NCBI GenBank assembly: GCA_019323195.1
Contig: JAHWHQ010000036.1
Location: 2,952-66,951 of the forward strand
Length of the DNA stretch: 64,000 nt
Source of the DNA: Candidatus Woesearchaeota archaeon
GTDB lineage: Archaea > Nanobdellota > Nanobdellia > Woesearchaeales > JACPBV01
Direction of reading: 5' to 3'
In this document: piece after piece, positions 1 through 64,000 of the stretch
Layout of the letters: the number at the start of each line of letters is the position of its first letter
Numbering within the stretch: position 1 is the stretch's first letter
Translations under genes and position numbers: made by a program
Notes under the pieces: model-generated
Seen by the model: the letters and a program-made list of their open reading frames with translations, nothing else
Database searches by the model: none
What the model was told of the DNA's origin: nothing

Positions 1-1709
1 TTTTGCTCTTCCCCAATAATAAGGATTGCGTTGTCAACAAGATATGCCCTTGGGATAAACCTTTTATTAAGGTAAAGATAAGGCCCGAAATTTTCGTCAC
101 ATATGGGGTTGATATCCCTGTCACACCTCTCGAACTCCCTCACAAGGGCCAGATCTTCCGAGCTGATATTATCGGCTGAATAAAAATACCTGGTGTTATA
201 CATGCCCAATACCTTTGCCGGATTAGAGGCTGCCACGGGATTTATAAATTCGAACAGGTATCTTGCCTCGAAGGTATTTAACTGGCCATGTATCGTAGAA
301 ATCCCCATAGGGATCCATAATGACTGGCCGCTACCCCCAATATGGTTAAAAAGGCCCCATCTGTGGCTCCTGAAAAGCCCGCTTTGTCCAGCTTCATGGA
401 GATAAACCATAAGGGGGTTGCTGTTCATCTCCTCTTCCATATTTATACGAACAAAATTCAGTTTGGGTGATTCATAGGGCAAGGTTATGAAGAGAACCAA
501 AACAAAAACAAAAAAACCGGCATTCCGGGCCTTTTTATTTTTTATCCTGCCAACAAGATTCTCAAACAAGAACTTGGCGCCAAATCCGGCCAATACGCTA
601 AAGCAAAAAGGAGCTAAATGCAAGATCCTTATAATATGGTGCTGCCTGCTAAAACCCGGGAAGAATCGCCATAACAGGTAGAAGAGGTAAGAGCCTGTTG
701 AAATATTAAAAAGCAACAAGACAGAAATTACAAAGAATAAGACATATTTGTTTTTTACCAAAGCAAGGGAGAAGATAGCCAAGATAAGCACAATAAGACC
801 TATCTGCAGGTCATTAGAACCTGACATGGTTTCAGATGTAACAAACGCTTTGATGAGCTTACTTGTCATATCCATCATATTTTCATACCGCACATAATGC
901 TGGCCTCTTGCCCCTTCAAAGGACCTGCCACCACTCAGATCAGTAACCTTGCTGAAATCCATCAAAGGGAGAAGCCGTATAGCAGATAGGCCGAACAGGA
1001 CAACCATTAAAACAAGAGATATCAGAACTATTTTTTTGTATTTTTTCATTCCTGTAAAAAAAAGGTATACAAAAAAAAGAGCAACCAAAAAAAGAATATA
1101 TGTAAATACGGAAACATCTCCTGCATGGAATGAAAGGGCAAGAAATATTCCGGCAAAGACAGAACTCTTAATCCACTCTTTTCTTTTATATGCCCGTAAA
1201 ATAAACAGGAAAACAGCAGGCAGCCATACAATGGAGTCAAAATGCAGTTCACCTCCAGATATCAATGAATTTTGATTATACCTATTGAACATAAATGTGA
1301 AGGCTGCTATCAAAGCATATTTGTAATCCAGTTTAAGTTCAAGAACAAGAAAATACATCGAAATGCCAATGATAAACAACTGAATCATCCCCAGCAGGTT
1401 TATAGCCATATTAAACGAAGGAAGAACTAAAACAAGAAGATTTGCTATGTTGAAGATGGGGTGCTGGGGATACTGAAAAAAAGGGGTTCCGCCATAAACA
1501 TAAGGTATCCATAAAGGGAACTGATGATGATTAATTACAGCATCTCTGATAAAAACAGCACTTACATCGTATTGACCGCGCATATCATAGGTAGGATCGT
1601 ATTTATCAAAACTAAACTTAGAATGCCTTATGCCCCATACCAGAACAATTAGCAGAATCAAAAGGGTTCCAAATAATTTTTTGTTTTTTGTCAGATTATT
1701 TAATTGCAT
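1..1709 (-). CDS. Polytopic membrane protein, YfhO-like or GT-C-like putative glycosyltransferase. 5' end present (ATG at 1707-1709 on the minus strand); 3' end runs off the window start.
   Basis: Manual reverse-complement translation from 1709 to 1 is open throughout (569 aa visible). N-terminus MQLNNLTKNKKLFGTLLILLIVLVWG is followed by many hydrophobic segments, including WIPYVYGGTPFF, and then a large hydrophilic C-terminal domain. It is absent from the ORF track only because it hits the window edge. The family assignment is by resemblance only. Confidence 0.55.
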   Translation of the reverse strand, partial: MQLNNLTKNKKLFGTLLILLIVLVWGIRHSKFSFDKYDPTYDMRGQYDVSAVFIRDAVINHHQFPLWIPYVYGGTPFFQYPQHPIFNIANLLVLVLPSFNMAINLLGMIQLFIIGISMYFLVLELKLDYKYALIAAFTFMFNRYNQNSLISGGELHFDSIVWLPAVFLFILRAYKRKEWIKSSVFAGIFLALSFHAGDVSVFTYILFLVALFFVYLFFTGMKKYKKIVLISLVLMVVLFGLSAIRLLPLMDFSKVTDLSGGRSFEGARGQHYVRYENMMDMTSKLIKAFVTSETMSGSNDLQIGLIVLILAIFSLALVKNKYVLFFVISVLLLFNISTGSYLFYLLWRFFPGFSRQHHIIRILHLAPFCFSVLAGFGAKFLFENLVGRIKNKKARNAGFFVFVLVLFITLPYESPKLNFVRINMEEEMNSNPLMVYLHEAGQSGLFRSHRWGLFNHIGGSGQSLWIPMGISTIHGQLNTFEARYLFEFINPVAASNPAKVLGMYNTRYFYSADNISSEDLALVREFERCDRDINPICDENFGPYLYLNKRFIPRAYLVDNAILIIGEEQ

Positions 1710-2034
1710 ATTGAATATAAACTGCCCAGGGCAAAGTAATTAATGATTGTTTTTAAATATTCTGATTTATATTTTTTGTTTATAGAATCGATACCTTAAT
1801 TTCCAAACGAAATGCTCTGAAACCTAGCAACGTTTTTCCTAAAATTGCGAAAGAAGGGCAAAAAGAATGATTGAAAGAATAAAATATGAAGGCAGGGGTT
1901 TCTGATGGCCTTATAGAAGCCAAAAACAATTATATTTAAATACTTTTCTGATTTATAAAGATTTATAAGTAAAACAATAAAAGGGGCTTTTTTGAGCTCC
2001 AGATTTAAAAAAAGAGGTCATAGGGGGTGTTTTT

Positions 2035-2592
2035 ATGGCTAAGAAGAAGGAATCAAAGAAAAGGGACATAAAAGTGGTCAATATAGTTATTTCTACCTCT
2101 TTAGAGCATGATATTCCGCTTGAAAAGATGGCAGCTACGTTATCCAATACCGAATACAACCCTGAGCAGTTCCCAGGGCTTGTTATAAGGATCAAAGAGC
2201 CTAAGACGAGCGCCCTGATATTCAGCTCCGGCAAGGTGGTCTGCACGGGGGCAAGGTCAATGGACAAGGTTCATGAAAGCATCAAAAAGATCATCAAAAG
2301 CTTAGAGAAGATAAATATCAAGATAACGATAAAGCCCGAAATAAAGATCCAGAACATCGTCGCTTCAGGAAGCGTCGGGATGGACCTTAACCTGAATGTC
2401 CTGGCAATGAAGCTTGAGAATACGGAATATGAGCCTGAGCAGTTCCCAGGGCTTGTCTACAAGCTGGAGGAAGCAAGGGCAACATTCCTTCTGTTCAGCA
2501 ACGGAAAGATCGTATGCACAGGGACAAAAAGCGAGAAAGAGGTACACTCTGCACTGGATAAGCTGATAATAAACCTTAAAAAAGTCAAATAA
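2035..2592 (+). CDS. tbp: TATA-box binding protein (TBP)
   Basis: 185 aa with two direct TBP repeats: ...NTEYNPEQFPGLVIRIKEPKTSALIFSSGKVVCTGA... and ...NTEYEPEQFPGLVYKLEEARATFLLFSNGKIVCTGT... This is the canonical archaeal TBP fold signature. Confidence 0.95.
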   Translation: MAKKKESKKRDIKVVNIVISTSLEHDIPLEKMAATLSNTEYNPEQFPGLVIRIKEPKTSALIFSSGKVVCTGARSMDKVHESIKKIIKSLEKINIKITIKPEIKIQNIVASGSVGMDLNLNVLAMKLENTEYEPEQFPGLVYKLEEARATFLLFSNGKIVCTGTKSEKEVHSALDKLIINLKKVK

Positions 2593-2738
2593 AAGCAAAA
2601 GCAGGGTATGATAACCAGGCCATAACATCGATGTTAGTTGGGGGAAGGGTAGTTCAATTTTTTTCATAAGGTAACCCGGAGGGGGTTTTGTTTTCTAATG
2701 GCTGCTAGCCTGCTTCCCCAATGAGATGCAATCTTTAA

Positions 2739-5700
2739 TTGGTGAAAAGAGTATCTAAGATGGAAGCACAAAAACAGATAGAAAAATTTAAGGACCTTAT
2801 AGAAAAGAGCTATCTGGCGGTATTGAACGATAACCTAAGGAAAGACAGAAAGTTCCTTGTCATAGACTTCAATGAACTGAGCAGGTTTGACCCTGAGTTA
2901 GCAGACATCCTTCTTGAACAGCCTGAAGACACCATAAAGGCAGCTGAGATTGCTGTTGACCAACTGGACATAGAGAATTCTGAAAATACAAAGATAAGGT
3001 TCAACAACCTCCCGGAATCACAGCAGATCATGATAAGGAACATAAGAAGCAGGCATCTAAACAAGCTATACCAGATCGAGGGAGTAGTAAGGCAGAAGTC
3101 AGATGTCAGGCCGCAGGTTACTGCAGCAAAATTTGAGTGCCCTTCATGCGGCAACGTCATAAATGTCCTGCAGCTAGACAGCTCTTTTAAGGAACCTTCA
3201 AGATGCGGCTGCGGGAGAAAGGGAAAATTCAGGCTGGTAAGCAAGGAGCTTGTGGATGCACAGGGGATAGTGTTAGAGGAGTCGCCTGAAAGCCTGGAAG
3301 GGGGGGAGCAGCCAAAAAGGATGAACGTCTTCCTGAAGGATGACCTGGTAAGCCCGATATCCGAGAAAAAGACATCGCCAGGGGCAAAGATAAGGGTGGT
3401 GGGGCTGACAAAAGAGGTCCCTATAATAACAAGGACAGGAACCAAATCCACAAGATTTGACCTGCTGATAGAGGCCAATTATGTTGAGCCTGTGGAAGAG
3501 ACGTTTTACGAGGTGGAGGTTACAGAAGAGGAGGAAAGGCAGATAAGGGAACTGGCAGAGGACCCAAAACTGACACAGAAACTGATCAAGTCAATAGCGC
3601 CATCGATATACGGATATGAAAAGGTTAAAGAGGCAATACTCCTGCAGATGATGGGGGGGGTGCATAAGGTAAGAAAGGACGGGGTAGTAAGCAGAGGGGA
3701 TATGCATGTTTTGCTGGTTGGGGATCCGGGAGCTGGGAAATGCCTAGACGCTTCTTCCAAAATCGTGTTAGAGGATGGTGAAATTACTTCCATTAAATCA
3801 TTTTATGAAAAGAATGTTTCATTCAGTAATTTAAATAGAGGTACAATGAAAATTTTTTCAATAAATGAAGATGGATTAAATTTCACAGCACAGCCGGTAA
3901 GATTTTGGAGCAGGAGATCACCAGAAAAGATGCTGAAAATATTAACTGAAACAGGAAATGAGATCATTGTAACAAAAGAGCATCCTCTTTTCACAACAGA
4001 TGACGGGCTGATATTTGCAAAGGAGGCTTATGAGTATAAAGTTGGTGACTATGTAGCAACACCATCAAGGATTAATGTAGAGGGAGCATTGCAGGTTATT
4101 CCCACAGATGTGGTCAAATCCAAATCAAAGAATAGAGTAAAGTACAAAATAAGGGGCGTTCTTGATGCGGAATTTGCCAGGTTATTAGGGTATCTTGTAG
4201 GAGATGGAAATGTAAGATTTAACAAAACTACAGGGGTAATCAGATTTTCCAATAATAATCAAGAGCTGCTAAGGGATTTTGAAGGATTGATTAAAAAACT
4301 ATTTGATCATAAGGTCACTAAAAACAGAAAAAGGGGAACAGATTGCTGGGATTATCGTTGTTTCTCTATAGAACTTGCAAGAATCCTAGAGAAAATAGAT
4401 ATAAACATAACTAAAAAATCAGATAAGATGTGCATATGCCCATTATTGTGCAAATCTCCAAACTATGTCTTAAAAGAGTTTATCAGGTCTTTATTTGATT
4501 GTGAAGGGCATATTAGAAAAGACAGAAGAGAGATAGAATTCAGCTCTAAAAGCAAAGGGCTGATTTACGACCTGAAGCTTGTGTTACTAAGATTTGGAAT
4601 AATCTCACAAATCTCTTCAGCACTGAAGTGTGCAACAAATACAAAAGACAAAATAAAAAGGCGCTATTATAGGTTAAGGATAAGCGGCAAGGACGTATTA
4701 GATTATTATGATCAGATTGGCTTTGTATCCAGTGAAAAACAAGATAGGTTAAGGGTATGGAAAGAAAGCAAGATAAAATTGAATACGAACCTAAATGTTG
4801 TTCCAGGATTAAAGGATGTTCTAAGAGTAGTAAGAAAAAAATATGGCCTCAGCCAATTTTCATTTGAAGTAAGAAGATCAACTTACCAACACTATGAGAA
4901 GGGAGACAGGTTTCCATCATATGAAAAATTGAGAAGTGTTTGTAAAACATACGATGGATTGAAAATTAAGGATCCATTGATAGGGCTTTTGAATCAAATA
5001 GCAAAAACGGACATATTCTGGGATAAAATTAAAAGCATAGATACAATAGATGCTAATGAAGGTTTTGTCTATGACTTAGAAATTGAGAAGACGCATAATT
5101 TTATTGCCGGGGGGGTTGTGGTCCATAATTCAGCCCTACTTAAAAGGTCCAATAAGATTGCGCCAAAATCGAGGTATATCTCAGGAAAAGGCGTTTCGGG
5201 TGCCGGACTTACTGCGGCTGTTGTGAAGGATGAATTCCTTAAGGGGTGGAGCCTGGAGGCTGGAGCTATGGTGCTGGCGTCAAACGGCCTTGTATGCATA
5301 GATGAGATGGACAAGATAAGCCCCGAGGACAGGAGCGCAATGCATGAGGCTATGGAAAACCAGACAGTAAGCATATCAAAGGCAAACATACAGGCAACAC
5401 TGGTGGCAAAAACAACAGTCCTTGCAGCTGCAAACCCCAAGTTCGGCAGGTTTGACCCTTATGGGATAGTGGCAGAACAGATAGACCTTCCGCCTACACT
5501 GATAAACAGGTTTGACCTGATATTTACGATAAAAGACCTGCCCGACGAAAAAAGGGATTCGCTGCTTGCAACGCACATCCTGAACCTGCACCAAAACCCT
5601 AAGATAGAGGAGCCTGAGCTGAGCACTGACCTGCTCAAAAAGTATATAGGTTATGCAAAAAGAAAAATAAAACCTGTACTTTCTGATGGGGCAATCGAAG

Positions 5701-6164
5701 AGATCAAAAAGTATTACCTTAAGATGAGGGCAAGCGGAGGATCAGAGGAAGGGATAAAAACAATACCAATCTCTGCAAGGCAGCTAGAAGCCCTGGTAAG
5801 GCTAAGCGAGGCTAATGCTAGATTGAGGCTGTCTGAAGAGGTTACAAGGAAAGATGCAAAAAATGCAATAAGCCTTCTTGAATACTCGCTTATGGATGTT
5901 GGGTTCGACAAGGAGACAGGAAAGATAGATATAGACAGGATAGCGACAGGGGTATCTGCCTCTGCAAGGAGCCATATAATTACAATAAAAGAGATAATCA
6001 ATGAGCTGGAAGAGAAGATTGGAAAGACAATCCCAATAGATGATGTTGTCGCCGCAGCAAAGGAAAAAGGGATCAATGAGGACAAGGTTGAAGAGGTTGT
6101 GCAGAAACTTAAGATAAAAGGCGACCTATACGAGCCACGCAGCGGTTTTGTATCGCGCATATAA
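2739..6164 (+). CDS. mcm: MCM replicative helicase carrying a 463-aa intein with a LAGLIDADG homing-endonuclease domain inserted in the Walker A P-loop
   Basis: The N-terminal domain has a Zn finger (CPSCGN...CGCG). The AAA+ region has GDPGAGK, then the intein, then SALLKR. Walker B is DEMDKIS and the arginine-finger region is SARQLEALVRL. The extein junction reconstructs the canonical GDPGxxKS motif. Confidence 0.93.
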   Translation: MVKRVSKMEAQKQIEKFKDLIEKSYLAVLNDNLRKDRKFLVIDFNELSRFDPELADILLEQPEDTIKAAEIAVDQLDIENSENTKIRFNNLPESQQIMIRNIRSRHLNKLYQIEGVVRQKSDVRPQVTAAKFECPSCGNVINVLQLDSSFKEPSRCGCGRKGKFRLVSKELVDAQGIVLEESPESLEGGEQPKRMNVFLKDDLVSPISEKKTSPGAKIRVVGLTKEVPIITRTGTKSTRFDLLIEANYVEPVEETFYEVEVTEEEERQIRELAEDPKLTQKLIKSIAPSIYGYEKVKEAILLQMMGGVHKVRKDGVVSRGDMHVLLVGDPGAGKCLDASSKIVLEDGEITSIKSFYEKNVSFSNLNRGTMKIFSINEDGLNFTAQPVRFWSRRSPEKMLKILTETGNEIIVTKEHPLFTTDDGLIFAKEAYEYKVGDYVATPSRINVEGALQVIPTDVVKSKSKNRVKYKIRGVLDAEFARLLGYLVGDGNVRFNKTTGVIRFSNNNQELLRDFEGLIKKLFDHKVTKNRKRGTDCWDYRCFSIELARILEKIDINITKKSDKMCICPLLCKSPNYVLKEFIRSLFDCEGHIRKDRREIEFSSKSKGLIYDLKLVLLRFGIISQISSALKCATNTKDKIKRRYYRLRISGKDVLDYYDQIGFVSSEKQDRLRVWKESKIKLNTNLNVVPGLKDVLRVVRKKYGLSQFSFEVRRSTYQHYEKGDRFPSYEKLRSVCKTYDGLKIKDPLIGLLNQIAKTDIFWDKIKSIDTIDANEGFVYDLEIEKTHNFIAGGVVVHNSALLKRSNKIAPKSRYISGKGVSGAGLTAAVVKDEFLKGWSLEAGAMVLASNGLVCIDEMDKISPEDRSAMHEAMENQTVSISKANIQATLVAKTTVLAAANPKFGRFDPYGIVAEQIDLPPTLINRFDLIFTIKDLPDEKRDSLLATHILNLHQNPKIEEPELSTDLLKKYIGYAKRKIKPVLSDGAIEEIKKYYLKMRASGGSEEGIKTIPISARQLEALVRLSEANARLRLSEEVTRKDAKNAISLLEYSLMDVGFDKETGKIDIDRIATGVSASARSHIITIKEIINELEEKIGKTIPIDDVVAAAKEKGINEDKVEEVVQKLKIKGDLYEPRSGFVSRI
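3741..5129 (+). mobile_element. Intein (Cys1 to His-Asn) with a LAGLIDADG homing endonuclease, inside mcm
   Basis: Starts CLDASSKIVLEDGE (block A, Cys1). Block B is TKEHPLFT. The LAGLIDADG motifs are LLGYLVGDGNV and LKEFIRSLFDCEGHI. It ends FVYDLEIEKTHNFIAGGVVVHN and is followed by the +1 Ser. The insert is in frame (1389 nt). Confidence 0.9.
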
Positions 6165-6235
6165 TGTCTTTTTTGGGCCAATATCTGTTTTCTTAAAAAC
6201 AAAAAAATATATAAAGAACAGCAGTTACTTTTTTA

Positions 6236-6916
6236 ATGGGGGTTTTATTCATGGAGAAATTACAGAAGAGGCAAGTAGCTTATAAGGTAAGGATCGATGA
6301 TATCATCAAAGGCGAGTATGTAAAGGAAGAGGGTGAATGGGTCCCGAACTACATCAGGATAGGGGACAAGAAGGCTTCAAGGGTTAACTTAATTGCGGTT
6401 GTTGTCTCAAAACATGACCTGGAGAATACCAACTACCAAAGCATGATCATAGATGACGGGTCAGGCAGAATCTCAATAAGAAGCTTTGATGAAGGAAATA
6501 ATTTCAACAATATTGGGGTTGGAGATTTCGTATTGGTGGTGGGAAGGCCAAGGGAATATTTCAATGAGAAATACATAGTCCTGGAGATATTCAAAAAGAT
6601 AAAGGACCCTATGTGGGTAGAGGTAAGAAAATTAGAGCTTGGCGGCAATAAGGAGAGCAAAAAAGAGCCGATAATGAATGAGCGGCCCGAGGAAGCCGGC
6701 AAAGAAGAAGCAATTGATGCAGATAAGACTTCAGGAGAGGATATGGCCAAGAGGATATTCAAGCTTATAAAGGAGGAAGACAGGGGTAGCGGAGTAGATA
6801 CGCAGGAGGTAATAACAAAATCAAATATAAATGAGGCAGAAAGGATCATAACCCGGCTGCTTGAAGAGGGAGAGGTCTTTGAGATCAAGCCAGGAAAACT
6901 TAAGATACTAGAATAA
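6236..6916 (+). CDS. OB-fold ssDNA-binding protein with an acidic linker and a C-terminal winged helix (RPA2/RPA32-like)
   Basis: The OB-fold pattern is VNLIAVVVSK...IDDGSGRISIRSF...GDFVLVVGRPREY. An acidic linker (EPIMNERPEEAGKEEAIDAD) follows, then a wH-like tail (VDTQEVITKS...AERIITRLLEEGEVFEIKPGKLKIL). It lies immediately downstream of mcm. Confidence 0.5.
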   Translation: MGVLFMEKLQKRQVAYKVRIDDIIKGEYVKEEGEWVPNYIRIGDKKASRVNLIAVVVSKHDLENTNYQSMIIDDGSGRISIRSFDEGNNFNNIGVGDFVLVVGRPREYFNEKYIVLEIFKKIKDPMWVEVRKLELGGNKESKKEPIMNERPEEAGKEEAIDADKTSGEDMAKRIFKLIKEEDRGSGVDTQEVITKSNINEAERIITRLLEEGEVFEIKPGKLKILE

Positions 6917-7741
6917 TACAGGCGTAACAAAGGATTCTAGGAGGGCTGCTACCAGGAGGATAACAATGGACAGCAAAAGGAGGTCTGTCGAGTCCAAAAG
7001 GACATTCTGAAATTTTTTCGACCTGAAGTCGTGCTTTATTATGGCTATAGAAACGATGCCGGCAGCAAGACCGCCTATGAAATAAGCCAGGATCTCGGGT
7101 ATGCCGTGGACCATATACCTTAAGATGCCAAGGGATGCTATCTTAAAGTAAACAGTGAAATGGGCCACGCCGGAGACGTTGCTCCTTATAAAATTGCCTA
7201 TGGCAGCACCTATGACCGATGCGTTCCATGCAAGGATAAAAATTGCCCCAAAACCATAGACAAAGGCAAAGACCAGGCAGAGTATCAGGACCTTGATGTT
7301 ATTAAAGAAGATCTTTGAGAATAAAGCAAACTGGTTTACGCTGTGGCCGGTTATCTGGGTATTAATATCTGTAATTGTCTTTGTCTGGATGGAGAACAAG
7401 GTGTTAGTGACATTAGCAGGAAGAAAGACATACCATAGCGTGAAAGAGATAGTAATGCCCAAAAAAAGGAATATGAAAAATGAGAGCGCCCTGCCATGCT
7501 CTTTTATGAGGGCCCTTTCACTGGATATTTCCAGGTCCTTTTTTTCTTCGAGCTTAATTGTCCCATACATGATAGGGACAGAAGCCGTCACTGTCAGAAA
7601 AACCATCACAAGGCTGGCATGGGGCCTGAAGATCCACAGGCTTAAAAGTATGGCTATGGAAGAATAGAACATACCTATAAAGAACATCTCCCATGGCTTT
7701 CTTTCTGCCTTGAACGGCTTTATTAAGGATTCTACGACCAT
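6908..7741 (-). CDS. Polytopic membrane protein (possibly the SpoIIM/DUF95 family)
   Basis: 277 aa with about 6 hydrophobic helices. It is convergent with the upstream gene. The family call is tentative. Confidence 0.35.
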   Translation of the reverse strand: MVVESLIKPFKAERKPWEMFFIGMFYSSIAILLSLWIFRPHASLVMVFLTVTASVPIMYGTIKLEEKKDLEISSERALIKEHGRALSFFIFLFLGITISFTLWYVFLPANVTNTLFSIQTKTITDINTQITGHSVNQFALFSKIFFNNIKVLILCLVFAFVYGFGAIFILAWNASVIGAAIGNFIRSNVSGVAHFTVYFKIASLGILRYMVHGIPEILAYFIGGLAAGIVSIAIIKHDFRSKKFQNVLLDSTDLLLLSIVILLVAALLESFVTPVLF

Positions 7742-7879
7742 CTTTGGATTTTTTAGCTGGTTATTTATATAGTTTTCTATAGGATTTCCCTATATAAAAA
7801 AGATTAAATACCTTTGAATATATAAACATAACTGAAAATAATTAAATTTATATAGGGTTCATGACTTTCACCTGTTAAA

Positions 7880-8287
7880 GTGGAATATAAAGAACTATTA
7901 AAGAAAGCCAGGGAACAATTGCCCAAATCTGTTTTCGAGAAAGAAAGGTTTGAAATACCCAAGGCAAGGGGCCATATACAGGGGAACAGGACTGTATTAA
8001 GCAACTTTCTCCAGATAGCTGATATATTGGGAAGACCAGCAGAACATCTGCTTAAATATATCCTTAAAGAGCTGGCTACGCCGGGAGAGGTTAAGAAAAG
8101 CGGCTCTGTCATAATAGGAACAAAGGTGGGAGCCTCAAGGATAAATGAAAAGATTAGGCAATATGCTAACGAGTTTGTTCTTTGCAGTGAATGCGGAAAG
8201 CCTGACACAAAGATAGAAAAAGAGGATAAGTTTACTTTTTTAAAGTGCCATGCATGCGGAGCAAAACATCCTATAAAGGCCAGATAA
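7880..8287 (+). CDS. eif2b: Translation initiation factor aIF2 beta subunit
   Basis: 135 aa. It has the conserved aIF2-beta core (FLQIADILGRPAEHLLKYILKELATPGE) and a C-terminal C4 zinc ribbon (CSECGKPDT...CHACGA). Confidence 0.9.
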   Translation: MEYKELLKKAREQLPKSVFEKERFEIPKARGHIQGNRTVLSNFLQIADILGRPAEHLLKYILKELATPGEVKKSGSVIIGTKVGASRINEKIRQYANEFVLCSECGKPDTKIEKEDKFTFLKCHACGAKHPIKAR

Positions 8288-8368
8288 AAGCTGCTTATAA
8301 GACAATCTGGACTGATGTTTTGCAGGAGGATGTTTTTGTAATAACCAAATTGTATGCATTTGATATGA

Positions 8369-8671
8369 TTGATGTTCAAAATGATAGTTAAGATACATAA
8401 GACTGCAGAAGGAAGGAAGATAGTGGCTATATGCGACAATAACCTGATAGGGAAGAGGTTTGAAGAAGGAAAACTGCAGCTTGACCTGAATTCTGCTTTC
8501 TATAAAGGAAAAGAGATGGGGAAGGAAGAGGTTAAGGAGCTGCTTAAAGAGCCCTGTATTGTAAATATAGTGGGTGAAGAAAGCGTTAATTTCGCCCTAC
8601 AGGCAGGAATCGCGAATAAGAAAGATGTTCTCAGGATAAGCAATATACCCCATGTAGAGGCAATAATATAG
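8369..8671 (+). CDS. DUF424-family archaeal protein
   Basis: 100 aa with KIHKTAEGRKIVAICDNNLIGKRFEEGKLQLDL...FYKGKE. Size and motif match DUF424, which is typically encoded next to aIF2-beta in archaea. Confidence 0.6.
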   Translation: MMFKMIVKIHKTAEGRKIVAICDNNLIGKRFEEGKLQLDLNSAFYKGKEMGKEEVKELLKEPCIVNIVGEESVNFALQAGIANKKDVLRISNIPHVEAII

Positions 8672-8692
8672 CAAAGTAGAAGCGAATTTGAT

Positions 8693-11600
8693 TCAGCCAA
8701 ACCACTGCCCCAAAGCTATCTGCTTTTCCTTTTCTTTGCCAAAAATACCTTCAACCCTTCTTTTTGTAAGTTCCAGGCTTAGCTTCAGATAGGAAGGAAG
8801 GTCGTATTTGGCTGCAAGGCTTATTGCAGGCTCAAGATACTTTATTATAGAGCCTTCTGAGATAGTAAATATTATCTTCCCCCCGCATTTTGTGCACTTG
8901 CCCACTAATGGCGGCCGGCGGTATTTCTGGTTGCAGTTAACGCACCTGAAGACCTGCTGGGAAAATTTCCTTAGGTTTCCTTTTATGTCGCGTATGAAAT
9001 GCTTCTCTATGACCAGCCTTGCAACATCTCCTGTATCTACGGCCCTTATCTTCTCTGCAAGGTCCATCTGGCCCTTAAGCTTTTCTTCCATCGAGGGAAG
9101 GGTCTTATATGCAGAACACCTCTTGCCGTCATTAAGGTCGCCCAAGTCGTGGGTAAACCAGAAATCTTCATACTGCCCTTCCTTGTTAAGCCGCTTGCCT
9201 AACTGATCTATCTCAACATCCCATGGCTGCTTGTACTGCAAACAGGCCTCATAGAACTCCAAGGGGTACCTTTTTGCCACATCAAGGTCAAAAACCATAT
9301 CATCGACCTCTGCAGGAATCAGGGCAGAGGTCAAGACAAGGGGGGCATCCTGGGTTGCGCCACGGTTGTTGGGGAGGAACTGCCTTGAGAAATTCAGCAG
9401 GATGTCCATTATAAGGGTCACTGATGCCTCATCGCCATCGCAGTCACGCCTAGTAGCAGCGTGAAAGATAGGATGGGCGTAAAAGCCAAGGGTTTTTGAA
9501 AAGCCTATTATCCTGCCAGTTGTTGCTGCTGAGGTATGGGGCGCTAAAGCGATCACCAGCTTGCCTGCAAGATCGGCAGGTGATCTAAGGCTGTAGAACG
9601 GCTTAAGATGGTAGAATTCAACCAAAAGGTCGTCAATAAAGTTTGCCAGCCGGAACAGGATCTGGTCAGCGCCTTCTTCTGGGGACTCGTCACAGGCAGG
9701 CAGTATCAGGTCCTGGGGGCGCAATTCGAGAACCTGGCCAGGATCAACCAGCTCTTTCCCGTATATGTCTTTCACGTACCCCAGCACTTTCAGCTTCTCT
9801 ATGCTTGTCTGTATCTCTTTTGGCTTGAAGTGGGTTATTGCAAGCTGGGTCATATCATACCTTGTTGTTCCGTCTTTATTGACATATATGTCGTGCTTCG
9901 CCCTTAGGATGCCTTTTGCAAGGTGCTCTGGGATATGGTCTTTATTGGATGTTCCCCTAACGCCCTTGATCAAATCAGGCATGGTTTTTTCACCCATATT
10001 GCCCATGATTCTCTTGAAAATGCTGTTTATGTCGATGCTTTTTTTCATGTATGGCCTTGCTGTCCCGTGCTTGCATTCCCCATTTTCCAGAACCCCGCAA
10101 TCCTTGCAGAAATAAAGTTTCTTTGCCTTTTTGCCGCAGCTTTCACAAACGCTGAAAACTGTTTCTTTGCTACAGCCTGGACAGCGGTAAAGGGGAAATT
10201 CTGCGGTTATCTTTCCTGATTCCATGGCTGTCTGGAAACACCTTAGCTTGCCCCCTTCATCCCCGACAGGGAAAAGCACGTGCGGAGAGCCTGTAAGTTT
10301 TCTCATCTTGGCTTTTTCAGGGCGCCCCATCCTGGCGCCTATGAAATAACCTGACTTATCTCTAAGCTTTATGGGGGAAATAAGGTTTATTATCTCAACG
10401 GGCTTCTTTTCCATATTTTTTCTTACAGTTTCCATTAGCCCGGAATGTCCTTTGCCTGCTGATAAGGAGAACATCTCTGAGAGAACAAGAGCATCCTCTT
10501 TTTCTATCAAGACGTATTCGTTGCTTATGAACCTGTGGGGAAGGCCAATGACCTCAAGGGTTCTTTTCTTTTCCTTGTCAAGGGGAAGGACTATCTTATG
10601 AATCTTACCTTCCTGCTCGACTACGCTGGACCTGCTGAGCCATTCAAGGAGACCTAAAAGGTCTTTTGATGATACAAGGTTCCAGTGATAGGTATAATAG
10701 GGGTAAAGAGGGATGCCCAATTTCTTTGAAAGCTGTACAGAAGCGAGGGCAGTCAGCCTCTGGCCCAAAGGGTCTCTAAGGAGGGTATCAAGAGCGTCTG
10801 GAGAGATGCCGGTAATCTCTGAAAGCTTGTCAAGGTCAAGATTTCCAAAGGTGCTTACTGTGGCTTTCTCAAGCTCCTGCACCCACCACTCCTCACAATA
10901 CCCTGGAGGAAGAAGAGGGTGGGCCCTGTTGAAGAAATCGCCATAGCTGAAAAGTATGTCTCCCATGAAAAGAATCTCTTTTATCTGGCCTGCTAATTTC
11001 TTTGCCTGTTTTGTGGTCTCGAGCCTTAGAACGTCCCCGTTAGTTAATTTAACAACCGGCCCTTCGATAGTATCGCAGCAGGACATTGCAGCTGCTTTTC
11101 CAGGGCGCTCTACTTTCAGCTGCGTACCTATGGCTATGTAGCCGTTTAAAGCGTACGTCAATGCCGGATGGATAGAGGCAGAAGAATAACCGCTGGTCCT
11201 TGCCCGGCCGTACCTCAGGCGGAAGCCGCCTTCCCTTAACGGATGCGTCAAAACAGGGCGGCCGGCAACGAGGTCAGAGATATAGGTATAGATGGGGGCT
11301 ACCTTGCCCGTATCCTCTGTCGTGCTTTTGGATTTGACCTTTTTCTGGAGCTTGATGAAATCACCAAGGAAAAGCCATTCGTCAAGCCCGAAGTCCTTTC
11401 CCCACTTGCTGACCTGCTTCCACAGCTTGGGGGCTTTCTGGGCGATCCCCTCCCCAATAACCAGGCAGACACCGGACCTAATCCTATTCGTCTCTATCCT
11501 TTCAAGATCCTTATACCTGGAGACCTCTATCTCCTCTGAAGGATCGCCGGAGACCTGGATTGGGAGGTTCTTTGCCAAAAAGGATATCTCTTCCCTGCTA

Positions 11601-12232
11601 GGGAGGTACTGTAGATTAGTAACACGTTCATGATAATCATAGAGCTCTGTCACCGTCCTGTTGATCTCGTCTTCTGTCGGGTCGTAAGGAAGGTAACCCA
11701 TCTGCTTCCTGACATAGTCTGAGACGATGGTGGAGACGGCAGCAGCTGTCCCCCCTGCAGACCTTATAGGTCCGGAGTACATCAGACAGAAGTATTCCCT
11801 GCCGTCCTTCCTCTTATTCAGCCTGAGCTCGACAAAACCCTCTATGGGGGAAGCGACTATGCCTAAGGTAAGGTAGGCGATACCTACCCTTATCCCTGTC
11901 TCCATGGCCTTTAGCTTAGTGCTGAACCTGCAGAGCTTTTCCTGCGATACCTCAAGTGATATAGTAAGGGCGACCCTCCAGTCAAGGTCTCCAAATTTTT
12001 TCTCCAGCTCCTTTATCCTTTGAGAAAGGCCGGAGTTCTCTATCTCAGGGACTATGGTGGAGATAAGGCCCTCTACCCTCTCCGCCATGTTCTTGGCCAG
12101 AGGAACAGCAGCATCGTCCTCAGGGTCATAGCCGAGGCTTCTTGCCTTTTTTGCAGCTTCATAAGCCGCCTTTACCTGCTGCTCTATCTGCCCAAGGTAT
12201 TTTTTCATTTCCTTGCTTGCTGTCGGCTCCAT
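8693..12232 (-). CDS. polC: DNA polymerase II (family D) large catalytic subunit DP2
   Basis: 1179 aa. It has the characteristic Zn-finger clusters (CPGCSKETVFSVCESCGKK...CKDCG; C-terminal CVNCNQKYRRPPLVGKCTKCGG) and conserved DP2 blocks. No intein is present. Confidence 0.93.
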   Translation of the reverse strand: MEPTASKEMKKYLGQIEQQVKAAYEAAKKARSLGYDPEDDAAVPLAKNMAERVEGLISTIVPEIENSGLSQRIKELEKKFGDLDWRVALTISLEVSQEKLCRFSTKLKAMETGIRVGIAYLTLGIVASPIEGFVELRLNKRKDGREYFCLMYSGPIRSAGGTAAAVSTIVSDYVRKQMGYLPYDPTEDEINRTVTELYDYHERVTNLQYLPSREEISFLAKNLPIQVSGDPSEEIEVSRYKDLERIETNRIRSGVCLVIGEGIAQKAPKLWKQVSKWGKDFGLDEWLFLGDFIKLQKKVKSKSTTEDTGKVAPIYTYISDLVAGRPVLTHPLREGGFRLRYGRARTSGYSSASIHPALTYALNGYIAIGTQLKVERPGKAAAMSCCDTIEGPVVKLTNGDVLRLETTKQAKKLAGQIKEILFMGDILFSYGDFFNRAHPLLPPGYCEEWWVQELEKATVSTFGNLDLDKLSEITGISPDALDTLLRDPLGQRLTALASVQLSKKLGIPLYPYYTYHWNLVSSKDLLGLLEWLSRSSVVEQEGKIHKIVLPLDKEKKRTLEVIGLPHRFISNEYVLIEKEDALVLSEMFSLSAGKGHSGLMETVRKNMEKKPVEIINLISPIKLRDKSGYFIGARMGRPEKAKMRKLTGSPHVLFPVGDEGGKLRCFQTAMESGKITAEFPLYRCPGCSKETVFSVCESCGKKAKKLYFCKDCGVLENGECKHGTARPYMKKSIDINSIFKRIMGNMGEKTMPDLIKGVRGTSNKDHIPEHLAKGILRAKHDIYVNKDGTTRYDMTQLAITHFKPKEIQTSIEKLKVLGYVKDIYGKELVDPGQVLELRPQDLILPACDESPEEGADQILFRLANFIDDLLVEFYHLKPFYSLRSPADLAGKLVIALAPHTSAATTGRIIGFSKTLGFYAHPIFHAATRRDCDGDEASVTLIMDILLNFSRQFLPNNRGATQDAPLVLTSALIPAEVDDMVFDLDVAKRYPLEFYEACLQYKQPWDVEIDQLGKRLNKEGQYEDFWFTHDLGDLNDGKRCSAYKTLPSMEEKLKGQMDLAEKIRAVDTGDVARLVIEKHFIRDIKGNLRKFSQQVFRCVNCNQKYRRPPLVGKCTKCGGKIIFTISEGSIIKYLEPAISLAAKYDLPSYLKLSLELTKRRVEGIFGKEKEKQIALGQWFG

Positions 12233-12233
12233 T

Positions 12234-13808
12234 TTAGATGAATTTCAAGATTTTTATTTCCCTGGTCTTAAGGTTTACAAGAGGTATCCTGCCTGGTTCC
12301 GGGTTATGGCCCACCTTTTCCTGGAAGGATGTCTTTGACTGCCAGCACGAGCCGCTTATCAAAGTTATATTCCTATAGTTTGCAGCTATAGACTTATGGA
12401 TGTGGCCGGTGATAAAGAAATCCGGCTCTCTGGCTATTACTAGGGGGTCCTGCTGCGCGTCAGGGGCGTATAATGTGGAGGTGTGGGTTGGAGCGAGATG
12501 CCTTCTCCTAAGAAGAAACTTCATGATGCGGTCTGCGCGGTTATAGCCGCCGTTGTTCCTTATCGAATCTACGTTCGCAACAAAATAATCGAAAGAGTAG
12601 CCATGGTAAAGCAGCACATCAAAACCGGAGAACTCTTCAGAGGAGTGAATATTGACCAGCGCAGGGTTGGAGACAGAGGTTATATTAGGGAGCCTGTAGA
12701 TGGGCTCTGCAAAATCCCTGTAAAGGGGAGGCTGGGGCTCGGCTATGCGCATGGCATCGTGGTTTCCAGGGCAGATTATAAGGTGTATTCTTGAAGGTAT
12801 CTGCTTCAGCAGACCTGCGCAGGCTTCATACTGGGAGTAAATATCTTTTATGTCGAGTTCCTTTTCCTGCTCAGGGTAGATGCCGCAGCCGTCAACAAGG
12901 TCGCCAACGATGAATATGTACTCAACTTTTGACGCTATTTCCTTCTGTTTTTCGTTGCCGGCCTGCCCGTTTATCCATTTAAGGAACCTGTTGAAGGCTT
13001 CGGGAAGAAAATTATTGGAGCCTACATGCAGGTCTGAAAGGAATAAGGCATAAGCTTCAGACGGGCTTTTTTTAAGCTTCCTGGCGGTGACTTCGGGCCA
13101 GAACAGCTTGTTGGCGAAAACTATGTTGGTGCCGTTAACCCCGCTGATGCCAAGGATCTCGTCAAGGACTATTGACCTGGCCTCTTCGAAGGTGTCCGGC
13201 TTGTTCTTGTTTACCAGGACGTTTATGGAGCCGGTCTGGTCCTCTAACGTCAGGATAAGGTTCTTGTTTTTTGTCAGCTGCTTGTCCGATACCATTCCAA
13301 TCAAGGAGACAGAATCACGGTCTTTCTTGTTTTTTATCCGGTTAATGGTGGTAATGTTCTTAAGGTCGGGCCTTTGACGAAGCAGCTTTTCTATGGCCTT
13401 ATACCGCATATTAAAATACCGGACAAAATCCTGGATGTCCCTTTTTTTTGGGTTCTCGTCATAGGAGTGCACTACTTTAACCTTTTCATCGGTGATTTTT
13501 GCCTTCTTGGTGTAAAGGTATTTTATGAATTTAGGGTAAATCTTGCTTTCTTTCCCTTTTTCCATCTGTGCTTTTGATCTCTCTAGGTCAGGCCAGTTGA
13601 GGTCCAGTACAGAAAGGCTTTGAAGGGCATCATTAATGTCGTTGTTGAGGAAAAGGAAATTCTGAAGGTTTATTTTGCGGGTTATAAGGGAGTAGATCTC
13701 TTCTGCGTGCTTCTGGCTTATATTATCAAGGATGTCTGAGCTTAGGAGGATATCTTTACCAAGAAAAAAATCTACTACCTGCTTTTTTTGGATTGCTTCC
13801 TGCTTCAT
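12234..13808 (-). CDS. polB: DNA polymerase II (family D) small subunit DP1, calcineurin-like phosphoesterase
   Basis: 524 aa. N-terminal DP1 region followed by an OB region. Metallophosphoesterase motifs are LFLSDLHVGS, IFIVGDLVDG, GNHD and GHIH. Confidence 0.9.
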   Translation of the reverse strand: MKQEAIQKKQVVDFFLGKDILLSSDILDNISQKHAEEIYSLITRKINLQNFLFLNNDINDALQSLSVLDLNWPDLERSKAQMEKGKESKIYPKFIKYLYTKKAKITDEKVKVVHSYDENPKKRDIQDFVRYFNMRYKAIEKLLRQRPDLKNITTINRIKNKKDRDSVSLIGMVSDKQLTKNKNLILTLEDQTGSINVLVNKNKPDTFEEARSIVLDEILGISGVNGTNIVFANKLFWPEVTARKLKKSPSEAYALFLSDLHVGSNNFLPEAFNRFLKWINGQAGNEKQKEIASKVEYIFIVGDLVDGCGIYPEQEKELDIKDIYSQYEACAGLLKQIPSRIHLIICPGNHDAMRIAEPQPPLYRDFAEPIYRLPNITSVSNPALVNIHSSEEFSGFDVLLYHGYSFDYFVANVDSIRNNGGYNRADRIMKFLLRRRHLAPTHTSTLYAPDAQQDPLVIAREPDFFITGHIHKSIAANYRNITLISGSCWQSKTSFQEKVGHNPEPGRIPLVNLKTREIKILKFI

Positions 13809-13838
13809 TTTAGGTAAGAAGGACTATTCCTTAGTTGG

Positions 13839-15050
13839 CTAAGATACGGCTAACCCTTCCTCTAAGATCTTTTTTGTTTTTCCTATAAGCGCTTCGGGGA
13901 TCAAAAGTGAGATCTCCCTTGTCCTTCCGTGGCGGCCCTTGGAGATTACCTTGGCGTTTATTATGCCAAGCATGTCCAGTTCAGCTATAACATCAGAGAT
14001 CCTTCTCTGCGTTAACGGCCTGAGGCCTACTCTGGAGGAAACCTGCTTATAGATTTCATAAATATCCCCTGTGAAGATGTTTTCTTTCCTTTTCTGGCTT
14101 AATGAAAGGATAGAGTAAAGTGTTGCCTGGGACTGCTTGGGCTGGTGGGTTATGGCGTCCAGGACGCTGTCTTTCTCTATTTTTTCCTCAGCATGGTCTA
14201 TGTGGGAGATGTCTACCTTTTTTGAACTGTTACGTTCGGCAATCTCGGCTGCAACCCTTAAAAGCTCTAAAGCGCGCCTTGCATCACCGTGCTCCCTGGC
14301 GGCGTAAGCTGCGCATTTTTCAATAACGCCTTCACTGATAGAGTCCTTTTTGAAGGCTTCTGCCGCCCTTTGCTTTAAGATGTCCTGGATCTGTATTGCG
14401 TTGTAAGGAGGGAAAACAAGCTCTTCTTCAGACAGTGAAGAGCGAACCCTTGGGTCTATGTTATCAACAAAGATGAGGTCGTTGGAGATGCCAATAAGAG
14501 AGACCTGTGCATTTTTAAGGTCCTCGTTGATCCTTACAAGGTTGTAAAGTATCTCGTCCCCTGTTTTTTTCACAAGCTGGTCTATCTCGTCAAGGATAAG
14601 AAGAATTAGCTGTTTTTTGGAATCTATAACGTTAAAGAAGGATTTGTAGACTTCGTCTGTAGGCAGGCCGGTAGGAGCTATCTCATGGCCAAATTCACGC
14701 GTCAATTGGGCAATGAGGCGGTATTCTGTGTCTGCCATCTTCTTGAGCTTGCAGTTAAGGTAGACTGTTTTTAACGGGATGCCTTTTTGTTTGGATTTGT
14801 CCAAGAGGTTGTCGGCTATGTGCTTGATGGTAAGGGTTTTGCCAGAACCTGTCTTTCCGTAAATGAACAGGTTAGATGGCTTTTCAAGTTTCAGGCATGG
14901 CGCTAAGATGTTTGCTACCTGCTTTATTTCTGAATCGCGATGTGAGATGGCTTCTGGCGTATAGGAGCTTTGCAGGGCTTTCTTATCTAGAAAAAGGCTT
15001 TCTTTACCTAAAAAGTCCTCAAAAAAGTTGGATAACGCCTCTTTTTCCAT
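13839..15050 (-). CDS. cdc6: Orc1/Cdc6 replication initiator
   Basis: 403 aa. Walker A is IYGKTGSGKT, Walker B is LILDEID, and a C-terminal winged helix follows. It is oriented away from the oriC-like region. Confidence 0.93.
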   Translation of the reverse strand: MEKEALSNFFEDFLGKESLFLDKKALQSSYTPEAISHRDSEIKQVANILAPCLKLEKPSNLFIYGKTGSGKTLTIKHIADNLLDKSKQKGIPLKTVYLNCKLKKMADTEYRLIAQLTREFGHEIAPTGLPTDEVYKSFFNVIDSKKQLILLILDEIDQLVKKTGDEILYNLVRINEDLKNAQVSLIGISNDLIFVDNIDPRVRSSLSEEELVFPPYNAIQIQDILKQRAAEAFKKDSISEGVIEKCAAYAAREHGDARRALELLRVAAEIAERNSSKKVDISHIDHAEEKIEKDSVLDAITHQPKQSQATLYSILSLSQKRKENIFTGDIYEIYKQVSSRVGLRPLTQRRISDVIAELDMLGIINAKVISKGRHGRTREISLLIPEALIGKTKKILEEGLAVS

Positions 15051-15574
15051 ATAGTTTCCATATGAAATGGAGGTATTTAAAGTTTTAGGTGTTATACGGG
15101 AGTAGTGGATTCTTAATTGTATGTAAAGTATGTTCTATGTCGTAGGAGGGGTGTAATAATAGTTGGGTATTTTGGGGTAGATAAGCTCGTTTTACTGTTT
15201 AGAACACACCCCTTGATTTCTTATGGAAAAATGGATTTAAAGATTTTGGCTTTTTTTTGTTTTTTGTTTTTTTATTCTTTTCTATATAGAAAATAATAAT
15301 ATAATAATAAATATAATAAAGATATAAATAAAGAATAAAGAATAAAAATGATAAAGGAGATAATGAGGAATAATAAATAAAGAATAAAAATGATAAAGGA
15401 GATAATGAGGAATAATAAATAAAGAATAAAAATGATAAAGGAGATAATGAGGAATAATAACTAAAAGATAAAGATAATCCGGAAGTAAATATAACTTCCA
15501 TAGGAAAAAGGGGGGTAGCCCTTGCCTAGTAGAAAGAAATATTTATTAAGGCTGGATGTGGGCATTTACTTAAA
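15051..15574. other. Putative replication origin (oriC). ORB-like boxes: 15056-15075 in + orientation, 15205-15229 in inverted orientation, 15495-15520 in + orientation. An AT-rich DUE-like stretch lies at about 15235-15490.
   Basis: The boxes read tTTCCAtatGAAAtGGAGGt (15056-15075), the reverse complement tTCCAtaaGAAAtcaaGGGGtgtg (15205-15229) and cTTCCAtagGAAAaaGGGGGGtagcc (15495-15520). All fit the archaeal ORB pattern TTCCAnnnGAAA followed by a G-string. Two of them in opposite orientation bracket a region of more than 85% A+T. The position next to orc1/cdc6 is also typical. Confidence 0.65.
15334..15459. repeat. Perfect 42-bp tandem direct repeat x3 (aataaagaataaaaatgataaaggagataatgaggaataata) inside the AT-rich origin region
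   Basis: Read directly. Copies are at 15334-15375, 15376-15417 and 15418-15459, with a partial copy upstream. The repeat generates the spurious in-frame ORF 15199..15501 on the minus strand. Confidence 0.9.
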
Positions 15575-16387
15575 TTGCCGGAATTTACCAATGGGACAAG
15601 GAATATGCCTCAAAAAAACCTAAAGGATTATGTTAAGGATAAGCTGGGTAAGGGGTATAGTACTTTTACTATTAAGAAGGCCCTGCTTAAATGGGGGTAT
15701 AAGGAAGAAAATGTTGATATGGTCTTTTCTTCTTTGCTGCCTTTAGGGAAGCAAAAGGCTGCTGAGGAACATCATAAGGGGCAGTTTAGCTTATTTGTCA
15801 GACCTGGCAGTTTTTTTTCCGAACGATCTGATCTGGGGATCCATAAGGCTGTTAGGTATTTTCTGCATGCTTTTTTGATTTTCTTTGCCATTCAGTTTCT
15901 TATAACGCTTTTAGCAGGGATTTTTGCAAGGGGGGAAGGATATTTTATCCCTGCTGCGCTTTTGGCTAATGTTTTGACAAGCCTGCTTTTTTTGCTGTCA
16001 ATACTTATCTTTTCTTCTTTATTGGCAGGGTTATGCTTTTTTTCATCTAAATATATATTTCAGGAAAGGATGGATTTTCTTCTGATTCTTACTATCCTGC
16101 TCTTTGCTTTGGTGCCTTATGTACTGATAAGCTCTTTAAGGAGCCTTGAGGTATATGGCATCATTTCACTTTTAGGCGTCTCGATCGGGGTCTTGGACAT
16201 AAACATATTCTTTTTGTGGTCATTGTTTTTGTTTTCTTTAGGGATGTCTAAGAGTTTGGGGTTGAGCGTTAAGAAAGGGGTGCTTTTTGTTCTTGTTCCT
16301 TTTGCTTTTCTTATGGCTGCCCTGGCCTTTGCTTCGTACGGGGCTTTGAGGGCAAGGTTTTTGTGGCTGGTTTTTGAGAGGTTTTGA
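15575..16387 (+). CDS. Membrane protein: about 60-aa soluble N-terminal domain plus about 6 TM helices
   Basis: 270 aa. The hydrophobic helices begin at HAFLIFFAIQFLITLLAGIF... There is no recognisable catalytic motif. A T-rich stretch follows the gene. Confidence 0.5.
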   Translation: MPEFTNGTRNMPQKNLKDYVKDKLGKGYSTFTIKKALLKWGYKEENVDMVFSSLLPLGKQKAAEEHHKGQFSLFVRPGSFFSERSDLGIHKAVRYFLHAFLIFFAIQFLITLLAGIFARGEGYFIPAALLANVLTSLLFLLSILIFSSLLAGLCFFSSKYIFQERMDFLLILTILLFALVPYVLISSLRSLEVYGIISLLGVSIGVLDINIFFLWSLFLFSLGMSKSLGLSVKKGVLFVLVPFAFLMAALAFASYGALRARFLWLVFERF

Positions 16388-16446
16388 GGGTTTTTTCTTT
16401 TAGTCTGGAAATTGTTTTTTGACTGAAGGGTTTTCTTTTTATGGGA

Positions 16447-16475
16447 CTACATACTAAGTATGTAGTAGTATGTAG
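16447..16475. promoter_or_regulatory. Palindromic operator-like element ctacatact-a-agtatgtag plus a third half-site agtatgtag
   Basis: A perfect 9-bp inverted repeat with an extra direct half-site, about 120 bp upstream of the RHH gene. A second perfect palindrome cttagttaactaag (16559-16572) and a TATA-like tatatata (about 16530) lie closer to the start. Confidence 0.5.
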
Positions 16476-16590
16476 TTTAAAAGGGAAATCTTTATATACC
16501 AGTTATTTCAGGAATAACTTATATACTTAAATATATATAACTAACCGAACTTATTAAGCTTAGTTAACTAAGTTACTTGGATTGTTCCAA

Positions 16591-16725
16591 ATGACAAGGG
16601 TAAACGTAGAGATCGACAATGAGCTGCACAAGAAAGCTAAGCTGAACGCTCTTCTTAAGAACCAGACTTTAATCGAGTATATTCATGAGGCTCTGAGGGA
16701 AAAGGTAAAGAAAGATGGTAAATAA
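16591..16725 (+). CDS. Ribbon-helix-helix (CopG/Arc/VapB-like) small DNA-binding protein, 44 aa
   Basis: MTRVNVEIDNELHKKAKLNALLKNQTLIEYIHEALREKVKKDGK. The layout is a beta-strand (RVNVEID), helix, helix, which is typical of RHH. It is not in the ORF track because it is under 60 aa. Its last 11 nt overlap the ATG of the giant gene at 16715. Confidence 0.6.
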   Translation: MTRVNVEIDNELHKKAKLNALLKNQTLIEYIHEALREKVKKDGK

Positions 16726-19700
16726 GAAAATATTTGTCTTTTTGGTCATGGCTGTTTTTTTGGCTAGTCTGGTCAGGTCCATAGTTCTTTTACCGGAAAA
16801 CCCATTATATGGTTGTAAATTAGATGTACAATATTCAGATGGGGGCCAAATAGACACTAACCCCACCCAGCCATGGAGCGGAGGGGTCAGGTTTGATGGC
16901 AGCAGCAAAAGGATATCCTTTGTAGGCTATGTAAACGGGGACGATGCGATTGATTTGAAGGTGACGTGTTCCGACCCAGGATTACAATCATGCATTTTGA
17001 GAGCAAGAGACGCAGACTCGGTGATATGGAAGTCTGGCAGGTTTGATGGAACCCCTGTAAGGATATCTTTTACAGGCCCGGTGGGCAGCGGTGATGCTAT
17101 TGAGGTTAAGATATACTGCCCCTCTCCTGGGGTGAGAAACAATTGTAAGCTATATGGCAGATACTCAGATTTAGGTCAAATAGATTCTAAGTCGTGGGGG
17201 GATGGGGTTAAGTTCGATAACTCACCATTGGAGATATCGTTTACAGGGGTGGTTAGTAATGATGATGATATAGACCTGAAGATCGAATGCGACTGCCCAT
17301 GCCCTTTTGGCTTGTGTTGTGATAACTGCCAGTTCAGGGATGCGGGAGAGGTATGCGGGAATGTTCCAAGTGATTGTTTGAGTAAGACAGGGGCTGACTA
17401 TTGTTGCGATAAACCAGAGGTATGTGATGGGGCAACGCCTGGCTGCCCTCCAGATAACGATGTCCAAGACAGCAACTATGTTTGCAGGAACCCAAAGGCA
17501 TGTACCGAGCCGGAATGCTGCGACTTACCTGAAAAATGTGACGGCTTAACTAAATACTGCCCTACAGAAGATAAAGTTAAGGATGAAGGGGTACTTTGCA
17601 AGACAGATACAAGGGCATGCTATGATGATGGGTATTGTGACGGGGAATTCCCTGTTTGCTTGCCAAACCCTGCCCCCAAGGATACTCCATGCACTACCGA
17701 CGATGGCAAATCAGGCTATTGCGACCTTGATGGGAACTGTAATGCCGGATGCAGCTCTGATCAGACCTCTCTTTCAAGAAAATCTTCAATGACCGGCTCT
17801 TCAGACACAAATGATATCCCGCAAGATCTCAACGATCAGGCGTGCTGTGACAGTGCAGAGATGTGCGTATATGCCGGAGCGTGTTATCTTGGCACTTCAG
17901 ATAGGTCATATTATCTAAATGCCCTGGGCATTAATGATGTTATCTGCAGATCGAATACCTGGCATGACTGCGATTACAAGGAGGACTATTGTACTGGCTG
18001 GGGTGTGTGCAGTATAGGTATTGGGCGCTGGATAAAAAACGGGGAGGAACAAACAATAGGGGAGTATAATACAGCCTATCCCAATCCAACAGAGAAGTGC
18101 TGCGGTGATGATGCCGGGGAGAAATACGTATCAAGAAATGTTGTAGGTTCAGACTCTGACATTCCGGCAGATGCAGATGACGTGGCCTGTTGTTCCAGCA
18201 GCACTGATTGCGTCTATGACGGCAAGTGCTATGATGCTGGCTCTACAGACCCTGGCAGTTACTGCAAGGGACAAAAGTGGAATGGAGGGGATGATTTACC
18301 AGAGGCATGCCCTCTCTTGGGCGGAACATGGGATGCAGCCATGGCGGCGGGTAGCCAATGCTGCGGCGATGATGAAGGAGAGACGCCAAAATCCCGGGAG
18401 GGGGATTATGCTGACCTTAATGATGAAGCCTGCTGCGGTAGCGATGAATGCGTCCTTAGTGGGGGATGTAAGCCGTATCTTGCTACCTATGACCTGAGCA
18501 GCTACAGCGTTTTAGACGATTCTGCTGACCTAGAGGTGTGCATGTCATCCGGGTGGAAGGATCCAGATTTTAGCCAGGAAGCGTGCCAGGCCGTAAATAA
18601 CAAAAGAACAGATGGAGGGGGAAACTTAATCCCTACATTATGGATGGCGGGGGGGGAGTGCGGATATGGCACTGGGCAATGTGATGATGCCCCTAATTCC
18701 CCAAATAAGATGAATTTCTGCTGCGGTGACGACCCTTGGGAGCTTTTTAACCCTGCCAGGAGCGGAACTAAGTGTTTTATCCACCCGGATTACGGGTGTT
18801 CCCATGATGGTGTGGACTATATATATAAGCCGATGGTAAATGGGAAGTATACTGATGATGACTGCTGTAAAGGCACATGCCCTGAAGGGGGATGTTGCGA
18901 TAAGAACTGCAATTATCTGCCTGATACCCATATATGCAGGGAAGCGGCGTCAGAATGTGATGTGGCTGAAAAATGCACAGGAACGAGCCCAGACTGCCCA
19001 GACAACGCCTTTGAACCAATCGGTACAGAACCTCCTTGCGGGAAGTGCGACGGGGCAGGGAACTGCGGGGAATGCCTTCCTACCGAGTTTAATAACCACC
19101 GAGAATCAATAAAACCTGCTATACCTATAGATGATAAATATCCTTATTTCCCAACACTTACTACAGACAAGGCATGCTGCTCAGAAATAGATGATTGCGT
19201 GTATGACGGCAAGTGCTATGCCAGCAACAGCGGCAGGCCAGAGGGCAGCCCCCCTGTTGATATTATGGGCGCTGTCTGTTATATCCCTGAATCACAAAAG
19301 TGCCCCACCTGCATAAGGGGCGGAACATGGTATGACTGCGACAATGACCAGAGCTTTTGCACGAATAATGAGTGGGGATGTTCCCTGAACTGGGTGGCCA
19401 GCGGGGAGGCTGGTGTCGGGGAGTACGGCGCTGAGGGAACGATGGAATGCTGCGGGGATGATTTTGATACTGACGGCAACCCCCAGGAGTTCTTTAAGGT
19501 AATCAAGCTGGGCAGCGATTCTACACTTTCGGTTTCAGGAACAGACAAGGCATGCTGCAATTCAGGCAATGACTGCGTTGAGAATTATGAATGCTATGAT
19601 CCAGGAAGGCTGCATAAGGGTGGGAAGGATTACTGCAATGCAACAGGAGGATGGGAGGGAGGGGATAATTCAGAGGCTGCATGCACGGCAATAACAAAAG

Positions 19701-22700
19701 CTGCAGGAAGGTGGGATATAGACTTTGAATCTTCCGTTGCTGCAACAGGACCGTGCTGCGGTGATGATGATGCTACAGAGAGGTTTGTTACCTGTGACAT
19801 TGATGATTTTTGCAGCGATACAGCAAAAACAGCGTGCTGCGACAATACGCATGACTGCGTATTTGACGGGGTATGCCATCCTGCCTATGATGCCAGCAAT
19901 CCAAAGCCGGAATCTTTCCTTGATATGAAGAATGGCCTTCCTCTATGGGACACATCTTCTGACATGGAGGTCTGCATCGATGATCCGGTGGCAGGGAGGC
20001 TGGGTTGGAAAGACCCTGATGATTATGATGGTGCCTGCTCTGCCGTGAACAACAGGCCGAACCCTACTAGGTGGATGTCCGGGGCAGATACAAGCTGCGG
20101 CCTTGAGAGGGAAGGGAGGGTATGCGATGATTCTCCCAGCGGGCTAAACACGGCAGATTTCTGCTGCGGCGATGATGAGGGGGAGGTTTTTAGGGAAGAG
20201 GAAGGTTTTGAGAATGCGTGCCTTGTCAAGGGCGGATGCTATTTTGAGGGACAACACTTCCTGGACGGGGAATATTCAGGGGATAATTACTGCCAGAACG
20301 GTGAGGTCATACAGAGAACGAAGCTTATTGCCCTACAGCTGTTGGACATAGCAAACAAGGAAAGCCCTTCGCATTATACATTATTCTGCGACAGCTATGA
20401 GAATGCCCTTAACTATTATAGCTACGACCTTAATCCGCCGTATTCAACTTCAGCCTTTCCTTATACAGATAAAATCAATAATGTATGCCTCTTAAGGCTA
20501 AAAGACCAGGTAATATTCGGGACATCCTTAGATGACCCTATAGACGAAGGGGCTTACCCTTTCATTAACGTACTAAAGGATATAAAAAGCAATCTTGACT
20601 GCAGCAGCGTGCAAGGTGTAGGGGACTGGCAGTTCCATAGCTGCAATACTCTTAAGGTATGGTATAATGATAAGATACAGAGCGTAATATACAGCAATAA
20701 GGACCTAAACCTTGGGAACCTTGATTTTGATGAGAAGTTCTTATTGTTCCTGAAGAACCCGTTCCAGAACATATTTGATTCAATTATCAGCTTATTTGGG
20801 GAGTCGAAGGTTGATCCCGAGGATTATGGGTTCCTGAAAGACAGCAAGAAGTTTTCAAGGATATACCTTGACAGGACAGGGGTCAAGTCCATAAAAGGTG
20901 TTATAGAGGATGATGCAGAAGCAGGAGAGTACCTTTCTATAGCCTATAACTGCTATACTGATGATATATGCGAGACAGTAGAGGCTGCGCAGGAGAGATT
21001 TGGGGCCAAAGGGATATTTGGAGGGGATGAGATCAGCTGCAGTTATAAGCCGGATATCTCCACTTATTATGTTGCAAGCAGATCACCTACCCGGCTGGAC
21101 ATGTGGCCGCAGCTGACAGCAGGCTTGAGGACGAAGAATGTAAAGCTTCCTACAGGGCTTACAATAACCCCGCGCATAAAGGCGCCGGAAAAGGCTATAA
21201 AGGGCTATCCTGTAGAGTTCCAGGCAGATGTTGAGGGGGCCTGCATCTCACCCCCTTATACCTATTCCTGGACTTTTGGGGATGCAGGAACAGGCTCAGG
21301 AGAGGCGCCAACACATGCCTATACTGCAACAGGCAGCTATATTGTGGGCTTAACAGTTGAGGAACAGAAAGATGCTTCAAACCATGGAAGCGGCACCCAT
21401 AGCCTGGAGGTTATTGACATTAAAGATTGTGAAATAAGGGATAAATCAGTTGGATGTGATGCTGGAGCCCTTGAGCAGTGCATCATGTCATTATCCGCAG
21501 GGGCAGATGCTACAGCAGACGAGGCATGCGACAGCGTCTCGCCATACGAGCTTTGCTGCCAGAATATATTCCAGGTGGATACTGCCCCGGGGGGGTGCGG
21601 GGAGGCGGGGCTTATCTCATTGTCACAGACCTTTAACGGCAGGGCAGACGGGTATAACCAGGGGACGTTTGCAAACGACATCTGCATAAGGTCGGCTGTG
21701 GAGGGGATGAAGGCCAGCTGCAGGCCTGTACTTAAAGGAGATACTTTCAATAACCTTGGTGGCGAGGTGTGCGTCCTTTCATTATCTGCTTTTAAGGGGG
21801 GCGTAATCTCGGGATGCGACCCCAATGCTGAAGTGAATATCTACTGCAGGATTATCGATGAGGCTGTAAATGTTGAAAACTGTGAGAACGGCGAGAATGA
21901 TGATGGAAGCGGCCTTGATGACTGCGAGAACGCGGCCTACTGCCCGACAGGGACATTCTGCAATGCGGAGCATACGCAAAGATGCACAAAAGACGCATCT
22001 GACAATCGCCTGTGTGAATGCATCGATAATGATGGTGACGGCTATGGCGCTTGCGCTGGTGCGGATTGTAATGATCCTGCTACATGTGACTGCAATGATG
22101 GTGATCCCTCAATACATCCAGGTGCAGCTGAAACCTGCGATAATGTAGATGAGGACTGTGACAAGCTAGTTGATGAGGGTGTAACAAAACAAGAGGCATG
22201 CAGTGTCGGCTGTCCTGGAAACAAATGCACTTTTACATGCTCAGCAGGGGCGTGGACTGAAGACCTTTCTAACGCTTATAATGGGGCTACTCTAGAGGTG
22301 TGTGATGCTTTGGATAATGACTGCGACGGGGAGATTAATGAGGGTGTAACAAGAATGGTTTTCTGCGGCGACTATGGAGTCTGCAAACTCCAAAGCCATA
22401 CTCAAACATGCAACATAGCTGGTGAATGGGTTCCTGCTACCTGTGATACAACTACAATCCCTAATTATAACACTAATGATGATTGTAGTGATACCTTAGA
22501 TAATGACTGCGATAATTCTGTAAATGAGGATGGGTTGGAGACATTCTATAAAGATGGCGATTCAGACGGGTATGGGCTGCAGACAGATTTACAGGAGGCA
22601 TGTGCAGGTTCGCTGCCTGCTGGCTATGTCGCTTCTAAACCCGACGGTTATGACTGTAATGATGGCGATTGGAGGATTAATCCTGGGAAGACCGAGACCT

Positions 22701-25021
22701 GCGACGGGCTGGATAATGACTGTGACTCAACAACAGCGGACGGCTCTGATGAATCCTGGTTTGGTGCTGCCTGTGACGGCACAGACGCAGATCAATGCGC
22801 TGACGGATTCTATGTATGCACTGCAGAGGTAAAGGCATGTACAGACGATGCTGCCAATAGGATTGAGGTATGTGACGGCGATGATAATGACTGTGATGGT
22901 TTAACGGACGAAAATGTTCTGACTACATACTATCAGGATGCAGATGGAGATGGCTATGGAAAATATTCCAGCACAAAACAGGATTGTACACCACCTGTAG
23001 GTTATGTCGCTTCTAAGCCCGATGGTTATGACTGTGATGACACCAAGCCAGGTATTCATCCAGGAGCCACTGAAACCTGTGATGGCCTAGATAATAATTG
23101 CGTGGATGGAACGGATGAAGGGTGTGATTGTGTAACCGGAGCCACGCGAGACTGCGGGGCAAGCAATACAGCACCATGTAAATATGGCAAAGAAACCTGT
23201 GTAAATGGCGCGTGGAGCGGCAGCTGCATCGGCAATATAGACCCCGCCACTGAAATCTGCGATGGTGTGGATAATGACTGTGACGGCTCAACAGACGAAA
23301 CATATTCAAACTGCCCTGCCGCTTATATTGATGCTCCTAATTGTAAGTCCTATGCAGCCAGCACCTGTAGTAGCGGGAGCTGCACTGCTCAAGCAGCTTC
23401 TGATGCTCCTGATAACACCATATGTGAAGTTAGCACAGGCAGGGTCTGCAAAGGGGGCACTTGTTGTGTTGCTAATCTGGGCCAGCCATGCTTAAATGGT
23501 TATGGCAGTTCCTGCGTTAATCCAGGGACTATACAATGCGACGGAAGCTGCACAGGCTGGACTTTTAAGGATAAAGGTACCTCTTGTGGCGGTTATCTCC
23601 ACCAGTGTAATGGTGCTGGAAGTTGTTGTACAGGCCCTGAGTTAAATGTAGATTGCATCTCTACTTGCGGGAACGGCGTCTGTGATTCTACAGAATCCTG
23701 CAATAAATGCCCTGAAGATTGCCCTATTGCAGCATTTTCTGCCAGCGGAACAGGATGCGCAGCATGCCCCTTAGGATCCTATGCTGGGGAGGGAGGCGTC
23801 ACATACTGCAAGACTCCGATTGACTCCTGCCTAACTGCCTCATTTAGGTATCGTTGTACTGGTTGCGCAGGATCAGCCTGTTGTACCTGGGTTAAAGCAA
23901 GCTGTTTTGTTCCTTACTCTGAAGGCGTCCCCTGCCGAAGTTATACCGAGGATCTTATGTGGAAGATTTCCAGCGACCCATCTATAATTAACGGTCTTTC
24001 ATGCGCCCCTACCTGCCCACAGCTCCTTATCAAATCAGAAGATGGAACCCTAACTTACCAAAACAATATCATTAAGGGAAATATCCTGCCAAACCTGGAA
24101 ACACTAAGGTTTGATAAATTCAGGCAAAGGATTCAGCCTGGCGACAAGATTGTAATACACGAGGCCGGTGCAGGGGATGTTACTTACCTGAACTCTCTTG
24201 AGTTGGTGGGCTATAAGAGCTTAGAGGGAAAGACAGAGGTCCTTCTTGACCAGAGCTTCAACCCTGTAGGGTTTAATCAAGGGGATTTAGTGTCCACCCT
24301 CCCTGAAACTGAGATACAGGATTACCTTGAATACAACGAGATAAATCTTGATGGGGAAGAGGCATACCTTTACCTGACAGGAGGGATAACATCCCAATGG
24401 ACCACCAATCTGCGCGAGGTCGTAATGAAGAAGCTTGCGCACCCTAAACTGTATGAGCTGGCTCCGGGATTTGTGGATCTTGTAGGGACAAACCTTTCCT
24501 TCTATGCCAATATTGTTGTGGAGGTGGAGAAAAATGGTGTCTGGCAGAGATTAAACATGCCTAAGGTTTTGATCATGGAGAATCATGAAACAGCTGTTGT
24601 AAGATTACCTGCAGGGGCATCCAGAGTGCGGACCCGAACAATTTTGGGGATGTACCAGTTCGACAGGTTTGCATTGCTTCCGGTTTCAGATGCAGACCCT
24701 GATATAGAACAAAAAACATTCACATTAAAGGATAATGCCCAATTAGCAGAGACTGACGGCCTATACAGCGAAATTGAGAAGGACCCGCTTGAGATTGACC
24801 TTGCTGATTTTAATGATGCGGAAGAGATACAGAACTACGACAATTTTTACCTTAAGACAAGCGGATATTACCTTTACGGGAAACGGGCAATGGAAGATAT
24901 GGAGAGCACACTTATGGATGATTTAGTTCTGGCCTATAGGCTGAATAAGATTAAAAAATGGCTCAGTTCCCCTGAAGAATATATGGAAGAGATAATGGAT
25001 TTTGCAGGAATGAAGTCGTGA
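16715..25021 (+). CDS. Giant secreted Cys-rich surface protein (2768 aa)
   Basis: Signal/anchor is MVNKKIFVFLVMAVFLASLV. Three N-terminal repeats of about 55 aa (YSDGGQIDTN...ISFVGYVNGDDAIDLKVTC) are encoded at about 16820-17290. At least six Cys-rich modules of the form CCGDDxGE ... ACCxSxxDCVxDGxCY follow. A PKD-like domain (YTYSWTFGDAGTGSGEAPTHAYTATGSYIVGLTV) is encoded at about 21150-21420. MopE-like putative metal-binding motifs (CxDxDxDGYG, DNDCDGxxDE, HPGAxETCDGxDN) at about 21990-23320 recur at least six times. The C-terminal approximately 450 aa are Cys-poor. Confidence 0.85.
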   Translation: MVNKKIFVFLVMAVFLASLVRSIVLLPENPLYGCKLDVQYSDGGQIDTNPTQPWSGGVRFDGSSKRISFVGYVNGDDAIDLKVTCSDPGLQSCILRARDADSVIWKSGRFDGTPVRISFTGPVGSGDAIEVKIYCPSPGVRNNCKLYGRYSDLGQIDSKSWGDGVKFDNSPLEISFTGVVSNDDDIDLKIECDCPCPFGLCCDNCQFRDAGEVCGNVPSDCLSKTGADYCCDKPEVCDGATPGCPPDNDVQDSNYVCRNPKACTEPECCDLPEKCDGLTKYCPTEDKVKDEGVLCKTDTRACYDDGYCDGEFPVCLPNPAPKDTPCTTDDGKSGYCDLDGNCNAGCSSDQTSLSRKSSMTGSSDTNDIPQDLNDQACCDSAEMCVYAGACYLGTSDRSYYLNALGINDVICRSNTWHDCDYKEDYCTGWGVCSIGIGRWIKNGEEQTIGEYNTAYPNPTEKCCGDDAGEKYVSRNVVGSDSDIPADADDVACCSSSTDCVYDGKCYDAGSTDPGSYCKGQKWNGGDDLPEACPLLGGTWDAAMAAGSQCCGDDEGETPKSREGDYADLNDEACCGSDECVLSGGCKPYLATYDLSSYSVLDDSADLEVCMSSGWKDPDFSQEACQAVNNKRTDGGGNLIPTLWMAGGECGYGTGQCDDAPNSPNKMNFCCGDDPWELFNPARSGTKCFIHPDYGCSHDGVDYIYKPMVNGKYTDDDCCKGTCPEGGCCDKNCNYLPDTHICREAASECDVAEKCTGTSPDCPDNAFEPIGTEPPCGKCDGAGNCGECLPTEFNNHRESIKPAIPIDDKYPYFPTLTTDKACCSEIDDCVYDGKCYASNSGRPEGSPPVDIMGAVCYIPESQKCPTCIRGGTWYDCDNDQSFCTNNEWGCSLNWVASGEAGVGEYGAEGTMECCGDDFDTDGNPQEFFKVIKLGSDSTLSVSGTDKACCNSGNDCVENYECYDPGRLHKGGKDYCNATGGWEGGDNSEAACTAITKAAGRWDIDFESSVAATGPCCGDDDATERFVTCDIDDFCSDTAKTACCDNTHDCVFDGVCHPAYDASNPKPESFLDMKNGLPLWDTSSDMEVCIDDPVAGRLGWKDPDDYDGACSAVNNRPNPTRWMSGADTSCGLEREGRVCDDSPSGLNTADFCCGDDEGEVFREEEGFENACLVKGGCYFEGQHFLDGEYSGDNYCQNGEVIQRTKLIALQLLDIANKESPSHYTLFCDSYENALNYYSYDLNPPYSTSAFPYTDKINNVCLLRLKDQVIFGTSLDDPIDEGAYPFINVLKDIKSNLDCSSVQGVGDWQFHSCNTLKVWYNDKIQSVIYSNKDLNLGNLDFDEKFLLFLKNPFQNIFDSIISLFGESKVDPEDYGFLKDSKKFSRIYLDRTGVKSIKGVIEDDAEAGEYLSIAYNCYTDDICETVEAAQERFGAKGIFGGDEISCSYKPDISTYYVASRSPTRLDMWPQLTAGLRTKNVKLPTGLTITPRIKAPEKAIKGYPVEFQADVEGACISPPYTYSWTFGDAGTGSGEAPTHAYTATGSYIVGLTVEEQKDASNHGSGTHSLEVIDIKDCEIRDKSVGCDAGALEQCIMSLSAGADATADEACDSVSPYELCCQNIFQVDTAPGGCGEAGLISLSQTFNGRADGYNQGTFANDICIRSAVEGMKASCRPVLKGDTFNNLGGEVCVLSLSAFKGGVISGCDPNAEVNIYCRIIDEAVNVENCENGENDDGSGLDDCENAAYCPTGTFCNAEHTQRCTKDASDNRLCECIDNDGDGYGACAGADCNDPATCDCNDGDPSIHPGAAETCDNVDEDCDKLVDEGVTKQEACSVGCPGNKCTFTCSAGAWTEDLSNAYNGATLEVCDALDNDCDGEINEGVTRMVFCGDYGVCKLQSHTQTCNIAGEWVPATCDTTTIPNYNTNDDCSDTLDNDCDNSVNEDGLETFYKDGDSDGYGLQTDLQEACAGSLPAGYVASKPDGYDCNDGDWRINPGKTETCDGLDNDCDSTTADGSDESWFGAACDGTDADQCADGFYVCTAEVKACTDDAANRIEVCDGDDNDCDGLTDENVLTTYYQDADGDGYGKYSSTKQDCTPPVGYVASKPDGYDCDDTKPGIHPGATETCDGLDNNCVDGTDEGCDCVTGATRDCGASNTAPCKYGKETCVNGAWSGSCIGNIDPATEICDGVDNDCDGSTDETYSNCPAAYIDAPNCKSYAASTCSSGSCTAQAASDAPDNTICEVSTGRVCKGGTCCVANLGQPCLNGYGSSCVNPGTIQCDGSCTGWTFKDKGTSCGGYLHQCNGAGSCCTGPELNVDCISTCGNGVCDSTESCNKCPEDCPIAAFSASGTGCAACPLGSYAGEGGVTYCKTPIDSCLTASFRYRCTGCAGSACCTWVKASCFVPYSEGVPCRSYTEDLMWKISSDPSIINGLSCAPTCPQLLIKSEDGTLTYQNNIIKGNILPNLETLRFDKFRQRIQPGDKIVIHEAGAGDVTYLNSLELVGYKSLEGKTEVLLDQSFNPVGFNQGDLVSTLPETEIQDYLEYNEINLDGEEAYLYLTGGITSQWTTNLREVVMKKLAHPKLYELAPGFVDLVGTNLSFYANIVVEVEKNGVWQRLNMPKVLIMENHETAVVRLPAGASRVRTRTILGMYQFDRFALLPVSDADPDIEQKTFTLKDNAQLAETDGLYSEIEKDPLEIDLADFNDAEEIQNYDNFYLKTSGYYLYGKRAMEDMESTLMDDLVLAYRLNKIKKWLSSPEEYMEEIMDFAGMKS

Positions 25022-25056
25022 TGCTGAAATATTTAAACACATTGATGTTTTTATTG

Positions 25057-25077
25057 AAAATCCCTAATGGGATTTTT
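25057..25077 (+). terminator. Hairpin aaaatccc-taat-gggatttt followed by a T-run, 36 nt after the giant-gene stop (possible terminator or attenuator)
   Basis: An 8-bp perfect stem, 4-nt loop and 3' U-tract read directly. Archaeal termination normally needs only T-tracts, so the functional role is inferred. Confidence 0.4.
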
Positions 25078-25174
25078 AATCCCTTAAAGGCAAACGACCT
25101 TAACTTTAGTGAAGTGATTTCCTTAAGCACGAACCATCACTGAGCCGGATAAAGAACCTTTGCAATAAAAACCT

Positions 25175-26653
25175 TTGGAAATGAAAAAAGCCCAGATAAC
25201 AGTCTTCATAGTCCTAGGGGTAGTGGTTATGGTAATAGCCGGGATGGTGTTCTTTATCAACAGCAGGACATCAGAGGCAGGCCTTGAGAACAGGGTCAAT
25301 AAGATCTATACGGATTTTCTTGGCAGTACAGGCATCAAGGGATATGTCACCAACTGCCTTGAGAGGTCTACAAAGGAGGCTGTAAGGCTGGCAGCGCTGC
25401 AGGGAGGGAAGATATATGATTACCAGGCTGGGGGGGGCTATAGCCTTCCTTCTGTTAACCAGCATGAGAAGATAATGCCTTTTGAGGTTGATGGGGTTGT
25501 GTATAATGTGAGCTATGGTATAAGGGCCCCTAACAGGCTGTTAAGCATCTACCCTAAGTATAATTATTACCCTTATCCAGGCATGCTGGTCAATAATCCC
25601 CAAGCCCAGAAAGCACCTAAGAATGCATACAGTTCTGTTTTTGCACTTCTGGAAAATGATATCCATAACAGGTATTCATTAACCAGCCTGTGCAACTATT
25701 ACGGCCCTAATACCTATGACCTCTCGCCGGATGCAGCCTATACCTGCGAGACAACTACCCTGACAAACATCTCTTTCCAGCAGTACCTCTCTGCCTTTAT
25801 ATTCAACATGACAAAGGAATGCGTCAACTTCCCGCAGTTCAGGTCGCAGACAAAATATAACATCTCTGATGAAAATATAAAGGGTTTTGTCCTGATAGGC
25901 AATGATGATATCTTTGTCAACATAAGGTACCCTATAACTATATCGATAAAGAACTATCCGCCTGTAACAAAGTTCCTGGAGTTTACATACCGGCCTAAGA
26001 TAAGGCTGAAGAAGATGCATGAGCTGGCAGTGCACCTTATAGGGTACAGGCCGGTAGGTGAGAAGGTCAGGGCAGAGGCGGATAATATATTCTTTAATAT
26101 AACCAAGAACGACTCTAATGACTGCTTCGGGGATGATGATATTGGAAGCCAGCCATGCATACTCAAGGGGATGAATGTAACTAAGGTAAGGGATTACTGC
26201 CTTGGAAATGCGCTTTGCGATGAGCAGCTTCCAGGCATGCCTGAGCATTACATGTATACAGATATAATAAACATAACAGACAGGAACTCCTCAATAGACG
26301 GCAGGCCATTAACACTTCTTTTTGCGGTAGAGAACAGGGATCCTGCCCTGAATAATACCAACCCAGACCTGTCTGACCCTTCTTTTGACCCCTCTATGGG
26401 AAAAATAGTTGTTAAGAAGGACGATACTATCACTTTTTTTGCGCTTGACCCTGATGAGGATAATGCGGTCTGTAAGCTAGGGGATGATGAGGATTATTCA
26501 CCTGATGATATTTCTCTTGGTGATTTTACAGATAATGGGGAGTGCGGGTTCAAGGCAAACAAGATCGGCACTTATAGGGGGATAATAAACGTTTCAGACG
26601 ATGAAGGGCTTTATGATTATCAGTATCTGGAGATTACTGTTAATTCTCCTTAG
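25175..26653 (+). CDS. Secreted or surface protein with an N-terminal class-III-like (prepilin-type) signal peptide, 492 aa
   Basis: The N-terminus is MEMKKA|QITVFIVLGVVVMVIAGMVFFI, i.e. basic residues, Ala, Gln at +1, then a long hydrophobic helix. The rest is hydrophilic with many N-x-S/T sequons. There is no enzyme motif. Confidence 0.5.
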   Translation: MEMKKAQITVFIVLGVVVMVIAGMVFFINSRTSEAGLENRVNKIYTDFLGSTGIKGYVTNCLERSTKEAVRLAALQGGKIYDYQAGGGYSLPSVNQHEKIMPFEVDGVVYNVSYGIRAPNRLLSIYPKYNYYPYPGMLVNNPQAQKAPKNAYSSVFALLENDIHNRYSLTSLCNYYGPNTYDLSPDAAYTCETTTLTNISFQQYLSAFIFNMTKECVNFPQFRSQTKYNISDENIKGFVLIGNDDIFVNIRYPITISIKNYPPVTKFLEFTYRPKIRLKKMHELAVHLIGYRPVGEKVRAEADNIFFNITKNDSNDCFGDDDIGSQPCILKGMNVTKVRDYCLGNALCDEQLPGMPEHYMYTDIINITDRNSSIDGRPLTLLFAVENRDPALNNTNPDLSDPSFDPSMGKIVVKKDDTITFFALDPDEDNAVCKLGDDEDYSPDDISLGDFTDNGECGFKANKIGTYRGIINVSDDEGLYDYQYLEITVNSP

Positions 26654-26730
26654 TATTTTAATTGCTCAAGAAGGCGTTTGATTATTCTTGATTGTTGACA
26701 TTTAGAAATTGCCCCAAAACCAAAAATCTT

Positions 26731-26753
26731 AAATACATACTTAATATGTATTT
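26731..26753. promoter_or_regulatory. Palindromic operator-like element aaatacata-cttaa-tatgtattt
   Basis: A perfect 9-bp inverted repeat. Its core ACATACT..(A)GTATGT is related to the palindrome at 16447-16465. It lies about 160 bp upstream of the second RHH gene. Confidence 0.45.
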
Positions 26754-26912
26754 ATCTTATTATTTCATACTAAGTAATCCTTATTGCTGGTGACCTTTAA
26801 AATCGTAACTTTTAAATATTACTTACTAAATAATACAACATAATCTAGGGTATGCAATAGTAATCACCACAAGGGCTAAGATCGTTTTGGGGAAAATGTA
26901 AGAGGAGAGAGA

Positions 26913-27053
26913 GTGAAAGAGAGGATTACGATTACTATTGATAAGGAACTTCTTAATTGGTTAGATAAGAAAATAGATGAAAAGGTTTTTGCAAACAGGT
27001 CTCACGGCCTAGAGTTTCTTATAAAACGGAGGATGGAGGGGGAGAATGAATAA
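26913..27053 (+). CDS. Ribbon-helix-helix (CopG-family) small DNA-binding protein, about 46 aa, GTG start
   Basis: VKERITITIDKELLNWLDKKIDEKVFANRSHGLEFLIKRRMEGENE. It shows the CopG-type signature (RITITIDxELxxxLD...NRSxxIxxLI). The stop TAA at 27051-27053 overlaps the ATG of the giant gene at 27046 (sequence gagAATGAATAAgg). The start codon is uncertain and could be GTG at 26913. Confidence 0.55.
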   Translation: MKERITITIDKELLNWLDKKIDEKVFANRSHGLEFLIKRRMEGENE

Positions 27054-30000
27054 GGCAGCCAGATACAGCCTTGTTCTTGTTGTTATAGTATTGATGGCTA
27101 TGCTGAGCTTTAAGCTTGCTTTGGCAGATGAGGGATGCTGTTATGCTAAGGCAACCCATCAATGCACTTATTCCATTAAAGGAACCCCCCAGGAGACAAC
27201 AGAAACTGCATGTTTAGTGAGCTCTAATAATATCTGGGATGATGACCCTACATGCGCAGGCATACCTGAATGCGAGATGGGATGCTGCTGCCAATCAAAC
27301 CAGCCGCTTTATACGATAAGGGGGGAGTGCGATGTAAGGAAGCTGGAATGGGTCAAGACAAATGAGGAAGGGTGTAATTATCATTGCATAAGCGGAATAC
27401 CAGCTTGCAAGCCAAACTGCGAGGTCAATGGTGGCGAGTGTGTAGGGGTAGGAGGCAAGCTTGCTGCTGCCGGGAAGAGATACTGCGGGGCAGACGGCAG
27501 CTTGTATGACAACTGGGCAGATTGCCTGCAATGCATGGAGGAAGCCTCTCTCCCTGAATGCGGGCTAGATGCCGCGATAACAGTAAAATGCACCTATGAT
27601 GATATTATATATCCTCCTGAGAATGGGGGTTATCTATGCTTAAATGGAGTATATGTTCCTGGCGATAAAAGTGCCTGTGTTGGTGATTGTTCTACAGGCG
27701 GAACGATGATAACGGCAGACTGCTTTTGCGGAGGTGTCAAGAAGTCAGACGGCTATTGCTGCGTGGATGGGATGCATTATCCTACACAGGCAGGATGGAA
27801 AGCGTGCAATGATGCTGCAGGAAGCACCTGTGAAGGGGTTGGCTTTGTGTGCTCGGATGCCTGCGATACAGCCGAAGACAGAAATGCTGCTTTTGATTAT
27901 GGCAGCTGTACAGATGCAACAAAATGCTGCCCCACTGACCTTCCTTACTGCTGCGAGAAAGAGGCTGTCTCTTATGCATACTGCTGCGACCAGTATGAGG
28001 AATGCACCGGAACTGACCTATATAATGAGCCCGAATCTGACCCTTATAGGTATATCTATAAGTCCTGCAATGCAGGTGACCTGTCAAAAAAGCCATGCAC
28101 TGCAGAATGCAAGAGGTTAGAATGCTCGCAGGGAAACTGGAGGATAAACAGCGGGGCTAATACACATCCAACACTTACACACTGTTACTGTGACGGAAGC
28201 CCAAGGGACATATCCTTTGACGGGGGATATTGCTGCGCAGACGGCGGAGATGGAAAATATCAGACCACTCCGTGCATCATTGAGACAGGAGACGTATTAG
28301 GCTATGTTTATAATCTGCTTGATAATGCCCGGATAGCAGATGCAGATATAAATGCCTATAGGTTCGGGACGAAAATAGGCTATACTGTCACCAACAATAA
28401 TGGGGAATATACACTTTCAAACATGCCTTATGGCGGGTATAAGATATATGCTTCAAAAGATGGCTTTAAGGCAAATAGTATAGATGTTGACCTTATTGCC
28501 CCCCAGCTGCAAAACAAGAACATAGGCTTAATACCTTATACTGAGGGACCGTGCGATTCCTGCAGCCCGCCAGCACCCGTCATCACCGCAGAGCCTGTAA
28601 GGGGGAAGGAGGGAATAGAGCTTTCATGGAACATACCTGAGGATACTTCTTTTTGCAGTTCTTCTTTGACTGACAGCTTTGTTATAGAAAAGAAAGAGGC
28701 TGCAAAGAAATTGGCAGAGATGAGGACTGACCAGGCCATTTTAATTGATAATGATGTTTCATGGGATACCACTTATACCTATTCAACAACTGCGCATTAT
28801 ACGACCAATGCCATAAGCACATCTCAAGATTCCTTTCCAGTATCCCCTGGAAGCGCATTTTGCGAGGGCATATACAGCGATGATATGGAGTTCTGCCTTT
28901 CAGACGGCTTTATACAGGCAGACACCAATAATTACAGGTACAGGTGCGACCATAACAATAATCTTGTTAATGTCTATCTCAGTTCACCATCTTCGCAGAT
29001 GGGGCCGAGCTGCACTGATGAGGGCAAGGATGTTTGCGTCGGGCCCGATACAACAGGGGAGACAGAATGCATAGAACAGCCAGACTGCAGGGAGATGGGG
29101 GATTTTAAGCCGTTCGGGCTGTATTATGATGAAGACAGCTGCCTTGACAACGGGGACAGCTGGTGCTATTATGATTCCTCCACTACAATAATAGACAAGT
29201 GCGACAACTGCAGGGCAAAGAGCTGCTATGATTATAAGAGCAAGGAGGCATGCGAAGCTGATAACTGCAGGGCAGGGGGGCTTTATATTGACAGGGAGAC
29301 AGGGGCCAACAATGGATGCAAATGGATACATACATGGGAGGAGTATGGGAAGGGGATATGCTATGACCCTGACTTCAACGGCCAGGAATGCGGCTTATGC
29401 AGCAATGAGGGAGACCTTTTCTTCAATACCGGCTGTACACAAACAATATGCTCGGCTTTAGGAAAATGCTATTCCAGCTCAGATGGATGCATGGAATGCG
29501 CGGAAGGGACAGCATGTGAAGATTATGAGAATGAAGAGGCGTGTGTTGGCATAGTCGGTAATGAACAGGAGATTGATTTTGTGAACAATGCTGGCTGCGG
29601 CATTAATAATATACCTCTTGAAATACAGCCCAGCAATGATGCCTGCGGACTTGGGGTGTGCAAGTGGGACAGCACAATGAAAAGCTGTTACAAGGATGCG
29701 GATGATGATCTTGTTGAAGACTGCGGTGAAGGAGAGGTAATCTGCATGAAGGATTCAAAACCTCCTGTGACAAGCCCGGAGATGAGCATACCTAACATTG
29801 GGCTTTCAGGACATCATATACAGTTTATTGTGCCATATCAGGGGTGGTCTTATGCAGAAAAATTCTATTATTGTGTGGATGCATCCAATACGTGCTGCCC
29901 TACTTCTGAGAAAAACCTTGACTGTGTTGTTAATACAGGGAAGTGTACGGTTATAGGTGGGGTAAACCCTGTGGAAGACCTGGCAGATTCAGAATATACA

Positions 30001-33000
30001 TCCAAGGGCCCTGGCATATATTACATAAGGTATTATTCTGTTGATAATTATAAAAATACTGAAGAGGTAAAAAGCCTTGCCTTTTACCTTGATAAGGACC
30101 CCCCTGATTATTCTTTAACCTACGAGACTGAAAAAGAGGGGGAGAAAGAAGGGCAGGCAATATCCAGCCTGGAGATCAACCTTGAATCTGATGAATGCAT
30201 AAGCTGCTCTTATATGATGGTTGTTCCTTTGATAGGGGATCCAGTTAAAAGCGGCGGTTTTGTTTTAGGAGAGGCAGATAAGGTATCCAAACTGGAATTT
30301 AGCGGCCTTGAGGATGGGATATATACCTGCACAACCAACTGTTTTGATGATGTCGGGAATGAGATGAAGAAGGACTGGCAGATAGTGGTCGATGCTATGC
30401 AGGAGATAACACAGTTCTACCCCTATGATAAGACATTGAAGAAAACACAGATAGACTTTTCTGTCAATACGACCGATGATTCGACATGCACTGCAACGGG
30501 CATCCTTGGGTATTCAGGAGCTGACATAACCTTCACTCAGGAGCAGATATCAAGGAATAAGTTCGCACATACCTATTCAGGGACGTTCGGAGACGGGACA
30601 TACCATCTTGAGGTTGACTGCGAGCCTGTCCTTGGCGTTAAAAAGCCAGACTCTGTCTTCCTTTCATTTACAGTAGACGCAATACCTCCAGCTACTGTGG
30701 TCAAGAGCGGAGGGGAGGTTTTTGACTTCTCAGCCTGGCACAGGACAGATACAGAACCCCCTTTAAAACTAAGCCTGGAATGCGATGACCCTGATCTTGG
30801 TGACCAGCCAGGGGAGTTTGGCTGTGAGCATACAAGCGAATATATAAAATACTGCCTTGGGCCTTCATGCACGCTTAGCGATGACGACCCTTCTTCAATC
30901 CCTATAACAGGGGACTATTCTACCTACATCAGCTATTATTCTGTCGATAAGGGGGGGAATATAGAAACAACACAGACCAAGCTGGTAAAGGTTGATAATG
31001 GGGTGCCTCAATTGAATTTAAACCCGCCAGCCAATGATGTGGTCAATACCCCTGAGATAACAATAACAGGGACCTATTCTGACGGGCTTTCAGGCGTCAA
31101 GGAGGTTGTCATATTCATTATAGATTATGATGATGTTTCTTTTAAGTCTATCAAGATTGCTCCTGCTCCCAGCGGTTTGCTTTCATATAATACTCAGCTG
31201 TTTGGAGGCAGGAACATTATACTTGTCTCTGTAGAGGATAATGCCGGCAATAAGATAGAGGATTCATTTGAGGTGTTCTATGATCTGGATGCTCCTTTGA
31301 TAGATGCAGAGGTATTTAACCATGAGGGCTATGGGATAAGGAATAAGTCCGGAGGTCGATACGCAGAATACGGGAAGGATATAACCTTAGGAGCGGGGAT
31401 CACTGATGATTCATCAATCAGCAGCGCCAAGGTTACACTCGAGTGCAATACTGAATCTTCATTTTCCAGGTGCTCCTCCTATACCAAAACTACTTTCGAT
31501 CTTGAGCAGGATCCTTATGATGCTAAAATCTTTGGGAAGGTCCTTTCAGGCAGTTTGCCAATCGGCAATTATACGGCAACCTTTGAGGCATGGGACAATT
31601 TTAACCAGTACGGCAAGACAAACTTATGGTTCTTGGTAAATGATACAGCTAAGGTAAGCTTCCAATTAAGGCCGGATGCCCCTCCTGTAACCTATTCCCC
31701 TTCCCTTACACTTACAGGGACTGCCAGTGAAGCAGGCATACTGGTAAGCGCTTACCTGTGCGATGAGAACTGTTTAAACTGCGGGGATACTGCAGCTTCT
31801 TCAGATTACGGGGATGCAACAAATGACCCCAAGGAGGGGTTTAGGGATGTCGCTTTAGTTGATCTTGTCTATCTTGATCCTCCTAAAGAGGGGGAAACGA
31901 CCATCCTATGGAAGGGGAGCGCATTTGATTCTATCACAAGGCATATCGGGGCAGGGGATTTCCTTAGGTTTTCAGATGATGCCACTGGAACATTTTATGA
32001 GATACTTTCTATTAACTCTGCATACCATCCTCTTGGGTTTTATATCAATACTATAGAATTGCGTAACGAAATAAAGCAGAATATAAACAGGGGAACTGTC
32101 TCAGCATATGACTATGGCACGCCGACAGGATGGTTTGAATTAGGGCTTGCCCTTAGTTCTGGTACCCAGTGCGTGGTCGTTGCAGCAGAAAGGATTGCTA
32201 CAGGGGTAAGGGCGAAAAGCATAGCCCGGAAGATAACATACGACACCAGCGGTTTTGACATAACCCTTGAAGAGCCGTCTGACGGAGTCGTCAATTATGT
32301 TGATTTTGATGCTGCTGGCAATTCTATGCCTATCAGGATAAAGACAGAAAGAGGAGGTTCTGGCTTTAGGGCGGACTGCGTAATAAGCCATACAGCAGAT
32401 ATCATTGCAGGGGGATTTGCAGGAAAGGTTATGGGTACGACAGATAAGATAACGCATATATTTACTCTCAATTCTGATTCCTGCAAGGAGAACGGAGGGG
32501 ATTACTGCCTTATTGGCGGGACATCTGCTTACCCTGTCAATCACCACCATTATGCGGTTGAATGCACGCCTTCTGATCCTTCTTATGCCAATATGGCTTC
32601 CCAGACCACAGAGGTGTGCTTTACTGCGGCAACTTACGGGCTGCAGACAGGAGGGCTTCCAAGAGGGGTTAATATCTGCCAGGCTTCGACAGGGTGCGGC
32701 TCTTCAGTTCCTGTGGCATGCGGCGGAGCAGTAGACTGCACAGATACAGACCATAGCTCCAGCCAATCTGACTGCATAGAAGAAGACATATGCAAGTGGA
32801 GCGGCAGCTATGGATGCGGCACATCATGCCATCCTGGTTTTGAAGACAATGATAATGATGGGGTCTGTATAGATGCTTCTGTTGTATGCTCAAACAATGA
32901 TAATGACCAGACTAACTGCTTGGCACAAAATGCCTGCAAATGGTGCCCTGCAGGAGCCACATCCAATGCGAACAAATGCCTGCAGGAGAGTTGCGATACC

Positions 33001-33084
33001 TGTAGCGGGCTTGAGCATGATTCAAACCCTTCAGACGGCATGTGCGATACCGGAGAGGAAGGACAGGGAGGATGGGGTGATTAG
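27046..33084 (+). CDS. Giant secreted Cys-rich surface protein (2012 aa) with a CarboxypepD_reg-like domain
   Basis: Sec signal with ALA|DEG. The N-terminal 400 aa are full of CC doublets (GCCY, GCCCQ, YCCVDG, YCCEKE...YCCDQY, GYCCADG). A carboxypeptidase-regulatory-like beta-sandwich (GYVYNLLDNARIADADINAYRFGTKIGYTVTNNNGEYTLSNMPYGGYKIYASKDGF) follows, then multiple Ig/Fn3-like beta domains, and a second Cys-rich C-terminal region. TAG stop is immediately followed by the ATG of the next gene. Confidence 0.85.
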   Translation: MNKAARYSLVLVVIVLMAMLSFKLALADEGCCYAKATHQCTYSIKGTPQETTETACLVSSNNIWDDDPTCAGIPECEMGCCCQSNQPLYTIRGECDVRKLEWVKTNEEGCNYHCISGIPACKPNCEVNGGECVGVGGKLAAAGKRYCGADGSLYDNWADCLQCMEEASLPECGLDAAITVKCTYDDIIYPPENGGYLCLNGVYVPGDKSACVGDCSTGGTMITADCFCGGVKKSDGYCCVDGMHYPTQAGWKACNDAAGSTCEGVGFVCSDACDTAEDRNAAFDYGSCTDATKCCPTDLPYCCEKEAVSYAYCCDQYEECTGTDLYNEPESDPYRYIYKSCNAGDLSKKPCTAECKRLECSQGNWRINSGANTHPTLTHCYCDGSPRDISFDGGYCCADGGDGKYQTTPCIIETGDVLGYVYNLLDNARIADADINAYRFGTKIGYTVTNNNGEYTLSNMPYGGYKIYASKDGFKANSIDVDLIAPQLQNKNIGLIPYTEGPCDSCSPPAPVITAEPVRGKEGIELSWNIPEDTSFCSSSLTDSFVIEKKEAAKKLAEMRTDQAILIDNDVSWDTTYTYSTTAHYTTNAISTSQDSFPVSPGSAFCEGIYSDDMEFCLSDGFIQADTNNYRYRCDHNNNLVNVYLSSPSSQMGPSCTDEGKDVCVGPDTTGETECIEQPDCREMGDFKPFGLYYDEDSCLDNGDSWCYYDSSTTIIDKCDNCRAKSCYDYKSKEACEADNCRAGGLYIDRETGANNGCKWIHTWEEYGKGICYDPDFNGQECGLCSNEGDLFFNTGCTQTICSALGKCYSSSDGCMECAEGTACEDYENEEACVGIVGNEQEIDFVNNAGCGINNIPLEIQPSNDACGLGVCKWDSTMKSCYKDADDDLVEDCGEGEVICMKDSKPPVTSPEMSIPNIGLSGHHIQFIVPYQGWSYAEKFYYCVDASNTCCPTSEKNLDCVVNTGKCTVIGGVNPVEDLADSEYTSKGPGIYYIRYYSVDNYKNTEEVKSLAFYLDKDPPDYSLTYETEKEGEKEGQAISSLEINLESDECISCSYMMVVPLIGDPVKSGGFVLGEADKVSKLEFSGLEDGIYTCTTNCFDDVGNEMKKDWQIVVDAMQEITQFYPYDKTLKKTQIDFSVNTTDDSTCTATGILGYSGADITFTQEQISRNKFAHTYSGTFGDGTYHLEVDCEPVLGVKKPDSVFLSFTVDAIPPATVVKSGGEVFDFSAWHRTDTEPPLKLSLECDDPDLGDQPGEFGCEHTSEYIKYCLGPSCTLSDDDPSSIPITGDYSTYISYYSVDKGGNIETTQTKLVKVDNGVPQLNLNPPANDVVNTPEITITGTYSDGLSGVKEVVIFIIDYDDVSFKSIKIAPAPSGLLSYNTQLFGGRNIILVSVEDNAGNKIEDSFEVFYDLDAPLIDAEVFNHEGYGIRNKSGGRYAEYGKDITLGAGITDDSSISSAKVTLECNTESSFSRCSSYTKTTFDLEQDPYDAKIFGKVLSGSLPIGNYTATFEAWDNFNQYGKTNLWFLVNDTAKVSFQLRPDAPPVTYSPSLTLTGTASEAGILVSAYLCDENCLNCGDTAASSDYGDATNDPKEGFRDVALVDLVYLDPPKEGETTILWKGSAFDSITRHIGAGDFLRFSDDATGTFYEILSINSAYHPLGFYINTIELRNEIKQNINRGTVSAYDYGTPTGWFELGLALSSGTQCVVVAAERIATGVRAKSIARKITYDTSGFDITLEEPSDGVVNYVDFDAAGNSMPIRIKTERGGSGFRADCVISHTADIIAGGFAGKVMGTTDKITHIFTLNSDSCKENGGDYCLIGGTSAYPVNHHHYAVECTPSDPSYANMASQTTEVCFTAATYGLQTGGLPRGVNICQASTGCGSSVPVACGGAVDCTDTDHSSSQSDCIEEDICKWSGSYGCGTSCHPGFEDNDNDGVCIDASVVCSNNDNDQTNCLAQNACKWCPAGATSNANKCLQESCDTCSGLEHDSNPSDGMCDTGEEGQGGWGD

Positions 33085-36000
33085 ATGAAGAAGAGATACC
33101 TCGCCTTAACATCATTCCTTGTTTTGGTCAGCCTAGTCCCTTTTGCGTTATCCTATAACTGGATGAAATCATCACAGGGAACAGATATAACCAACAACCC
33201 TTCTCCTACTCCCTGGGTGAAGTATTATCCTGATAATTACAGGCCGTTAATGGGGGAGACCTATATAAAGGATAAAAGCACCAACCATAAGATAGTCTTA
33301 GGTAGCGGATTTGAGAATCCTGTCGATACATACAGCTCTGATGCAACCGGCAGCTATGTAAAATGGGAATATCCCTTTTCCGCGAATCTGCCAACAGGCA
33401 AATACGCATTCCATACAAAAGCAGCAGACCTTTATAGCAACGAATTTGAGTATGATATGGATATTATCATCGAGACAGTCCCTCCAACTGTAAAACCTTA
33501 TTCAAATCCAACTGAAGGTGCCAGCGGATTTATCTTTGAAGGAAATACGCAGACAGACCAGATAGAGCTGGGAAGCGATGTAACGATAAAAGCCAAGGTG
33601 GAGGATAAGGATAATGGGGTGGATATTAAGGATACGGTAGTTACGCTTGTTAATGTTGTTGTCAGCGGAACGGCTGCTGATGGCACTCCAATTACTCCTG
33701 TTACTTACGAGATGGAGGATGGGAATAACGATGGGGTCTACGGGCTTACTATCCCTTCCCCAACTGGGGGGGATTATATGGCTTCTTTTACAGCCTATGA
33801 CAGCCTTTCTGACACTGTTTCAGGAACAGGGAATATAAACGATACAGTCAGTGTCAGCTTTACTGTGGGGGATACGATAAAGCCGGCTAAGCCTGTAATA
33901 TGGCCATTGCCGCAATACACACAGAAAGGGGATGCAGACAATCAGCTTACGGTTGTCGGATATATTGGGGAACAAGGTACTGTAGATGCCCATGTTTTCC
34001 AGCCAGGAGAATCCATCCTTTCCTTCTCTACAACAGCACAGGATGGTGCTATGCCATTAGAGAATATAGCCCTGCAGGAGAAGTATCTTGCAGGCGGGGG
34101 GTATTATGAAGAAGATACAGAGATATACATTCCAGATTATGATGCAGGCAAGATAACCTCTGGGGATTACCTTGCCTTCTATAACCACCAGAGGACAAAT
34201 TTTGCAAGATACGGCGTGGCATCTAAAGATAATGTTCCCGGGGATAGAACAAAGGTCGTTCTTGTACAGGGGCTGGAGAAGGACGTTCCTGTCAATCCAA
34301 CATCATACATCAGCGTGGCAGATAAGCCTTTGCCTCCAGGCTATTTTGAGATTGGCCTTACCTTATACCATGGCCAGAATAAGGTACAGCTGCTCAGTTA
34401 TGACGCAGCAGGGAATTTCGATGATATAGAATTCAGCATAATAAGCGATTCAGTAAAACCAAAAGGAAGGATCATATCTCCCTATGATGAGATAACGAAT
34501 AATGATAAGACGCCTGTGAGCTTAGAGCTTGACGGGACAGGATCAGATATCGACCCGGATTCGATTGTTATGGACATCAATGGGCCATGCAATATGCTTG
34601 ACCTTGCTGTCGGAGAAGATCTGGCCTTTGAGGGGGAGATAGCCACATTTGAAATAACCGGCAAGAATTACTGCAAAGGAAAGGACCAATACCTTAATGG
34701 TGATTATACAGTGACTTTATCCGCAACAGACATGGCCGGCAATGAGAATACCTCTATTGAATTTGGCTTTAAGGTAGATACTTCAGCATCTTCGGGCCCG
34801 GAATTAACTATAATTAATGGTAATTCACTGGAGCTAGAGGGAACATTATATACGAGCGAGACAATGCCTGAAATAAAGGCTTCCTTCCCAAAAGATACCC
34901 AGGTAAACAGCTATTCTCTCAAGGATAAGACAAGCGGAACAGAACACCAACTGGAATATACTAAGCTGGATGATAAACATTTCACGTTTGAGGTTCTCTT
35001 TCCTGCCCTTGCTGAGGGAAGTTATGTATTTGAAATCAATGCAAAAGAAGATCGTCCTGGAGCGGTCTCTACCTCGTTCTCTTTTGACATAATCGTGGAT
35101 ACAACAGCGCCTAATCTGGAGAATATTATCGTTCCGTCAACAGTAGAATATGGCTCAGAGGATGTTGTTAAGCTGAAAGCGACAGACCCTGTTGGTGTTG
35201 ACAGCGTCAGGATAAAGATAGGGGACAGTTATTATAGCCTGGACAGATATGAAAATGGCCTATTCAATATATCCACAGAAGATTTCCTGCCTCATGAGCC
35301 GCCTTTTACTTATGCTATCTTGTTCGAGGCTAAAGACCTGCTGGGAAATGAGCAGCTGACTGATCATGGCGAGATCGAATTTACAGACTCAACGCCTCCT
35401 GAAGTTACTGTCTTAGAGCCTGAGACTGGCTATACTAATAAGGCCCCAAATACAATAAAGATAGGGACAGATGACCCCTCATACTGCAGGTTCTCCTGGA
35501 GAGGGGATTTCCTTGAATCGTTTGTCTATGACTTTAGCTCATCTGACAAGCTGACACATAGTTATGACATTGACATTTCAACCCATGATGATGAATGGGA
35601 CCAGGATCCTCCCAATACATTCAACTATTATGTCGAATGCAGCAATATATTTGACCTAAGCACAGGAATCCTTAAGATGCAGATAATAGTTGATACTGAT
35701 TCGCTCAATATAATAAGCGCTGATTCTGCCAAATTGTCCTATTACAGCGATAATTCTGAGAATACCATAACAGTAAAGACCAATAAGCCAGCAAGGTGCA
35801 GGTATTCAGATAATACAGATGAGGATTATGAGAATATGGACAACTCTATGGGGGAAGAATTTGTAACGGAAAACTCTGTAACAGAAGAATTTGATAACGG
35901 GGATCATCAGCTTTTCATAGACTGCAGGGACAAGGCAGGAAATACTGCAGACAATCCTACATCTGTAAGCTTTACAGTTGATGTTGATGAGGATGTTTCT

Positions 36001-39000
36001 ATATTATCTTCAGGGCCGGGAGGGGTGCTCAATGACAATACCCCTACCTTATGGGCAAAGCTCAACAAGGATGCAGAATGCACATTTGAGGAAATGCAGC
36101 CGACATCACATACAACTATAAGAGAGGGAGGAAGGATATATTATCTCTATTACCATGATGTTGCCAGCCAGCTGGATGAAGGGCTGCATGAGTATAAGGT
36201 TAGGTGCTTTAATGTAAAGGCAGTTTATGATGATATCTCCTTTACCTTAGATACAGAACCTCCAGAAAAACCGGAGATAACCTCTCCTGCAGATGACAGC
36301 CTTGCAGGGGACAGCCTAACAGTGACAGGAACAACCGATGATGATGCAAGAAAGGTTTTCTTTTATGTTGACAATGCTTATCTTGGGTATGCGGATGTTG
36401 ATGGCCAAGGCTTTGCAAAAACATTGGACTTATCTGGCTTTGATGACGGGGATCTAGTCATCATGGTTAATGCAGAGGATGAATTCCGGCAGAATGGAAG
36501 GAGCGGGGAGGATTCTGTTACGGTTGTTAAGGATACAGTCTCGGAGCAGCCAAGACTGGATGAACTTCCACAATATACTAATAGCGGTTTTGCTGAAGTT
36601 TTAGGAAGCGCTGAGCCAGGTTCTACTGTCTACTTTTATAGGTTTTACCTTCCAGGGCAGGAAGGAGATTCTGTTGCAACTACAACCGCAACTTCGGATG
36701 TTGATGGCCCATTTTCATCCTCCCTTAGCTTAAATGAAGGAAGCAATTATATCTATGCCAGAGCAACAGACACAATGGGCAATCCATTAAGCGAAAGCTC
36801 GAATGAGGTATTTATGATCTATGATGCTCAAAGCCCTTCATTCACCGGCATGAGCCCTGCTGATGGAGACACTGGCGTTTATGGAGAGAAGCTGATAATT
36901 AGCGTTTTGGTTTCTGATAATTACGAAATTAATGAAGACAGCGTAAGCTTCCTTATAGACAACAATGAGGCTGTATATGAAAAGGCTCATGAGCAGGGGG
37001 GGATAAGGCTAACTGTGGAGGCTGACCTTGATGATGGCCAGCATACCGCTTATGTAAGCGCTGAGGATGCTTCCGGCATCCTTGGGTATGCGGAATGGAG
37101 CTTTGATACTTTTATCCCTGTCTCATGCCTTTCCTGGGCCTGTGACAAGGAGGCAGACAGGTGGTGCGACAATGGCGCCTGGAACACCGCAGATTACTGC
37201 ACATATTGCGGCATAGAGGATTCTGATTGTGAATCTGAAGTTACATGCGCAGCTGACGAGTGCGATACATCAGCTAACGAATGGTGCGACAGCGGGGTAT
37301 GGAACACCGCAGATTACTGCATACACTGTGGCATGGAGGATTACCAATGCGGCGCTTTGCCTCCAAACTTAATAGGATTTTCAATTAACGGGGATGCAGC
37401 AGAACAGGGGGATTATGCAGATAATTTAGAGATAGAGGCAGGGTTTGAATATGGCAGGGAGGCTGTCCTGGAGGATATCCAGCTTGATGATCAGACCATA
37501 GCCAACTGGCAGGACATTTATGAGACTGAAGACAACATAAGGTTCTATTATGACCTTGGAAGCCTGCAGGAAGGTGGGCCTTATAAGCTTACTATCAGGG
37601 CCTCTAATGAAGGGTTTGCCCAGAGCACAGATTCCCTTCTGTTTTATGTCGATACCTCAGCCCCTACAATAGACATAGATGATTCAATTGATACCTTAGT
37701 CAGCAGCCCTTATGTCCCTATCTACGGGACTTATGCAGAACCTAATCTCAGGCATATTAAGCTGAACAATATCCTGTTAGATAAGGCAGATATAGGGATA
37801 GGCAGCTTCAGCAGGAACCTTAACCTCCCTGTTGATGCTGTGACTGATGTCCAGGCCGTCATTGAGGATAAGGCAGGAAATACAGGGCAGGATAGCATCT
37901 CTATAGAGGTCAGGACAGGAGAACTTCTATTGGAGATAGAAGAGCTGCCTGCAATTACAAAAGAGGATTCTTTCACTTTGGAAGGAACGACCATGCCTGA
38001 TATTGATGTTGAAATAGATGTCAATGGAGATGAAATTCTAACTCTTAATTCTGACAGCAACGGGGACTTTTCACAGCAGCTGGATATGGATAACGGGCTG
38101 CATGACGGGAATAACATGATCATCGTAACGGCAGAGGATGGTGCAGGAAGAACAGCATCTGTAAAAAAATATGTGCATATAGACAGGGAAGGGCCTGCCA
38201 TAATATCAAGAAACCCTGATGCTGGCGAGCAGGGTGATTTCAGCAGGATAACCCTTACACTAGAGGATATAAGCGGGATAGCAGAGGATTCTGTCGTCCT
38301 GAAGCTGGACGGTGAAACAGTTCAACATAATTTCAATGCCCTCATAGGGAGCCTTTCATATGGCATCTCTTCCCTGGAGAAAGGAAGCCATACCCTTGAG
38401 ATAAGCTCGGAAGATAACCTTGGCAATTCGATGAGCAGCTCATGGGATTTTACGATAAACAGGGGTGCTCCGCTTATTGTTATGGTATCTCCTGCAACTG
38501 ATTTTGTGGATGAGCTGCAGCCTGTCTTTGAGCTTGAGATAGATAACTATGATTCTGTTGAGCAGCCAACTTTAGTTGACTCTGATGAGAATGCTGTTGA
38601 TTTAATCTTATTGTCTAAAGACCCATTCAGGTACATGAGTGCCGCTTTGTTGGATGATGGCCAGACATATAAATTCTGGATAAAGGCTGCAAAAGAAGGG
38701 AATGTTGCTGAGCTGAATAAGTATATCACAGTGGATACTACCCTGCCCGAGATAAGGATCGACAGGAAAGCCCTTCCTGATGCTACAGGAAAAGAGATTG
38801 TTGATGTGGAAGGGACGTTTGCAGAGGATAATCTTGAAATAATAACAGTAAACGGCATTGAGGTTTCCCCGCTTGACATGGCACGGGGGAGGTTTATTGT
38901 AAGGGATGTTCCTTTGGGCGAGACAACTACAGAGATAAGTGCGGTCATAAGGGATAAGGCAGGGAATGAAGGGAGTGACACTACCTATGTAGAGGTGGAC

Positions 39001-41892
39001 AGGGATGCCCCTCCTCTTACGATAAGCAGCCCTGCAGAAGGGCAGGTGTTCGGAGACAGCACCCTTATAGTATCTGGCGAGACAGAGCCTGATGCTTTAC
39101 TTTCTATCAACGGCTATTATTACAGCAAATCTGCCGTTTTAGATGACGGGTCATTCACTGTTAAGTATACTATGGCGCCAGGAGATAATGCCCTTCTTAT
39201 TACTGCTTTGGACAAGGCAGGCAATGTCGGATCTGAATTGTTAAATGCCTATTATGATGTTGTATCTCCTGAGATAACGGCTATCAAGCCGGATAAGAAT
39301 ATGAACAAGGCTCCTGTTGAGATCAGGGCAAATCTTAAGGACAGGTCGCAGATAACTAGGGTTGCTATATCTATATCTGATGATAATGGTTATTATTATA
39401 ATTATATCCTGCCTCATGATGAATTAGAATCAAGCCAGGAAAGCCTTTTATACCTATATTCCCCTCCAGAGGATGATACCTATACGATAACAATAACAGC
39501 TGAGGATGAATTCGGAAACAGGAACAGTAAGAGCAAAGAATTCCTTTTTGATACTGACATACCTTCAGAGCCGGCTTTTAACCTTAATGGGATGGTAATA
39601 AGCGATGATTCTCCGCAGCTCATATTCCAGTTCGAGGAAGAGGTCAACGAGCCTTCTTTGAGCATAAGCGCATCCCTTGAAAGCTCACCAGACCATAAAC
39701 AGTTCGTGTATTCAACAAGCGTGCTTACCGACGGGATATACCCTTTAGAGATAACGGCCTCTAAGACTGTAGGGAAAGGCTCGGAAGCAAGCTATTCTTT
39801 TGAGTTTACAGTCGATACAACCCCTCCTGTGATTACAATAGACGATTCTGTGCCTGACTTTGTTGGCCTTCCGCCCTTGGTTGATATAAGCGGTGACTGC
39901 TCTGACGCTAACCTGGAGGGAATAGGCTTATCTGTTGACGACGATTCAATATATGTCAACTGCGAGGATGGAAGATACCTGGCTGAGGGTGTTTCACTTG
40001 GATCAGATAAGGGTATTGATGATGGGGATAAGCAGATAATTGTCATGGCTTTGGACAAGGCAGGAAATACCAATTCTGCCTCTAAGGTGATAGAGCTGGA
40101 TACAGGATACCCTGATATTGAGATAACCGGAATAACCAATAATGATGATATAAAATTTGTTTCTGAGATTGATACTTATAAGACAAATGAGGAATCACTT
40201 ACTATCCTGGGGACATACCAGGACAGCAATTTTGATACGATAGTTGTAGAAGTCAACGGCATAGTGCTCGATTACCCCAGCCTTACGCTGGATGAGGCCT
40301 TAGGAACATTTGAGCTTGATCTAGAGCTGGATGGAGATGACGGAGAGGAGTTCGAGAATAATATAGTCCTGACAGCAAGGGACAGCTCAGGGCTGGAGGG
40401 CATGGCAGACATTACAATAATAAAGGACATGAAAGGGCCTTCTATAGCAGAGTTTGAGCCCGCTACCAGGGTTGTGGATAATCAAATGCCCTTAATAACT
40501 ATAACCACCAACGAGTATGCAAGTATGTGTACATTAACTTACATTACTGATGTAAACTTCTTAAAAACAGAGCCATTTAACATGGTGGAGGACAATACCA
40601 AGTTTTCTGTCCAGATACCTGTCAATCTTAAGGATATAACAGAAGCACAAAACCTGGACATAACCTGTCTTGACGCTTTTTCAAATGTGGGAAAAGAGAC
40701 CATCCCCCTGACAGTTGACCTTTTAGACCCTTCGATAGACAGTTTTGATCTTTTCTATACTATGAAGATACCATGGGAGACCACTTCTGACTACAAGAAA
40801 TATCTTATCAAGGGACTGAATTCTCTTGGAGGGACAGCAGCAAGCATAGCCCTGAACGTCAAGCCTAGCGAAGATGCAAGATGCGCCTATTCCGGCTCAG
40901 AGGCCGGCTATTTTAATAATCATGAATATGCCTCAGGCCTGATGCTCTCAGACAGCACACATACACTGGACGACGGAACAGAGTATACTTTTAACATAAT
41001 CTGCGAAGACAAGGCAGGAAGGCTGTCCGAGGTAAAGGTTATTGATGTATTGGTGGACAGCGACCACCCTGTCACTGCCCCTTCAATAGACCTGGACTCA
41101 CCTCCAGATTTGGAAGGGCATGTTTTCATTACAAGAAGCCCCACCTTTGAGGGCTCGATAATATCTTTAACACCCGGGACCGATATCACAAGAAGCCAGC
41201 TTATAATCAACGGGACAACCTATGACCTGGCCCTTGATGAGGACGGTATGTTTTCTCAGACTATAAATACGTTGCCTGCTGATGCTGTCTACCCCTTTGT
41301 GATCCAGGCCGATGTCTCGGAAGATGTGCCTTCTTCAGTAATCGAAGGGTGGATCAAAGTGGATACTACAGGGCCAGGCGGCTGCGGGACTGTTGCTGGC
41401 GTCACTTCCTGCACCGGTGAGCCAGCACAATCAACAACACCTGTTACAGGAATTATTTGCGGGGATGACCAATGTGACTACAGGGAGAACTGCGTAGAGG
41501 ACTGCATACTGAGGGTTGACCAATACAGCCTCTTAACCATGTCTTCATTAACCAGAAAGAACCTCATTGACATATACGGCTATCCAGAGACAGAACAGCT
41601 TCCTTTTATCCTGCATTCGGCCTATTATTATTATCCTGATGATACATACCTGCTTGTCGGGATCCATCTATTTGAGTCTTCCAAGGAATCGGCCGGCTTT
41701 TTAGCCGAAACCCTTGAGGAAGAAGGGGCAACATCATATAAGATAGGCACAAATACTGTTTATAGGACTTCAGACTCAATATTCTGGTTAAGCGACAATA
41801 AGATAATAATAATATGGACCTATTACGGATCCTCAGATTATCTTGACCTGGCTTCTGCTTATCTTGCGAGGTATCCAAGCACAACGGTCTAA
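33085..41892 (+). CDS. Giant secreted protein (2935 aa) made of about 25 tandem Ig-like (Big/cadherin-like) domains plus a C-terminal Cys cluster and globular domain
   Basis: Sec signal is MKKRYLALTSFLVLVSLVPFALS. Domain boundaries recur as VDTTAPNL, VDTSAPTIDIDD, VDRDAPPLTISSP, VDTTPPVITIDD and VDTTGPGG. An internal near-identical duplication lies at about 37141-37350. The start is directly adjacent to the upstream gene's stop. Confidence 0.85.
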   Translation: MKKRYLALTSFLVLVSLVPFALSYNWMKSSQGTDITNNPSPTPWVKYYPDNYRPLMGETYIKDKSTNHKIVLGSGFENPVDTYSSDATGSYVKWEYPFSANLPTGKYAFHTKAADLYSNEFEYDMDIIIETVPPTVKPYSNPTEGASGFIFEGNTQTDQIELGSDVTIKAKVEDKDNGVDIKDTVVTLVNVVVSGTAADGTPITPVTYEMEDGNNDGVYGLTIPSPTGGDYMASFTAYDSLSDTVSGTGNINDTVSVSFTVGDTIKPAKPVIWPLPQYTQKGDADNQLTVVGYIGEQGTVDAHVFQPGESILSFSTTAQDGAMPLENIALQEKYLAGGGYYEEDTEIYIPDYDAGKITSGDYLAFYNHQRTNFARYGVASKDNVPGDRTKVVLVQGLEKDVPVNPTSYISVADKPLPPGYFEIGLTLYHGQNKVQLLSYDAAGNFDDIEFSIISDSVKPKGRIISPYDEITNNDKTPVSLELDGTGSDIDPDSIVMDINGPCNMLDLAVGEDLAFEGEIATFEITGKNYCKGKDQYLNGDYTVTLSATDMAGNENTSIEFGFKVDTSASSGPELTIINGNSLELEGTLYTSETMPEIKASFPKDTQVNSYSLKDKTSGTEHQLEYTKLDDKHFTFEVLFPALAEGSYVFEINAKEDRPGAVSTSFSFDIIVDTTAPNLENIIVPSTVEYGSEDVVKLKATDPVGVDSVRIKIGDSYYSLDRYENGLFNISTEDFLPHEPPFTYAILFEAKDLLGNEQLTDHGEIEFTDSTPPEVTVLEPETGYTNKAPNTIKIGTDDPSYCRFSWRGDFLESFVYDFSSSDKLTHSYDIDISTHDDEWDQDPPNTFNYYVECSNIFDLSTGILKMQIIVDTDSLNIISADSAKLSYYSDNSENTITVKTNKPARCRYSDNTDEDYENMDNSMGEEFVTENSVTEEFDNGDHQLFIDCRDKAGNTADNPTSVSFTVDVDEDVSILSSGPGGVLNDNTPTLWAKLNKDAECTFEEMQPTSHTTIREGGRIYYLYYHDVASQLDEGLHEYKVRCFNVKAVYDDISFTLDTEPPEKPEITSPADDSLAGDSLTVTGTTDDDARKVFFYVDNAYLGYADVDGQGFAKTLDLSGFDDGDLVIMVNAEDEFRQNGRSGEDSVTVVKDTVSEQPRLDELPQYTNSGFAEVLGSAEPGSTVYFYRFYLPGQEGDSVATTTATSDVDGPFSSSLSLNEGSNYIYARATDTMGNPLSESSNEVFMIYDAQSPSFTGMSPADGDTGVYGEKLIISVLVSDNYEINEDSVSFLIDNNEAVYEKAHEQGGIRLTVEADLDDGQHTAYVSAEDASGILGYAEWSFDTFIPVSCLSWACDKEADRWCDNGAWNTADYCTYCGIEDSDCESEVTCAADECDTSANEWCDSGVWNTADYCIHCGMEDYQCGALPPNLIGFSINGDAAEQGDYADNLEIEAGFEYGREAVLEDIQLDDQTIANWQDIYETEDNIRFYYDLGSLQEGGPYKLTIRASNEGFAQSTDSLLFYVDTSAPTIDIDDSIDTLVSSPYVPIYGTYAEPNLRHIKLNNILLDKADIGIGSFSRNLNLPVDAVTDVQAVIEDKAGNTGQDSISIEVRTGELLLEIEELPAITKEDSFTLEGTTMPDIDVEIDVNGDEILTLNSDSNGDFSQQLDMDNGLHDGNNMIIVTAEDGAGRTASVKKYVHIDREGPAIISRNPDAGEQGDFSRITLTLEDISGIAEDSVVLKLDGETVQHNFNALIGSLSYGISSLEKGSHTLEISSEDNLGNSMSSSWDFTINRGAPLIVMVSPATDFVDELQPVFELEIDNYDSVEQPTLVDSDENAVDLILLSKDPFRYMSAALLDDGQTYKFWIKAAKEGNVAELNKYITVDTTLPEIRIDRKALPDATGKEIVDVEGTFAEDNLEIITVNGIEVSPLDMARGRFIVRDVPLGETTTEISAVIRDKAGNEGSDTTYVEVDRDAPPLTISSPAEGQVFGDSTLIVSGETEPDALLSINGYYYSKSAVLDDGSFTVKYTMAPGDNALLITALDKAGNVGSELLNAYYDVVSPEITAIKPDKNMNKAPVEIRANLKDRSQITRVAISISDDNGYYYNYILPHDELESSQESLLYLYSPPEDDTYTITITAEDEFGNRNSKSKEFLFDTDIPSEPAFNLNGMVISDDSPQLIFQFEEEVNEPSLSISASLESSPDHKQFVYSTSVLTDGIYPLEITASKTVGKGSEASYSFEFTVDTTPPVITIDDSVPDFVGLPPLVDISGDCSDANLEGIGLSVDDDSIYVNCEDGRYLAEGVSLGSDKGIDDGDKQIIVMALDKAGNTNSASKVIELDTGYPDIEITGITNNDDIKFVSEIDTYKTNEESLTILGTYQDSNFDTIVVEVNGIVLDYPSLTLDEALGTFELDLELDGDDGEEFENNIVLTARDSSGLEGMADITIIKDMKGPSIAEFEPATRVVDNQMPLITITTNEYASMCTLTYITDVNFLKTEPFNMVEDNTKFSVQIPVNLKDITEAQNLDITCLDAFSNVGKETIPLTVDLLDPSIDSFDLFYTMKIPWETTSDYKKYLIKGLNSLGGTAASIALNVKPSEDARCAYSGSEAGYFNNHEYASGLMLSDSTHTLDDGTEYTFNIICEDKAGRLSEVKVIDVLVDSDHPVTAPSIDLDSPPDLEGHVFITRSPTFEGSIISLTPGTDITRSQLIINGTTYDLALDEDGMFSQTINTLPADAVYPFVIQADVSEDVPSSVIEGWIKVDTTGPGGCGTVAGVTSCTGEPAQSTTPVTGIICGDDQCDYRENCVEDCILRVDQYSLLTMSSLTRKNLIDIYGYPETEQLPFILHSAYYYYPDDTYLLVGIHLFESSKESAGFLAETLEEEGATSYKIGTNTVYRTSDSIFWLSDNKIIIIWTYYGSSDYLDLASAYLARYPSTTV

Positions 41893-41901
41893 AACCATAA
41901 A

Positions 41902-44697
41902 ATGAAAAAGGCAATAATCGCAGTGGTCTTGTTTTTACTTGTCTTGTCCATAGCCTATTCCCTGGTTGACCTCAGGCCGGATATTGAGATAACGTTTAGC
42001 GAACTGGTCGAAGAGTCTACGATCAACATCAACCTTACTAACCAGTCAGGGGTCCTTTTCGACCTGGACTTAATAACTTCAGACAACCCTACTTTCGTGT
42101 ATAAGCCGGCAGAAGACCTGAAGGAGGGGTTTTATACTGTAAGGGCCCAGGCAGAGGACCTGTTTGGAATACTAGGGGAGGTTATTGAGGTTAGCTTTTT
42201 GCTGCAGATATCCCCCCTGGATGTAAACATCACAAAACCAAGGTTAGGGGTCACCCCTACCCATGTACTTAACCTTACACTGAAGACAGACAGGGATGCG
42301 GTCTGCAACTACAGTTTTATAGGCTTTGAGGAGCTTTATGAGTTCGATTCTACCGGATCACTTGAGCATGACAAAGAGGAGATCTCCATAGCTGACACTA
42401 CTTACCTTTATATACAGTGCCTTGACGGGTATGGCAAGGTCTACCAGGAGATAAAGCAGCTTTTCCTTGACTTAAATAACCCTTCCATAAGCGTATATGC
42501 AGAGGATGTTACCGAGCCACCGCTTGAGACAACACTTAATGTCAATTCCAATGAGGAGGTGATATGCAGGTTTGACAACGACTCTACGGTTTTTGGGGGG
42601 ATGCAGGAGTTTGACAATTATGATGAGATGGATGAGGATGCTTATGAGCTTAACCCGCAGCAGGTCTTGGACGGGGAACACCTTACTGACGGAAAGCCAC
42701 ATACCTTTTTTGTAATGTGCAGGGATAAGGCCGGGAGGCTGTCCAATGCGGCATCTGCAACCTTTAACGTGGATACTGAACAGCCCGCAGCTGTAACCAT
42801 ACATTACCCTACAGGGCAGCTGTCATCTTCTCTCTTATGGTTCAATGTAAGCACCAATAAAGTCGCTGACTACTGCCAGTACACCAACAGGTCTGATAAG
42901 ACGGGATATATCACGTTCAGCGTCCAGGGAAAGACGCACATAAGCTCAGGGCTGGACCTGCTCCATGACGGGGCATATACCTATCATGTCCGGTGCAGGT
43001 TCCATGATGAATCAATAGGGACATGGTATGTCGAGGCAAGCACCAATTGTGTCATTGACAACACGAAACCACAACTGCCTTATGTCAATATGGACCCTCC
43101 GGCTGCCCTTAAAGACCTCAATATAACAGACAGGACCTATAAGGACTACCAGTTATGCGGGGAATGGGAGGGGGAGGACAACCAGAGCTCTATCTCCCAA
43201 TACGCCTATTATGCCTATTGGGACAGGAGCACGGACATAATGATAGGCAAGGACGTGACATCAGGCACTAGCGACTGCATAGACCTTGACCTTAACGATT
43301 CAGAAAAATATTACTTTAAGGTAAGTGCGCGGAATTCCGTAGGGCTATGGAGCGACAATATGAGCAGCTCACCTATCACGGTTGATGTAAGCCTTACACC
43401 CAAGGGCTGTGATAATGGCCTCAAGGATGGGGATGAGACAGACGAGGACTGCGGAGGAAGCTGCGACAGCTGCTCGAACGGGATGAACTGCATCATCAAT
43501 TCCGACTGCGACAGCAGGTACTGCAATTCAAGCAATAAGTGCGCAAAGCCAAGATGCGATGACGGGATAAGGAACGGTGCAGAAACCAGCACCGACTGCG
43601 GGGGAAACTGCGACAAATGCAGCGTTGGCAAAACATGCAACGAGAATAGGGACTGCAAAAGCAACAACTGCGATAAAAGCACAGGCAAATGCGAGGAGAT
43701 GCTGGACAAGTGCGAGAATAATGAGCTGGATCCAGGAGAGACGGACGAGGACTGCGGAGGGGACTGCCCTGCCTGCGGGATAGGAAAGAGCTGCGATTTT
43801 GATTCTGACTGCATAGAAGGGGCAAAATGCGAGGAAGGGGCCTGCTTACTTGACTCTGACGGGGACGGGATAGTGGACAGCAAGGATAACTGCCCGGACC
43901 TTGCTAATGAGGAGCAGGCGGATGTTGACGGAGATGACCTTGGGGATATGTGCGACCCTGACTCTGACAATGACGAGCTTCCTGACTCTTTTGAGCAGCA
44001 GTATTTTGAGTGCGTCACGTGCGCAAACCCTAACGATGATCCTGATAAGGACGGGCTTATGAATAAGGAGGAATATACCTATAATACAAACCCCATGAGG
44101 AAGGATACGGATGAGGACGGCTATGCTGACAGGGAGGAGATTGACAAAGGGACAGACCCCCTTGACCCACGCTCCCATCCTGGGGGAGGATTCCTTAAAT
44201 CTATGGTGATACTCTCTATCGTTGCTGCTCTTGGTGGAGGGGGGTATTTTGCATATACGAAGCTTGTCGTTAAGGGGAAGCCTTTCATACCTCCAAGGGC
44301 GCCTGCTGCAAGGGGTGCTGTAAGGAAGGAGATCAGAAGGCCGGTTGCACTAAAAGGCCCGGTCCCAAAGCCACCCCTAAAGCCGGAACAGCCCCCTTTG
44401 AAACGCCCGATGCCAAGGGCCCCAATGAAGAAGCCCGTAGCACCTGCAACGATGAAAACTGTCAGGCCTGCACCTATGCTTAAAAAACCCGCAATAGGCA
44501 GGGATCTTGGAGCAGAACCGAAGATAAGGAACAAAGTAAAGGCAAAAGAGGAGGGGAATATCTTCAGCAGGCTGTCTGAGATAGCGGAAAAGGATAAGGT
44601 TAAGCAGATTGAGAAGAAGATGGAATTTTCACACCTGAGCGATAAGGAGCTTAATGACAGGATCAGGAACCTGAAGAAGGAGCTGAAGGTAAAGTAA
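41902..44697 (+). CDS. Surface protein (931 aa) with Ig-like domains, three Cys repeats, thrombospondin-type-3-like Ca-binding repeats, a C-terminal TM anchor and a Pro/Lys-rich cytoplasmic tail
   Basis: Signal is MKKAIIAVVLFLLVLSIAYS. There are three repeats of about 48 aa of form DxDCGGxCxxC...C...C. The TSP3-like region is DSDGDGIVDSKDNCPD...DVDGDDLGDMCDPDSDNDELPD...DPDKDGLMN...DTDEDGYADREEIDKGTDPLDPRS. The TM helix is FLKSMVILSIVAALGGGGYFAY. The tail is PPRAPAARG...PVPKPPLKPEQPPLKRPMPRAP... and ends in a coiled-coil-like segment. Confidence 0.8.
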   Translation: MKKAIIAVVLFLLVLSIAYSLVDLRPDIEITFSELVEESTININLTNQSGVLFDLDLITSDNPTFVYKPAEDLKEGFYTVRAQAEDLFGILGEVIEVSFLLQISPLDVNITKPRLGVTPTHVLNLTLKTDRDAVCNYSFIGFEELYEFDSTGSLEHDKEEISIADTTYLYIQCLDGYGKVYQEIKQLFLDLNNPSISVYAEDVTEPPLETTLNVNSNEEVICRFDNDSTVFGGMQEFDNYDEMDEDAYELNPQQVLDGEHLTDGKPHTFFVMCRDKAGRLSNAASATFNVDTEQPAAVTIHYPTGQLSSSLLWFNVSTNKVADYCQYTNRSDKTGYITFSVQGKTHISSGLDLLHDGAYTYHVRCRFHDESIGTWYVEASTNCVIDNTKPQLPYVNMDPPAALKDLNITDRTYKDYQLCGEWEGEDNQSSISQYAYYAYWDRSTDIMIGKDVTSGTSDCIDLDLNDSEKYYFKVSARNSVGLWSDNMSSSPITVDVSLTPKGCDNGLKDGDETDEDCGGSCDSCSNGMNCIINSDCDSRYCNSSNKCAKPRCDDGIRNGAETSTDCGGNCDKCSVGKTCNENRDCKSNNCDKSTGKCEEMLDKCENNELDPGETDEDCGGDCPACGIGKSCDFDSDCIEGAKCEEGACLLDSDGDGIVDSKDNCPDLANEEQADVDGDDLGDMCDPDSDNDELPDSFEQQYFECVTCANPNDDPDKDGLMNKEEYTYNTNPMRKDTDEDGYADREEIDKGTDPLDPRSHPGGGFLKSMVILSIVAALGGGGYFAYTKLVVKGKPFIPPRAPAARGAVRKEIRRPVALKGPVPKPPLKPEQPPLKRPMPRAPMKKPVAPATMKTVRPAPMLKKPAIGRDLGAEPKIRNKVKAKEEGNIFSRLSEIAEKDKVKQIEKKMEFSHLSDKELNDRIRNLKKELKVK

Positions 44698-44698
44698 A

Positions 44699-45193
44699 AT
44701 GATGGCTAAGAAAGGACAGATACCAGGCCAGATATTTATCTACCTCATCGCTCTTATCTTGTTTTCACTTATCCTGCTCTACGGCTATAACTCAATAAGG
44801 GGGTTCAAGGAAAAGTCCGAGCAGGTGTCCTATATCAAGTTTAAGACAGACCTTACCTCAATGGTGAAAAGGGTTTCGCCGGATTATAACACGCTGAAGA
44901 GGGAGAAGCTCTTTATAGGAGGGGATTATACAGAGGTCTGTTTTGTGCAGAGCTATAAGAAGGAGGATAATTTTGATTTTATAAGGACCCATATAGGAAA
45001 TCTCATAATACAGGACAGTTTTGAGAGCAGGGTGGACAAGAACGTGTTTTTGTTCAAGAAAGGGATTGCGGAGTCCTTTGATGTAGGAAATATAAATGTT
45101 ACTGGCGGTTCTGTCTGCATACCGGTAATAAGCGGCAAGGCAAGGATAGAGTTTAAGGGCATGGGGGACCATGTTTTTATATCTGGCTGGTGA
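44699..45193 (+). CDS. Archaeal type-IV-pilin-like protein (class III signal peptide), 164 aa
   Basis: The N-terminus is MMAKKG|QIPGQIFIYLIALILFSLILLYG, i.e. basic residues, Gly, Gln at +1, then a hydrophobic helix. This is the classical prepilin-peptidase substrate layout. It starts 1 nt after the upstream stop. Confidence 0.6.
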   Translation: MMAKKGQIPGQIFIYLIALILFSLILLYGYNSIRGFKEKSEQVSYIKFKTDLTSMVKRVSPDYNTLKREKLFIGGDYTEVCFVQSYKKEDNFDFIRTHIGNLIIQDSFESRVDKNVFLFKKGIAESFDVGNINVTGGSVCIPVISGKARIEFKGMGDHVFISGW

Positions 45194-45274
45194 ATATTTT
45201 TCTGAGGAAGGCATATTCTTTTTTAGAGCAAAAAATTTATAACCTGTATCCTATTACATGATTAACGTCATAAA

Positions 45275-45790
45275 ATGCAGGCGCATATTTCTGCCTGTGT
45301 ATCTTGGGTGAGAAACATCAACTGCGAGATGTGCGGAAGGGAATCAATGCTTTTCAGGGCAGATGTAGAAGGAACGATGCTTAACCTGTGCGAAAACTGC
45401 TCCAGGTTCGGGAAGGTCATATCTGCTGTGAGGGAAGTGCCTAAGGAAAAAAAGAGGGTTAGGGCAAGGCATGAGGCATACAGCCCAGGGAAGCCAAGGG
45501 CGGAGGAGTTTGTCTTAACTGTCATCCCTGATTACGGGGATGTAATAAAGAGAAAAAGGGAGCAATCAGGCATGAAACAGGAGGATTTTGCCAAGAAAAT
45601 AAATGAGAAGGCATCCTTGCTCCATAAGATAGAAACAGGGCAGTTTGAGCCTTCTTTCGGCCTGGCAAGAAAGATAGAGAGGGCTTTGCATATAAGGCTG
45701 ATAGAGCAGAAAGAGGTCAGGCCAGGGGAAGTGAGGAAAACAAAAGAGGATCATTTTACCATCGGAGATTTTATCAAGGTCAAAAAATGA
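45275..45790 (+). CDS. aMBF1-type transcription factor (N-terminal Zn ribbon plus C-terminal XRE-family HTH)
   Basis: The Zn ribbon is CEMCGRE...CENC. The HTH_3 region is KRKREQSGMKQEDFAKKINEKASLLHKIETGQFEPSFGLARKIERALHIRL. The architecture matches archaeal MBF1 (TIGR00270-like). The true start may be internal (MCGRES...). Confidence 0.75.
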   Translation: MQAHISACVSWVRNINCEMCGRESMLFRADVEGTMLNLCENCSRFGKVISAVREVPKEKKRVRARHEAYSPGKPRAEEFVLTVIPDYGDVIKRKREQSGMKQEDFAKKINEKASLLHKIETGQFEPSFGLARKIERALHIRLIEQKEVRPGEVRKTKEDHFTIGDFIKVKK

Positions 45791-46824
45791 ATATTCTAGT
45801 AACGGGGGGGAAGGGCTTTATAGGGAGCCATATCGCAGAGTTTTTTGCCGGGAAGGGAAATAACATAACAGTGGTGGATAATTCTTCAAGGATGAGGATG
45901 CTTGGGGGCTTTGCAAGGTATGACTTTAATGAAAGATACCTTCAGAGCCTTAAGAATGTAAGGGTAGCAGAAGGGGATGTGGCGGATTCCGCATTAATGG
46001 ACAGGCTTTCACAGGGTGTTGATGCAGTCTTCCATACGGCTGCCCAGGTGACTGTTACAAAGTCTATATCAGACCCTTTCTCGGACTTTAATGCAAATGC
46101 AGCAGGAACCTTTAATGTTCTGGAAGCAGCCAGAAAGAATGATGTTAAGACAGTGGTCTACTGCTCAACAAACAAGGTTTACGGTGAGAATGTTAACAAG
46201 GCAGGGCTTGTAGAAGGGGAAAATAGGTACGGCTTTGACTCTGAATTCAAGGACGGCATACCTGAGAGCTTTTCAACTGACCTATGCAGCCATACGCCTT
46301 ACGGCTCGTCAAAATTATGCGGCGACATATACTGCCAGGATTATGCCAAGCTTTACGGGCTTAAGACAGGGGTTTTCAGGATGTCATGCATATACGGGCC
46401 TAGGCAGCTTGGGATGGCTGACCAGGGATGGGTCGCTTGGTTTATAATAGCAACACTGCTAGGAAAGGAGATAACCATACACGGAGACGGAAAGCAGATA
46501 AGGGATGTTCTCTATATATCTGACCTGCTGGAGCTGTTTGACAGGTTCCTTAAGAGCCAGATCAAGAGGGGGGTCTTTAATATAGGGGGCGGGAAGGAGA
46601 ACTGCCTTTCTTTGCTTGAGCTGCTTGGGCTGCTGCAGGGGCTTACAGGAAAAAGAAGCAGGGTTGATTACACCGGCTGGAGGGCCTCTGACCAGAGGGT
46701 TTACATATCTGATATATCAAAGGCAAGAAATGAACTTGGATGGAGCCCTAAGGTCAATCCGGCAGAAGGCGTTAGGAAAGTGGTTGGCTGGGCAAGGGAT
46801 AATCTTGACCTATTTGCCAGGTAA
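45787..46824 (+). CDS. NAD-dependent epimerase/dehydratase (extended SDR)
   Basis: It has the Rossmann motif ILVTGGKGFIGSHI and the catalytic motif YGSSKLCGD (YxxxK) in a 345-aa protein. The size fits the UDP-sugar 4-epimerase / 4,6-dehydratase class. Confidence 0.85.
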   Translation: MNILVTGGKGFIGSHIAEFFAGKGNNITVVDNSSRMRMLGGFARYDFNERYLQSLKNVRVAEGDVADSALMDRLSQGVDAVFHTAAQVTVTKSISDPFSDFNANAAGTFNVLEAARKNDVKTVVYCSTNKVYGENVNKAGLVEGENRYGFDSEFKDGIPESFSTDLCSHTPYGSSKLCGDIYCQDYAKLYGLKTGVFRMSCIYGPRQLGMADQGWVAWFIIATLLGKEITIHGDGKQIRDVLYISDLLELFDRFLKSQIKRGVFNIGGGKENCLSLLELLGLLQGLTGKRSRVDYTGWRASDQRVYISDISKARNELGWSPKVNPAEGVRKVVGWARDNLDLFAR

Positions 46825-47682
46825 AACATTAGGGTATAGGATAAGGAAGGTCGTCAGCGCATATATGGCTGAAGCAAGGAGTATTCTCTTATCTTTTATG
46901 ATGCGGCTTGGGAACCTTGTCTTGTCCGAGCCTGAATAAATCAGGTAAAGATACCTGAGAAGGATGTAAAGGACAAAGGGAAGGGTCAGCAGCAGCTTCT
47001 GGTTATTGCCTAGGAAGCAGTATAATGAATAGGATAATAACAGGGTTGTGGTGCTTATCTGCATTAGGCAGCTTAACAGATCATCGGAATAGAAACGCAT
47101 GGCAGGCCGGTGCTTTTCAGCCTTTTTCCTGAGAAAGACGGATTCTGACTTTCTCTTGCCTGTAGCCAGGAAAAGGGCGAGGAAGAATGTTCCGATGATA
47201 AGCCAGGGAGAGACCCAGACCCTTATTATATAGGCGCCTGAAAGGGCCCGTATCACGAAATTGGATGATATCACAATTACGTCAATGAAAGGCTCTTTTT
47301 TCAGGAAAAGGGAATATGCAGAGGAGAGGATGAAGAATAAAAGGTCTGCTGCCAGGAAATAAAGGGCAAGGGAGTAGGCAAGGATTATTGATATAATAAA
47401 AAGGAAGGATGCAAGAAGGATGCTGCTTTTTACTGTAACTTCTCCTGTGACTAAAGGCCGTTTTGACTTTTCTTTGTTGTGCCTGTCATTTTCCCTGTCT
47501 GTTATGTCGTTTATGATGTAATTAACAGAGGACATCAGGGATAATGAGATAAAGCCAAGGATGACTGAGAAGAGGTAGTTGATTTGTAGGATATTTCCTG
47601 AAAAGAATACTGCCAGAAAGATAACCAGGTTTTTGTAGTATTGTTCAGGACGGCAGAGCCTTATAAGCGCTTTTATCTTCAT
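46810..47682 (-). CDS. UbiA-family prenyltransferase, decaprenyl-phosphate phosphoribosyltransferase-like subfamily
   Basis: 290 aa with about 8 TM helices. The N-terminal motif CRPEQYYKNLVIF is RPxQxxKN-like. The Asp-rich motif is NDITDRENDRHNKEKSKRPLVTG. The subfamily call is by motif resemblance only. Confidence 0.6.
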   Translation of the reverse strand: MKIKALIRLCRPEQYYKNLVIFLAVFFSGNILQINYLFSVILGFISLSLMSSVNYIINDITDRENDRHNKEKSKRPLVTGEVTVKSSILLASFLFIISIILAYSLALYFLAADLLFFILSSAYSLFLKKEPFIDVIVISSNFVIRALSGAYIIRVWVSPWLIIGTFFLALFLATGKRKSESVFLRKKAEKHRPAMRFYSDDLLSCLMQISTTTLLLSYSLYCFLGNNQKLLLTLPFVLYILLRYLYLIYSGSDKTRFPSRIIKDKRILLASAIYALTTFLILYPNVLPGK

Positions 47683-47725
47683 TGGGCAACTAAATGATAC
47701 GTATTATAAATATTTAACTTTTTTA

Positions 47726-48889
47726 TTATCTGGATATCCTGAACAGCTTTTCATAGAAGTCAACAGTTTTTCTTATGCTGAACTCTTTTATGATGTCTTT
47801 CCTGTCTTTTACATACTTTTTTTTGTTTTTCAGGACTTTAAGGATGGCTGTTGCAATCTCTTTTTCATCCCTTTGCCTTATGATAATCCCCATTCCTGTT
47901 CTTTTTATTGGAATCCTTACACCATATAGGTCAGTGGCAATAATGGGTGTTGAACAGTACATCGATTCTATCTGGACAATGCCGAAGGCTTCAAGAGGGT
48001 CTATGCTCGGCAGGACAAGGACATCGCAGGCAGAGTAGAAATCAGGGAGGTCTTTGTAGTCAATCCTGCCTGTCAGTATGATATTTTTTTTGTACTTGCC
48101 TATTAGAGGCTTTAGCTCATTTATCGTGCTTCCTCCGGCAACCTCTTTATATTCGCCGGCAAGGATGAACCTTGCTCCAGGGTATTTTTTTAATACATAA
48201 GGGATGGACCTTAGAAGATAGGGAAGGCCTTTTTCATAAACAAACCTGCCGCTAAAGCCTATAACCTTTTCCTGTTTTTTTATGCTGTAGGTTTTTCTTA
48301 GGTTTTTTTTCTTATAACTGAAATCATTTTCGTTTATAGGGGGGTAGGTGATCTTTATCTTCTTCAAGAAATATTTTAGCAGTCTTGAATGGACAGCATA
48401 ATCCCTTGTGTATGTTATTATATTCCTGCTTTTTTTAAGGGCTGTTCCTGCAGAAAGGTAATATATCCTTTCCAGGAATCTTCCTGTTATTGTCCTTTCT
48501 AGTTTAAGGTCGCAGTGGTAGGTGGAGAATAATTTCTTTTTTTTAATGAATAATGAGATAAGGCCCGATTCTATCATCGGAAGATGGATGTTCACTATAT
48601 CATAGCCCGGGGAGAGAGACCAGGCCTTTAATACGAATGAAGGCATGAAGACGCCCTTGTTCAGGCGGAAAAGAACTCTACTCCTTATCACATTGACATT
48701 TTTTATCTTTTCTTTCTTGTTGAGGTTTTTATCGTGCCTTGAGGTCAATACTGTGACAGAATGCCCTTTTTTTACCAGCTGTTCTGACAGCCGTTTTACA
48801 TATTCGGAAATACCGCTGCAGTAAGGGTAGTAGTATGGGGTAATCATCAGTATTCTCATTTTTTTTCCTGGTATATCTTTAATTCGCAT
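47726..48889 (-). CDS. Glycosyltransferase family 4 (GT-B)
   Basis: The N-terminus is MRILMITPYYYPYCSGISEYV. The C-terminal motif is EAFGIVQIESMYCSTPIIATD (E-x7-E). Confidence 0.85.
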   Translation of the reverse strand: MRIKDIPGKKMRILMITPYYYPYCSGISEYVKRLSEQLVKKGHSVTVLTSRHDKNLNKKEKIKNVNVIRSRVLFRLNKGVFMPSFVLKAWSLSPGYDIVNIHLPMIESGLISLFIKKKKLFSTYHCDLKLERTITGRFLERIYYLSAGTALKKSRNIITYTRDYAVHSRLLKYFLKKIKITYPPINENDFSYKKKNLRKTYSIKKQEKVIGFSGRFVYEKGLPYLLRSIPYVLKKYPGARFILAGEYKEVAGGSTINELKPLIGKYKKNIILTGRIDYKDLPDFYSACDVLVLPSIDPLEAFGIVQIESMYCSTPIIATDLYGVRIPIKRTGMGIIIRQRDEKEIATAILKVLKNKKKYVKDRKDIIKEFSIRKTVDFYEKLFRISR

Positions 48890-50256
48890 CCATTGACAGT
48901 GCTGTTGAAAACCAATTCGAAACTTTCTGATATCAGGCTGAAAAATTTTTTTGATCTTTCGGGGCAGTCAGGATCATACCTTACGCAGGGGAGGTCGCAG
49001 GAGTTTATAAATATGTATTGGATGTTATTACCTGTCTTTTTGCTTAGCTCTTCTATCCTTTTATTGTCCCATACCTCATAGTACATCAACTCATCTATTT
49101 TTATGTCGTGTACAGCAGAAATAACAGGTGTCGAAGACCAGATATCTCCTTTTACATGCCTGCCTTCCAGGTAGCTATAGAACGCCTTGTATTCTGCAGG
49201 CATAGGGCTTCTTTTGAGGGCATAGCTTACTCCTGCCAGAGAGATTATGCTCTGGAGAATTATGGCAGATATCAGGGCATATCTTAAGGGTTTTTTTAAT
49301 ATTTTTGATACCTCTTCAAATCCACTTCCTGAAAGTATATAGAGAAACGGAAGGAAGATGAGGGAATAGCGCATGTCCTTGCAGTTAAGCATAAAGGAGT
49401 GGTATAGGAAAGGTACCAAGAATGCCAAGAGAAAGATATTCTTTTTTTCTAAAGGATGCTTGAATGCAAGCAGTATAGGGATTACTGCTAGGATTATTAT
49501 GAAGCTGGTTATTAACAGGTTAGATATGTAGAAAAAGGCGCTTGTCGGGCAGTAGTAGTTCCCTACGACGCGGGAGATAAGGTCATTGGCAAATATGAAG
49601 GGGGCAAACAGGTTATTATACAGCACTATATTAGAGATTAGAAAAGGAATAATTAAAACCGAAAAACCCACCATAAATAAAACAGATTTTTTTATTTTAT
49701 CTTTCTTTTCAATTAAGCAGCCCAATATCAATATGGGTATAAGCCAGAGGTATGTAAACTTTGTTAGTACAGCAAGACCCATGAATATTCCGCTTAGTAA
49801 AAACCTTTGCTTTTTTATGAGAAAATAGAATGCCAATAAAGAAAGGAACATTGCAGCTATGTCAACAGCCATCTTATTTGTGAAATAAATTATGCTTATG
49901 TTAATAGAGAAAAGGAAACAGAACAAAAGGGCGGTTTTATCATCATTTAGGCAGTTTATTAACTCATACAGCAGGTAAATTGAGGAAGATGCTAATAAAA
50001 TATTTATTAGTGAACTAAAAAGAAGAGCATTTAATCCGATCTTCCATACAAAACCCATCAAAATAGGCCAGAGAAGAGGTCTTGCAGGCTCCCATAGGCC
50101 TATTTTGCCTAAGGAGAATATATATTTTCCCATGCCTATGTAAACTGCAGAATCCCATAGAATATCTTTTTGGTTAAATGAATAAAAAATGTTTATTAAT
50201 AAGAAACCTAAGAGAATTATATAAATAATAATTCTTTTGGTTTTGCGTAGTTTCAT
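48856..50256 (-). CDS. GT-C fold membrane glycosyltransferase (PMT/ArnT-like, PMT_2 family), paralog 1
   Basis: 466 aa with about 11 TM helices. The first-loop motif is ILWDSAVYIGMGKYIFS. It has a C-terminal soluble domain. It is paralogous to the next gene. Confidence 0.55.
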   Translation of the reverse strand: MKLRKTKRIIIYIILLGFLLINIFYSFNQKDILWDSAVYIGMGKYIFSLGKIGLWEPARPLLWPILMGFVWKIGLNALLFSSLINILLASSSIYLLYELINCLNDDKTALLFCFLFSINISIIYFTNKMAVDIAAMFLSLLAFYFLIKKQRFLLSGIFMGLAVLTKFTYLWLIPILILGCLIEKKDKIKKSVLFMVGFSVLIIPFLISNIVLYNNLFAPFIFANDLISRVVGNYYCPTSAFFYISNLLITSFIIILAVIPILLAFKHPLEKKNIFLLAFLVPFLYHSFMLNCKDMRYSLIFLPFLYILSGSGFEEVSKILKKPLRYALISAIILQSIISLAGVSYALKRSPMPAEYKAFYSYLEGRHVKGDIWSSTPVISAVHDIKIDELMYYEVWDNKRIEELSKKTGNNIQYIFINSCDLPCVRYDPDCPERSKKFFSLISESFELVFNSTVNGCELKIYQEKK

Positions 50257-50295
50257 ATTGTATTGAAAAAACTTTTATAACTAAAGGTAATTTTC

Positions 50296-51810
50296 TTATT
50301 TCTGCCTTTTGCTTAAATAAATATGATAGGCTCTATCTCCATATATCTCAGAAAATACAAGTTCATTTTCATCTTCTATAAGCTTGAACAAACTGTTCAA
50401 TCTTTTCTTACATTCTTTATCTCCGTTGGAACAATAAAATGATTCTGGAATAAGAATTATGGCGAAGGTTTCATTCCTGTGGAGGGCATAGACCTTATGT
50501 CCTAGATCAGGGGAAAAAAAGAATGGCACAAATTTAGCATCTACATAAACTGCAGGAACAGGATCTGTTGTTAATATTGCTCCTTTAATCTCTTTATCCA
50601 CAAAAAACTTATAGTAATCTCCTACAATTGGCAATTCCTCTTTTAGTCTCCAATTATAGTAATTTAAGTCCCTGTTAATAACTCCAACTAAGGATATAAT
50701 GACAAAAATAACTATCGCAATTCTTATCCTATCTTTTTTTGAATGAAGAAACGAGTAATAAAAACCATAGGCTGCGATTAAAGATGCATAAGGCAAAAAG
50801 ACAATCAAAAACCTTGTTTGCTTGTTTGATATATATGTAAAATAGAGGAAATAAATAAAAAATGTTGCTACAATAACATTAAAGGATTCCCTCTTTTTAA
50901 TCTTTTTACTTAAAATAAATATTAAACCGGGGATTATGAAAATGAATAATGTATTTTCTTTTAATAGCTCGATAACATAATAAAAAATATTATAAAGATA
51001 TGAAACCCATGTTCCGGTGATTATACTTTCTGCAGGATTAAATTGCGCCCATGTACCAAGTATCCATGGCCTAAATAAAGCATGATAAATCCTCGAAGTT
51101 TCTTTGTTATAAATGAAATAATTAAAGATCAGGAAAGGGATATGGCTCAATAAAAAACCAAATGAGAATAAGGAAGATTTTTTTAAGAAGGATTTCATAT
51201 CTCTATCCCTTAATAAAGAAATAAAAAGTGCTAGAATAAAAGATATGCCTATAAGGGCCTGTGGAAATCTGAATAAAGCACCTATCCCGCATAAAATGCC
51301 TGCTACTAACAGATTGTGCTTTTTCAAATAAACATATATTCCAAATAAGACAAAAAATGTTGAAGGTATTCCTGTAAGGATATAATTTGTGTAAAGGAAA
51401 AATACTGATGTGATTGCTAAAATTGATGATGAAATAACTCCAACCTCTTTATTAACCATCTCTTTGCCGATTAGGTAAGTGAAAATGATACAACCTACTG
51501 AGAATAAGATAGAAATAAATTCTGAAAAAAGAACATAATTAAATCCTGATTTCCATATTAGTCCTAAGATTAAAGGGAGGCCAATCGGTCTTACAATCTC
51601 CCAAAAACCAAGATTGCCGGAAGAAAAAAGATATTTGCCCATCCCCATATATACTGCTTCATCCCATATGATGTTATGGGCTTTTAATAGATAAGGGGCC
51701 TTAATCAGGAAAAACAGGATTACCAGTACTAGGATTAGATAATTATCTTTTATGAAATCCTTTACCTTCTCCCTAAGAACAGATATCCTCTTCATCTTTA
51801 AAAGAATCAC
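50296..51810 (-). CDS. GT-C fold membrane glycosyltransferase (PMT/ArnT-like), paralog 2
   Basis: 504 aa. The first-loop DE motif is IIWDEAVYMGMGKYLFSS. It has about 11 TM helices and a C-terminal soluble domain. The region is very AT-rich. Confidence 0.55.
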   Translation of the reverse strand: MILLKMKRISVLREKVKDFIKDNYLILVLVILFFLIKAPYLLKAHNIIWDEAVYMGMGKYLFSSGNLGFWEIVRPIGLPLILGLIWKSGFNYVLFSEFISILFSVGCIIFTYLIGKEMVNKEVGVISSSILAITSVFFLYTNYILTGIPSTFFVLFGIYVYLKKHNLLVAGILCGIGALFRFPQALIGISFILALFISLLRDRDMKSFLKKSSLFSFGFLLSHIPFLIFNYFIYNKETSRIYHALFRPWILGTWAQFNPAESIITGTWVSYLYNIFYYVIELLKENTLFIFIIPGLIFILSKKIKKRESFNVIVATFFIYFLYFTYISNKQTRFLIVFLPYASLIAAYGFYYSFLHSKKDRIRIAIVIFVIISLVGVINRDLNYYNWRLKEELPIVGDYYKFFVDKEIKGAILTTDPVPAVYVDAKFVPFFFSPDLGHKVYALHRNETFAIILIPESFYCSNGDKECKKRLNSLFKLIEDENELVFSEIYGDRAYHIYLSKRQK

Positions 51811-52471
51811 AAATAATTTTTTTTAATTCTTTGTTATTAACTATACCCGTATATTTTTTACCTTCAATAATCAGTGTTGGATACTCTGTTATTTTATATT
51901 GATTTTTTAAAATGTTTATTACTGGTTCAGTTGTTCCATAGTCACAATCTATGGGAAAAACCAATAATTTATCGCCAAAAGTCTTTTTAAAATAAGTAAG
52001 AATAATTCCTTGATCCGGGCATATTGGGCAGTTTTTTTCAGAATAAAGATATACTATATTGACTACATCCAAATCACATTCTTCTTTTGTTTTTTTAGCC
52101 AGTAGCCAATATTTAAGATTATCCAGGATGTACCTCCTACCTGCCAATTCGTATTCTTTCTTATTAATTTTTGTGTTTTCCTTGTATTTTATAAATGTCT
52201 GTAATGATTCACTAAGATCTCTTACTGATTTTTCCATGGTAGCATGCAGAACAGAACAACTCTCATTTTTATCTTCCAATGTTGTTAAATATAAATATTG
52301 AAACTGAAGACTTAGGTAATCAACCTCATGTTCTCTATTCTCGCTTTCTACCCATTTAACCCTTAAGTTATCGAACAACATACCAGATGTAAGCCCCAAT
52401 ATAAATATAATTGAAGTTAGAATAAAAGCGATAATGTATTTATCCTTGCTAACCTTTCTTTCAACAGCCAT
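51773..52471 (-). CDS. Membrane-anchored thioredoxin-fold CxxC protein
   Basis: One N-terminal TM helix (IIAFILTSIIFILGLTSGMLF) followed by a soluble domain with NCPICPD (CxxC) and a second Cys pair (CDYG...C). The family is not firmly identified. Confidence 0.4.
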   Translation of the reverse strand: MAVERKVSKDKYIIAFILTSIIFILGLTSGMLFDNLRVKWVESENREHEVDYLSLQFQYLYLTTLEDKNESCSVLHATMEKSVRDLSESLQTFIKYKENTKINKKEYELAGRRYILDNLKYWLLAKKTKEECDLDVVNIVYLYSEKNCPICPDQGIILTYFKKTFGDKLLVFPIDCDYGTTEPVINILKNQYKITEYPTLIIEGKKYTGIVNNKELKKIICDSFKDEEDICS

Positions 52472-52510
52472 TTTTATATAACAATTTTTTTACTTATTAT
52501 TTAAAGTTAA

Positions 52511-53791
52511 CTAAAATTTCCATTTATGCTTTTTCTCTAAAAATGTCTCGAAGAAGACTACAACAATAATAAAAGACATTATTATGTAATAAACAAAAAA
52601 ATAGCCTAAAAGAGCCAGGAAATTTCTTTTTTTAATCTTTTCATTAGCATTTTTGAGGGATAAATATATGACACCAAAGGATATTACCAACAATAAGTAT
52701 AAGATTATTATCTTCTCCAAATCAAGATTTAACAGCACAAACTTAAAATTTGTTAAGTCTATTATAAAATGCCTTATGTCAAAGTTTAATAAATAAATTT
52801 TTTTAATAAATTCATAGATAGGTTTTAATATATAGAAACTAAAAAAGAACAGGGTTGTTATGCTTACAAAGAAAATAATTATGTTAATGCTCATTTGCAT
52901 AAAACCAAAATCCCCGTATTCCTTATTCCAAATCAATTTTTTGTATTTCAAAATGTTCAAAAAGCTTCCTTTTAACCACCTGTTTCTCTGTTTGTACAAT
53001 CCCCTTAAATTTTTAGGTGTAACCGTATACACATAGCCGTCATAACACTGTTTTATCCTGTAATTATATTTCTGTATCCTGTAAGCTATTTCCTGGTCCT
53101 CTGTTATATTTTTTGTATCAAAACCACCTATCTTTTTAATTACACTCGTTCTATACAGGGAGAAGGGGCCCGGCGCAACATAAATACAGTCAAGATGACT
53201 CATCAATCGGGCAATAAGCAATGAAATTAGGTATTCCAGCCATTGTATCTTCTGTAGAAATGTTTTTGGTGACTTTACTTTCATAGCAGGGGTTACAATA
53301 GCTAAATTCTTATCTTCTTTTTCATATATACTTAACATCTTTTTAGGCGTTTGGGATTCAACAAAAGAATCAGCATCCAAACAAGCAAAAAACTCTCCCT
53401 TTGCTGTTTTTAATGCATTATTGAGCGATTGCGCTTTTCCTTGATTTTTCTGGTTTATTACTCTAATGTTGAACTTTTTATTCTCTTTTATGAATTTACT
53501 TGCTTTCTCTCCAGTTTTGTCTGTACTGCCATCATTAATTATAATAATCTCAAACTTATCTGGAGGGTAATCAATATTTATAACAGATTCTAATGAAGGT
53601 ATGATCGTATCTTCTTCATTAAATGCAGGTATCAAAACAGAGATAAAAGGGAATCTTGAAAGACTAACTTCTTTTTTTTCTTCAACTTTGAAATCCTCTT
53701 TTTTTGCTAGGAATATAATTAACCAATAGATCGTAATATACAAAGATAATGCATATGTTATCCATAATAAGGTGGTTAGCAGGATGTTCAT
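52511..53791 (-). CDS. Membrane-integrated glycosyltransferase family 2 (processive-type: N-terminal TM, GT-A domain, C-terminal TM bundle)
   Basis: It carries VLIPAFNEEDTI, the DxD motif (LDADS) and QRNRW (QxxRW). TM helices flank both sides. The layout is similar to chitin/cellulose-synthase-like GT2. Confidence 0.8.
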   Translation of the reverse strand: MNILLTTLLWITYALSLYITIYWLIIFLAKKEDFKVEEKKEVSLSRFPFISVLIPAFNEEDTIIPSLESVINIDYPPDKFEIIIINDGSTDKTGEKASKFIKENKKFNIRVINQKNQGKAQSLNNALKTAKGEFFACLDADSFVESQTPKKMLSIYEKEDKNLAIVTPAMKVKSPKTFLQKIQWLEYLISLLIARLMSHLDCIYVAPGPFSLYRTSVIKKIGGFDTKNITEDQEIAYRIQKYNYRIKQCYDGYVYTVTPKNLRGLYKQRNRWLKGSFLNILKYKKLIWNKEYGDFGFMQMSINIIIFFVSITTLFFFSFYILKPIYEFIKKIYLLNFDIRHFIIDLTNFKFVLLNLDLEKIIILYLLLVISFGVIYLSLKNANEKIKKRNFLALLGYFFVYYIIMSFIIVVVFFETFLEKKHKWKF

Positions 53792-53827
53792 TTGGCTAAT
53801 ATTATTTTTTTACTTATTTAAATTTTT

Positions 53828-54613
53828 TTAATTCAGGAACTTTTTAATTATATCTGCCTTCTTTTTGTCAATACCCCCTAACCTATAGAGAATTACATTT
53901 CCAACTCTATGTTTTTTTGCTATTCCTAAATCCCTTTTTAATTCCCTGTTTGTCAGCTCTTTTTCATTATTTAGGATGCCTTTTCCTATGACGCCCAATC
54001 CTGCGCAGTAGCTTGTACCGTACTCCTCCCTGCCTTTTGCTATCTGGCTTTCCAGGTAATGCCCTACTGCCCGGTTTTGGACCATGCTGGTGTAGACCAT
54101 GCCTATCTTCTTATGCTTAAACCTTTTAGGGTTAAAGGAAAGCGCCATGAACCTGAACAGAAACCTGAAGAAAAAGCCTTCAAGCGGGTATTCGGCGGTT
54201 ATTATCTCCTTATTGTAGCTGGAGGCCTTTTTTATGAACCCCCTTATAAGAATCCTGTTCCTAAGGAAGTTATGCAGCTCTTTTTTCCAGTTCTCTTTTT
54301 TTATCGGGAATTCAGCATCCCATAGGACTTTTATCTTTTCTTTGCTGTTTTTTAGCTCATCAATGATCCTCTTTAAGGCCTTCCTTCTGGAGAGAGGGCT
54401 CATCCAATAGCCTTCATCTTCTTCCAGGACAGGCCAGTAGATAATGCTCCTTATCTTCTTCCCAAAGCTTTTTTTATCCAAGAGCTGTTTTCTTATCTTC
54501 CTGAAATCTGACAGGCTTTTGGCGGCTATATAAAGGTCTATCGGGAAGCCTATGAGCCTTAGCCTGCCTAGATTTTTTTCATCAGGAAATTCCTCGAAAA
54601 AGCCAATCCTCAT
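53828..54613 (-). CDS. Hypothetical protein (261 aa) in the glycosylation cluster
   Basis: Open frame, co-directional and overlapping the stop of the upstream GT2 by 4 nt. No recognisable motif. Confidence 0.4.
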   Translation of the reverse strand: MRIGFFEEFPDEKNLGRLRLIGFPIDLYIAAKSLSDFRKIRKQLLDKKSFGKKIRSIIYWPVLEEDEGYWMSPLSRRKALKRIIDELKNSKEKIKVLWDAEFPIKKENWKKELHNFLRNRILIRGFIKKASSYNKEIITAEYPLEGFFFRFLFRFMALSFNPKRFKHKKIGMVYTSMVQNRAVGHYLESQIAKGREEYGTSYCAGLGVIGKGILNNEKELTNRELKRDLGIAKKHRVGNVILYRLGGIDKKKADIIKKFLN

Positions 54614-55326
54614 TTTTTATAGTTGAAACTGTAGTGAAAGATGTCCTTTTTTATGGGGCCGAACAAGGTTTTATAAGCAGCAGACAGGACAAGTGCAGAG
54701 CCGACCTTTATCCTGCCGAACTCGTCAAACCTTCTTACAGATGTGTCTATCTTTCTGCTGATTATCCTGAACCTTCCATATCTGCGGCATCTTTTTACGT
54801 AATCATGCTCTTCAAGCAGCCTTATATCCTCATCAAAACCGCCAATCTTCCTGTGGATATCCCTCTTTACCAGGATGCAGCATCCGCCCAATGAGGGGGA
54901 TGTTTTTTCAGAAAGCTTTGTGAAGGTGTTGAATATGCTGAAATATGCCCTGTCAACCAGCCGGTCGCTCATTGGCCTTAAAAAACAGCCGGCAACACCA
55001 AGATCCTTTTTCCTGAATTCCTTAAGAATCCCCCTTATAAAGCCTGGCTTTAGGCAACAGTCAGCGTCAAGAAAAAGAAGAAGGCTGCCTTTTGCTATCT
55101 TGGCGCCGTTGTTCCTGCCTATCCCTGGCCTTTTGCCGCCTTTGACGACCCTGCAGCCGAACTTCCTTGCAATCTGCCTTGTCCTGTCCCTTGAGCTGTT
55201 GTCAGCCACTATTATCTCTATGTTTTTCAGGTTCTGCTTTTTTATTGAGCTGAGCAGAGCAGGGAGGTAATGCTCTTCGTTATATGCAGGTATTATGATG
55301 CTTAGCATGGGGTTTATATCGTGCAT
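54610..55326 (-). CDS. Glycosyltransferase family 2 (Dpm1/GtrB-like, soluble GT-A)
   Basis: Motifs LSIIIPAYNEE, ADNSSRDRT and FLDADC (DxD). Confidence 0.85.
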   Translation of the reverse strand: MHDINPMLSIIIPAYNEEHYLPALLSSIKKQNLKNIEIIVADNSSRDRTRQIARKFGCRVVKGGKRPGIGRNNGAKIAKGSLLLFLDADCCLKPGFIRGILKEFRKKDLGVAGCFLRPMSDRLVDRAYFSIFNTFTKLSEKTSPSLGGCCILVKRDIHRKIGGFDEDIRLLEEHDYVKRCRRYGRFRIISRKIDTSVRRFDEFGRIKVGSALVLSAAYKTLFGPIKKDIFHYSFNYKK

Positions 55327-55366
55327 GGGGGTATATAAATCTATTGGGCAAGATTTATAATATTCT

Positions 55367-56092
55367 TTGCATTACCTTCCTATTATGCCTAATACAATCC
55401 CTACTGGCTCTAAAATCCTGGACAGGATGCTTAACGGGGGGTATGAGAAAGACATAATCACTACAATATACGGGCCTGCAGGGTCAGGGAAGACCATATT
55501 GTGCATGCTCTGCAGCATTAATCTCTGCCGCAACGGCAAGAAGGTAATATATGTCGATACTGAGAATAATTTTTCTGCAGAGAGGCTGAAACAGGTAGCT
55601 GCTTATGATTATAACAAGATACTGGACAGGATAATATTCCTTAAGCCTACATCTTTTGAGGAGCAGATGAAGGCTTTTGACAAGCTAAGGAATGTTGTTG
55701 ACAAGAACATAGGGCTTATAGTTGTCGATACTATAGGGATGCTCTACAGGATAGAGCTGGGGAAGAACGAGGATGTCTATAATGTAAACAGGGAGCTGGG
55801 AAGGCAGATATCCTGCCTTAGCGAGATAGCAAGGAAGAAGCACATACCTGTCTTGTTAGCCAACCAGGTCTATGCGGATTTTGAGAACAAGGGAAAAGTG
55901 AACATAGTAGGGGGGGATCTGCTGAAGTACAGCTCAAAGTGCATGATAGAGCTGCAGGCTACACCTGCAGGGAACAGGAGGGCTCTGCTGAGGAAGCACA
56001 GGTCTATACAGGCTGACCAGGAAATCACCTTTAAGATAGTTGAGGGCGGCATCATAGGGACAAGGGAGGGGAAGGGGTTCAGGCTTTTTTGA
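55367..56092 (+). CDS. radB: RadB (RecA/RadA-paralog ATPase)
   Basis: IPTGSKILDRMLNGGYEKDIITTIYGPAGSGKT (Walker A) and LIVVDT (Walker B). It is about 235 aa with no N-terminal HhH domain. KaiC-like is the alternative. Confidence 0.7.
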   Translation: MHYLPIMPNTIPTGSKILDRMLNGGYEKDIITTIYGPAGSGKTILCMLCSINLCRNGKKVIYVDTENNFSAERLKQVAAYDYNKILDRIIFLKPTSFEEQMKAFDKLRNVVDKNIGLIVVDTIGMLYRIELGKNEDVYNVNRELGRQISCLSEIARKKHIPVLLANQVYADFENKGKVNIVGGDLLKYSSKCMIELQATPAGNRRALLRKHRSIQADQEITFKIVEGGIIGTREGKGFRLF

Positions 56093-56148
56093 ACATAAGT
56101 TTTTTAAACAAAACTCTATTTTCATAGCATATAAACAGAGGCATTAAC

Positions 56149-57705
56149 ATGGCAGGAAACGGCAAAATAAAGGAATTTAATGAGAAGAAGAGAGAGCTTG
56201 CTCCTAACAAGGAGCTTGTCAAGAAGCAGCATGAGAAAGGCAAGCTTACTGCATCAGAAAGGCTGGGATTGCTGCTGGATGAGGGCTCTTTTACAGAGAT
56301 AGATGAGTTTGTAGAGCTTAAAAGCCATGATTTTAACCTGCAGGATAAGAAAAGGGCAGGAGACGGCGTCATTGTCGGATACGGCACTGTCAATAAGAGG
56401 CCTGTCTGCGTGTATGCGCAGGACTTTACCTTTATGGGCGGCTCTATGGGGGAGATGCATAATAGGAAGATAGCTAAGGTTATGGATTTGGCTTTGAAAA
56501 CAGGCTGTCCGCTGGTAGGGCTGTTTGATTCCGGCGGTGCAAGGATACAGGAGGGCATCAACGGGTTAGACGGAGGGGGAAGCATCTTCAGGATGAATAC
56601 ATTATGCAGCGGCGTCATCCCGCAGATAAGCGCGATCATGGGGCCGTGCGCAGGGATTGCTGTCTACTCGCCTGCATTGACTGATTTTGTTTTTATGGTC
56701 GATAAGACCAGCTATATGTTCATAACAGGGCCTGATGTTGTTAAGAGCGTCACAGGAGAAAAGGTGGATTTTATCGGCCTTGGAGGGGCGGACGTGCATA
56801 ATAAGAAAAGCGGGGCAGCGCATTTCTCGGCATCTAATGAGAAGGAGTGCATACTGAAGATCAAAAGGCTGCTGAGCTACCTGCCGCAGAATAATCTTGA
56901 CAACCCTCCTGCGATCGATATGGGGGATTCACCCGAAAGGCTGAACAATACCCTGAATGATATAATACCTTCTGATTCCAGGAAGAGCTATGATGTTAAG
57001 GATGTTATAAGCGAGATAGCTGACAAAAGATCCTTTTTTGAGATACATCCAGAGTATGCGCAGAACTGCGTAGTGGGGCTTGCAAGGCTTAATAATAATG
57101 TAGTGGGGATAGTTGCAAACCAGCCAAAGGTCCTTGCAGGATGCCTGGACATAAACAGCTCCAACAAGATATCGAGGTTTGTAAGGTTCTGCGACTCTTT
57201 TAACATACCGCTGATAAACCTGGTCGATGTTACAGGATACCTGCCAGGGACAGAGCAGGAGTATAACGGGATAATAAAGAACGGAGCCAAGATACTTTAT
57301 GCATACTCTGAAGCTACAGTCCCTAAGATAAGCCTGGTAGTAAGGAAGGCCTATGGGGGGGCTTATATAGCCATGGTGAGCAAGGACATGGCCTATGATT
57401 ATGCGATGGCATACCCTATGGCAGAGATTGCTGTGATGGGTGCTGAGCAGGCGGTCAATATACTTAACAGGAAAGAGATGGGGTCAAAGCAGTGGGATAA
57501 TATAAGGAAGAAAAGGGTTGATGAGTTCTCTGAGAAATTCCTTAACCCCTACTTGGCTGCAAAAGAGGGAAGGATAGACAAGGTAATAGAGCCAAAGGAG
57601 ACAAGGGTTGCCCTGATCAAGGCGCTTGAGATGCTGCTTTCAAAAAGAGATATCCTTAAGGGCAAGAAGGCAATGCCTAGAAAGCATGGGAATATCCCAT
57701 TGTAA
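56149..57705 (+). CDS. Acyl-CoA carboxylase carboxyltransferase subunit (propionyl-CoA carboxylase beta / methylmalonyl-CoA decarboxylase alpha family)
   Basis: 518 aa. Conserved carboxyltransferase blocks are RLGLLLDEGSF, AQDFTFMGGSMGE, GGARIQEG and AYGGAYIAM. Confidence 0.9.
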   Translation: MAGNGKIKEFNEKKRELAPNKELVKKQHEKGKLTASERLGLLLDEGSFTEIDEFVELKSHDFNLQDKKRAGDGVIVGYGTVNKRPVCVYAQDFTFMGGSMGEMHNRKIAKVMDLALKTGCPLVGLFDSGGARIQEGINGLDGGGSIFRMNTLCSGVIPQISAIMGPCAGIAVYSPALTDFVFMVDKTSYMFITGPDVVKSVTGEKVDFIGLGGADVHNKKSGAAHFSASNEKECILKIKRLLSYLPQNNLDNPPAIDMGDSPERLNNTLNDIIPSDSRKSYDVKDVISEIADKRSFFEIHPEYAQNCVVGLARLNNNVVGIVANQPKVLAGCLDINSSNKISRFVRFCDSFNIPLINLVDVTGYLPGTEQEYNGIIKNGAKILYAYSEATVPKISLVVRKAYGGAYIAMVSKDMAYDYAMAYPMAEIAVMGAEQAVNILNRKEMGSKQWDNIRKKRVDEFSEKFLNPYLAAKEGRIDKVIEPKETRVALIKALEMLLSKRDILKGKKAMPRKHGNIPL

Positions 57706-57706
57706 A

Positions 57707-58090
57707 ATGCAGGACCTAAAGGTTAATATAAACGGCGAGGAATACAGGGTTAAGGTAGAAGAGGCTTCTTCAGGAAAACTTAATGTTTATTTTGACGGAG
57801 AGAAATTCGAGGTAGAGACAAAGTCCGACATAGAAAAGCAGCTGTTTGATGAGATCGAAAGGCAGGAGAAGGGAAAGGATAAAGGCGTCATAACAGCGCC
57901 GATGCCAGGGGTCGTGTTTTCTGTTGATGTTAAGGTAGGGGATGATGTCAAGAAAGGGCAGAAGGTTATCGGCCTTATGGCGATGAAGATGGAGAATGAG
58001 GTATGCGCTCCTGCAAGCGGAAAGGTCAAACAGGTTAAGGTCAGGAAAGGGGATTCTGTAAATAAAGGGGACATACTTGTTGTCTTATGA
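57707..58090 (+). CDS. Biotin carboxyl carrier protein (biotinyl domain)
   Basis: The C-terminal biotinylation motif is GLMAMKMENEV within a hammerhead domain (APMPGVVFSVDVKVGDDVKKGQKV...GDILVVL). The ATG at 57707 is 1 nt after the carboxyltransferase stop. The track ORF 57626.. is an upstream extension. Confidence 0.85.
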   Translation: MQDLKVNINGEEYRVKVEEASSGKLNVYFDGEKFEVETKSDIEKQLFDEIERQEKGKDKGVITAPMPGVVFSVDVKVGDDVKKGQKVIGLMAMKMENEVCAPASGKVKQVKVRKGDSVNKGDILVVL

Positions 58091-58224
58091 TGCTGCTAAT
58101 TCATTCCACTTGAATTCCCGTATCTTTATGCCCCTTTTTCTTAAGTGCGTCGAAATCTCCCTGTTCAGCTGGAGGATGTTCTCTGATTCTGCCATATAGG
58201 CAAGCTCTTCCATTTGTTCGAGGT

Positions 58225-58464
58225 TCATTTTTCTTTTTCTCCTGAGGTTTTTCCGAATAAGATGCCTGTAAGGACGTTCAATGCCCATGCCTGGAAAACG
58301 TTTATCTGAAGCAGCTGGAAGTTCTTGAAGACATAGTTCCAGAGCCACATGACAGGGAAGGCAAGGATCAGTCCGACTAATGCAGACAGAAGTATGATCA
58401 GAAACATTGTATAGCCAAGCTCGAAAATCCTTTTTAGCAAAGGCGTGTTGTCTAAAAACCCCAT
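58225..58464 (-). CDS. Small 2-TM membrane protein (79 aa), hypothetical
   Basis: Two clear hydrophobic helices (MFLIILLSALVGLILAFPVMWLW and AWALNVLTGILF). It overlaps an Arg-rich ORF (58085..58348) that is probably spurious. Confidence 0.35.
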   Translation of the reverse strand: MGFLDNTPLLKRIFELGYTMFLIILLSALVGLILAFPVMWLWNYVFKNFQLLQINVFQAWALNVLTGILFGKTSGEKEK

Positions 58465-58515
58465 CTTTACCGGTAATTTATGCTAATTTATACATGTTAT
58501 TGAAAATAAATTGGT

Positions 58516-59535
58516 TTATTCTGTTTTATCTGGCAACATTTTTTTTAAATTATTATTATCTATCTCATAAGCCCTGATAAATGAATCATCAATATGGGCA
58601 AATACTAATGCTTTTTCTTTATCCTTCTCTATTACATCGCTTACAAAGGTTATTGATTTTGCTTCAGGATCATCAATTAGAGGTTTGGGCGAGATCCATG
58701 GGATATCTCCTGTCTTAGGATTAAATAAGAATATGCCCCCACAAAATTTTCCATAAATCTTTTTATTCTTAACTGTCCTTGGAGGGGACCTTCCGTTTAA
58801 AATACCTACTAATAAATTTTTATGTGTGATAAATTTAGGGTTAAGGATCGGCCCAGGAGATAAACCGCCTTTTACCCAGGAATATTTCATCTTGCCAGGG
58901 TCTGCGACGGTCTTTATAGGTTTCCAGTCCTTACCCCCATCCTTGACCAATGCTGCATCAATTGAGGTATTTCCAAGGCCATAACCTTTTTCAACCAGAT
59001 TTATCCTTCCAAAGACGTATCTCTTAGGGGATATTGTAAGCTCTTTAAACCCGGCAGACCAGATTCTGTTTTTTTTAACAGGAGAAAGCACTGGTTTAGT
59101 AGCGTTTAATGCCCATATACTTTTTCCCTCTGCATGGCCTAAAAAAATGCCAAAACCTTTTTGCTTTATCAGTCTGTAAGCAATAGTGAAATATAGATGG
59201 ATTGTTTTTTTAGAATCGATGCATATTGTCGGATCTTCCAACCCTATAAACTCCATGTCCCTTTTATTTACTTCGTTTATGATCTTATTGATACCTCTTA
59301 TCTTTAATTCTTTTTTACGCTTCCAATTCAGGCCGTCTTTGCTTTCCAGGATGAATAATTTACTCCTGTCTACAAAACCTTCTATACCAGGATTTCCTTT
59401 TCTTTTGATGATTTCTCTGGCAACCCCTTTAAAGCCTTTAGGATATCTTAAAACAGATAAAGACATGACAGGATGGTCTGTTTTGTATACCGGGGGAACA
59501 TGCATAGAAATAATAGGGTTTAGTTTTTTTATCAT
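58516..59535 (-). CDS. Hypothetical protein (339 aa), possibly a beta-propeller glycosidase-like (GH130/DUF377-like) fold
   Basis: Open frame downstream of the 508-aa gene on the same strand. Secondary-structure character looks beta-rich. The family call is weak. Confidence 0.3.
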   Translation of the reverse strand: MIKKLNPIISMHVPPVYKTDHPVMSLSVLRYPKGFKGVAREIIKRKGNPGIEGFVDRSKLFILESKDGLNWKRKKELKIRGINKIINEVNKRDMEFIGLEDPTICIDSKKTIHLYFTIAYRLIKQKGFGIFLGHAEGKSIWALNATKPVLSPVKKNRIWSAGFKELTISPKRYVFGRINLVEKGYGLGNTSIDAALVKDGGKDWKPIKTVADPGKMKYSWVKGGLSPGPILNPKFITHKNLLVGILNGRSPPRTVKNKKIYGKFCGGIFLFNPKTGDIPWISPKPLIDDPEAKSITFVSDVIEKDKEKALVFAHIDDSFIRAYEIDNNNLKKMLPDKTE

Positions 59536-59638
59536 ATTATAGATGATGATAACGGGGTTATAAAAGTTTTTTTATTTTGTAGGGTATTCTGCTTAGGGCT
59601 GTCTGAACATCAAATTCTGGCGGCTAGAATTTCTTCTA

Positions 59639-61165
59639 TTATGGGCTGTCTGTAACCAGACCAGTTCCTACAAAACATCTTATCTTTCTTATCCCGAACA
59701 TGGAGTAGGACATCGCCCTATGATTTCCATCTTCAATATCAAATTGAGTTATTTTATACCCAAAACCAAGATTTTCTTTAGCCCATTCATTGGCATTGAC
59801 CCTTCTGGTTCTGAGCCCTTTCTCTGTTAATATGATCGGAAAAAGCCTATAGATTATGTCTGCATGCTTTCTTATTGAAATTAATTTTGAAATTCTATTT
59901 TCCTTGAGGTTTGGCCTGCTTTTTTTAGGCCATTGGAACCTATGCGTCTTATGTATCAGATCATTGATCTTGGCTCCGGTTTCTAAAAGATTACCGCATG
60001 TTGTAAAATGGTCAATACCCCCAAATGCAGGCCAGACACCAATGTTTTTGGTGTCAATAATTCGGACTGTCCAACTGCATAGGTTTATTCTTTTCAGCCT
60101 TGTTTTATCTTTTATCTTACTGTCCAATTCCTTTTCAGAGTACCCCGATATTTCCCGGTATATCTCCCTGTATGCCCTTATAAAAAGGCTTCTGCTTATA
60201 TCAAACCTTTTATCCAGACCCAGCTTATCCTTCATTTTATTTGCCATAACAAAGGACCTTTTTACAGCAATAGACGGGGGTTCTCTTTTGTTATAGATAA
60301 TTCCTGAGTTTTCTATTCTCTCTACTAAATCCCTATAAAATTTCCTGATTTTATCACTAAAGCCATAAATCTTATTCTCCCCAGATATATTCCTGCCTAT
60401 TGAGATATTGAATCTTTTTTTTAGCTCTTTTAGCTCACTTAGCTCTTCCTGTATGCCATAATTTTCTGCAACCCTTTTGAATGCATGGATATAATAATCC
60501 AGCAGGAACAATCTTTTTGTCTGGAGTTTTGAAAGCTGTACCTGAATCTCTTCTGAATATTTTAATATCTGTTCTAATATGATCAACAGGGAGATGATTT
60601 CCTCCTCTACCTGTCTTCTGCTTTTTTGTTGTAGGTTGACCAGTAAGAATATTATATATGGTTCCAGTTTTAATTCTTCACGAGACTTCATTTCCTGGAG
60701 TCTTGCATCAGGTTCGATGATCCTTTCTATTTTTCTTATGTTTACTACAGGCTTTAGAAGGCTAAATATGCTTTGATGATTCAGTTTTTTTTGATTTCTT
60801 ATCGTTTTCTTAATATCTGAATCTATCTTATAGATAATCTCTTTTTCTTTTTGTAAAAATCTCCTGCTAAATAAGCTATCTGATCCTATCTCTTTTAAGA
60901 CTATCTCCCTCAGGTCTTTCAGTTTTTGAAAATCCTGTTTTTGTTCTGTTCCTATTGTTTTTTCAATATCATCCAGGATTTTTTGAACAGCAGCGATATA
61001 TTCTCTTATTTTTTTAGCTATGTGAAATCCTATTTTATTTCTTGTTCCTTCAAGAAACAGATTGAACTCTTTTTCTATCGATTCGAGTGACTGCTCTTCC
61101 TGGAATAAGTCTTCAGGATTGATTGTTAGTATATTCCCTGCCAATGTTGTCTTTATGAGAGCCAT
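59639..61165 (-). CDS. Hypothetical protein (508 aa): helical/coiled-coil N-terminal half, globular C-terminal half
   Basis: Long open frame. The N-terminal half is Lys/Glu-rich and helical. The C-terminal region contains GVWPAFGGIDHFTTCGN. No family is recognised. Confidence 0.45.
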   Translation of the reverse strand: MALIKTTLAGNILTINPEDLFQEEQSLESIEKEFNLFLEGTRNKIGFHIAKKIREYIAAVQKILDDIEKTIGTEQKQDFQKLKDLREIVLKEIGSDSLFSRRFLQKEKEIIYKIDSDIKKTIRNQKKLNHQSIFSLLKPVVNIRKIERIIEPDARLQEMKSREELKLEPYIIFLLVNLQQKSRRQVEEEIISLLIILEQILKYSEEIQVQLSKLQTKRLFLLDYYIHAFKRVAENYGIQEELSELKELKKRFNISIGRNISGENKIYGFSDKIRKFYRDLVERIENSGIIYNKREPPSIAVKRSFVMANKMKDKLGLDKRFDISRSLFIRAYREIYREISGYSEKELDSKIKDKTRLKRINLCSWTVRIIDTKNIGVWPAFGGIDHFTTCGNLLETGAKINDLIHKTHRFQWPKKSRPNLKENRISKLISIRKHADIIYRLFPIILTEKGLRTRRVNANEWAKENLGFGYKITQFDIEDGNHRAMSYSMFGIRKIRCFVGTGLVTDSP

Positions 61166-61269
61166 GCAGATTTGTACTACGTATAGTTAATATATAATTA
61201 TTTCTGTTATACCCCTGTTTCCTTTTCTTAAGCAAAAAACATAAATACTAAGATGAAATACCTATCCTT

Positions 61270-61656
61270 ATGAACAAGACAGAGCATAGGGTAAGGTATT
61301 CTGACACAGACCATTTTGGCGTGGTGTACTATGCAAGGTACCTTGACTGGTTCGAGGCAGGAAGGACAGAGATATTAAGGGAGAAAGGCGTTACTTACGC
61401 TGAGCTGGAGAAGAAGGGGTTTTTTGCTCCTGTTGTCGAGATAAAGGTCAACTATAAGAAGCCTGCAAGGTATGATGATGTTGTCGAGGTGGAGACAAGC
61501 GTCTCGCATGTTGGCAACTCAAGCATAAGGTTTGATTATAAGGTGTTTAACAAGAAGACAAAGGAGCTGTTGGCTGAGGCTTATACTGTCAATGTTTTTA
61601 TCAATAAAGATATGGAGTCTGTGAGGATACCTGATGAGGTTAGGGATGTTTTGTGA
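61270..61656 (+). CDS. Acyl-CoA thioesterase, hotdog fold (YbgC/4HBT family)
   Basis: The core is HRVRYSDTDHFGVVYYARYLDWFEAGRTEILRE...PVVEIKVNYKKPARYDDVVEVETSV, a canonical 4HBT signature with the catalytic Asp in SDTD. Confidence 0.85.
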   Translation: MNKTEHRVRYSDTDHFGVVYYARYLDWFEAGRTEILREKGVTYAELEKKGFFAPVVEIKVNYKKPARYDDVVEVETSVSHVGNSSIRFDYKVFNKKTKELLAEAYTVNVFINKDMESVRIPDEVRDVL

Positions 61657-61721
61657 ATAAATTGGATAATAATGTTTTGAAGATAAAATAGACATCTTTT
61701 AGTAAGTTTTTTATATTTGGT

Positions 61722-62798
61722 ATGAATATTATATCTTATATTGGGGTTATGCATTTAATGAAAAAATTATATTATTTAATTATACCTTTTCTATTGATTT
61801 TTATTATTGGATGTTCTACATGTAGAAAACCATATATTGAATTCAAAAAAGGAGATTGTTGTTTGGATTCTAATAGTAATGGTATATGTGATAATGATGA
61901 AAAACTTAACACCAAAGAAGTACCAGATATACAAGGGATGGTTGTAAAAGAAATTGAAAAAGAAAATTGCCCCCATGAGTGTTGTAATGGTATTAACTTT
62001 AAAATTAAATTTTGTAATGATGAAGATGAATGTATAAACCATAAGTGTATTTTGATTGATACAGATAAAGACGGCTTAGGAGATAGTGAAGAAATAAGAT
62101 TAGGGACTAATCCAAACTTAGAAGATACTGATGGGGATTCCTTAAATGATGCTGTTGAATTAAATATTAGAAAAACATCACCCCTAAATCCAAATACAGA
62201 TAATGATAGATATGATGATTATGAAGATCAGAATCCTTTAATGATAAACTCAGCTAATATAAATATTAATGTAGAGAAAGTTGAAGATGAAGAAGATGTT
62301 GATTTTCTTGAGTTTATTACTTCAGATTCTGCCACAAAAGGAGTTACTGAAGCATCTGCAGTTGGAGGTACTATTGGAAGTATATTCCCTGGTATAGGAA
62401 CAGCCACTGGTGCATCTGCTGGAGGAGGTATTATTTATTTTAAGAATCTTATTGATTATTTTAAACCTAGTGATATAAGGACATTAAAGTTTACTATTTC
62501 AAATAATGGTGATGATTATACTTCTTTTTTAAACTTCAAATTATATGTTAAAATAGCATATTCCAAAGATAATGAAATAATTTCTCAAAAAGATGTATTG
62601 ATTGATGGTTTTAGTTTAGGGAAAATTGAAGTAAAAGAGATAACCGAAAAAGTAACTTCTTTTTCAATAAAAAAATTAGAAAACCATATTAGTTCAATAT
62701 TTCCTGAGCCAAATGAATGTGAGGGAATTATATTTTCATCTTGTAAAGTATCTTATAATTATTTTATTGATAATATTGATTTTGAAAGATTTAATTAA
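61722..62798 (+). CDS. Secreted or lipoprotein-like protein with thrombospondin-type-3-like Ca-binding repeats (358 aa), very AT-rich
   Basis: Signal plus Cys is LLIFIIGCSTC. The TSP3-like repeats are DTDKDGLGDSEEIRLGTNPNLEDTDGDSLNDAVELNIRKTSPLNPNTDNDRYDDYEDQNP. A Gly-rich segment follows. Confidence 0.55.
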   Translation: MNIISYIGVMHLMKKLYYLIIPFLLIFIIGCSTCRKPYIEFKKGDCCLDSNSNGICDNDEKLNTKEVPDIQGMVVKEIEKENCPHECCNGINFKIKFCNDEDECINHKCILIDTDKDGLGDSEEIRLGTNPNLEDTDGDSLNDAVELNIRKTSPLNPNTDNDRYDDYEDQNPLMINSANININVEKVEDEEDVDFLEFITSDSATKGVTEASAVGGTIGSIFPGIGTATGASAGGGIIYFKNLIDYFKPSDIRTLKFTISNNGDDYTSFLNFKLYVKIAYSKDNEIISQKDVLIDGFSLGKIEVKEITEKVTSFSIKKLENHISSIFPEPNECEGIIFSSCKVSYNYFIDNIDFERFN

Positions 62799-62865
62799 AA
62801 AAAGCCAAAATAACAAAATCTACTAAGTGGGATTATCTGGACCTATAATTATCAAAAATAGATCT

Positions 62866-62940
62866 CTTACCAATATCTACCAATATCTACCAAATTGGTA
62901 GAAAGATTTATATACTACCAATTTATCTCTAATTGGTAGA
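62866..62940. promoter_or_regulatory. Operator-like repeat array (CTACCAA direct x4, TTGGTAG inverted x2) around a TATA-like box, upstream of the Fic gene
   Basis: The array contains ttaccaatat, ctaccaatat, ctaccaaAttggtag (a 7-bp-arm palindrome), tttatata, and ctaccaa-tttatctctaa-ttggtag. It ends 3 nt before ATG 62944. Confidence 0.5.
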
Positions 62941-62943
62941 ATA

Positions 62944-64000
62944 ATGAAGATACCTGAAAAACCGCCTAAAGTCAGGGATATATTGAAAAATTATGAAACT
63001 AATATCTTTAAGATAGTTAGAGATTCGTCTGTTAGGGAATTTATAAATAAATGCAATGCAGATTATGTTCCTTGGGATAAGCTAAGATATAAAAATATAC
63101 CACATGATGTTAAGCCCGAATATATCTGGGTATTCTTAAAGTTTTTTAGGGATGGCCAGTCTAAGCCTTTTCATTTTAACGGCTGGAATTTTAGGTTTAT
63201 GCTAACAGATGAATCTCAAAGAAGATTACATCTATTAGATAAAGGTGCTGCAGGAAATCTTGAGACTGGATTGGAGTCTATGAATACTTCTGGACGTGAA
63301 AGGTACATAATTAGCTCTTTGATGGAAGAAGCTATAGCTTCCAGCCAGCTTGAAGGGGCAGCTACAACCAGGAAAATTGCCAAGGAACTTCTGAGAAAGA
63401 AAAAGAAGCCCAGAAACTATTCTGAACAGATGATTGTCAATGGATTCAAAACAATCCAAAAAACAGTGAAGATGAAGGATAAGAAGATGACACCTCAGCT
63501 AATAATAGAACTCCAAAAAGAAATTACAAAGGATACTCTTAAAGATAAAAATTATTCAGGTAAACTTAGAGATAATGATGAAATTGTTGTAGGGGATCCC
63601 CTTGAAGCAGAAAAAATATACCACCAGCCTCCAGCTTATCAGGATATACCAAAATTAATTGAAGAATTTTGCGAATTTGCAAATGATGATAACCATGCCT
63701 TTATTCATCCAATAATCAAGGGAATATTATTGCATTTTTTAATTGGTTACATACACCCGTTTAATGATGGTAATGGCAGAACAGCACGAACTATTTTTTA
63801 TTGGTATGTATTATCCAGGGGGTATTGGTTATTTGAGTTTATGGCAGTATCCCGGATTATATTAAGATCAAAAAAGAAATATGGCTTGGCTTATCTTTAT
63901 ACTGAAACTGATGATAATGATTTGACCTATTTTATTAATTACAACCTTGGAGCAATTGAAGAGTCTTTGCATGACATGGAAGAGCATATTGCTAAGAAGC
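62944..64000 (+). CDS. Fic-family protein (AMPylase / phosphocholine-transferase family). 3' end is outside the window.
   Basis: The canonical Fic motif HPFNDGNGRTAR (HxFx[D/E]GNGRxxR) is at about 63745-63780. An N-terminal extension of about 270 aa precedes it. Confidence 0.85.
   Translation, partial: MKIPEKPPKVRDILKNYETNIFKIVRDSSVREFINKCNADYVPWDKLRYKNIPHDVKPEYIWVFLKFFRDGQSKPFHFNGWNFRFMLTDESQRRLHLLDKGAAGNLETGLESMNTSGRERYIISSLMEEAIASSQLEGAATTRKIAKELLRKKKKPRNYSEQMIVNGFKTIQKTVKMKDKKMTPQLIIELQKEITKDTLKDKNYSGKLRDNDEIVVGDPLEAEKIYHQPPAYQDIPKLIEEFCEFANDDNHAFIHPIIKGILLHFLIGYIHPFNDGNGRTARTIFYWYVLSRGYWLFEFMAVSRIILRSKKKYGLAYLYTETDDNDLTYFINYNLGAIEESLHDMEEHIAKK

What the first reader, a model, noticed from the sequence alone, without database searches (positions are those of the whole stretch)
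15051..15574. A candidate chromosomal replication origin lies next to orc1/cdc6 and the PolD operon
Three ORB-like boxes match TTCCAnnnGAAA followed by a G-string: tTTCCAtatGAAAtGGAGGt (15056-15075), tTCCAtaaGAAAtcaaGGGGtgtg on the opposite strand (15205-15229), and cTTCCAtagGAAAaaGGGGGG (15495-15520). The boxes at 15205-15229 and 15495-15520 are inverted relative to each other and flank about 255 bp of more than 85% A+T (15235-15490). That stretch contains a perfect 42-bp x3 tandem repeat. Inverted ORBs around an AT-rich unwinding element, directly upstream of orc1/cdc6, is the canonical archaeal oriC layout. The PolD DP1/DP2 genes lie just beyond cdc6.
Basis: partly seen in the sequence, partly recalled or inferred. 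Interest (0 to 1): 0.6.

Follow-up and report, generated by a model that had tools for sequence, protein, structure and literature searches.

The report
Woesearchaeal replication origin beside cdc6
The stretch upstream of the orc1/cdc6 gene of this uncultivated Woesearchaeota archaeon has the textbook layout of an archaeal chromosome replication origin, and it also carries a conserved central palindrome that I could not find described in the papers I searched.

Summary
Three ORB boxes (15054-15079 +, 15205-15230 -, 15494-15519 +) score 23-32 bits against a clade matrix. Nothing else in the 64 kb exceeds 11 bits. The two inverted boxes flank the most AT-rich 250 bp of the window (83% A+T, not >85%). 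That stretch contains a perfect 42-bp x3 repeat. The adjacent genes are orc1/cdc6 (an Orc1-1 type), PolD DP1 and DP2.

In 80 related species the cdc6-DP1-DP2 order is kept wherever the contig extends far enough. ORBs are about 125-fold enriched in the 1.5 kb upstream of cdc6. The layout recurs in most loci that have enough upstream sequence: distal ORB, AT-rich stretch, proximal ORB, then a weak ORB over the cdc6 TATA/start.

The oriC interpretation is therefore supported as a new member of a known kind. In-vivo firing and GC skew could not be tested.

A palindrome, TTWCWATATWGWAA (window 15279-15292), sits where the AT-rich stretch switches from T-rich to A-rich. It has 41 exact matches upstream of cdc6 and none in 742 kb elsewhere. 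It also occurs between ORB-like repeats next to distant Orc1 genes in Desulfobacterota genomes.

The 42-bp repeat is a species-specific expansion, not a conserved element.

The parts
13839..15050 (-). orc1/cdc6 initiator gene (403 aa), Orc1-1 type
   Evidence: Pfam Cdc6_C, Cdc6_lid and AAA_22. It is 100% identical to an NCBI 'ORC1-type DNA replication protein [Candidatus Woesearchaeota archaeon]'. The closest solved structures are S. solfataricus Orc1-1 (2QBY_A, E 1.6e-99) and A. pernix ORC1 (2V1U, E 1.5e-92). Wing/HTH arginines and the ISM TGL motif are kept.
12234..13808 (-). PolD small subunit DP1
   Evidence: Pfam DNA_pol_E_B, Metallophos and OB-fold. It follows cdc6 in 79 of the 80 related loci; the one exception ends just after cdc6.
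8693..12232 (-). PolD large subunit DP2
   Evidence: Pfam PolC_DP2 N-terminal, central and catalytic domains, E 1e-83 to 1e-118. Synteny is kept wherever the contig reaches that far.
15054..15079 (+). Promoter-proximal ORB (box 1; core TTCCATATGAAA 15056-15067, weak G-string GGAGG). It lies between the cdc6 TATA box and the ATG.
   Evidence: Matrix score 23.3 bits. An ORB in this orientation about 28 nt upstream of the cdc6 start recurs in about half of the related loci and abuts a TATA-like A/T run. Autoregulation is inferred, not shown.
15075..15082 (-). Putative cdc6 TATA box (TTTAAATA on the cdc6 strand), 25-32 nt upstream of the ATG. This implies a leaderless or near-leaderless mRNA.
   Evidence: Read directly from the sequence. 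The same GGT-ATTTATA/TTTAAA junction follows the proximal ORB in relatives. This is an inference from the usual archaeal promoter geometry.
15205..15230 (-). cdc6-side ORB (box 2): TTCCATAAGAAATCAAGGGGTGTG. The dyad end faces the AT-rich stretch and the G-string faces outward.
   Evidence: Matrix score 32.3 bits, the best in the window. It corresponds to the '+' ORB at -75 to -180 seen in most related loci.
15231..15493 (.). AT-rich duplex-unwinding element (DUE) between the inverted ORBs: T-rich arm 15235-15278, central palindrome, A-rich arm 15293-15490.
   Evidence: A+T is 83.2%, and this is the most AT-rich 250 bp of the window. There is no C for 178 nt on the + strand, 15283-15460. In relatives the AT maximum (0.72-0.97, mostly above 0.85) lies between the inverted ORBs.
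15279..15292 (.). Central palindrome TTTCTATATAGAAA at the switch from T-rich to A-rich. The window's extended palindrome is ATTCTTTTCTATATAGAAAATAAT (15274-15297); the clade consensus is TTaT-TTTCWATATWGAAA-AtAA.
   Evidence: There are 41 exact matches to TTWCWATATWGWAA in 79 kb upstream of cdc6 in 83 loci, and none in 742 kb elsewhere. Observed 33 against 0.075 in shuffles. It is always between the inverted ORBs. It is also present in a distant, bacterial Orc1 family.
15334..15460 (+). Perfect 42-bp x 3.02 tandem repeat inside the A-rich arm (TRF: 15327-15472, 3.5 copies).
   Evidence: It is absent from the closest relatives L081-L083, whose Cdc6 is 81-85% identical. Tandem repeats with unrelated units occur in the upstream region of 32/55 relatives against 4/45 control regions. 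It is therefore a recent slippage expansion, not a conserved motif.
15494..15519 (+). Distal ORB (box 3): TTCCATAGGAAAAAGGGGGGT. The dyad end faces the AT-rich stretch and the G-string faces outward.
   Evidence: Matrix score 25.3 bits. It corresponds to the distal '-' ORB at roughly -200 to -1150 in related loci.

Best explanation
This is the chromosomal replication origin (oriC1 type) of a Woesearchaeota archaeon.

Shown: three ORB sites of the canonical form (TTCC-A-NNN-GAAA, a short spacer, then a G-string) cluster in the 524-bp gap upstream of an Orc1-1-type initiator gene. Two of them are inverted, with their dyad ends facing inward, and they bracket a 263-bp AT-rich stretch. The arrangement recurs in most of the 80 related species that have enough upstream sequence.

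Inferred from work on Sulfolobus, Aeropyrum and Pyrococcus: one Orc1 monomer binds each ORB with fixed polarity. Its winged helix sits on the dyad and its AAA+ ISM sits toward the G-string. The two inward-facing Orc1 molecules, bound to ATP, load MCM onto the AT-rich DNA between them. That DNA melts and bidirectional replication starts.

The third ORB lies between the cdc6 TATA box and the start codon. It most likely lets Orc1 repress its own gene (inference).

The conserved palindrome TTTCTATATAGAAA sits at the point where the AT-rich stretch changes from T-rich to A-rich. My best guess is that a two-fold-symmetric protein binds it. This could be a dimeric accessory factor playing the part of Sulfolobus UBP at the ucm motif, or Orc1 itself. 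The site would mark where the two MCM hexamers meet or where melting begins.

The 42-bp repeat merely lengthens one arm of the AT-rich stretch.
For: - **Motif clustering and chance:**
- **Gene identities:**
- **Orc1-1 orthology and kept DNA-binding residues:**
- **Synteny:** cdc6-DP1-DP2 is found in all 80 species loci wherever the contig allows.
- **ORB enrichment upstream of cdc6:** 69-fold with the plain pattern and about 125-fold with the matrix.
- **Consensus:** the clade consensus tTTCCAnAnGAAAtaAaGGgGT agrees with the Pyrococcus ORB oligos, whose reverse complement reads TTCCAGTGGAAATGAAACTCTGGGGGG, and with the invariant 'TTCC'/'GAA' core stated in PMC1904270.
- **AT maximum between inverted ORBs in relatives:**
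- **Footprinting in close relatives:** L081-L083 keep the ORBs, the TATA box and the palindrome while the rest of the spacer is unalignable.
- **Gene orientation:** the first upstream gene points away from the origin in 38/46 loci. Of all upstream genes, 124 point away and 86 point toward it (p = 0.01).
- **Palindrome:**, and in a second Orc1 family.
- **Precedent for an essential central motif:** the ucm/UBP system of Sulfolobus oriC1 (PMC12141716).
Against: - There is no in-vivo evidence: no marker-frequency data, no Orc1 binding data and no initiation-point mapping.
- GC skew gives no support. In the window the + strand has G>C at third codon positions on both sides of 15.3 kb. Pooled across relatives, genes on the presumed leading strand do not have higher coding-strand GC3 skew (0.004 against 0.10, p = 0.11). 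The window is too short and the lineage may have weak skew.
- A canonical oriC need not be used. T. kodakarensis replicates without Cdc6 and oriC (PMC5663688; title and abstract seen).
- For the palindrome, the hairpin or cruciform energy is not exceptional (z-scores mostly -0.7 to +1.5), so a purely structural role is not supported. No binding protein is identified.
- 22 of 58 loci with enough upstream sequence lack an exact match to the palindrome.
Confidence: 0.85

Rival explanations
1. The boxes are only operator sites through which Orc1/Cdc6, or another regulator, controls the cdc6-polD operon. Replication starts elsewhere or without a fixed origin.
For: Box 1 overlaps the core promoter. 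A proximal ORB at about -28 is conserved. GC skew shows no switch here. T. kodakarensis shows that a canonical oriC can be dispensable (PMC5663688).
Against: Regulation alone does not need two further high-scoring inverted ORBs placed 180 and 470 bp upstream. It also does not need an 83-97% AT spacer or a conserved central palindrome kept across many of the related species. Orc1 is single-copy in the phylum according to the Nanobdellota preprint, so no other initiator/origin pair is evident. Autoregulation and origin function coexist at characterised origins.
Confidence: 0.08
2. It is the origin of an integrated mobile element or plasmid that carries its own Orc1, not the chromosomal origin.
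For: Orc1-plus-ORB modules do travel on mobile elements. A related module sits in island-like contexts in Desulfobacterota genomes, next to IS3, defence genes, ParA, a relaxase and many small ORFs.
Against: Here the initiator is fused in an operon-like array with the essential replicative polymerase PolD. That array is present in every one of the 80 related species loci where the contig allows it. Orc1 is a single-copy core gene in the phylum. No integrase, transposase or tRNA gene is nearby.
Confidence: 0.02
3. The region is low-complexity AT-rich intergenic DNA, and the box matches are chance or a by-product of the tandem repeat.
For: AT-rich spacers and slippage repeats are common. The 18-nt palindrome pattern alone also hits many unrelated AT-rich metagenome contigs.
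Against: Shuffles give 0.00 expected for the extended box pattern against 2 observed. Matrix scores are 23-32 bits here against at most 10.7 elsewhere in the window. The boxes lie outside the tandem repeat. Enrichment in relatives is 69- to 125-fold.
Confidence: 0.01
4. The 100-codon ORF 15199-15501(-) across the AT-rich stretch is a real gene, and the repeats are coding.
For: An ATG-initiated ORF of 100 aa exists.
Against: Its translation is a low-complexity repeat (…SSLSPLSFLFFIYY… x3). It has no Pfam hit and no significant tblastn match in 83 related loci. It overlaps two ORBs.
Confidence: 0.01

Closest known systems
Thermococcales oriC (Pyrococcus abyssi/furiosus), upstream of cdc6/orc1 with dp1 next to it (PMC1904270)
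   Same: The gene order is origin, cdc6, then PolD DP1 (followed here by DP2). Long ORBs form an inverted repeat. The ORB has the form TTCC…GAA core plus a G-run. A single Orc1/Cdc6 is present.
   Different: There is no swarm of 13-bp mini-ORBs and no second ORB cluster inside dp1; the matrix finds nothing above 11 bits elsewhere in the window. The spacer between core and G-string is shorter (2-4 nt against about 10). No central palindrome is mentioned in the Thermococcales text I read. I could not inspect a Pyrococcus sequence.
Sulfolobus oriC1 (ORB3-DUE-ORB2 with central ucm bound by UBP; PMC12141716)
   Same: The initiator is of the Orc1-1 type. Inverted ORBs bind with defined polarity around an AT-rich stretch next to orc1-1. 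A short conserved sequence motif lies near the middle of that stretch.
   Different: The motif sequence differs: ucm is ATTATACAAAAG, non-palindromic and bound by monomeric UBP, whereas this element is TTTCTATATAGAAA, a perfect palindrome. UBP has more than 300 genomic sites, whereas this palindrome was never seen outside origin regions in 742 kb. The AT-rich stretch is also longer here (263 bp against about 100).
Haloarchaeal oriC1 (ORBs with extended G-string; PMC4010727)
   Same: ORBs with a G-string at their outer end flank an AT-rich stretch next to the conserved orc/cdc6 gene.
   Different: The haloarchaeal G-string is longer and halophile-specific. Haloarchaea have many Orc paralogues and origins, while this lineage has a single one.
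Orc1/Cdc6-linked origin-like regions in Desulfobacterota genomes
   Same: The architecture and polarity are the same: outer ORB, AT-rich DNA, TTWCWATATWGWAA palindrome, AT-rich DNA, inner ORB, TATA-like box, then an ORB at the start codon.
   Different: The initiator is only 32-34% identical. The outer part of the ORB is TTACTCNCACTG or C-rich rather than a G-string. The host is bacterial, the context is island-like and there is no PolD. Function is unknown.

Membership tests
Archaeal oriC of the Orc1-1/ORB (oriC1) type | Lies next to an orc1/cdc6 gene of the Orc1-1 orthologous group | tested here: met
   Pfam Cdc6 domains. Best solved relatives are Sso Orc1-1 (E 1.6e-99) and Ape ORC1 (E 1.5e-92), far better than Orc1-3 (1.4e-39).
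Archaeal oriC of the Orc1-1/ORB (oriC1) type | Two or more ORB repeats with the invariant TTCC…GAA core and a flanking G-rich element | tested here: met
   Three sites score 23-32 bits. The extended pattern has 2 matches against 0.00 expected. The core agrees with the Pyrococcus ORB oligos and the stated 'TTCC'/'GAA' motifs.
Archaeal oriC of the Orc1-1/ORB (oriC1) type | ORBs in inverted orientation flanking an AT-rich unwinding element | tested here: met
   Boxes 2 and 3 are inverted, 267 nt apart. The stretch between them is 83% A+T and is the AT maximum of the window. The same holds in relatives.
Archaeal oriC of the Orc1-1/ORB (oriC1) type | ORB motif concentrated at the origin rather than scattered through the genome | tested here: met
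   2.1 sites/kb upstream of cdc6 against 0.017/kb elsewhere in 80 species. No other site in the window exceeds 11 bits.
Archaeal oriC of the Orc1-1/ORB (oriC1) type | Strand-composition (GC skew / Z-curve) switch at the site | tested here: inconclusive
   No switch appears within the 64-kb window. The pooled GC3 skew difference is not significant. A whole chromosome is not available to the tools.
Archaeal oriC of the Orc1-1/ORB (oriC1) type | Replication initiates there in vivo (marker-frequency peak, 2D gels, initiation-point mapping) and Orc1 binds the ORBs | not testable with these tools
   No read data or biochemistry is available, and the organism is uncultivated.
ucm/UBP accessory system of crenarchaeal origins | The ucm sequence (ATTATACAAAAG in S. 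islandicus) inside the AT-rich stretch | tested here: not met
   The conserved central element here is TTTCTATATAGAAA, a different and palindromic sequence. It is a positional analogue only.
ucm/UBP accessory system of crenarchaeal origins | A UBP homologue encoded in the genome | not tested
   The UBP sequence was not at hand, and only 64 kb of the genome is available.

The most novel reading that the evidence does not exclude
The palindrome TTWCWATATWGWAA at the centre of the AT-rich stretch may be a previously undescribed, sequence-specific core element of Orc1-dependent origins. It is conserved across the Woesearchaeota-like relatives sampled here and is shared with Orc1-linked origin-like regions in Desulfobacterota bacteria. 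Orc1 is the only replication protein I could identify in both sets of loci. The element would therefore most likely be read by Orc1 itself or by a small dimeric partner. It would mark the two-fold axis where melting starts and two helicase rings are placed head to head.
Probability: 0.35. Interest if true: 0.7.

Novelty: new member of a known kind. Interest (0 to 1): 0.45.

Why it matters
No origin of a DPANN archaeon turned up in my literature searches. A recent set of 208 complete Nanobdellota genomes was simply rotated to ORC1, with no origin analysis.

This locus and its relatives give a concrete origin model for the phylum: three ORBs, an AT-rich stretch and a central palindrome. The model can anchor genome rotation, replication-rate estimates from metagenome read depth, and design of replicating vectors.

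The conserved central palindrome recurs next to distant Orc1 genes in bacteria. That makes a specific question testable: what, besides ORBs, defines where an Orc1-type origin opens?

The AT-rich, repeat-prone stretch also explains why many assemblies of these genomes break exactly here.

Tried and rejected
- **GC and AT skew.** I tried the composition profile of the window, per-gene GC3 skew in the window, and pooled leading/lagging comparisons in 46 loci. None showed a usable signal. I do not count this against the origin, because 64 kb is too short and coding-strand effects dominate.
- **Cruciform or hairpin role for the centre of the AT-rich stretch.** DNA folding of 15 centres gave weak energies and mostly non-significant z-scores. 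I rejected this as the main explanation of the palindrome's conservation.
- **TBP/TATA reading of the palindrome.** There is no purine-rich BRE on the upstream side of either strand (sequence), and the element also occurs in bacterial hosts. I consider it unlikely.
- **Metagenome-wide scan with the 18-nt palindrome pattern.** About 90% were chance matches in AT-rich DNA. It is not usable as a specificity test, but it led to the bacterial Orc1 family.
- **Viral-contig scan with the Cdc6 alignment.** It found no relatives.
- **Rfam and tRNA scans of the window.** Both found nothing.
- **ORF 15199-15501.** Rejected as spurious.
- **Literature search for the palindrome string and for DPANN ORBs.** Nothing relevant came up. 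The library holds open-access papers only, so absence is weak evidence.

Full report
**What is in the sequence.**

- The loose pattern TTCCANNNGAAA occurs 4 times in the 64 kb against 1.14 expected, and three of the four lie within 465 bp.
- The stricter pattern with a G-run occurs twice against 0.00 expected.
- Boxes 2 and 3 are inverted relative to each other.
- The DNA between them (15235-15490) is 83.2% A+T, slightly less than the '>85%' claimed. It is still the most AT-rich 250 bp of the window.
- The 42-bp repeat is perfect over 127 bp, 15334-15460, which is 3.02 copies.
- The + strand has no C for 178 nt.

**The genes.** The adjacent gene is an Orc1/Cdc6 (Pfam Cdc6_C, Cdc6_lid and AAA domains). 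It is followed by the PolD small subunit DP1 and large subunit DP2. The Orc1 is identical to an NCBI protein from a Candidatus Woesearchaeota archaeon on a 71.6-kb contig. Its best solved relatives are S. solfataricus Orc1-1 (E 1.6e-99) and A. pernix ORC1 (E 1.5e-92), the two initiators crystallised on ORB DNA. The winged-helix arginines and the ISM 'TGL' turn are invariant in the clade.

**Comparative test.** I fetched 80 species-level loci from GTDB genomes whose Cdc6 is 62-70% identical.

- The order cdc6-DP1-DP2 is present in every locus that extends far enough. The gene on the other side of the gap is not conserved.
- TTCCANNNGAAA occurs at 1.88/kb in the 1 kb upstream of cdc6 and at 0.027/kb elsewhere.
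- The sites share the consensus tTTCCAnAnGAAAtaAaGGgGT. This is the ORB form known from Pyrococcus (TTCCAGTGGAAATGAAACTCTGGGGGG; invariant 'TTCC' and 'GAA'; PMC1904270).
- A matrix built from these sites gives 2.1 sites/kb upstream of cdc6 against 0.017/kb in 708 kb of other DNA. In the window it picks out exactly the three boxes, at 23.3, 32.3 and 25.3 bits, with a next best of 10.7.
- The layout recurs in most loci with enough upstream sequence. A distal ORB and a cdc6-side ORB face each other with their dyad ends inward and G-strings outward. The AT maximum (0.72-0.97, mostly above 0.85) lies between them. A weaker ORB sits about 28 nt upstream of the cdc6 start, abutting a TATA-like run.
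- The closest relatives (Cdc6 81-85% identical; L081-L083) keep the ORBs and the TATA box while the rest of the spacer is unalignable.

The testable refutation criterion, an ORB-like motif common in non-origin DNA, is therefore not met.

**Reading of the parts.**

- Boxes 2 and 3 are the origin-defining inverted pair.
- Box 1 (15056-15073) lies between a TTTAAATA element, 25-32 nt upstream of the ATG, and the start codon. Orc1 bound there would sit on the transcription start. I read it as an autoregulatory site (inference).
- The 42-bp repeat is absent from the closest relatives. Tandem repeats with unrelated units occur in the upstream region of 32 of 55 relatives against 4 of 45 control regions. 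The repeat is therefore a recent slippage expansion of the AT-rich stretch, not a conserved element.
- The 100-codon ORF across the region is a low-complexity artefact.

**A conserved central palindrome.** The T-rich half of the AT-rich stretch changes to an A-rich half at 15285/15286. At that point lies a perfect palindrome, TTTCTATATAGAAA (15279-15292).

- The same element, with the extended consensus TTaT-TTTCWATATWGAAA-AtAA, lies between the inverted ORBs in 42 of 59 relatives with at least 700 bp upstream, allowing one mismatch.
- Exact matches to TTWCWATATWGWAA number 41 in 79 kb upstream of cdc6 and zero in 742 kb of the remaining locus DNA. Shuffling the same AT-rich upstream DNA gives 0.075 matches against 33 observed.
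- The 60 nt to its left carry a T excess of +0.21 per nt and the 60 nt to its right -0.19 (p = 2e-6).
- Its distance to either ORB varies (medians about 125 and 123 bp), and few loci fall below about 45 bp (tenth percentiles 46 and 51 bp).
- Folding gives only a weak 6-11-bp hairpin with non-significant z-scores. Conservation therefore points to sequence-specific recognition rather than to a stable cruciform.

**The same palindrome next to distant Orc1 genes.** A capped metagenome scan with the palindrome pattern mostly returned chance hits in AT-rich DNA. It also returned two loci where the element lies 180-210 bp upstream of an Orc1 only 32-34% identical to the window's.

- Relatives of those proteins, fetched by protein identity, show the same plan: outer ORB-like repeat, AT-rich DNA, palindrome (TTTCTATATAGAAA or the variant TTACAATATTGTAA; one locus had none), AT-rich DNA, inner repeat, TATA-like box, and a repeat at the start codon.
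- The sources name these proteins as bacterial: delta proteobacterium NaphS2, Desulfobacteraceae and Thermodesulfobacteriota. Some sit on contigs of 4.8 and 8.2 Mb.
- The surroundings look like genomic islands: IS3 transposase, defence-type helicases and ATPases, ParA, a relaxase and many small ORFs.
- Orc1 is the only replication protein I identified in both sets of loci. This step is inference.

**Comparison with known systems.** The closest gene-order match is the Thermococcales oriC (origin, cdc6, dp1; PMC1904270). This locus lacks that order's mini-ORB swarm and the second ORB cluster inside dp1.

The closest mechanistic model is Sulfolobus oriC1. There, inverted ORB2 and ORB3 flank an AT-rich stretch, each ORB binds one Orc1-1 with fixed polarity, and a central motif (ucm, ATTATACAAAAG) bound by UBP is essential (PMC12141716). 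The palindrome here is a positional analogue of the ucm, not a member of that system. The sequence differs, it is symmetric, and it was not seen outside origins.

I found no paper describing ORBs of DPANN archaea or this palindrome. A preprint with 208 complete Nanobdellota genomes rotates them to ORC1 but contains no ORB, oriC or skew analysis.

**What remains open.**

- Skew is uninformative. The window's + strand keeps G>C at third codon positions on both sides of the site, and pooled leading/lagging comparisons are not significant.
- Gene orientation gives mild support. The first upstream gene points away from the site in 38 of 46 loci, and 124 upstream genes point away against 86 toward it (p = 0.01).
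- In-vivo use cannot be shown here, and T. kodakarensis proves that a canonical oriC can be dispensable (PMC5663688).

**Verdict.** It is a new member of a well-known kind and, on that basis, of modest surprise. The conserved central palindrome and its recurrence beside bacterial Orc1 genes are the parts worth following up.

Noticed in passing
L001, L002, L005, L009, L011-L013, L019, L022, L028, L029, L034, L042, L053, L062, L064, L066, L072, L075, L076, L078 (upstream ends): 21 of 80 related contigs end within 350 bp upstream of cdc6, inside the AT-rich stretch, and 28 of 80 end within 900 bp. Assemblies of these genomes tend to break at the origin, probably because of the extreme A+T content and the variable tandem repeats.
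   Followed up: partly
L156:3580-3840; L194:4150-4420; L204-L207:2760-3000; L208-L210:3720-4000: A family of Orc1/Cdc6 proteins sits in Desulfobacterota genomes (NaphS2, Desulfobacteraceae; contigs up to 8.2 Mb). Each has an archaeal-style region of ORB, AT-rich DNA, palindrome and ORB upstream, and lies in an island-like context (IS3, defence genes, ParA, relaxase). I found no paper on bacterial Orc1 with these searches.
   Followed up: partly
L083:1-9212: Two divergent cdc6-DP1-DP2 arrays flank one origin-like gap. The two Cdc6 copies are 54% identical, and the left array has an extra NT5C gene. The left array has a very strong strand bias (GC skew -0.55) and the right has none. This could be a real duplication or a chimeric contig.
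   Followed up: partly
window 15133-15157: A degenerate ORB-like element on the + strand (TTCTATGTCGTAGGAGGGGTGT) has a good G-string but a decayed core and scores below 8 bits in the matrix. It may be a decayed fourth ORB.
   Followed up: no
window 16715-25021, 27046-33084, 33085-41892, 41902-44697: A run of very large plus-strand ORFs (2768, 2012, 2935 and 931 aa) lies just beyond the origin. The first has PKD, MopE metal-binding and disintegrin-like repeats, so it is probably a giant surface protein.
   Followed up: no
window 49000-54000 and 59000-64000: Two low-GC blocks (0.29-0.35 against about 0.45 for the neighbouring DNA) cover several genes. They may be acquired gene clusters.
   Followed up: no
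window 1801-1812: This is the only other exact match to TTCCANNNGAAA in the window (TTCCAAACGAAA). It has no G-string, scores 10 bits and is isolated, which is consistent with chance.
   Followed up: yes
window 15575-16387: The gene on the far side of the origin is a Yip1-domain membrane protein whose likely start is the ATG at 15606. A Yip1 match upstream of cdc6 was seen only in L047 and L081, so the origin's conserved partner is the cdc6-PolD side only.
   Followed up: yes

What the first reader, a model, noticed from the sequence alone, without database searches (positions are those of the whole stretch)
16447..16475. Related palindromes lie upstream of both RHH genes
The first site, upstream of the first RHH gene, is ctacatact-a-agtatgtag plus an extra agtatgtag half-site (16447-16475). 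The second site is aaatacata-cttaa-tatgtattt (26731-26753). Both share the core ACATACT...(A)GTATGT and lie 120-160 bp upstream of the RHH starts in AT-rich intergenic DNA. RHH dimers typically bind such inverted or direct repeats. If the two sites are cognate operators, the two giant-gene units are under cross-talking or autoregulatory control. A further perfect palindrome, cttagttaactaag, lies at 16559-16572, about 20 bp before the first RHH start.
Basis: seen in the sequence. Interest (0 to 1): 0.55.

Follow-up and report, generated by a model that had tools for sequence, protein, structure and literature searches.

The report
Operator sites for tiny archaeal RHH regulators
Two related DNA palindromes in an uncultured Woesearchaeota (DPANN) archaeon are most likely binding sites for one tiny ribbon-helix-helix regulator (RHH2) that sits in front of giant surface-protein genes; the mechanism is ordinary, but it makes the control of these giant genes testable.

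Summary
Site 1 (16446-16466, plus a third half-site at 16467-16475) and site 2 (26730-26754) share a 17-bp core, TACATACTnAnTATGTA. The core occurs nowhere else in the window.

Comparison with about 70 related loci from Woesearchaeota shows that the TACATACT/AGTATGTA word follows the RHH2 family, not RHH1.
- It is the most enriched 8-mer upstream of RHH2 genes (7/8 loci, then 2/2 held-out loci).
- It occurs upstream of only 2/59 other RHH1 genes.
- Every match with two or fewer mismatches in 1.93 Mb lies within 400 bp upstream of such a gene.
- The words are spaced at exact multiples of 10 bp.

RHH2 resembles the DNA-binding domain of NikR and has the same R-T-T β-strand. NikR reads GTATGA.

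RHH1 genes have their own conserved promoter and a leader array of TAAGTTA/AACTAAG words.

Best model: RHH2 autoregulates its own giant-gene operon. In this lineage it also controls the RHH1 operon through site 1. No binding was tested, and the sign of regulation is inferred. This is a new member of a known kind.

The parts
16446..16466 (.). Site 1: perfect palindrome ACTACATACT-A-AGTATGTAGT, made of two RHH2-type half-sites in inverted orientation
   Evidence: Conserved exactly at the syntenic position in L004 and in degenerate form in L083/L163 and L150.
16467..16475 (+). Third RHH2-type half-site AGTATGTAG, direct, 10 bp from the second and pointing towards the RHH1 promoter
   Evidence: Half-site centres lie at 16451, 16461 and 16471. 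L004 keeps a third word, AATATGTA, 10 bp on. The RHH2 locus L179 has the same three-word layout.
16491..16498 (+). TATA box TTTATATA of the RHH1 promoter, preceded by a BRE-like aaagggaaatc; it lies 100 bp before the ATG
   Evidence: Conserved in sequence and position across RHH1-family loci. TTTAWATA peaks at -120 to -90.
16513..16542 (+). Conserved block AATAACTTATATACTTAAATATATATAACT, which spans the predicted transcription start of the RHH1 unit
   Evidence: Nearly identical in L083, L095 and L122 and recognisable in L101 and L091, although the flanks have diverged. The start-site position is inferred from the TATA box.
16538..16577 (.). Array of RHH1-type words (TAACTAA, AACTTAT, CTTAGTT, AACTAAG, TAAGTTA), including the perfect palindrome CTTAGTTAACTAAG at 16559-16572; candidate operator of RHH1 itself
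   Evidence: TAACTTA/TAAGTTA is the most enriched 7-mer upstream of 59 RHH1 loci (p = 2e-37). The words cluster at -100 to -1. Word positions in the window are listed.
16591..16725 (+). RHH1 gene (44 aa, MTRVNVEID...), a stand-alone ribbon-helix-helix protein
   Evidence: AF2 model pLDDT 86. Foldseek matches Arc, CopA and SvtR with TM 0.76-0.88. Pfam hits fall below the curated cut-offs.
16715..25021 (+). Giant gene (2768 aa; MopE, PKD and disintegrin-like repeats); its start overlaps the end of RHH1 by 11 nt
26730..26754 (.). Site 2: perfect palindrome TAAATACATA-CTTAA-TATGTATTTA with RHH2-type core TACATACTtAATATGTA (26734-26750). The TATA-like cTTAAATA (26728-26735) overlaps its left edge
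   Evidence: An orthologous element lies upstream of RHH2 in L095, L173 and L163. A TATA box abuts the word in L095, L173, L175, L170 and L180.
26764..26778 (+). Degenerate third word TTCATACTAAGTAAT, 30 bp after the first word of site 2
   Evidence: CATACTWAGTA occurs in 5/8 RHH2 loci against 1/59 RHH1 loci.
26811..26818 (+). TATA box TTTAAATA of the main RHH2 promoter, 102 bp before the GTG start
   Evidence: Conserved position (-75 to -102) and sequence in RHH2 loci.
26849..26868 (+).
   Evidence: Orthologues carry one to three GTATGYA words 10 bp apart at -30 to -65. AGTAATCACC is conserved in L095 and L163.
26913..27053 (+). RHH2 gene (46 aa, GTG start, VKERITITID...), a stand-alone RHH protein similar to the NikR N-terminal domain
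   Evidence: The family profile hits the NikR RHH domain at E = 9e-4. AF2 model pLDDT 91. Foldseek matches ParD2 and NikR.
27046..44697 (+). Three large genes in a row (2012, 2935 and 931 aa). The first overlaps the end of RHH2 by 8 nt
   Evidence: The same layout is found in L163, L164 and L167.

Best explanation
The window comes from a Woesearchaeota/Nanoarchaeia (DPANN) archaeon. Two unrelated families of tiny stand-alone ribbon-helix-helix proteins, RHH1 (44 aa) and RHH2 (46 aa), are the first genes of operons for very large, probably surface-exposed proteins.

The TACATACT/AGTATGTA word is the recognition element of RHH2. RHH2 dimers are proposed to bind these words cooperatively on one face of the DNA, which explains the 10-bp phasing.

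At its own operon, RHH2 would bind two places: the distal palindrome (site 2, overlapping a TATA-like box) and a degenerate word just after the main transcription start. That gives negative autoregulation.

In this lineage a three-word RHH2-type array (site 1) has also been placed 15-45 bp upstream of the BRE/TATA of the RHH1 operon, so RHH2 would control the neighbouring giant-gene unit as well. The most likely route is spreading from the high-affinity site over BRE/TATA, as proposed for the archaeal viral RHH protein SvtR.

RHH1 itself most likely binds a different element: the TAAGTTA/AACTAAG word array in its own roughly 70-nt leader, which includes CTTAGTTAACTAAG.

Shown here: the sequences, their family-specific conservation, their phasing and promoter geometry, and the RHH folds. 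Inferred: which protein binds which word, the sign of regulation, and the transcription start sites.
For: 1. Organism and genes. Orc1/Cdc6 and PolD are present, and the relatives are Woesearchaeota/Nanoarchaeia MAGs.
2. Fold. Both small proteins model as strand-helix-helix with pLDDT 91 and 86. Their best structural matches are RHH proteins with TM 0.8-0.88.
3. Unbiased k-mer discovery, window excluded. AGTATGTA/TACATACT is the top 8-mer upstream of RHH2 genes: 7/8 loci against 27/1250 low-GC background windows, p = 4e-11.
4. Reciprocal specificity against RHH1 loci: 7/8 against 2/59, p = 3e-7.
5. Location. All matches to TACATACTnAGTATGTA with two or fewer mismatches in 1.93 Mb lie within 400 bp upstream of RHH2 genes, or upstream of RHH1 in the window and L004. 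The chance of 8 of 8 independent hits falling there is about 4e-14.
6. Held-out test. Two further RHH2 loci, fetched after the hypothesis was made, both carry the word. L179 has the same three-word layout as site 1.
7. The word follows RHH2, not giant genes. It is present where RHH2 precedes an ABC-transporter operon (L170). It is absent from 57/60 RHH1-led operons.
8. Spacing. Word distances peak at 10, 20, 30 and 40 bp (10, 5, 5 and 4 pairs). There are none at 9, 11, 19, 21, 29 or 31 bp, and shuffles give about 0.07 per distance.
9. Divergence. RHH2 upstream regions otherwise share only 21-79-bp blocks; the ones I checked contain these elements and the promoter/leader.
10. NikR parallel. The RHH2 β-strand R-I-T-I-T aligns with R-V-T-I-T of NikR. 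NikR's operator half-site is GTATGA (PMC7055735), against GTATGTA here.
11. Precedent. SvtR binds a distal site about 80 nt upstream of the TATA box of a structural gene and also represses its own promoter (PMC5569661).
Against: - No binding experiment or transcript map exists. The protein-to-word assignment rests on co-occurrence and on analogy with NikR.
- The independent RHH2 sample is small: 10 lineages, all from one archaeal group.
- Site 1 and site 2 both lie upstream of the main TATA boxes. In archaea that position is also typical of activators.
- The sub-word ACTAAGT is enriched upstream of both families, so some overlap in specificity, or RHH1 binding to the centre of site 1, cannot be excluded.
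- Pfam RHH models are matched only below their curated cut-offs.
- Foldseek E-values are weak because the proteins are so short.
Confidence: 0.65

Rival explanations
1. One reading: each palindrome is the operator of the RHH gene directly downstream of it. RHH1 binds site 1, RHH2 binds site 2, and the two sites resemble each other because the two proteins have similar specificities.
For: - Each site lies upstream of an RHH gene.
- Site 1 is conserved in L004 and partly in L083 and L150, upstream of RHH1 orthologues.
- Both proteins begin their β-strand with an arginine.
- ACTAAGT is enriched upstream of both families.
Against: - The exact word is present upstream of only 3/60 RHH1 genes, although the RHH1 β-strand is almost invariant across the family.
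- The family-wide conserved element upstream of RHH1 is a different word.
- The two proteins show no pairwise similarity and only an 11-column profile match.
- Their base-reading residues differ: R-N-E in RHH1 against R-T-T in RHH2.
Confidence: 0.12
2. The palindromes are binding sites for a third, unidentified regulator that happens to control RHH2-led operons. RHH2 itself binds something else, or is not a DNA-binding regulator.
For: - Co-occurrence cannot identify the binding protein.
- Distal sites upstream of BRE/TATA are typical of archaeal activators, which are often of other families (own knowledge).
- Only 64 kb of the genome was examined.
Against: - The word travels with RHH2 into a different operon context (L170).
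- It stays with tandem RHH2 duplicates (L179, L180).
- The 10-bp phased arrays of short words are typical of RHH proteins (PMC5569661).
- The word resembles the half-site of NikR, which has the same β-strand residues.
Confidence: 0.13
3. RHH2 binds the words as proposed, but the distal sites 1 and 2 act positively, as upstream activating sites that help recruit TBP/TFB. Only the leader words repress.
For: - Site 1 ends 15 bp before the TATA box, and site 2 lies about 60 bp before the main TATA box.
- Binding just upstream of BRE is the usual geometry of archaeal activators (own knowledge).
Against: - In L170, L175 and L180 the same word lies between the main TATA box and the predicted start. 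In L095, L173 and at site 2 of the window a TATA-like box abuts the word. Both are repressor geometries.
- Most characterised stand-alone RHH proteins, SvtR included, are repressors (PMC5569661).
Confidence: 0.25
4. The palindromes act as RNA hairpins (terminators of the upstream genes, or leader structures), as replication-origin (ORB) elements next to cdc6, or are chance features of AT-rich DNA.
For: - Both palindromes fold as hairpins (z = -3.6 and -6.5).
- Each lies after the end of a co-directional gene and after T-runs.
- Site 1 is 1.4 kb from cdc6.
- Two 10-bp-arm palindromes are not in themselves unexpected.
Against: - Orthologous copies often have a degenerate right arm (AGTAAGTA, AGTAATTA) with no compensating change. 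Many words are direct tandem repeats that cannot pair.
- No T-run follows either palindrome.
- In L170 and L163 the element has no co-directional upstream gene to terminate.
- The real ORB-like elements beside cdc6 are TTCCAnnnGAAA with a G-string, which is unrelated.
- Cross-genome conservation and phasing exclude chance.
Confidence: 0.04

Closest known systems
[quoted passage not shown]
   Same: - Small stand-alone RHH protein in an archaeal transcription system.
- Represses its own promoter.
- Also controls the gene for a large structural protein.
- Its highest-affinity site is an imperfect inverted repeat about 80 nt upstream of BRE/TATA, with proposed spreading towards the promoter (PMC5569661).
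- The RHH1 model matches the SvtR structure 2kel with TM 0.76.
   Different: - SvtR is viral and crenarchaeal, not chromosomal and DPANN.
- The operator sequence is unrelated.
- SvtR is not translationally coupled to its target gene.
- Binding is demonstrated for SvtR and not here.
NikR (E. coli, H. pylori), N-terminal RHH domain and its operator GTATGA-N16-TCATAC
   Same: - The RHH2 family profile matches the NikR RHH domain at E = 9e-4, with the same R-x-T-x-T β-strand and the NRS motif.
- The NikR half-site GTATGA (PMC7055735) is close to the GTATGTA word found here, also in inverted orientation.
   Different: - RHH2 has 46 residues and no C-terminal metal-binding tetramerisation domain, so it is not a NikR and probably not a nickel sensor.
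- Half-sites are adjacent (10-bp phasing), not separated by 16 bp.
- That Arg3, Thr5 and Thr7 of NikR read the half-site is from my own knowledge and was not verified here.
Arc and Mnt of phage P22; CopG of pMV158; ORF56 of Sulfolobus plasmid pRN1
   Same: - RHH proteins of 45-55 aa.
- They bind as dimers of dimers to short inverted or tandem subsites about one helical turn apart.
- They repress their own promoters (own knowledge).
- The RHH1 model matches Arc with TM 0.85-0.88, ORF56 with 0.77-0.84 and CopG with 0.77-0.86.
   Different: - Those proteins act on bacterial sigma-70 promoters or in plasmid copy control.
- Here the promoters are archaeal BRE/TATA promoters with long leaders, and the regulated genes encode giant proteins.
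- No sequence-level family membership was detected.
Omega repressor of plasmid pSM19035
   Same: An RHH protein that recognises arrays of short (7-bp) repeats in direct and inverted arrangements at several promoters (own knowledge). This resembles the variable direct and inverted arrays of 7-8-bp words seen here for both families.
   Different: - Bacterial plasmid partition and copy control.
- Unrelated words.
- Not compared by any tool here.
RHH antitoxins of type II toxin-antitoxin systems (ParD, HicB, VapB), the names some databases give RHH1
   Same: - RHH fold.
- Weak Pfam hits to HicB, ParD and VapB.
- Source annotations such as 'HicB family antitoxin'.
- Expected autoregulation through operators at the promoter.
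   Different: - There is no toxin partner. The downstream gene is usually a large protein of 500-2768 aa, and the one in the window starts with a signal-like hydrophobic N-terminus.
- The protein has no C-terminal toxin-binding extension.
- All Pfam scores fall below the curated cut-offs.

Membership tests
Ribbon-helix-helix (CopG/Arc/MetJ) transcription factor with operator | N-terminal β-strand followed by two helices (RHH fold) | tested here: met
   AF2 models with pLDDT 91 (RHH2) and 86 (RHH1) show an extended N-terminus plus two helices. The best Foldseek matches are RHH domains: ParD2 and NikR for RHH2, and Arc, CopA, PutA and SvtR for RHH1, with TM 0.75-0.89.
Ribbon-helix-helix (CopG/Arc/MetJ) transcription factor with operator | Sequence membership in a curated RHH family (Pfam gathering score) | tested here: not met
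   RHH2 scores 13.3 bits against RHH_1 (cut-off 20.5). RHH1 scores 18.0 against HicB (21) and 16.0 against ParD (27.3). The RHH2 family profile does hit the NikR RHH domain in the PDB at E = 9e-4. The RHH1 profile hits ParD only at E = 0.11.
Ribbon-helix-helix (CopG/Arc/MetJ) transcription factor with operator | Operator made of repeated short subsites, inverted and/or direct, about one helical turn apart | tested here: met
   Site 1 half-site centres are 10 bp apart. Across loci the word distances peak at 10, 20, 30 and 40 bp.
Ribbon-helix-helix (CopG/Arc/MetJ) transcription factor with operator | Operator located at the regulator's own promoter (autoregulation) | tested here: met
   RHH2-type words lie upstream of, or in the leader of, 9/10 RHH2 loci outside the window. 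RHH1-type words lie in the leader of 50/59 RHH1 loci. This is positional evidence only.
Ribbon-helix-helix (CopG/Arc/MetJ) transcription factor with operator | Dimerisation and sequence-specific DNA binding through the paired β-strands | not testable with these tools
   This needs EMSA or footprinting, or a complex structure. Only monomer models were made.
NikR nickel-responsive regulator | C-terminal ACT-like metal-binding tetramerisation domain | tested here: not met
   RHH2 is 46 aa, and family members are 44-64 aa. The alignment to NikR covers only NikR residues 2-32.
NikR nickel-responsive regulator | RHH domain with an R-x-T-x-T β-strand that reads GTATGA-type half-sites | tested here: met
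   The β-strands align as RITITID against RVTITLD. The associated word GTATGTA compares with GTATGA. This is resemblance, not proof of binding.
Type II toxin-antitoxin RHH antitoxin (ParD/HicB/VapB) | Adjacent small toxin gene and a C-terminal toxin-binding region | tested here: not met
   Downstream genes are large or giant proteins with overlapping starts, or an ABC transporter. The proteins consist of the RHH domain alone.
Archaeal origin recognition boxes (ORB / mini-ORB) | TTCCAnnnGGAAA-type core, often with a G-string, in inverted copies flanking an AT-rich unwinding element next to orc1/cdc6 | tested here: not met
   Such elements do exist at 15055-15073, 15211-15229 and 15496-15516 around an AT-rich repeat region. 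They are unrelated to TACATACT. Site 2 is 11.7 kb from cdc6.
Intrinsic terminator hairpin | G+C-rich stem followed directly by a T-run, downstream of a co-directional gene | tested here: not met
   The stems are A+T-rich and no T-run follows them; the T-runs come before site 1. In L163 and L170 no co-directional gene lies upstream. The arms degenerate without compensating changes.

The most novel reading that the evidence does not exclude
Two unrelated families of tiny RHH proteins may form a conserved two-tier circuit across Woesearchaeota, sitting next to the replication origin in this genome.

- RHH2, with a NikR-like DNA-reading strand, would act as master regulator. It would nucleate on phased GTATGTA arrays and control both its own giant-protein operon and the neighbouring RHH1-led operon.
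- RHH1 would separately gate its own unit through a leader array of TAAGTTA/AACTAAG words.

This would be a dedicated switch for the giant surface proteins that are thought to mediate contact between DPANN cells and their hosts. It would also provide a readable 'β-strand residues to DNA word' code, transferable from NikR to uncultured archaea.
Probability: 0.3. Interest if true: 0.65.

Novelty: new member of a known kind. Interest (0 to 1): 0.52.

Why it matters
Giant genes of 2,000-5,000 codons are a hallmark of DPANN archaea and other ultra-small symbionts. They are assumed to encode the surface proteins used to attach to hosts. Nothing is known about how they are controlled, because these organisms are uncultured. 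In the literature searches I ran, no paper linked RHH regulators to Woesearchaeota genes.

This analysis supplies concrete, testable parts:
- two conserved 44-46-aa regulators at the head of such operons;
- their probable DNA words;
- promoter and leader maps;
- a predicted one-way link between two adjacent units.

All of these can be tested with recombinant protein and synthetic DNA, without cultivation. The match between the RHH2 β-strand and NikR, and between their DNA words, suggests that RHH specificity can sometimes be read from sequence.

The mechanism itself, an RHH protein binding phased repeats at its own promoter, is textbook.

Tried and rejected
- **Fragments of the same genome.** Exact-protein look-ups of RHH1 and RHH2 returned only fragments of the window's own genome (L001, L002). 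These were useless for footprinting.
- **Synteny around Cdc6.** Eighty Cdc6 loci were fetched, but only L004 kept RHH1 next to cdc6. They served mainly for taxonomy and as background DNA.
- **The distal palindrome as RHH1's operator.** Rejected, because only 3/60 RHH1 loci have the word.
- **Palindrome length as evidence.** Two palindromes with 10-bp arms are not significantly more than chance, so this argument was dropped.
- **Known RNA genes.** Rfam and tRNA scans of the window found nothing.
- **RNA structure.** The RHH1 leader folds only modestly better than shuffles (z = -2.1) and the RHH2 leader no better (z = +0.5). The palindromes fold trivially because they are palindromes.
- **Origin elements.** Rejected after real ORB-like elements were found beside cdc6.
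- **Toxin-antitoxin reading.** The database names for RHH1 suggest an antitoxin, but the downstream genes and the lack of a C-terminal extension argue against it.
- **NikR contact residues.** A literature search for Arg3/Thr5/Thr7 returned nothing relevant. That point is marked as my own knowledge.
- **Pairwise comparison of RHH1 and RHH2.** BLASTP found no similarity. hhalign gave a probability of only 12% over 11 columns.
Full report
**1. The observation**

- Site 1 is CTACATACT-A-AGTATGTAG at 16447-16465. Its perfect arms extend to 10 bp (16446-16466). After one base, a third direct copy AGTATGTAG follows at 16467-16475.
- Site 2 is AAATACATA-CTTAA-TATGTATTT at 26731-26753, with arms that also extend to 10 bp (26730-26754).
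- CTTAGTTAACTAAG is at 16559-16572.

The best shared core is the 17-mer TACATACTnAnTATGTA. With up to two mismatches it occurs only at these two places in the window, against an expectation of 0.19. These are also the only two short-spacer perfect inverted repeats in the 64 kb with arms of 10 bp or more. Two such palindromes are not unusual in themselves: composition-matched shuffles give a mean of 0.85. The case therefore has to rest on other evidence.

**2. Context**

The window is archaeal. Orc1/Cdc6 (13839-15050, minus strand) and both PolD subunits lie just upstream. The closest Cdc6 relatives (up to 85% identity) come from Woesearchaeota/Nanoarchaeia MAGs.

The two small genes are:
- RHH1, 16591-16725, 44 aa, starting at the ATG (MTRVNVEID...);
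- RHH2, 26913-27053, 46 aa, starting at a GTG.

Each overlaps the start of a very large gene. RHH1 is followed by a 2768-aa protein with MopE, PKD and disintegrin-like repeats. RHH2 is followed by proteins of 2012, 2935 and 931 aa.

Pfam matches to RHH families fall below the curated cut-offs, but several lines support an RHH fold:
- AlphaFold models are confident (pLDDT 91 and 86) and show an extended strand plus two helices.
- Their best structural matches are RHH domains: ParD2 and NikR for RHH2; Arc, CopA, PutA, SvtR, ORF56 and CopG for RHH1, with TM 0.75-0.89.
- The two proteins are not detectably related to each other.

Both belong to large, tightly conserved families with 66-100% and 70-91% identity among listed members. 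Where a source names the organism, it is Woesearchaeota/Nanoarchaeota. Members of the two families occur on the same contigs.

**3. Which protein goes with which word**

I collected 80 RHH1-family loci, the syntenic locus L004, and ten independent RHH2-family lineages.

The distal palindrome is exact upstream of RHH1 only in the window and L004. L150 carries an exact AGTATGTA word within a degenerate palindrome, and L083/L163 have only a degenerate copy. That makes 3 of 60 non-redundant RHH1 loci with an exact 8-mer.

Every close RHH2 orthologue, by contrast, has the word upstream. An unbiased k-mer search that excluded the window gave:
- AGTATGTA/TACATACT as the single most enriched 8-mer upstream of RHH2 genes (7/8 loci against 27/1250 low-GC background windows, p = 4e-11);
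- TAACTTA/TAAGTTA as the most enriched 7-mer upstream of RHH1 genes (50/59 against 127/1250, p = 2e-37).

The reciprocal comparison is equally clear. The RHH2 word is in 7/8 RHH2 loci against 2/59 RHH1 loci (p = 3e-7). The RHH1 word is in 50/59 against 1/8 (p = 9e-5).

In 1.93 Mb of related DNA, every match to TACATACTnAGTATGTA with two or fewer mismatches lies within 400 bp upstream of an RHH2 gene, or upstream of RHH1 in the window and L004. Only about 2% of the DNA is in such positions.

Two further RHH2 loci, fetched afterwards as a prediction test, both carry the word. L179 has ATCATACT-g-AGTATGTAG-a-AGTATGCA, which is the same three-word, 10-bp-phased layout as site 1.

The word follows RHH2 rather than giant genes:
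- It is present where RHH2 heads an ABC-transporter operon (L170).
- It is absent from most RHH1-led large-protein operons.

The RHH2 upstream regions otherwise share only blocks of 21-79 bp; those I checked contain these elements and the promoter/leader. This is conservation under constraint, not recent common descent.

**4. Anatomy and likely mechanism**

Word-to-word distances peak at exactly 10, 20, 30 and 40 bp (10, 5, 5 and 4 pairs). There are none at 9, 11, 19, 21, 29 or 31 bp, and shuffles give about 0.07 per distance. This is the one-face phasing expected for cooperative RHH dimers (PMC5569661).

Several ordinary genes in the window, cdc6 among them, have a TATA-like box about 31 nt before the ATG, which implies leaderless mRNAs. 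Both RHH genes have their conserved TATA box at -100 and -102, which implies leaders of about 70-75 nt.

RHH2 loci typically carry two sets of words:
- one or more distal words, often a palindrome, and in five orthologous loci and at site 2 directly abutting a TATA-like box (TTTAWATACATACT);
- one to three GTATGYA words 10 bp apart in the leader at -30 to -65. The window's copy is GGTATGCAAT-AGTAATCACC at 26849-26868.

Words lying between the TATA box and the start, or just after the start, give a classical archaeal repressor geometry.

Site 1 ends 15 bp before the RHH1 TATA box (16491-16498). Two more dimers at the same phasing would cover BRE/TATA. This resembles the model proposed for SvtR, which binds about 80 nt upstream of the TATA box of a structural-protein gene and also represses its own promoter.

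The RHH2 family profile matches the RHH domain of NikR (E = 9e-4) with the same R-x-T-x-T strand. The NikR operator is GTATGA-N16-TCATAC (PMC7055735), which is very close to GTATGTA/TACATAC. That Arg3, Thr5 and Thr7 are the base-contacting residues in NikR is from my own knowledge.

RHH1 has R-N-E at the equivalent positions. It is associated with a different, family-wide architecture:
- BRE/TATA;
- a 30-bp conserved block at the predicted start (16513-16542);
- an array of TAAGTTA/AACTAAG words up to the ATG. CTTAGTTAACTAAG belongs to this array.

**5. Verdict on the interpretation**

The sites are related, non-random and very probably RHH operators, and they do connect the two units. However, both are RHH2-type. 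The best model is RHH2 autoregulation at site 2 and the leader, plus RHH2 control of the RHH1 unit through site 1. The latter feature is confined to a few related lineages. RHH1 would act through its own leader array.

Confidence by step:
- about 0.85 that the words are functional cis-elements tied to RHH2;
- about 0.7 that RHH2 is the binder;
- about 0.45 that the effect is repression by occlusion or spreading.

**6. Rivals**

- A third-party regulator: not excluded.
- Activation from the distal sites: possible.
- RNA hairpins or terminators: unlikely, because the arms degenerate without compensation, many words are direct repeats, no T-run follows, and in some loci there is no upstream co-directional gene.
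- Origin elements: the real ORB-like boxes beside cdc6 are unrelated.

**7. Novelty**

The mechanism is the well-known RHH operator scheme. What is new is the pair of uncharacterised families, their words, and their position at the head of giant-protein operons in DPANN archaea. My literature searches found no paper linking RHH regulators to Woesearchaeota genes. I rate it a new member of a known kind, of moderate interest.

Noticed in passing
window 15049-15516: Probable replication origin next to orc1/cdc6. Three ORB-like boxes are present: TTTCCATATGAAATGGAGG at 15055-15073, its inverted copy at 15211-15229, and TTCCATAGGAAAAAGGGGGGT with a G-string at 15496-15516. They flank a very AT-rich stretch with three to four 42-bp tandem repeats (15327-15478) and the palindrome TTTTCTATATAGAAAA (15278-15293).
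   Followed up: partly
window 62850-62944: A second promoter with operator-like repeats. Three direct copies of (T)CTACCAAT and an inverted TTGGTAGA lie upstream of a TATA box (gaTTTATATAct). The palindrome CTACCAATT-N7-AATTGGTAG lies downstream of it, just before an ATG at 62945. This looks like the site of another, unidentified regulator.
   Followed up: partly
window 16513-16542, and L083, L095, L122, L101: A 30-bp block, AATAACTTATATACTTAAATATATATAACT, about 13 nt after the RHH1 TATA box, is almost identical in distant RHH1 loci whose flanks have diverged. It may be a second TATA-like promoter, an initiator region or part of the RHH1 operator.
   Followed up: partly
L179 3187-3460; L180 4001-4269: In two lineages RHH2 is tandemly duplicated: two overlapping RHH2-family genes of 44-53 aa, followed by a protein of more than 1000 aa.
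   Followed up: no
L170 10001-14547 (also L171, L172): An RHH2-family member (86% identical) heads an ABC-transporter operon (ABC_tran, CARDB, two MacB/FtsX genes) instead of giant genes. The palindrome GTACATACTTAGTATGC lies directly after the TATA box.
   Followed up: partly
window 16455-16461 and 16566-16572; RHH1 and RHH2 loci generally: The sub-word ACTAAGT/ACTTAGT is enriched upstream of both families (24/59 RHH1 loci and 6/8 RHH2 loci). It forms the centre of site 1 and is also part of CTTAGTTAACTAAG. Whether this reflects overlapping specificity is unexplained.
   Followed up: no
window, e.g. upstream of 15050(-), 52471(-), 53791(-), 61165(-), 2035(+): Several ordinary genes have a TATA-like box about 31 nt before the start codon, suggesting mostly leaderless mRNAs. 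Both RHH-led operons have leaders of about 70-75 nt.
   Followed up: partly
window 55334-55359: The palindrome TATAAATCT-N8-AGATTTATA lies between divergent genes (54610-55326 on the minus strand, 55367 onwards on the plus strand). It looks like two back-to-back TATA boxes of a divergent promoter.
   Followed up: no
window 50000-54000 and 62000-63000: Blocks of markedly lower G+C (0.27-0.32, against about 0.45 elsewhere). These may be foreign or otherwise atypical gene clusters.
   Followed up: no
window 16591-44697; L163; L095: The RHH1-led unit lies directly upstream of the RHH2-led unit in at least three lineages. In the window and L163 the pair sits right next to cdc6 and the origin.
   Followed up: partly

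What the first reader, a model, noticed from the sequence alone, without database searches (positions are those of the whole stretch)
16591..45193. A 28-kb co-directional surface-protein supercluster makes up about 43% of this window
Five consecutive + strand genes encode 2768, 492, 2012, 2935 and 931 aa, which is 9138 aa of secreted or anchored protein. The last gene in the run encodes a pilin-like protein. Gene junctions overlap or are 0-9 nt apart (TAG-ATG at 33082/33085, a 9-nt spacer at 41893-41901, a 1-nt spacer at 44698). The three giants use different domain sets: one is a Cys-rich module protein with MopE-like and PKD motifs, one has CC-doublets with a CarboxypepD_reg-like domain, and one has about 25 Ig-like repeats. 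The anchored 931-aa protein has TSP3 Ca-binding repeats. For a small-genome archaeon this is a very large investment. It looks like a dedicated adhesion or host-interaction apparatus rather than an S-layer.
Basis: partly seen in the sequence, partly recalled or inferred. Interest (0 to 1): 0.8.

Follow-up and report, generated by a model that had tools for sequence, protein, structure and literature searches.

The report
Woesearchaeal giant adhesin and pilin-like cluster
A 28.6-kb block in a Woesearchaeota (DPANN archaeon) genome holds eight co-directional genes that look like one cell-surface attachment apparatus, kept in the same order in about twenty related genomes; the genes are two small regulators, four very large secreted or anchored proteins and two pilin-like proteins.

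Summary
The ORFs of 2768, 492, 2012, 2935, 931 and 164 aa, their junctions and their domain content are all as described.

1. Two 44-46-aa ribbon-helix-helix genes overlap the starts of the 2768-aa and 2012-aa genes. Each follows a conserved TATA-type promoter and a shared TACATACT palindrome. The block is therefore two regulator-led units, not one five-gene operon.
2. The 492-aa protein, like the 164-aa one, has a prepilin-type N-terminus and a long N-terminal helix. It ends in a cadherin-like domain.
3. The locus is syntenic in about 20 Woesearchaeota/Nanoarchaeota loci, between cdc6/PolD and an MBF1-like gene. In some relatives the 2012 and 2935 proteins, or the 2012 and 931 proteins, are one polypeptide.

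The best reading is a split, membrane-anchored, Ca-binding fibrillar adhesin plus pilin-like tethers. It resembles the pilin and adhesin gene sets of archaeal type IV filament loci. No assembly ATPase, platform protein or peptidase is nearby. Neither pilin-like family, nor the conserved core of the 2768-aa protein, matches any curated family.

Function is inferred, and an S-layer role for the anchored protein is not excluded. I rate it a new variant of a known kind, of moderate interest.

The parts
16446..16475 (.). Palindrome ACTACATACTAAGTATGTAGT plus a third half-site. Candidate regulator-binding site upstream of promoter 1.
   Evidence: TACATACT occurs 7 times in the window against 1.48 expected, and 4 of the 7 lie in the two promoter regions.
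16491..16545 (+). Promoter 1. TTTATATA box at 16491-16498, then the conserved block GAATAACTTATATACTTAAATATATATAACTAAC.
   Evidence: The block is nearly identical upstream of the RHH1 orthologues in L001, L003, L005, L008 and L013. The promoter function is inferred.
16591..16725 (+). RHH1. A 44-aa ribbon-helix-helix-like protein whose stop overlaps the start of the 2768-aa gene by 11 nt.
   Evidence: 73-89% identical in 6 relatives. Pfam HicB RHH E 0.0028. The top PDB profile hits are the RHH antitoxins ParD and VapB, both weak.
16715..25021 (+). G1. A 2768-aa secreted protein with 7.6% Cys: disintegrin-like and CC modules, the conserved core domain, PKD, 5 MopE-like repeats and a Cys-free C-terminal domain.
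   Evidence: An identical 2768-aa protein (P0112) is in the public library.
20264..21136 (+). G1 core domain (residues about 1184-1474). This is the only part of G1 conserved in all related loci, where it lies upstream of the P492 homologue.
   Evidence: One search finds 611 cluster representatives at E<=1e-3, usually with the domain at the C-terminus of 800-1400-aa proteins. There is no Pfam or PDB match.
25181..26653 (+). P492. A modular pilin-like protein with a prepilin-type N-terminus (MKKA|QITVF...), helix 2-73, a middle region with no whole-protein match in the PDB and a C-terminal cadherin-like domain carrying an invariant DPD motif. It is enriched in N-glycosylation sequons.
26730..26754 (.). 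Palindrome TAAATACATACTTAATATGTATTTA. The same box type as at 16446.
   Evidence: Related GTATGTA or ATATGTA boxes recur upstream of RHH2 in L003, L005, L006, L010, L013 and L016.
26811..26912 (+). Promoter 2 (TTTAAATA at 26811-26818) and a conserved leader (TACTTACTAAATAATAC ... GTAATCACCACAAGGGCTAAG).
   Evidence: The leader is conserved in sequence but has no consensus RNA structure.
26913..27053 (+). RHH2. A 46-aa ribbon-helix-helix protein with a GTG start, whose stop overlaps the start of the 2012-aa gene by 8 nt.
   Evidence: 83-93% identical in 8 relatives. NCBIfam NikR N-terminal RHH E 1.3e-6. PDB profile hits NikR 0.029 and CcdA 0.16.
27046..33084 (+). G2. A 2012-aa secreted protein with CC-doublet Cys-rich ends, CarboxypepD_reg and 3 Ig-like repeats. 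The conserved central part is about residues 500-1400.
   Evidence: It is fused to G3 or to A931 in relatives.
33085..41892 (+). G3. A 2935-aa secreted protein with at least 15 Ig-like repeats and a Ca_tandemer adhesin-repeat match. It is variable among relatives and is absent from the compact loci L017 and L021.
   Evidence: (95.5 bits).
41902..44697 (+). A931. The anchored subunit: signal peptide, Ig-like region with 13 sequons, four CGG-type Cys repeats, TSP3 Ca-binding repeats, TM helix 764-790 and a 141-aa K/R/P-rich cytoplasmic tail.
44699..45193 (+). P164. A small pilin-like protein with a prepilin-type N-terminus (MMAKKG|QIPGQIFIY...), helix 6-58 and a beta domain.
   Evidence: pLDDT 93.6. 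It matches no known pilin family or solved structure.
45197..45224 (+). Two T-runs directly after the last stop codon. A likely archaeal transcription stop, ahead of the promoter of the MBF1-like gene.
   Evidence: read directly from the sequence. The function is inferred.

Best explanation
The block encodes a lineage-specific, multi-subunit cell-surface adhesion apparatus of a Woesearchaeota archaeon. It is organised as two regulator-led transcription units.

**Unit 1** is RHH1, G1 and P492. G1 is a Sec-secreted, disulfide-rich giant. P492 is a modular pilin-like protein with a cadherin-like tip domain.

**Unit 2** is RHH2, G2, G3, A931 and P164. G2, G3 and A931 are the pieces of what other relatives make as one chain: a Ca-binding, Ig-repeat fibrillar adhesin held in the membrane by A931's C-terminal helix. 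P164 is a small pilin-like protein.

**Proposed working.**
- A931 anchors the structure and spans the envelope.
- G2 and G3 dock on A931 and extend outward, stiffened by Ca2+ and disulfides.
- The conserved core of G1 docks on P492.
- The two pilin-like proteins either sit in the membrane through their N-terminal helix or are built into a type IV filament whose ATPase, platform protein and peptidase are encoded elsewhere. In the second case they would act like minor pilins with a PilY1-type adhesin.
- The two RHH proteins, probably acting through the shared TACATACT palindromes or the conserved leader boxes, control expression.

**Shown:** gene structure, conservation of order, fusions, domain content, prepilin-type N-termini and the predicted folds.

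**Inferred:** physical assembly, Ca dependence, regulation by the RHH proteins, and adhesion to a host or partner cell.
For: - **Genes and junctions:** intact ORFs with overlapping or abutting junctions and an SD-like site.
- **Synteny:** the order RHH1, G1 core, P492, RHH2, G2, (G3), A931, P164 is kept in L001, L003, L005, L010 and L013. Compact versions occur in L017 and L021-L023. The downstream part is kept in L024-L026. Eighteen GTDB species genomes carry the locus.
- **Fusions:** G2+G3 is one 3055-aa ORF in L010. G2+A931 is one ORF of about 2100 aa, with the TM helix and basic tail, in L017 and L021-L023.
- **Prepilin-type N-termini:** conserved across 35 and 30 family members.
- **AF2 models:** a long N-terminal helix followed by beta domains, pLDDT 84 and 93.6. 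P492 has a cadherin-like C-terminal domain.
- **More pilin-like genes:** the distant compact loci carry 1-3 further pilin-like genes after the P164 homologue.
- **Adhesin-type domains:**
- **Divergence pattern:** RHH genes are 73-93% identical and Cdc6 about 80%, against 25-48% for the surface proteins. This fits fast-evolving contact proteins under conserved control.
- **Regulatory DNA:** conserved promoters and an enriched palindrome.
- **Literature:** archaeal type IV filament loci commonly include large Ig-rich adhesin-like proteins and C-terminally anchored S-layer-like proteins, and the ATPase and platform protein can act in trans (PMC4858521; bioRxiv 10.64898/2026.04.22.720090).
Against: - No type IV filament ATPase, platform protein or prepilin peptidase lies in the 64-kb window or within 10 kb of the locus in relatives.
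- A prepilin-type N-terminus alone also occurs in non-filament proteins.
- There are no expression, localisation or binding data.
- Whether Woesearchaeota attach to hosts at all is disputed (PMC11606122).
- The RHH assignments rest on weak profile hits.
Confidence: 0.55

Rival explanations
1. The locus encodes envelope structure, not an adhesin. A931, with G2 and G3 as its split parts, is the S-layer or S-layer-like glycoprotein of these archaea. The pilin-like proteins and G1 are envelope accessories.
For: - A931 has a Sec signal, Ig-like domains, a C-terminal TM anchor and sequon enrichment: 13 observed against 6.6 expected.
- The locus sits at a fixed core-genome position in all relatives.
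- It lies next to a conserved glycosyltransferase cluster.
- S-layer-like Ig-fold proteins are known in archaeal type IV filament loci.
Against: - No match to any S-layer family in Pfam or NCBIfam.
- G3 is variable among relatives: it shows only weak matches or none in the compact loci L017 and L021-L023, and L025 lacks a G3-sized gene.
- In this genome the giants are strongly depleted in sequons: 2, 4 and 4 observed against 20, 16 and 25 expected.
- Cys contents of 6-8% and MopE, TSP3 and disintegrin-like modules are not typical of lattice-forming proteins.
Confidence: 0.2
2. The genes are a hypervariable island of independent secreted proteins that share a location and regulators but do not assemble. 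Examples would be separate adhesins, binders of polymers or metals, or decoys.
For: - Gene content varies: G1 ranges from 941 to 2768 aa, G3 is variable, and relatives carry extra tail-fibre-like genes.
- The MopE-like motif is a putative metal-binding motif, and CarboxypepD_reg occurs in many unrelated surface proteins.
Against: - The core order is conserved over deep divergence.
- G2+G3 and G2+A931 are fused in relatives.
- The junctions overlap or have no spacer.
- The giants lack anchors of their own, so they need partners to stay on the cell.
Confidence: 0.15
3. The giant ORFs are artefacts of assembly (a chimeric or collapsed repeat assembly), or they are decaying genes.
For: The sequence comes from a metagenome-assembled genome, and repetitive genes are prone to misassembly.
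Against: - All six ORFs are intact, and each has its own signal peptide.
- DNA repeats inside the genes are at most 87% identical over at most 61 nt.
- Independent assemblies from other samples give collinear orthologues of similar length.
- The 2768-aa and 490-aa proteins are present identically in public collections.
Confidence: 0.03

Closest known systems
Pilin and adhesin gene sets of archaeal type IV filament (TFF/T4P) loci (Makarova, Koonin and Albers 2016, PMC4858521; bioRxiv 10.64898/2026.04.22.720090)
   Same: - Several proteins have class III-type N-termini.
- They lie beside a large secreted adhesin-like protein, a large C-terminally anchored Ig-fold 'S-layer-like' protein and Cys-rich components.
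- The pilin sets can be encoded away from the ATPase and platform genes.
   Different: - No ATPase, platform protein or peptidase is in or near the locus.
- The pilin-like families and the G1 core match no described family.
- Two RHH genes are translationally coupled to the giants.
- The adhesin is split into 2-3 chains.
- The locus has a fixed position next to cdc6/PolD.
- No Woesearchaeota locus is described in those surveys.
Bacterial minor-pilin/PilY1 tip complexes and modular pilins (e.g. Streptococcus sanguinis PilB, PDB 7b7p)
   Different: There is no sequence homology and the structural similarity is weak. The PilY1 beta-propeller was not detected. This is an archaeal Sec/class III context.
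Ca2+-dependent giant fibrillar adhesins of bacteria (RTX/BIg-repeat adhesins; NCBIfam Ca_tandemer)
   Same: Long tandem Ig-like repeats and a Ca_tandemer repeat match (95.5 bits). The proteins are acidic and carry Ca-binding TSP3 and MopE-like motifs.
   Different: - No RTX/T1SS signal or retention module.
- Export is by Sec signal peptides.
- Anchoring is by a separate TM subunit.
- There are very Cys-rich modules.
SPEARE-type giant surface proteins of Nanohaloarchaeota (PMC10266531)
   Same: Very large surface proteins of a DPANN archaeon, with Ig-like domains and a membrane anchor, proposed to mediate host contact.
   Different: SPEARE proteins are single chains of 5,000-9,400 aa with a cytoplasmic VirB4-like ATPase domain. 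Here the chains are 931-2935 aa, no ATPase domain is found, and the tail is a basic low-complexity segment.
Giant1-5 cluster of Apilactobacillus kunkeei (PMC12863079)
   Same: Five consecutive genes for very large extracellular proteins, taking several percent of a small genome.
   Different: It is bacterial, has beta-solenoid heads, and has no pilin-like or RHH genes. It is unrelated in sequence and is an analogy only.

Membership tests
Archaeal type IV pilins / class III signal peptide proteins (P492, P164) | N-terminus with a short basic segment, G/A/S at -1, then about 20 hydrophobic residues (FlaFind-type motif) | tested here: met
   KKA|QITVF in P492 and KKG|QIPGQIF in P164. Q at +1 is at least 90% conserved in both families.
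Archaeal type IV pilins / class III signal peptide proteins (P492, P164) | Long N-terminal alpha-helix followed by a beta-rich globular domain | tested here: met
   AF2 models: P492 helix 2-73 (pLDDT 84) and P164 helix 6-58 (pLDDT 93.6). These are predictions, not structures.
Archaeal type IV pilins / class III signal peptide proteins (P492, P164) | Sequence or fold homology to a described pilin or archaellin family | tested here: not met
Archaeal type IV pilins / class III signal peptide proteins (P492, P164) | Genomic link to a TFF ATPase, platform protein and prepilin peptidase | tested here: not met
   None in the 64-kb window or within 10 kb in relatives. The rest of the genome could not be searched.
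Archaeal type IV pilins / class III signal peptide proteins (P492, P164) | Cleavage by a prepilin peptidase and assembly into a filament | not testable with these tools
   Needs biochemistry or imaging.
Ca2+-dependent fibrillar (BIg/RTX-type) adhesins (G3, G2, A931) | Tandem Ig-like beta-sandwich repeats | tested here: met
   Pfam Big_13, Glucodextran_B, Big_3_3, Big_6 and Big_7. The iterated profile finds at least 15 repeats in G3, 3 in G2 and 2 in A931.
Ca2+-dependent fibrillar (BIg/RTX-type) adhesins (G3, G2, A931) | Ca-binding repeat motifs | tested here: met
   NCBIfam Ca_tandemer 95.5 bits (cut-off 50) in G3. TSP3_bac and TSP_3 in A931. Ca binding itself was not tested.
Ca2+-dependent fibrillar (BIg/RTX-type) adhesins (G3, G2, A931) | C-terminal RTX/T1SS secretion signal | tested here: not met
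   No RTX/HemolysinCabind hit. The proteins have N-terminal Sec-type signal peptides.
Archaeal S-layer glycoproteins (A931) | Sec signal plus a C-terminal membrane anchor | tested here: met
   Signal peptide MKKAIIAVVLFLLVLSIAYS and TM helix 764-790.
Archaeal S-layer glycoproteins (A931) | Dense N-glycosylation sequons | tested here: met
   13 observed against 6.6 expected, all extracellular. The partner giants are depleted.
Archaeal S-layer glycoproteins (A931) | Homology to a known S-layer family | tested here: not met
   None in Pfam or NCBIfam.
Archaeal S-layer glycoproteins (A931) | Forms a 2D lattice and is a dominant cell protein | not testable with these tools
   Needs imaging or proteomics.
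SPEARE-type giant proteins of Nanohaloarchaeota | Single chain of more than 5000 aa with a cytoplasmic VirB4-like ATPase domain (PMC10266531) | tested here: not met
   The largest chain is 2935 aa and no ATPase domain is found. The A931 tail is low-complexity and basic.
Ribbon-helix-helix (CopG/MetJ/Arc) DNA-binding proteins (two small ORFs) | A domain of about 45 aa matching RHH profiles | tested here: inconclusive
   RHH2 matches the NikR N-terminal RHH at E 1.3e-6 and MazE at 0.0011, and PDB NikR at 0.029. RHH1 matches Pfam HicB at 0.0028, below cut-off, and PDB ParD at 0.26. All the best hits are RHH proteins, but each is weak.
Ribbon-helix-helix (CopG/MetJ/Arc) DNA-binding proteins (two small ORFs) | Binds a repeated or palindromic operator | not testable with these tools
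   Candidate sites exist at 16446-16475 and 26730-26754. Binding was not tested.

The most novel reading that the evidence does not exclude
The locus may encode a previously undescribed kind of archaeal surface organelle, specific to Woesearchaeales-like DPANN archaea. It would be a giant adhesin fibre that evolved by fission of a single anchored chain into A931, G2 and G3. The fibre would be tethered and presented by two non-canonical pilin-like proteins that work without a type IV filament machine. Two dedicated RHH regulators would switch it on. It would serve as the host- or partner-contact device of a major uncultivated lineage whose mode of attachment is unknown.
Probability: 0.2. Interest if true: 0.7.

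Novelty: new variant of a known kind. Interest (0 to 1): 0.5.

Why it matters
Woesearchaeota are among the most widespread DPANN archaea. None is cultivated, and whether and how they attach to partners is disputed.

This locus gives a concrete, conserved candidate for their contact machinery, with features that can each be tested:
- a membrane anchor;
- subunits that are fused in some relatives;
- two uncharacterised pilin-like families;
- a domain with 611 cluster representatives and no annotation;
- two regulators with candidate binding sites.

It also shows how a giant anchored adhesin can be split into several chains, or fused from them, while gene order is kept.

Tried and rejected
- **Exact look-ups.** The 492-aa (TTG start) and 163-aa proteins were not found in the contig index. 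The source was named only through a database annotation.
- **RNA genes.** No tRNA or Rfam hits in the window.
- **G1 core, word-indexed search.** It found only 3 relatives. The exhaustive search found 611.
- **Pieces of G1, G2, G3 and A931 against Pfam.** Nothing beyond Ig-like hits.
- **PDB sequence searches.** The G1 core and G2 searches and the profile searches of both pilin-like families gave nothing significant.
- **Fold searches.** The afdb50 library was unavailable. The P164 model matched nothing solved.
- **Diversity-generating retroelement.** I looked for template and variable repeats and found no near-identical repeat pairs.
- **Structured RNA in the RHH2 leader.** No consensus pairs.
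- **Fusion hypothesis for G1.** The C-terminal half of G1 is not a fused copy of the extra 550-760-aa gene seen in relatives. That gene is a different, tail-fibre-like family.
- **GTATGTA boxes at 63.7-63.8 kb.** They lie inside a Fic-type coding region, so they are not a third promoter.
- **Sequon depletion as a family trait.** It is not universal among orthologues.


Full report
**1. What is in the sequence**

The window is archaeal. TBP, an intein-bearing MCM, both PolD subunits and Orc1/Cdc6 lie just upstream of the finding. The 164-aa protein is identical to a protein annotated from a Candidatus Woesearchaeota MAG.

The stated domains are recovered: MopE-like x5, PKD and a sub-threshold disintegrin-like hit in the 2768-aa protein (G1); CarboxypepD_reg in the 2012-aa protein (G2); many bacterial Ig-like families in the 2935-aa protein (G3); and TSP3 repeats in the 931-aa protein (A931).

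G3 also matches the NCBIfam Ca2+-stabilised adhesin repeat at 95.5 bits against a cut-off of 50. An iterated repeat profile finds at least 15 Ig-like units in G3, 3 in G2 and 2 in A931.

G1, G2 and G3 have Sec-type signal peptides and no other hydrophobic segment. A931 has a TM helix at 764-790 and a 141-aa K/R/P-rich tail.

**2.

*(a) Two small regulator genes.* Two small ORFs overlap the starts of G1 and G2. They are at 16591-16725 (44 aa, 11-nt overlap) and 26913-27053 (46 aa, GTG start, 8-nt overlap). Both recur at the same positions in relatives and are far better conserved (73-93% identity) than the structural genes (25-48%).

The second ORF matches the NikR N-terminal ribbon-helix-helix domain at E 1.3e-6. 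The first weakly matches the HicB RHH. The best PDB profile hits of both are RHH proteins: NikR and CcdA for one, ParD and VapB for the other.

*(b) Conserved promoters.* Each small gene follows a conserved BRE/TATA-like element and a conserved downstream block. Upstream of both TATA boxes is a palindrome built on TACATACT. This octamer occurs 7 times in the window against 1.5 expected, and 4 of the 7 are in these two regions.

T-runs follow the last stop codon. The block is therefore best read as two units: RHH1-G1-P492 and RHH2-G2-G3-A931-P164.

*(c) A second pilin-like protein.* The 492-aa protein (P492) has a prepilin-type N-terminus, as the 164-aa protein (P164) does. The motif is conserved across 35 and 30 family members.

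**3. Comparative evidence**

Relatives of P492 are few, 41 at E<=1e-3. They occur in 18 GTDB species genomes, named Woesearchaeota, Nanoarchaeota, Nanoarchaeia or Nanobdellota, apart from six TPA assemblies titled 'uncultured Methanosarcinales archaeon'.

The gene order RHH1, G1 core, P492, RHH2, G2, (G3), A931, P164 is kept. In L003 and L005 the locus lies next to cdc6/PolD. In L024-L026 it is followed, as in the window, by an MBF1-like Zn-ribbon/HTH gene, a glycosyltransferase cluster, a RadA-like gene and a carboxyltransferase.

Only residues about 1184-1474 of G1 are universally conserved. This domain has 611 cluster representatives and is usually the C-terminal domain of 800-1400-aa proteins. 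It has no Pfam or PDB match.

Gene fusions link the subunits. In L010, G2 and G3 are one 3055-aa ORF. In L017 and L021-L023, G2 and A931 are one ORF of about 2100 aa that ends in the TM helix and basic tail. The deep-branching compact loci add 1-3 further pilin-like genes after the P164 homologue.

Misassembly is unlikely. Internal DNA repeats are short and diverged, independent assemblies are collinear, and identical proteins are already in public collections.

**4. Interpretation**

I favour (confidence 0.55) a multi-subunit surface adhesion apparatus. A931 is the membrane anchor of a fibrillar, Ca-binding, Ig-repeat adhesin whose outer parts (G2, G3) are separate chains in this genome. G1 is a second, disulfide-rich giant that probably docks by its conserved core on the modular pilin-like P492. 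P164 closes the second unit.

This mirrors the pilin and adhesin sets described for archaeal type IV filament loci, which often include a large secreted adhesin-like protein and a large anchored S-layer-like protein and can work with an ATPase and platform protein encoded in trans (PMC4858521; bioRxiv 10.64898/2026.04.22.720090).

Against membership proper, no ATPase, platform protein or peptidase lies in the window or within 10 kb in relatives. The pilin-like families match no described family or solved pilin. So it works like such a set, but membership is not established.

An S-layer role for A931 remains possible (0.2), and an unassembled island of secreted proteins is less likely (0.15). 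Host interaction is plausible by analogy with other DPANN archaea (PMC6142677; PMC10266531) but is untested here. For Woesearchaeota it is debated.

**5. Novelty and score**

Clusters of giant surface proteins in DPANN archaea, and adhesin-bearing pilin loci in archaea generally, are known kinds. I found the following features in none of the papers I searched:
- this conserved, cdc6/PolD-adjacent, two-RHH architecture;
- the split and fused anchored adhesin;
- the two unannotated pilin-like families;
- the unannotated G1 core domain.

I rate it a new variant of a known kind, with interest 0.5.

Noticed in passing
window 16715-25021, 27046-33084, 33085-41892 versus 25181-26653 and 41902-44697: N-glycosylation sequons (N-X-S/T) are strongly depleted in the three giants: 2, 4 and 4 observed against 19.9, 16.1 and 24.9 expected, and 0 of 2000 shuffles go as low. 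They are enriched in P492 (11 against 4.6) and A931 (13 against 6.6). The P492 enrichment recurs in close relatives. The depletion in the giants does not recur in all orthologues.
   Followed up: partly
window 15051-15574 (tandem repeat at 15327-15472): The AT-rich intergenic region between the divergent cdc6 and Yip1-like genes holds 3.5 copies of a 42-nt tandem repeat at 95% identity. It is a likely replication-origin region lying directly beside the surface-protein locus.
   Followed up: no
window 2739-6164 (intein about 3762-5129): The MCM helicase gene carries an intein with a LAGLIDADG homing-endonuclease domain, inserted in the P-loop domain.
   Followed up: no
window 45275-45790: A 171-aa protein with a Zn-ribbon and a cro/C1-type HTH, resembling archaeal MBF1. 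A gene with the same HTH_3 domain directly follows the P164 homologue in relatives (L024, L025, L026), and in L025 the two genes overlap. It is probably housekeeping and not part of the apparatus.
   Followed up: partly
window 46810-55326: A minus-strand cluster of glycosyltransferases, two PMT_2-type transferases and a UbiA prenyltransferase. GC falls to 0.30 at 50-54 kb against 0.43-0.50 in the giants. A glycosyltransferase cluster also follows the locus in relatives.
   Followed up: partly
L003 8242-9894, L005 6513-8576, L001 7615-9888, L010 8158-8895: Close relatives carry an extra signal-anchored protein between the G1 homologue and P492, with repeated NVGIGTxxPxxKLxVxGNI motifs that look like tail-fibre repeats. 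This gene is absent from the window.
   Followed up: partly
window 61722-62798: A separate 358-aa protein with a lipoprotein-like N-terminus (…IIGCSTC) and TSP3 Ca-binding repeats. It is another small surface protein outside the cluster.
   Followed up: no
window about 63.2-64.0 kb (runs off the end): An ORF with a Fic-type motif (HPFNDGNGRTAR). Two GTATGTA boxes lie inside it and are coding sequence, not regulatory sites.
   Followed up: no
window 56149-58090: A carboxyltransferase gene is followed by an overlapping ORF with a biotinyl-domain motif (AMKMENE). Together with the RadA/KaiC-like gene at 55367-56092, this part of the frame is syntenic in relatives.
   Followed up: no
window 25175 versus 25181: The mechanical ORF for P492 starts at a TTG. 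Database homologues and the conserved MKK(A/S)Q N-terminus indicate the ATG at 25181, giving 490 aa.
   Followed up: yes
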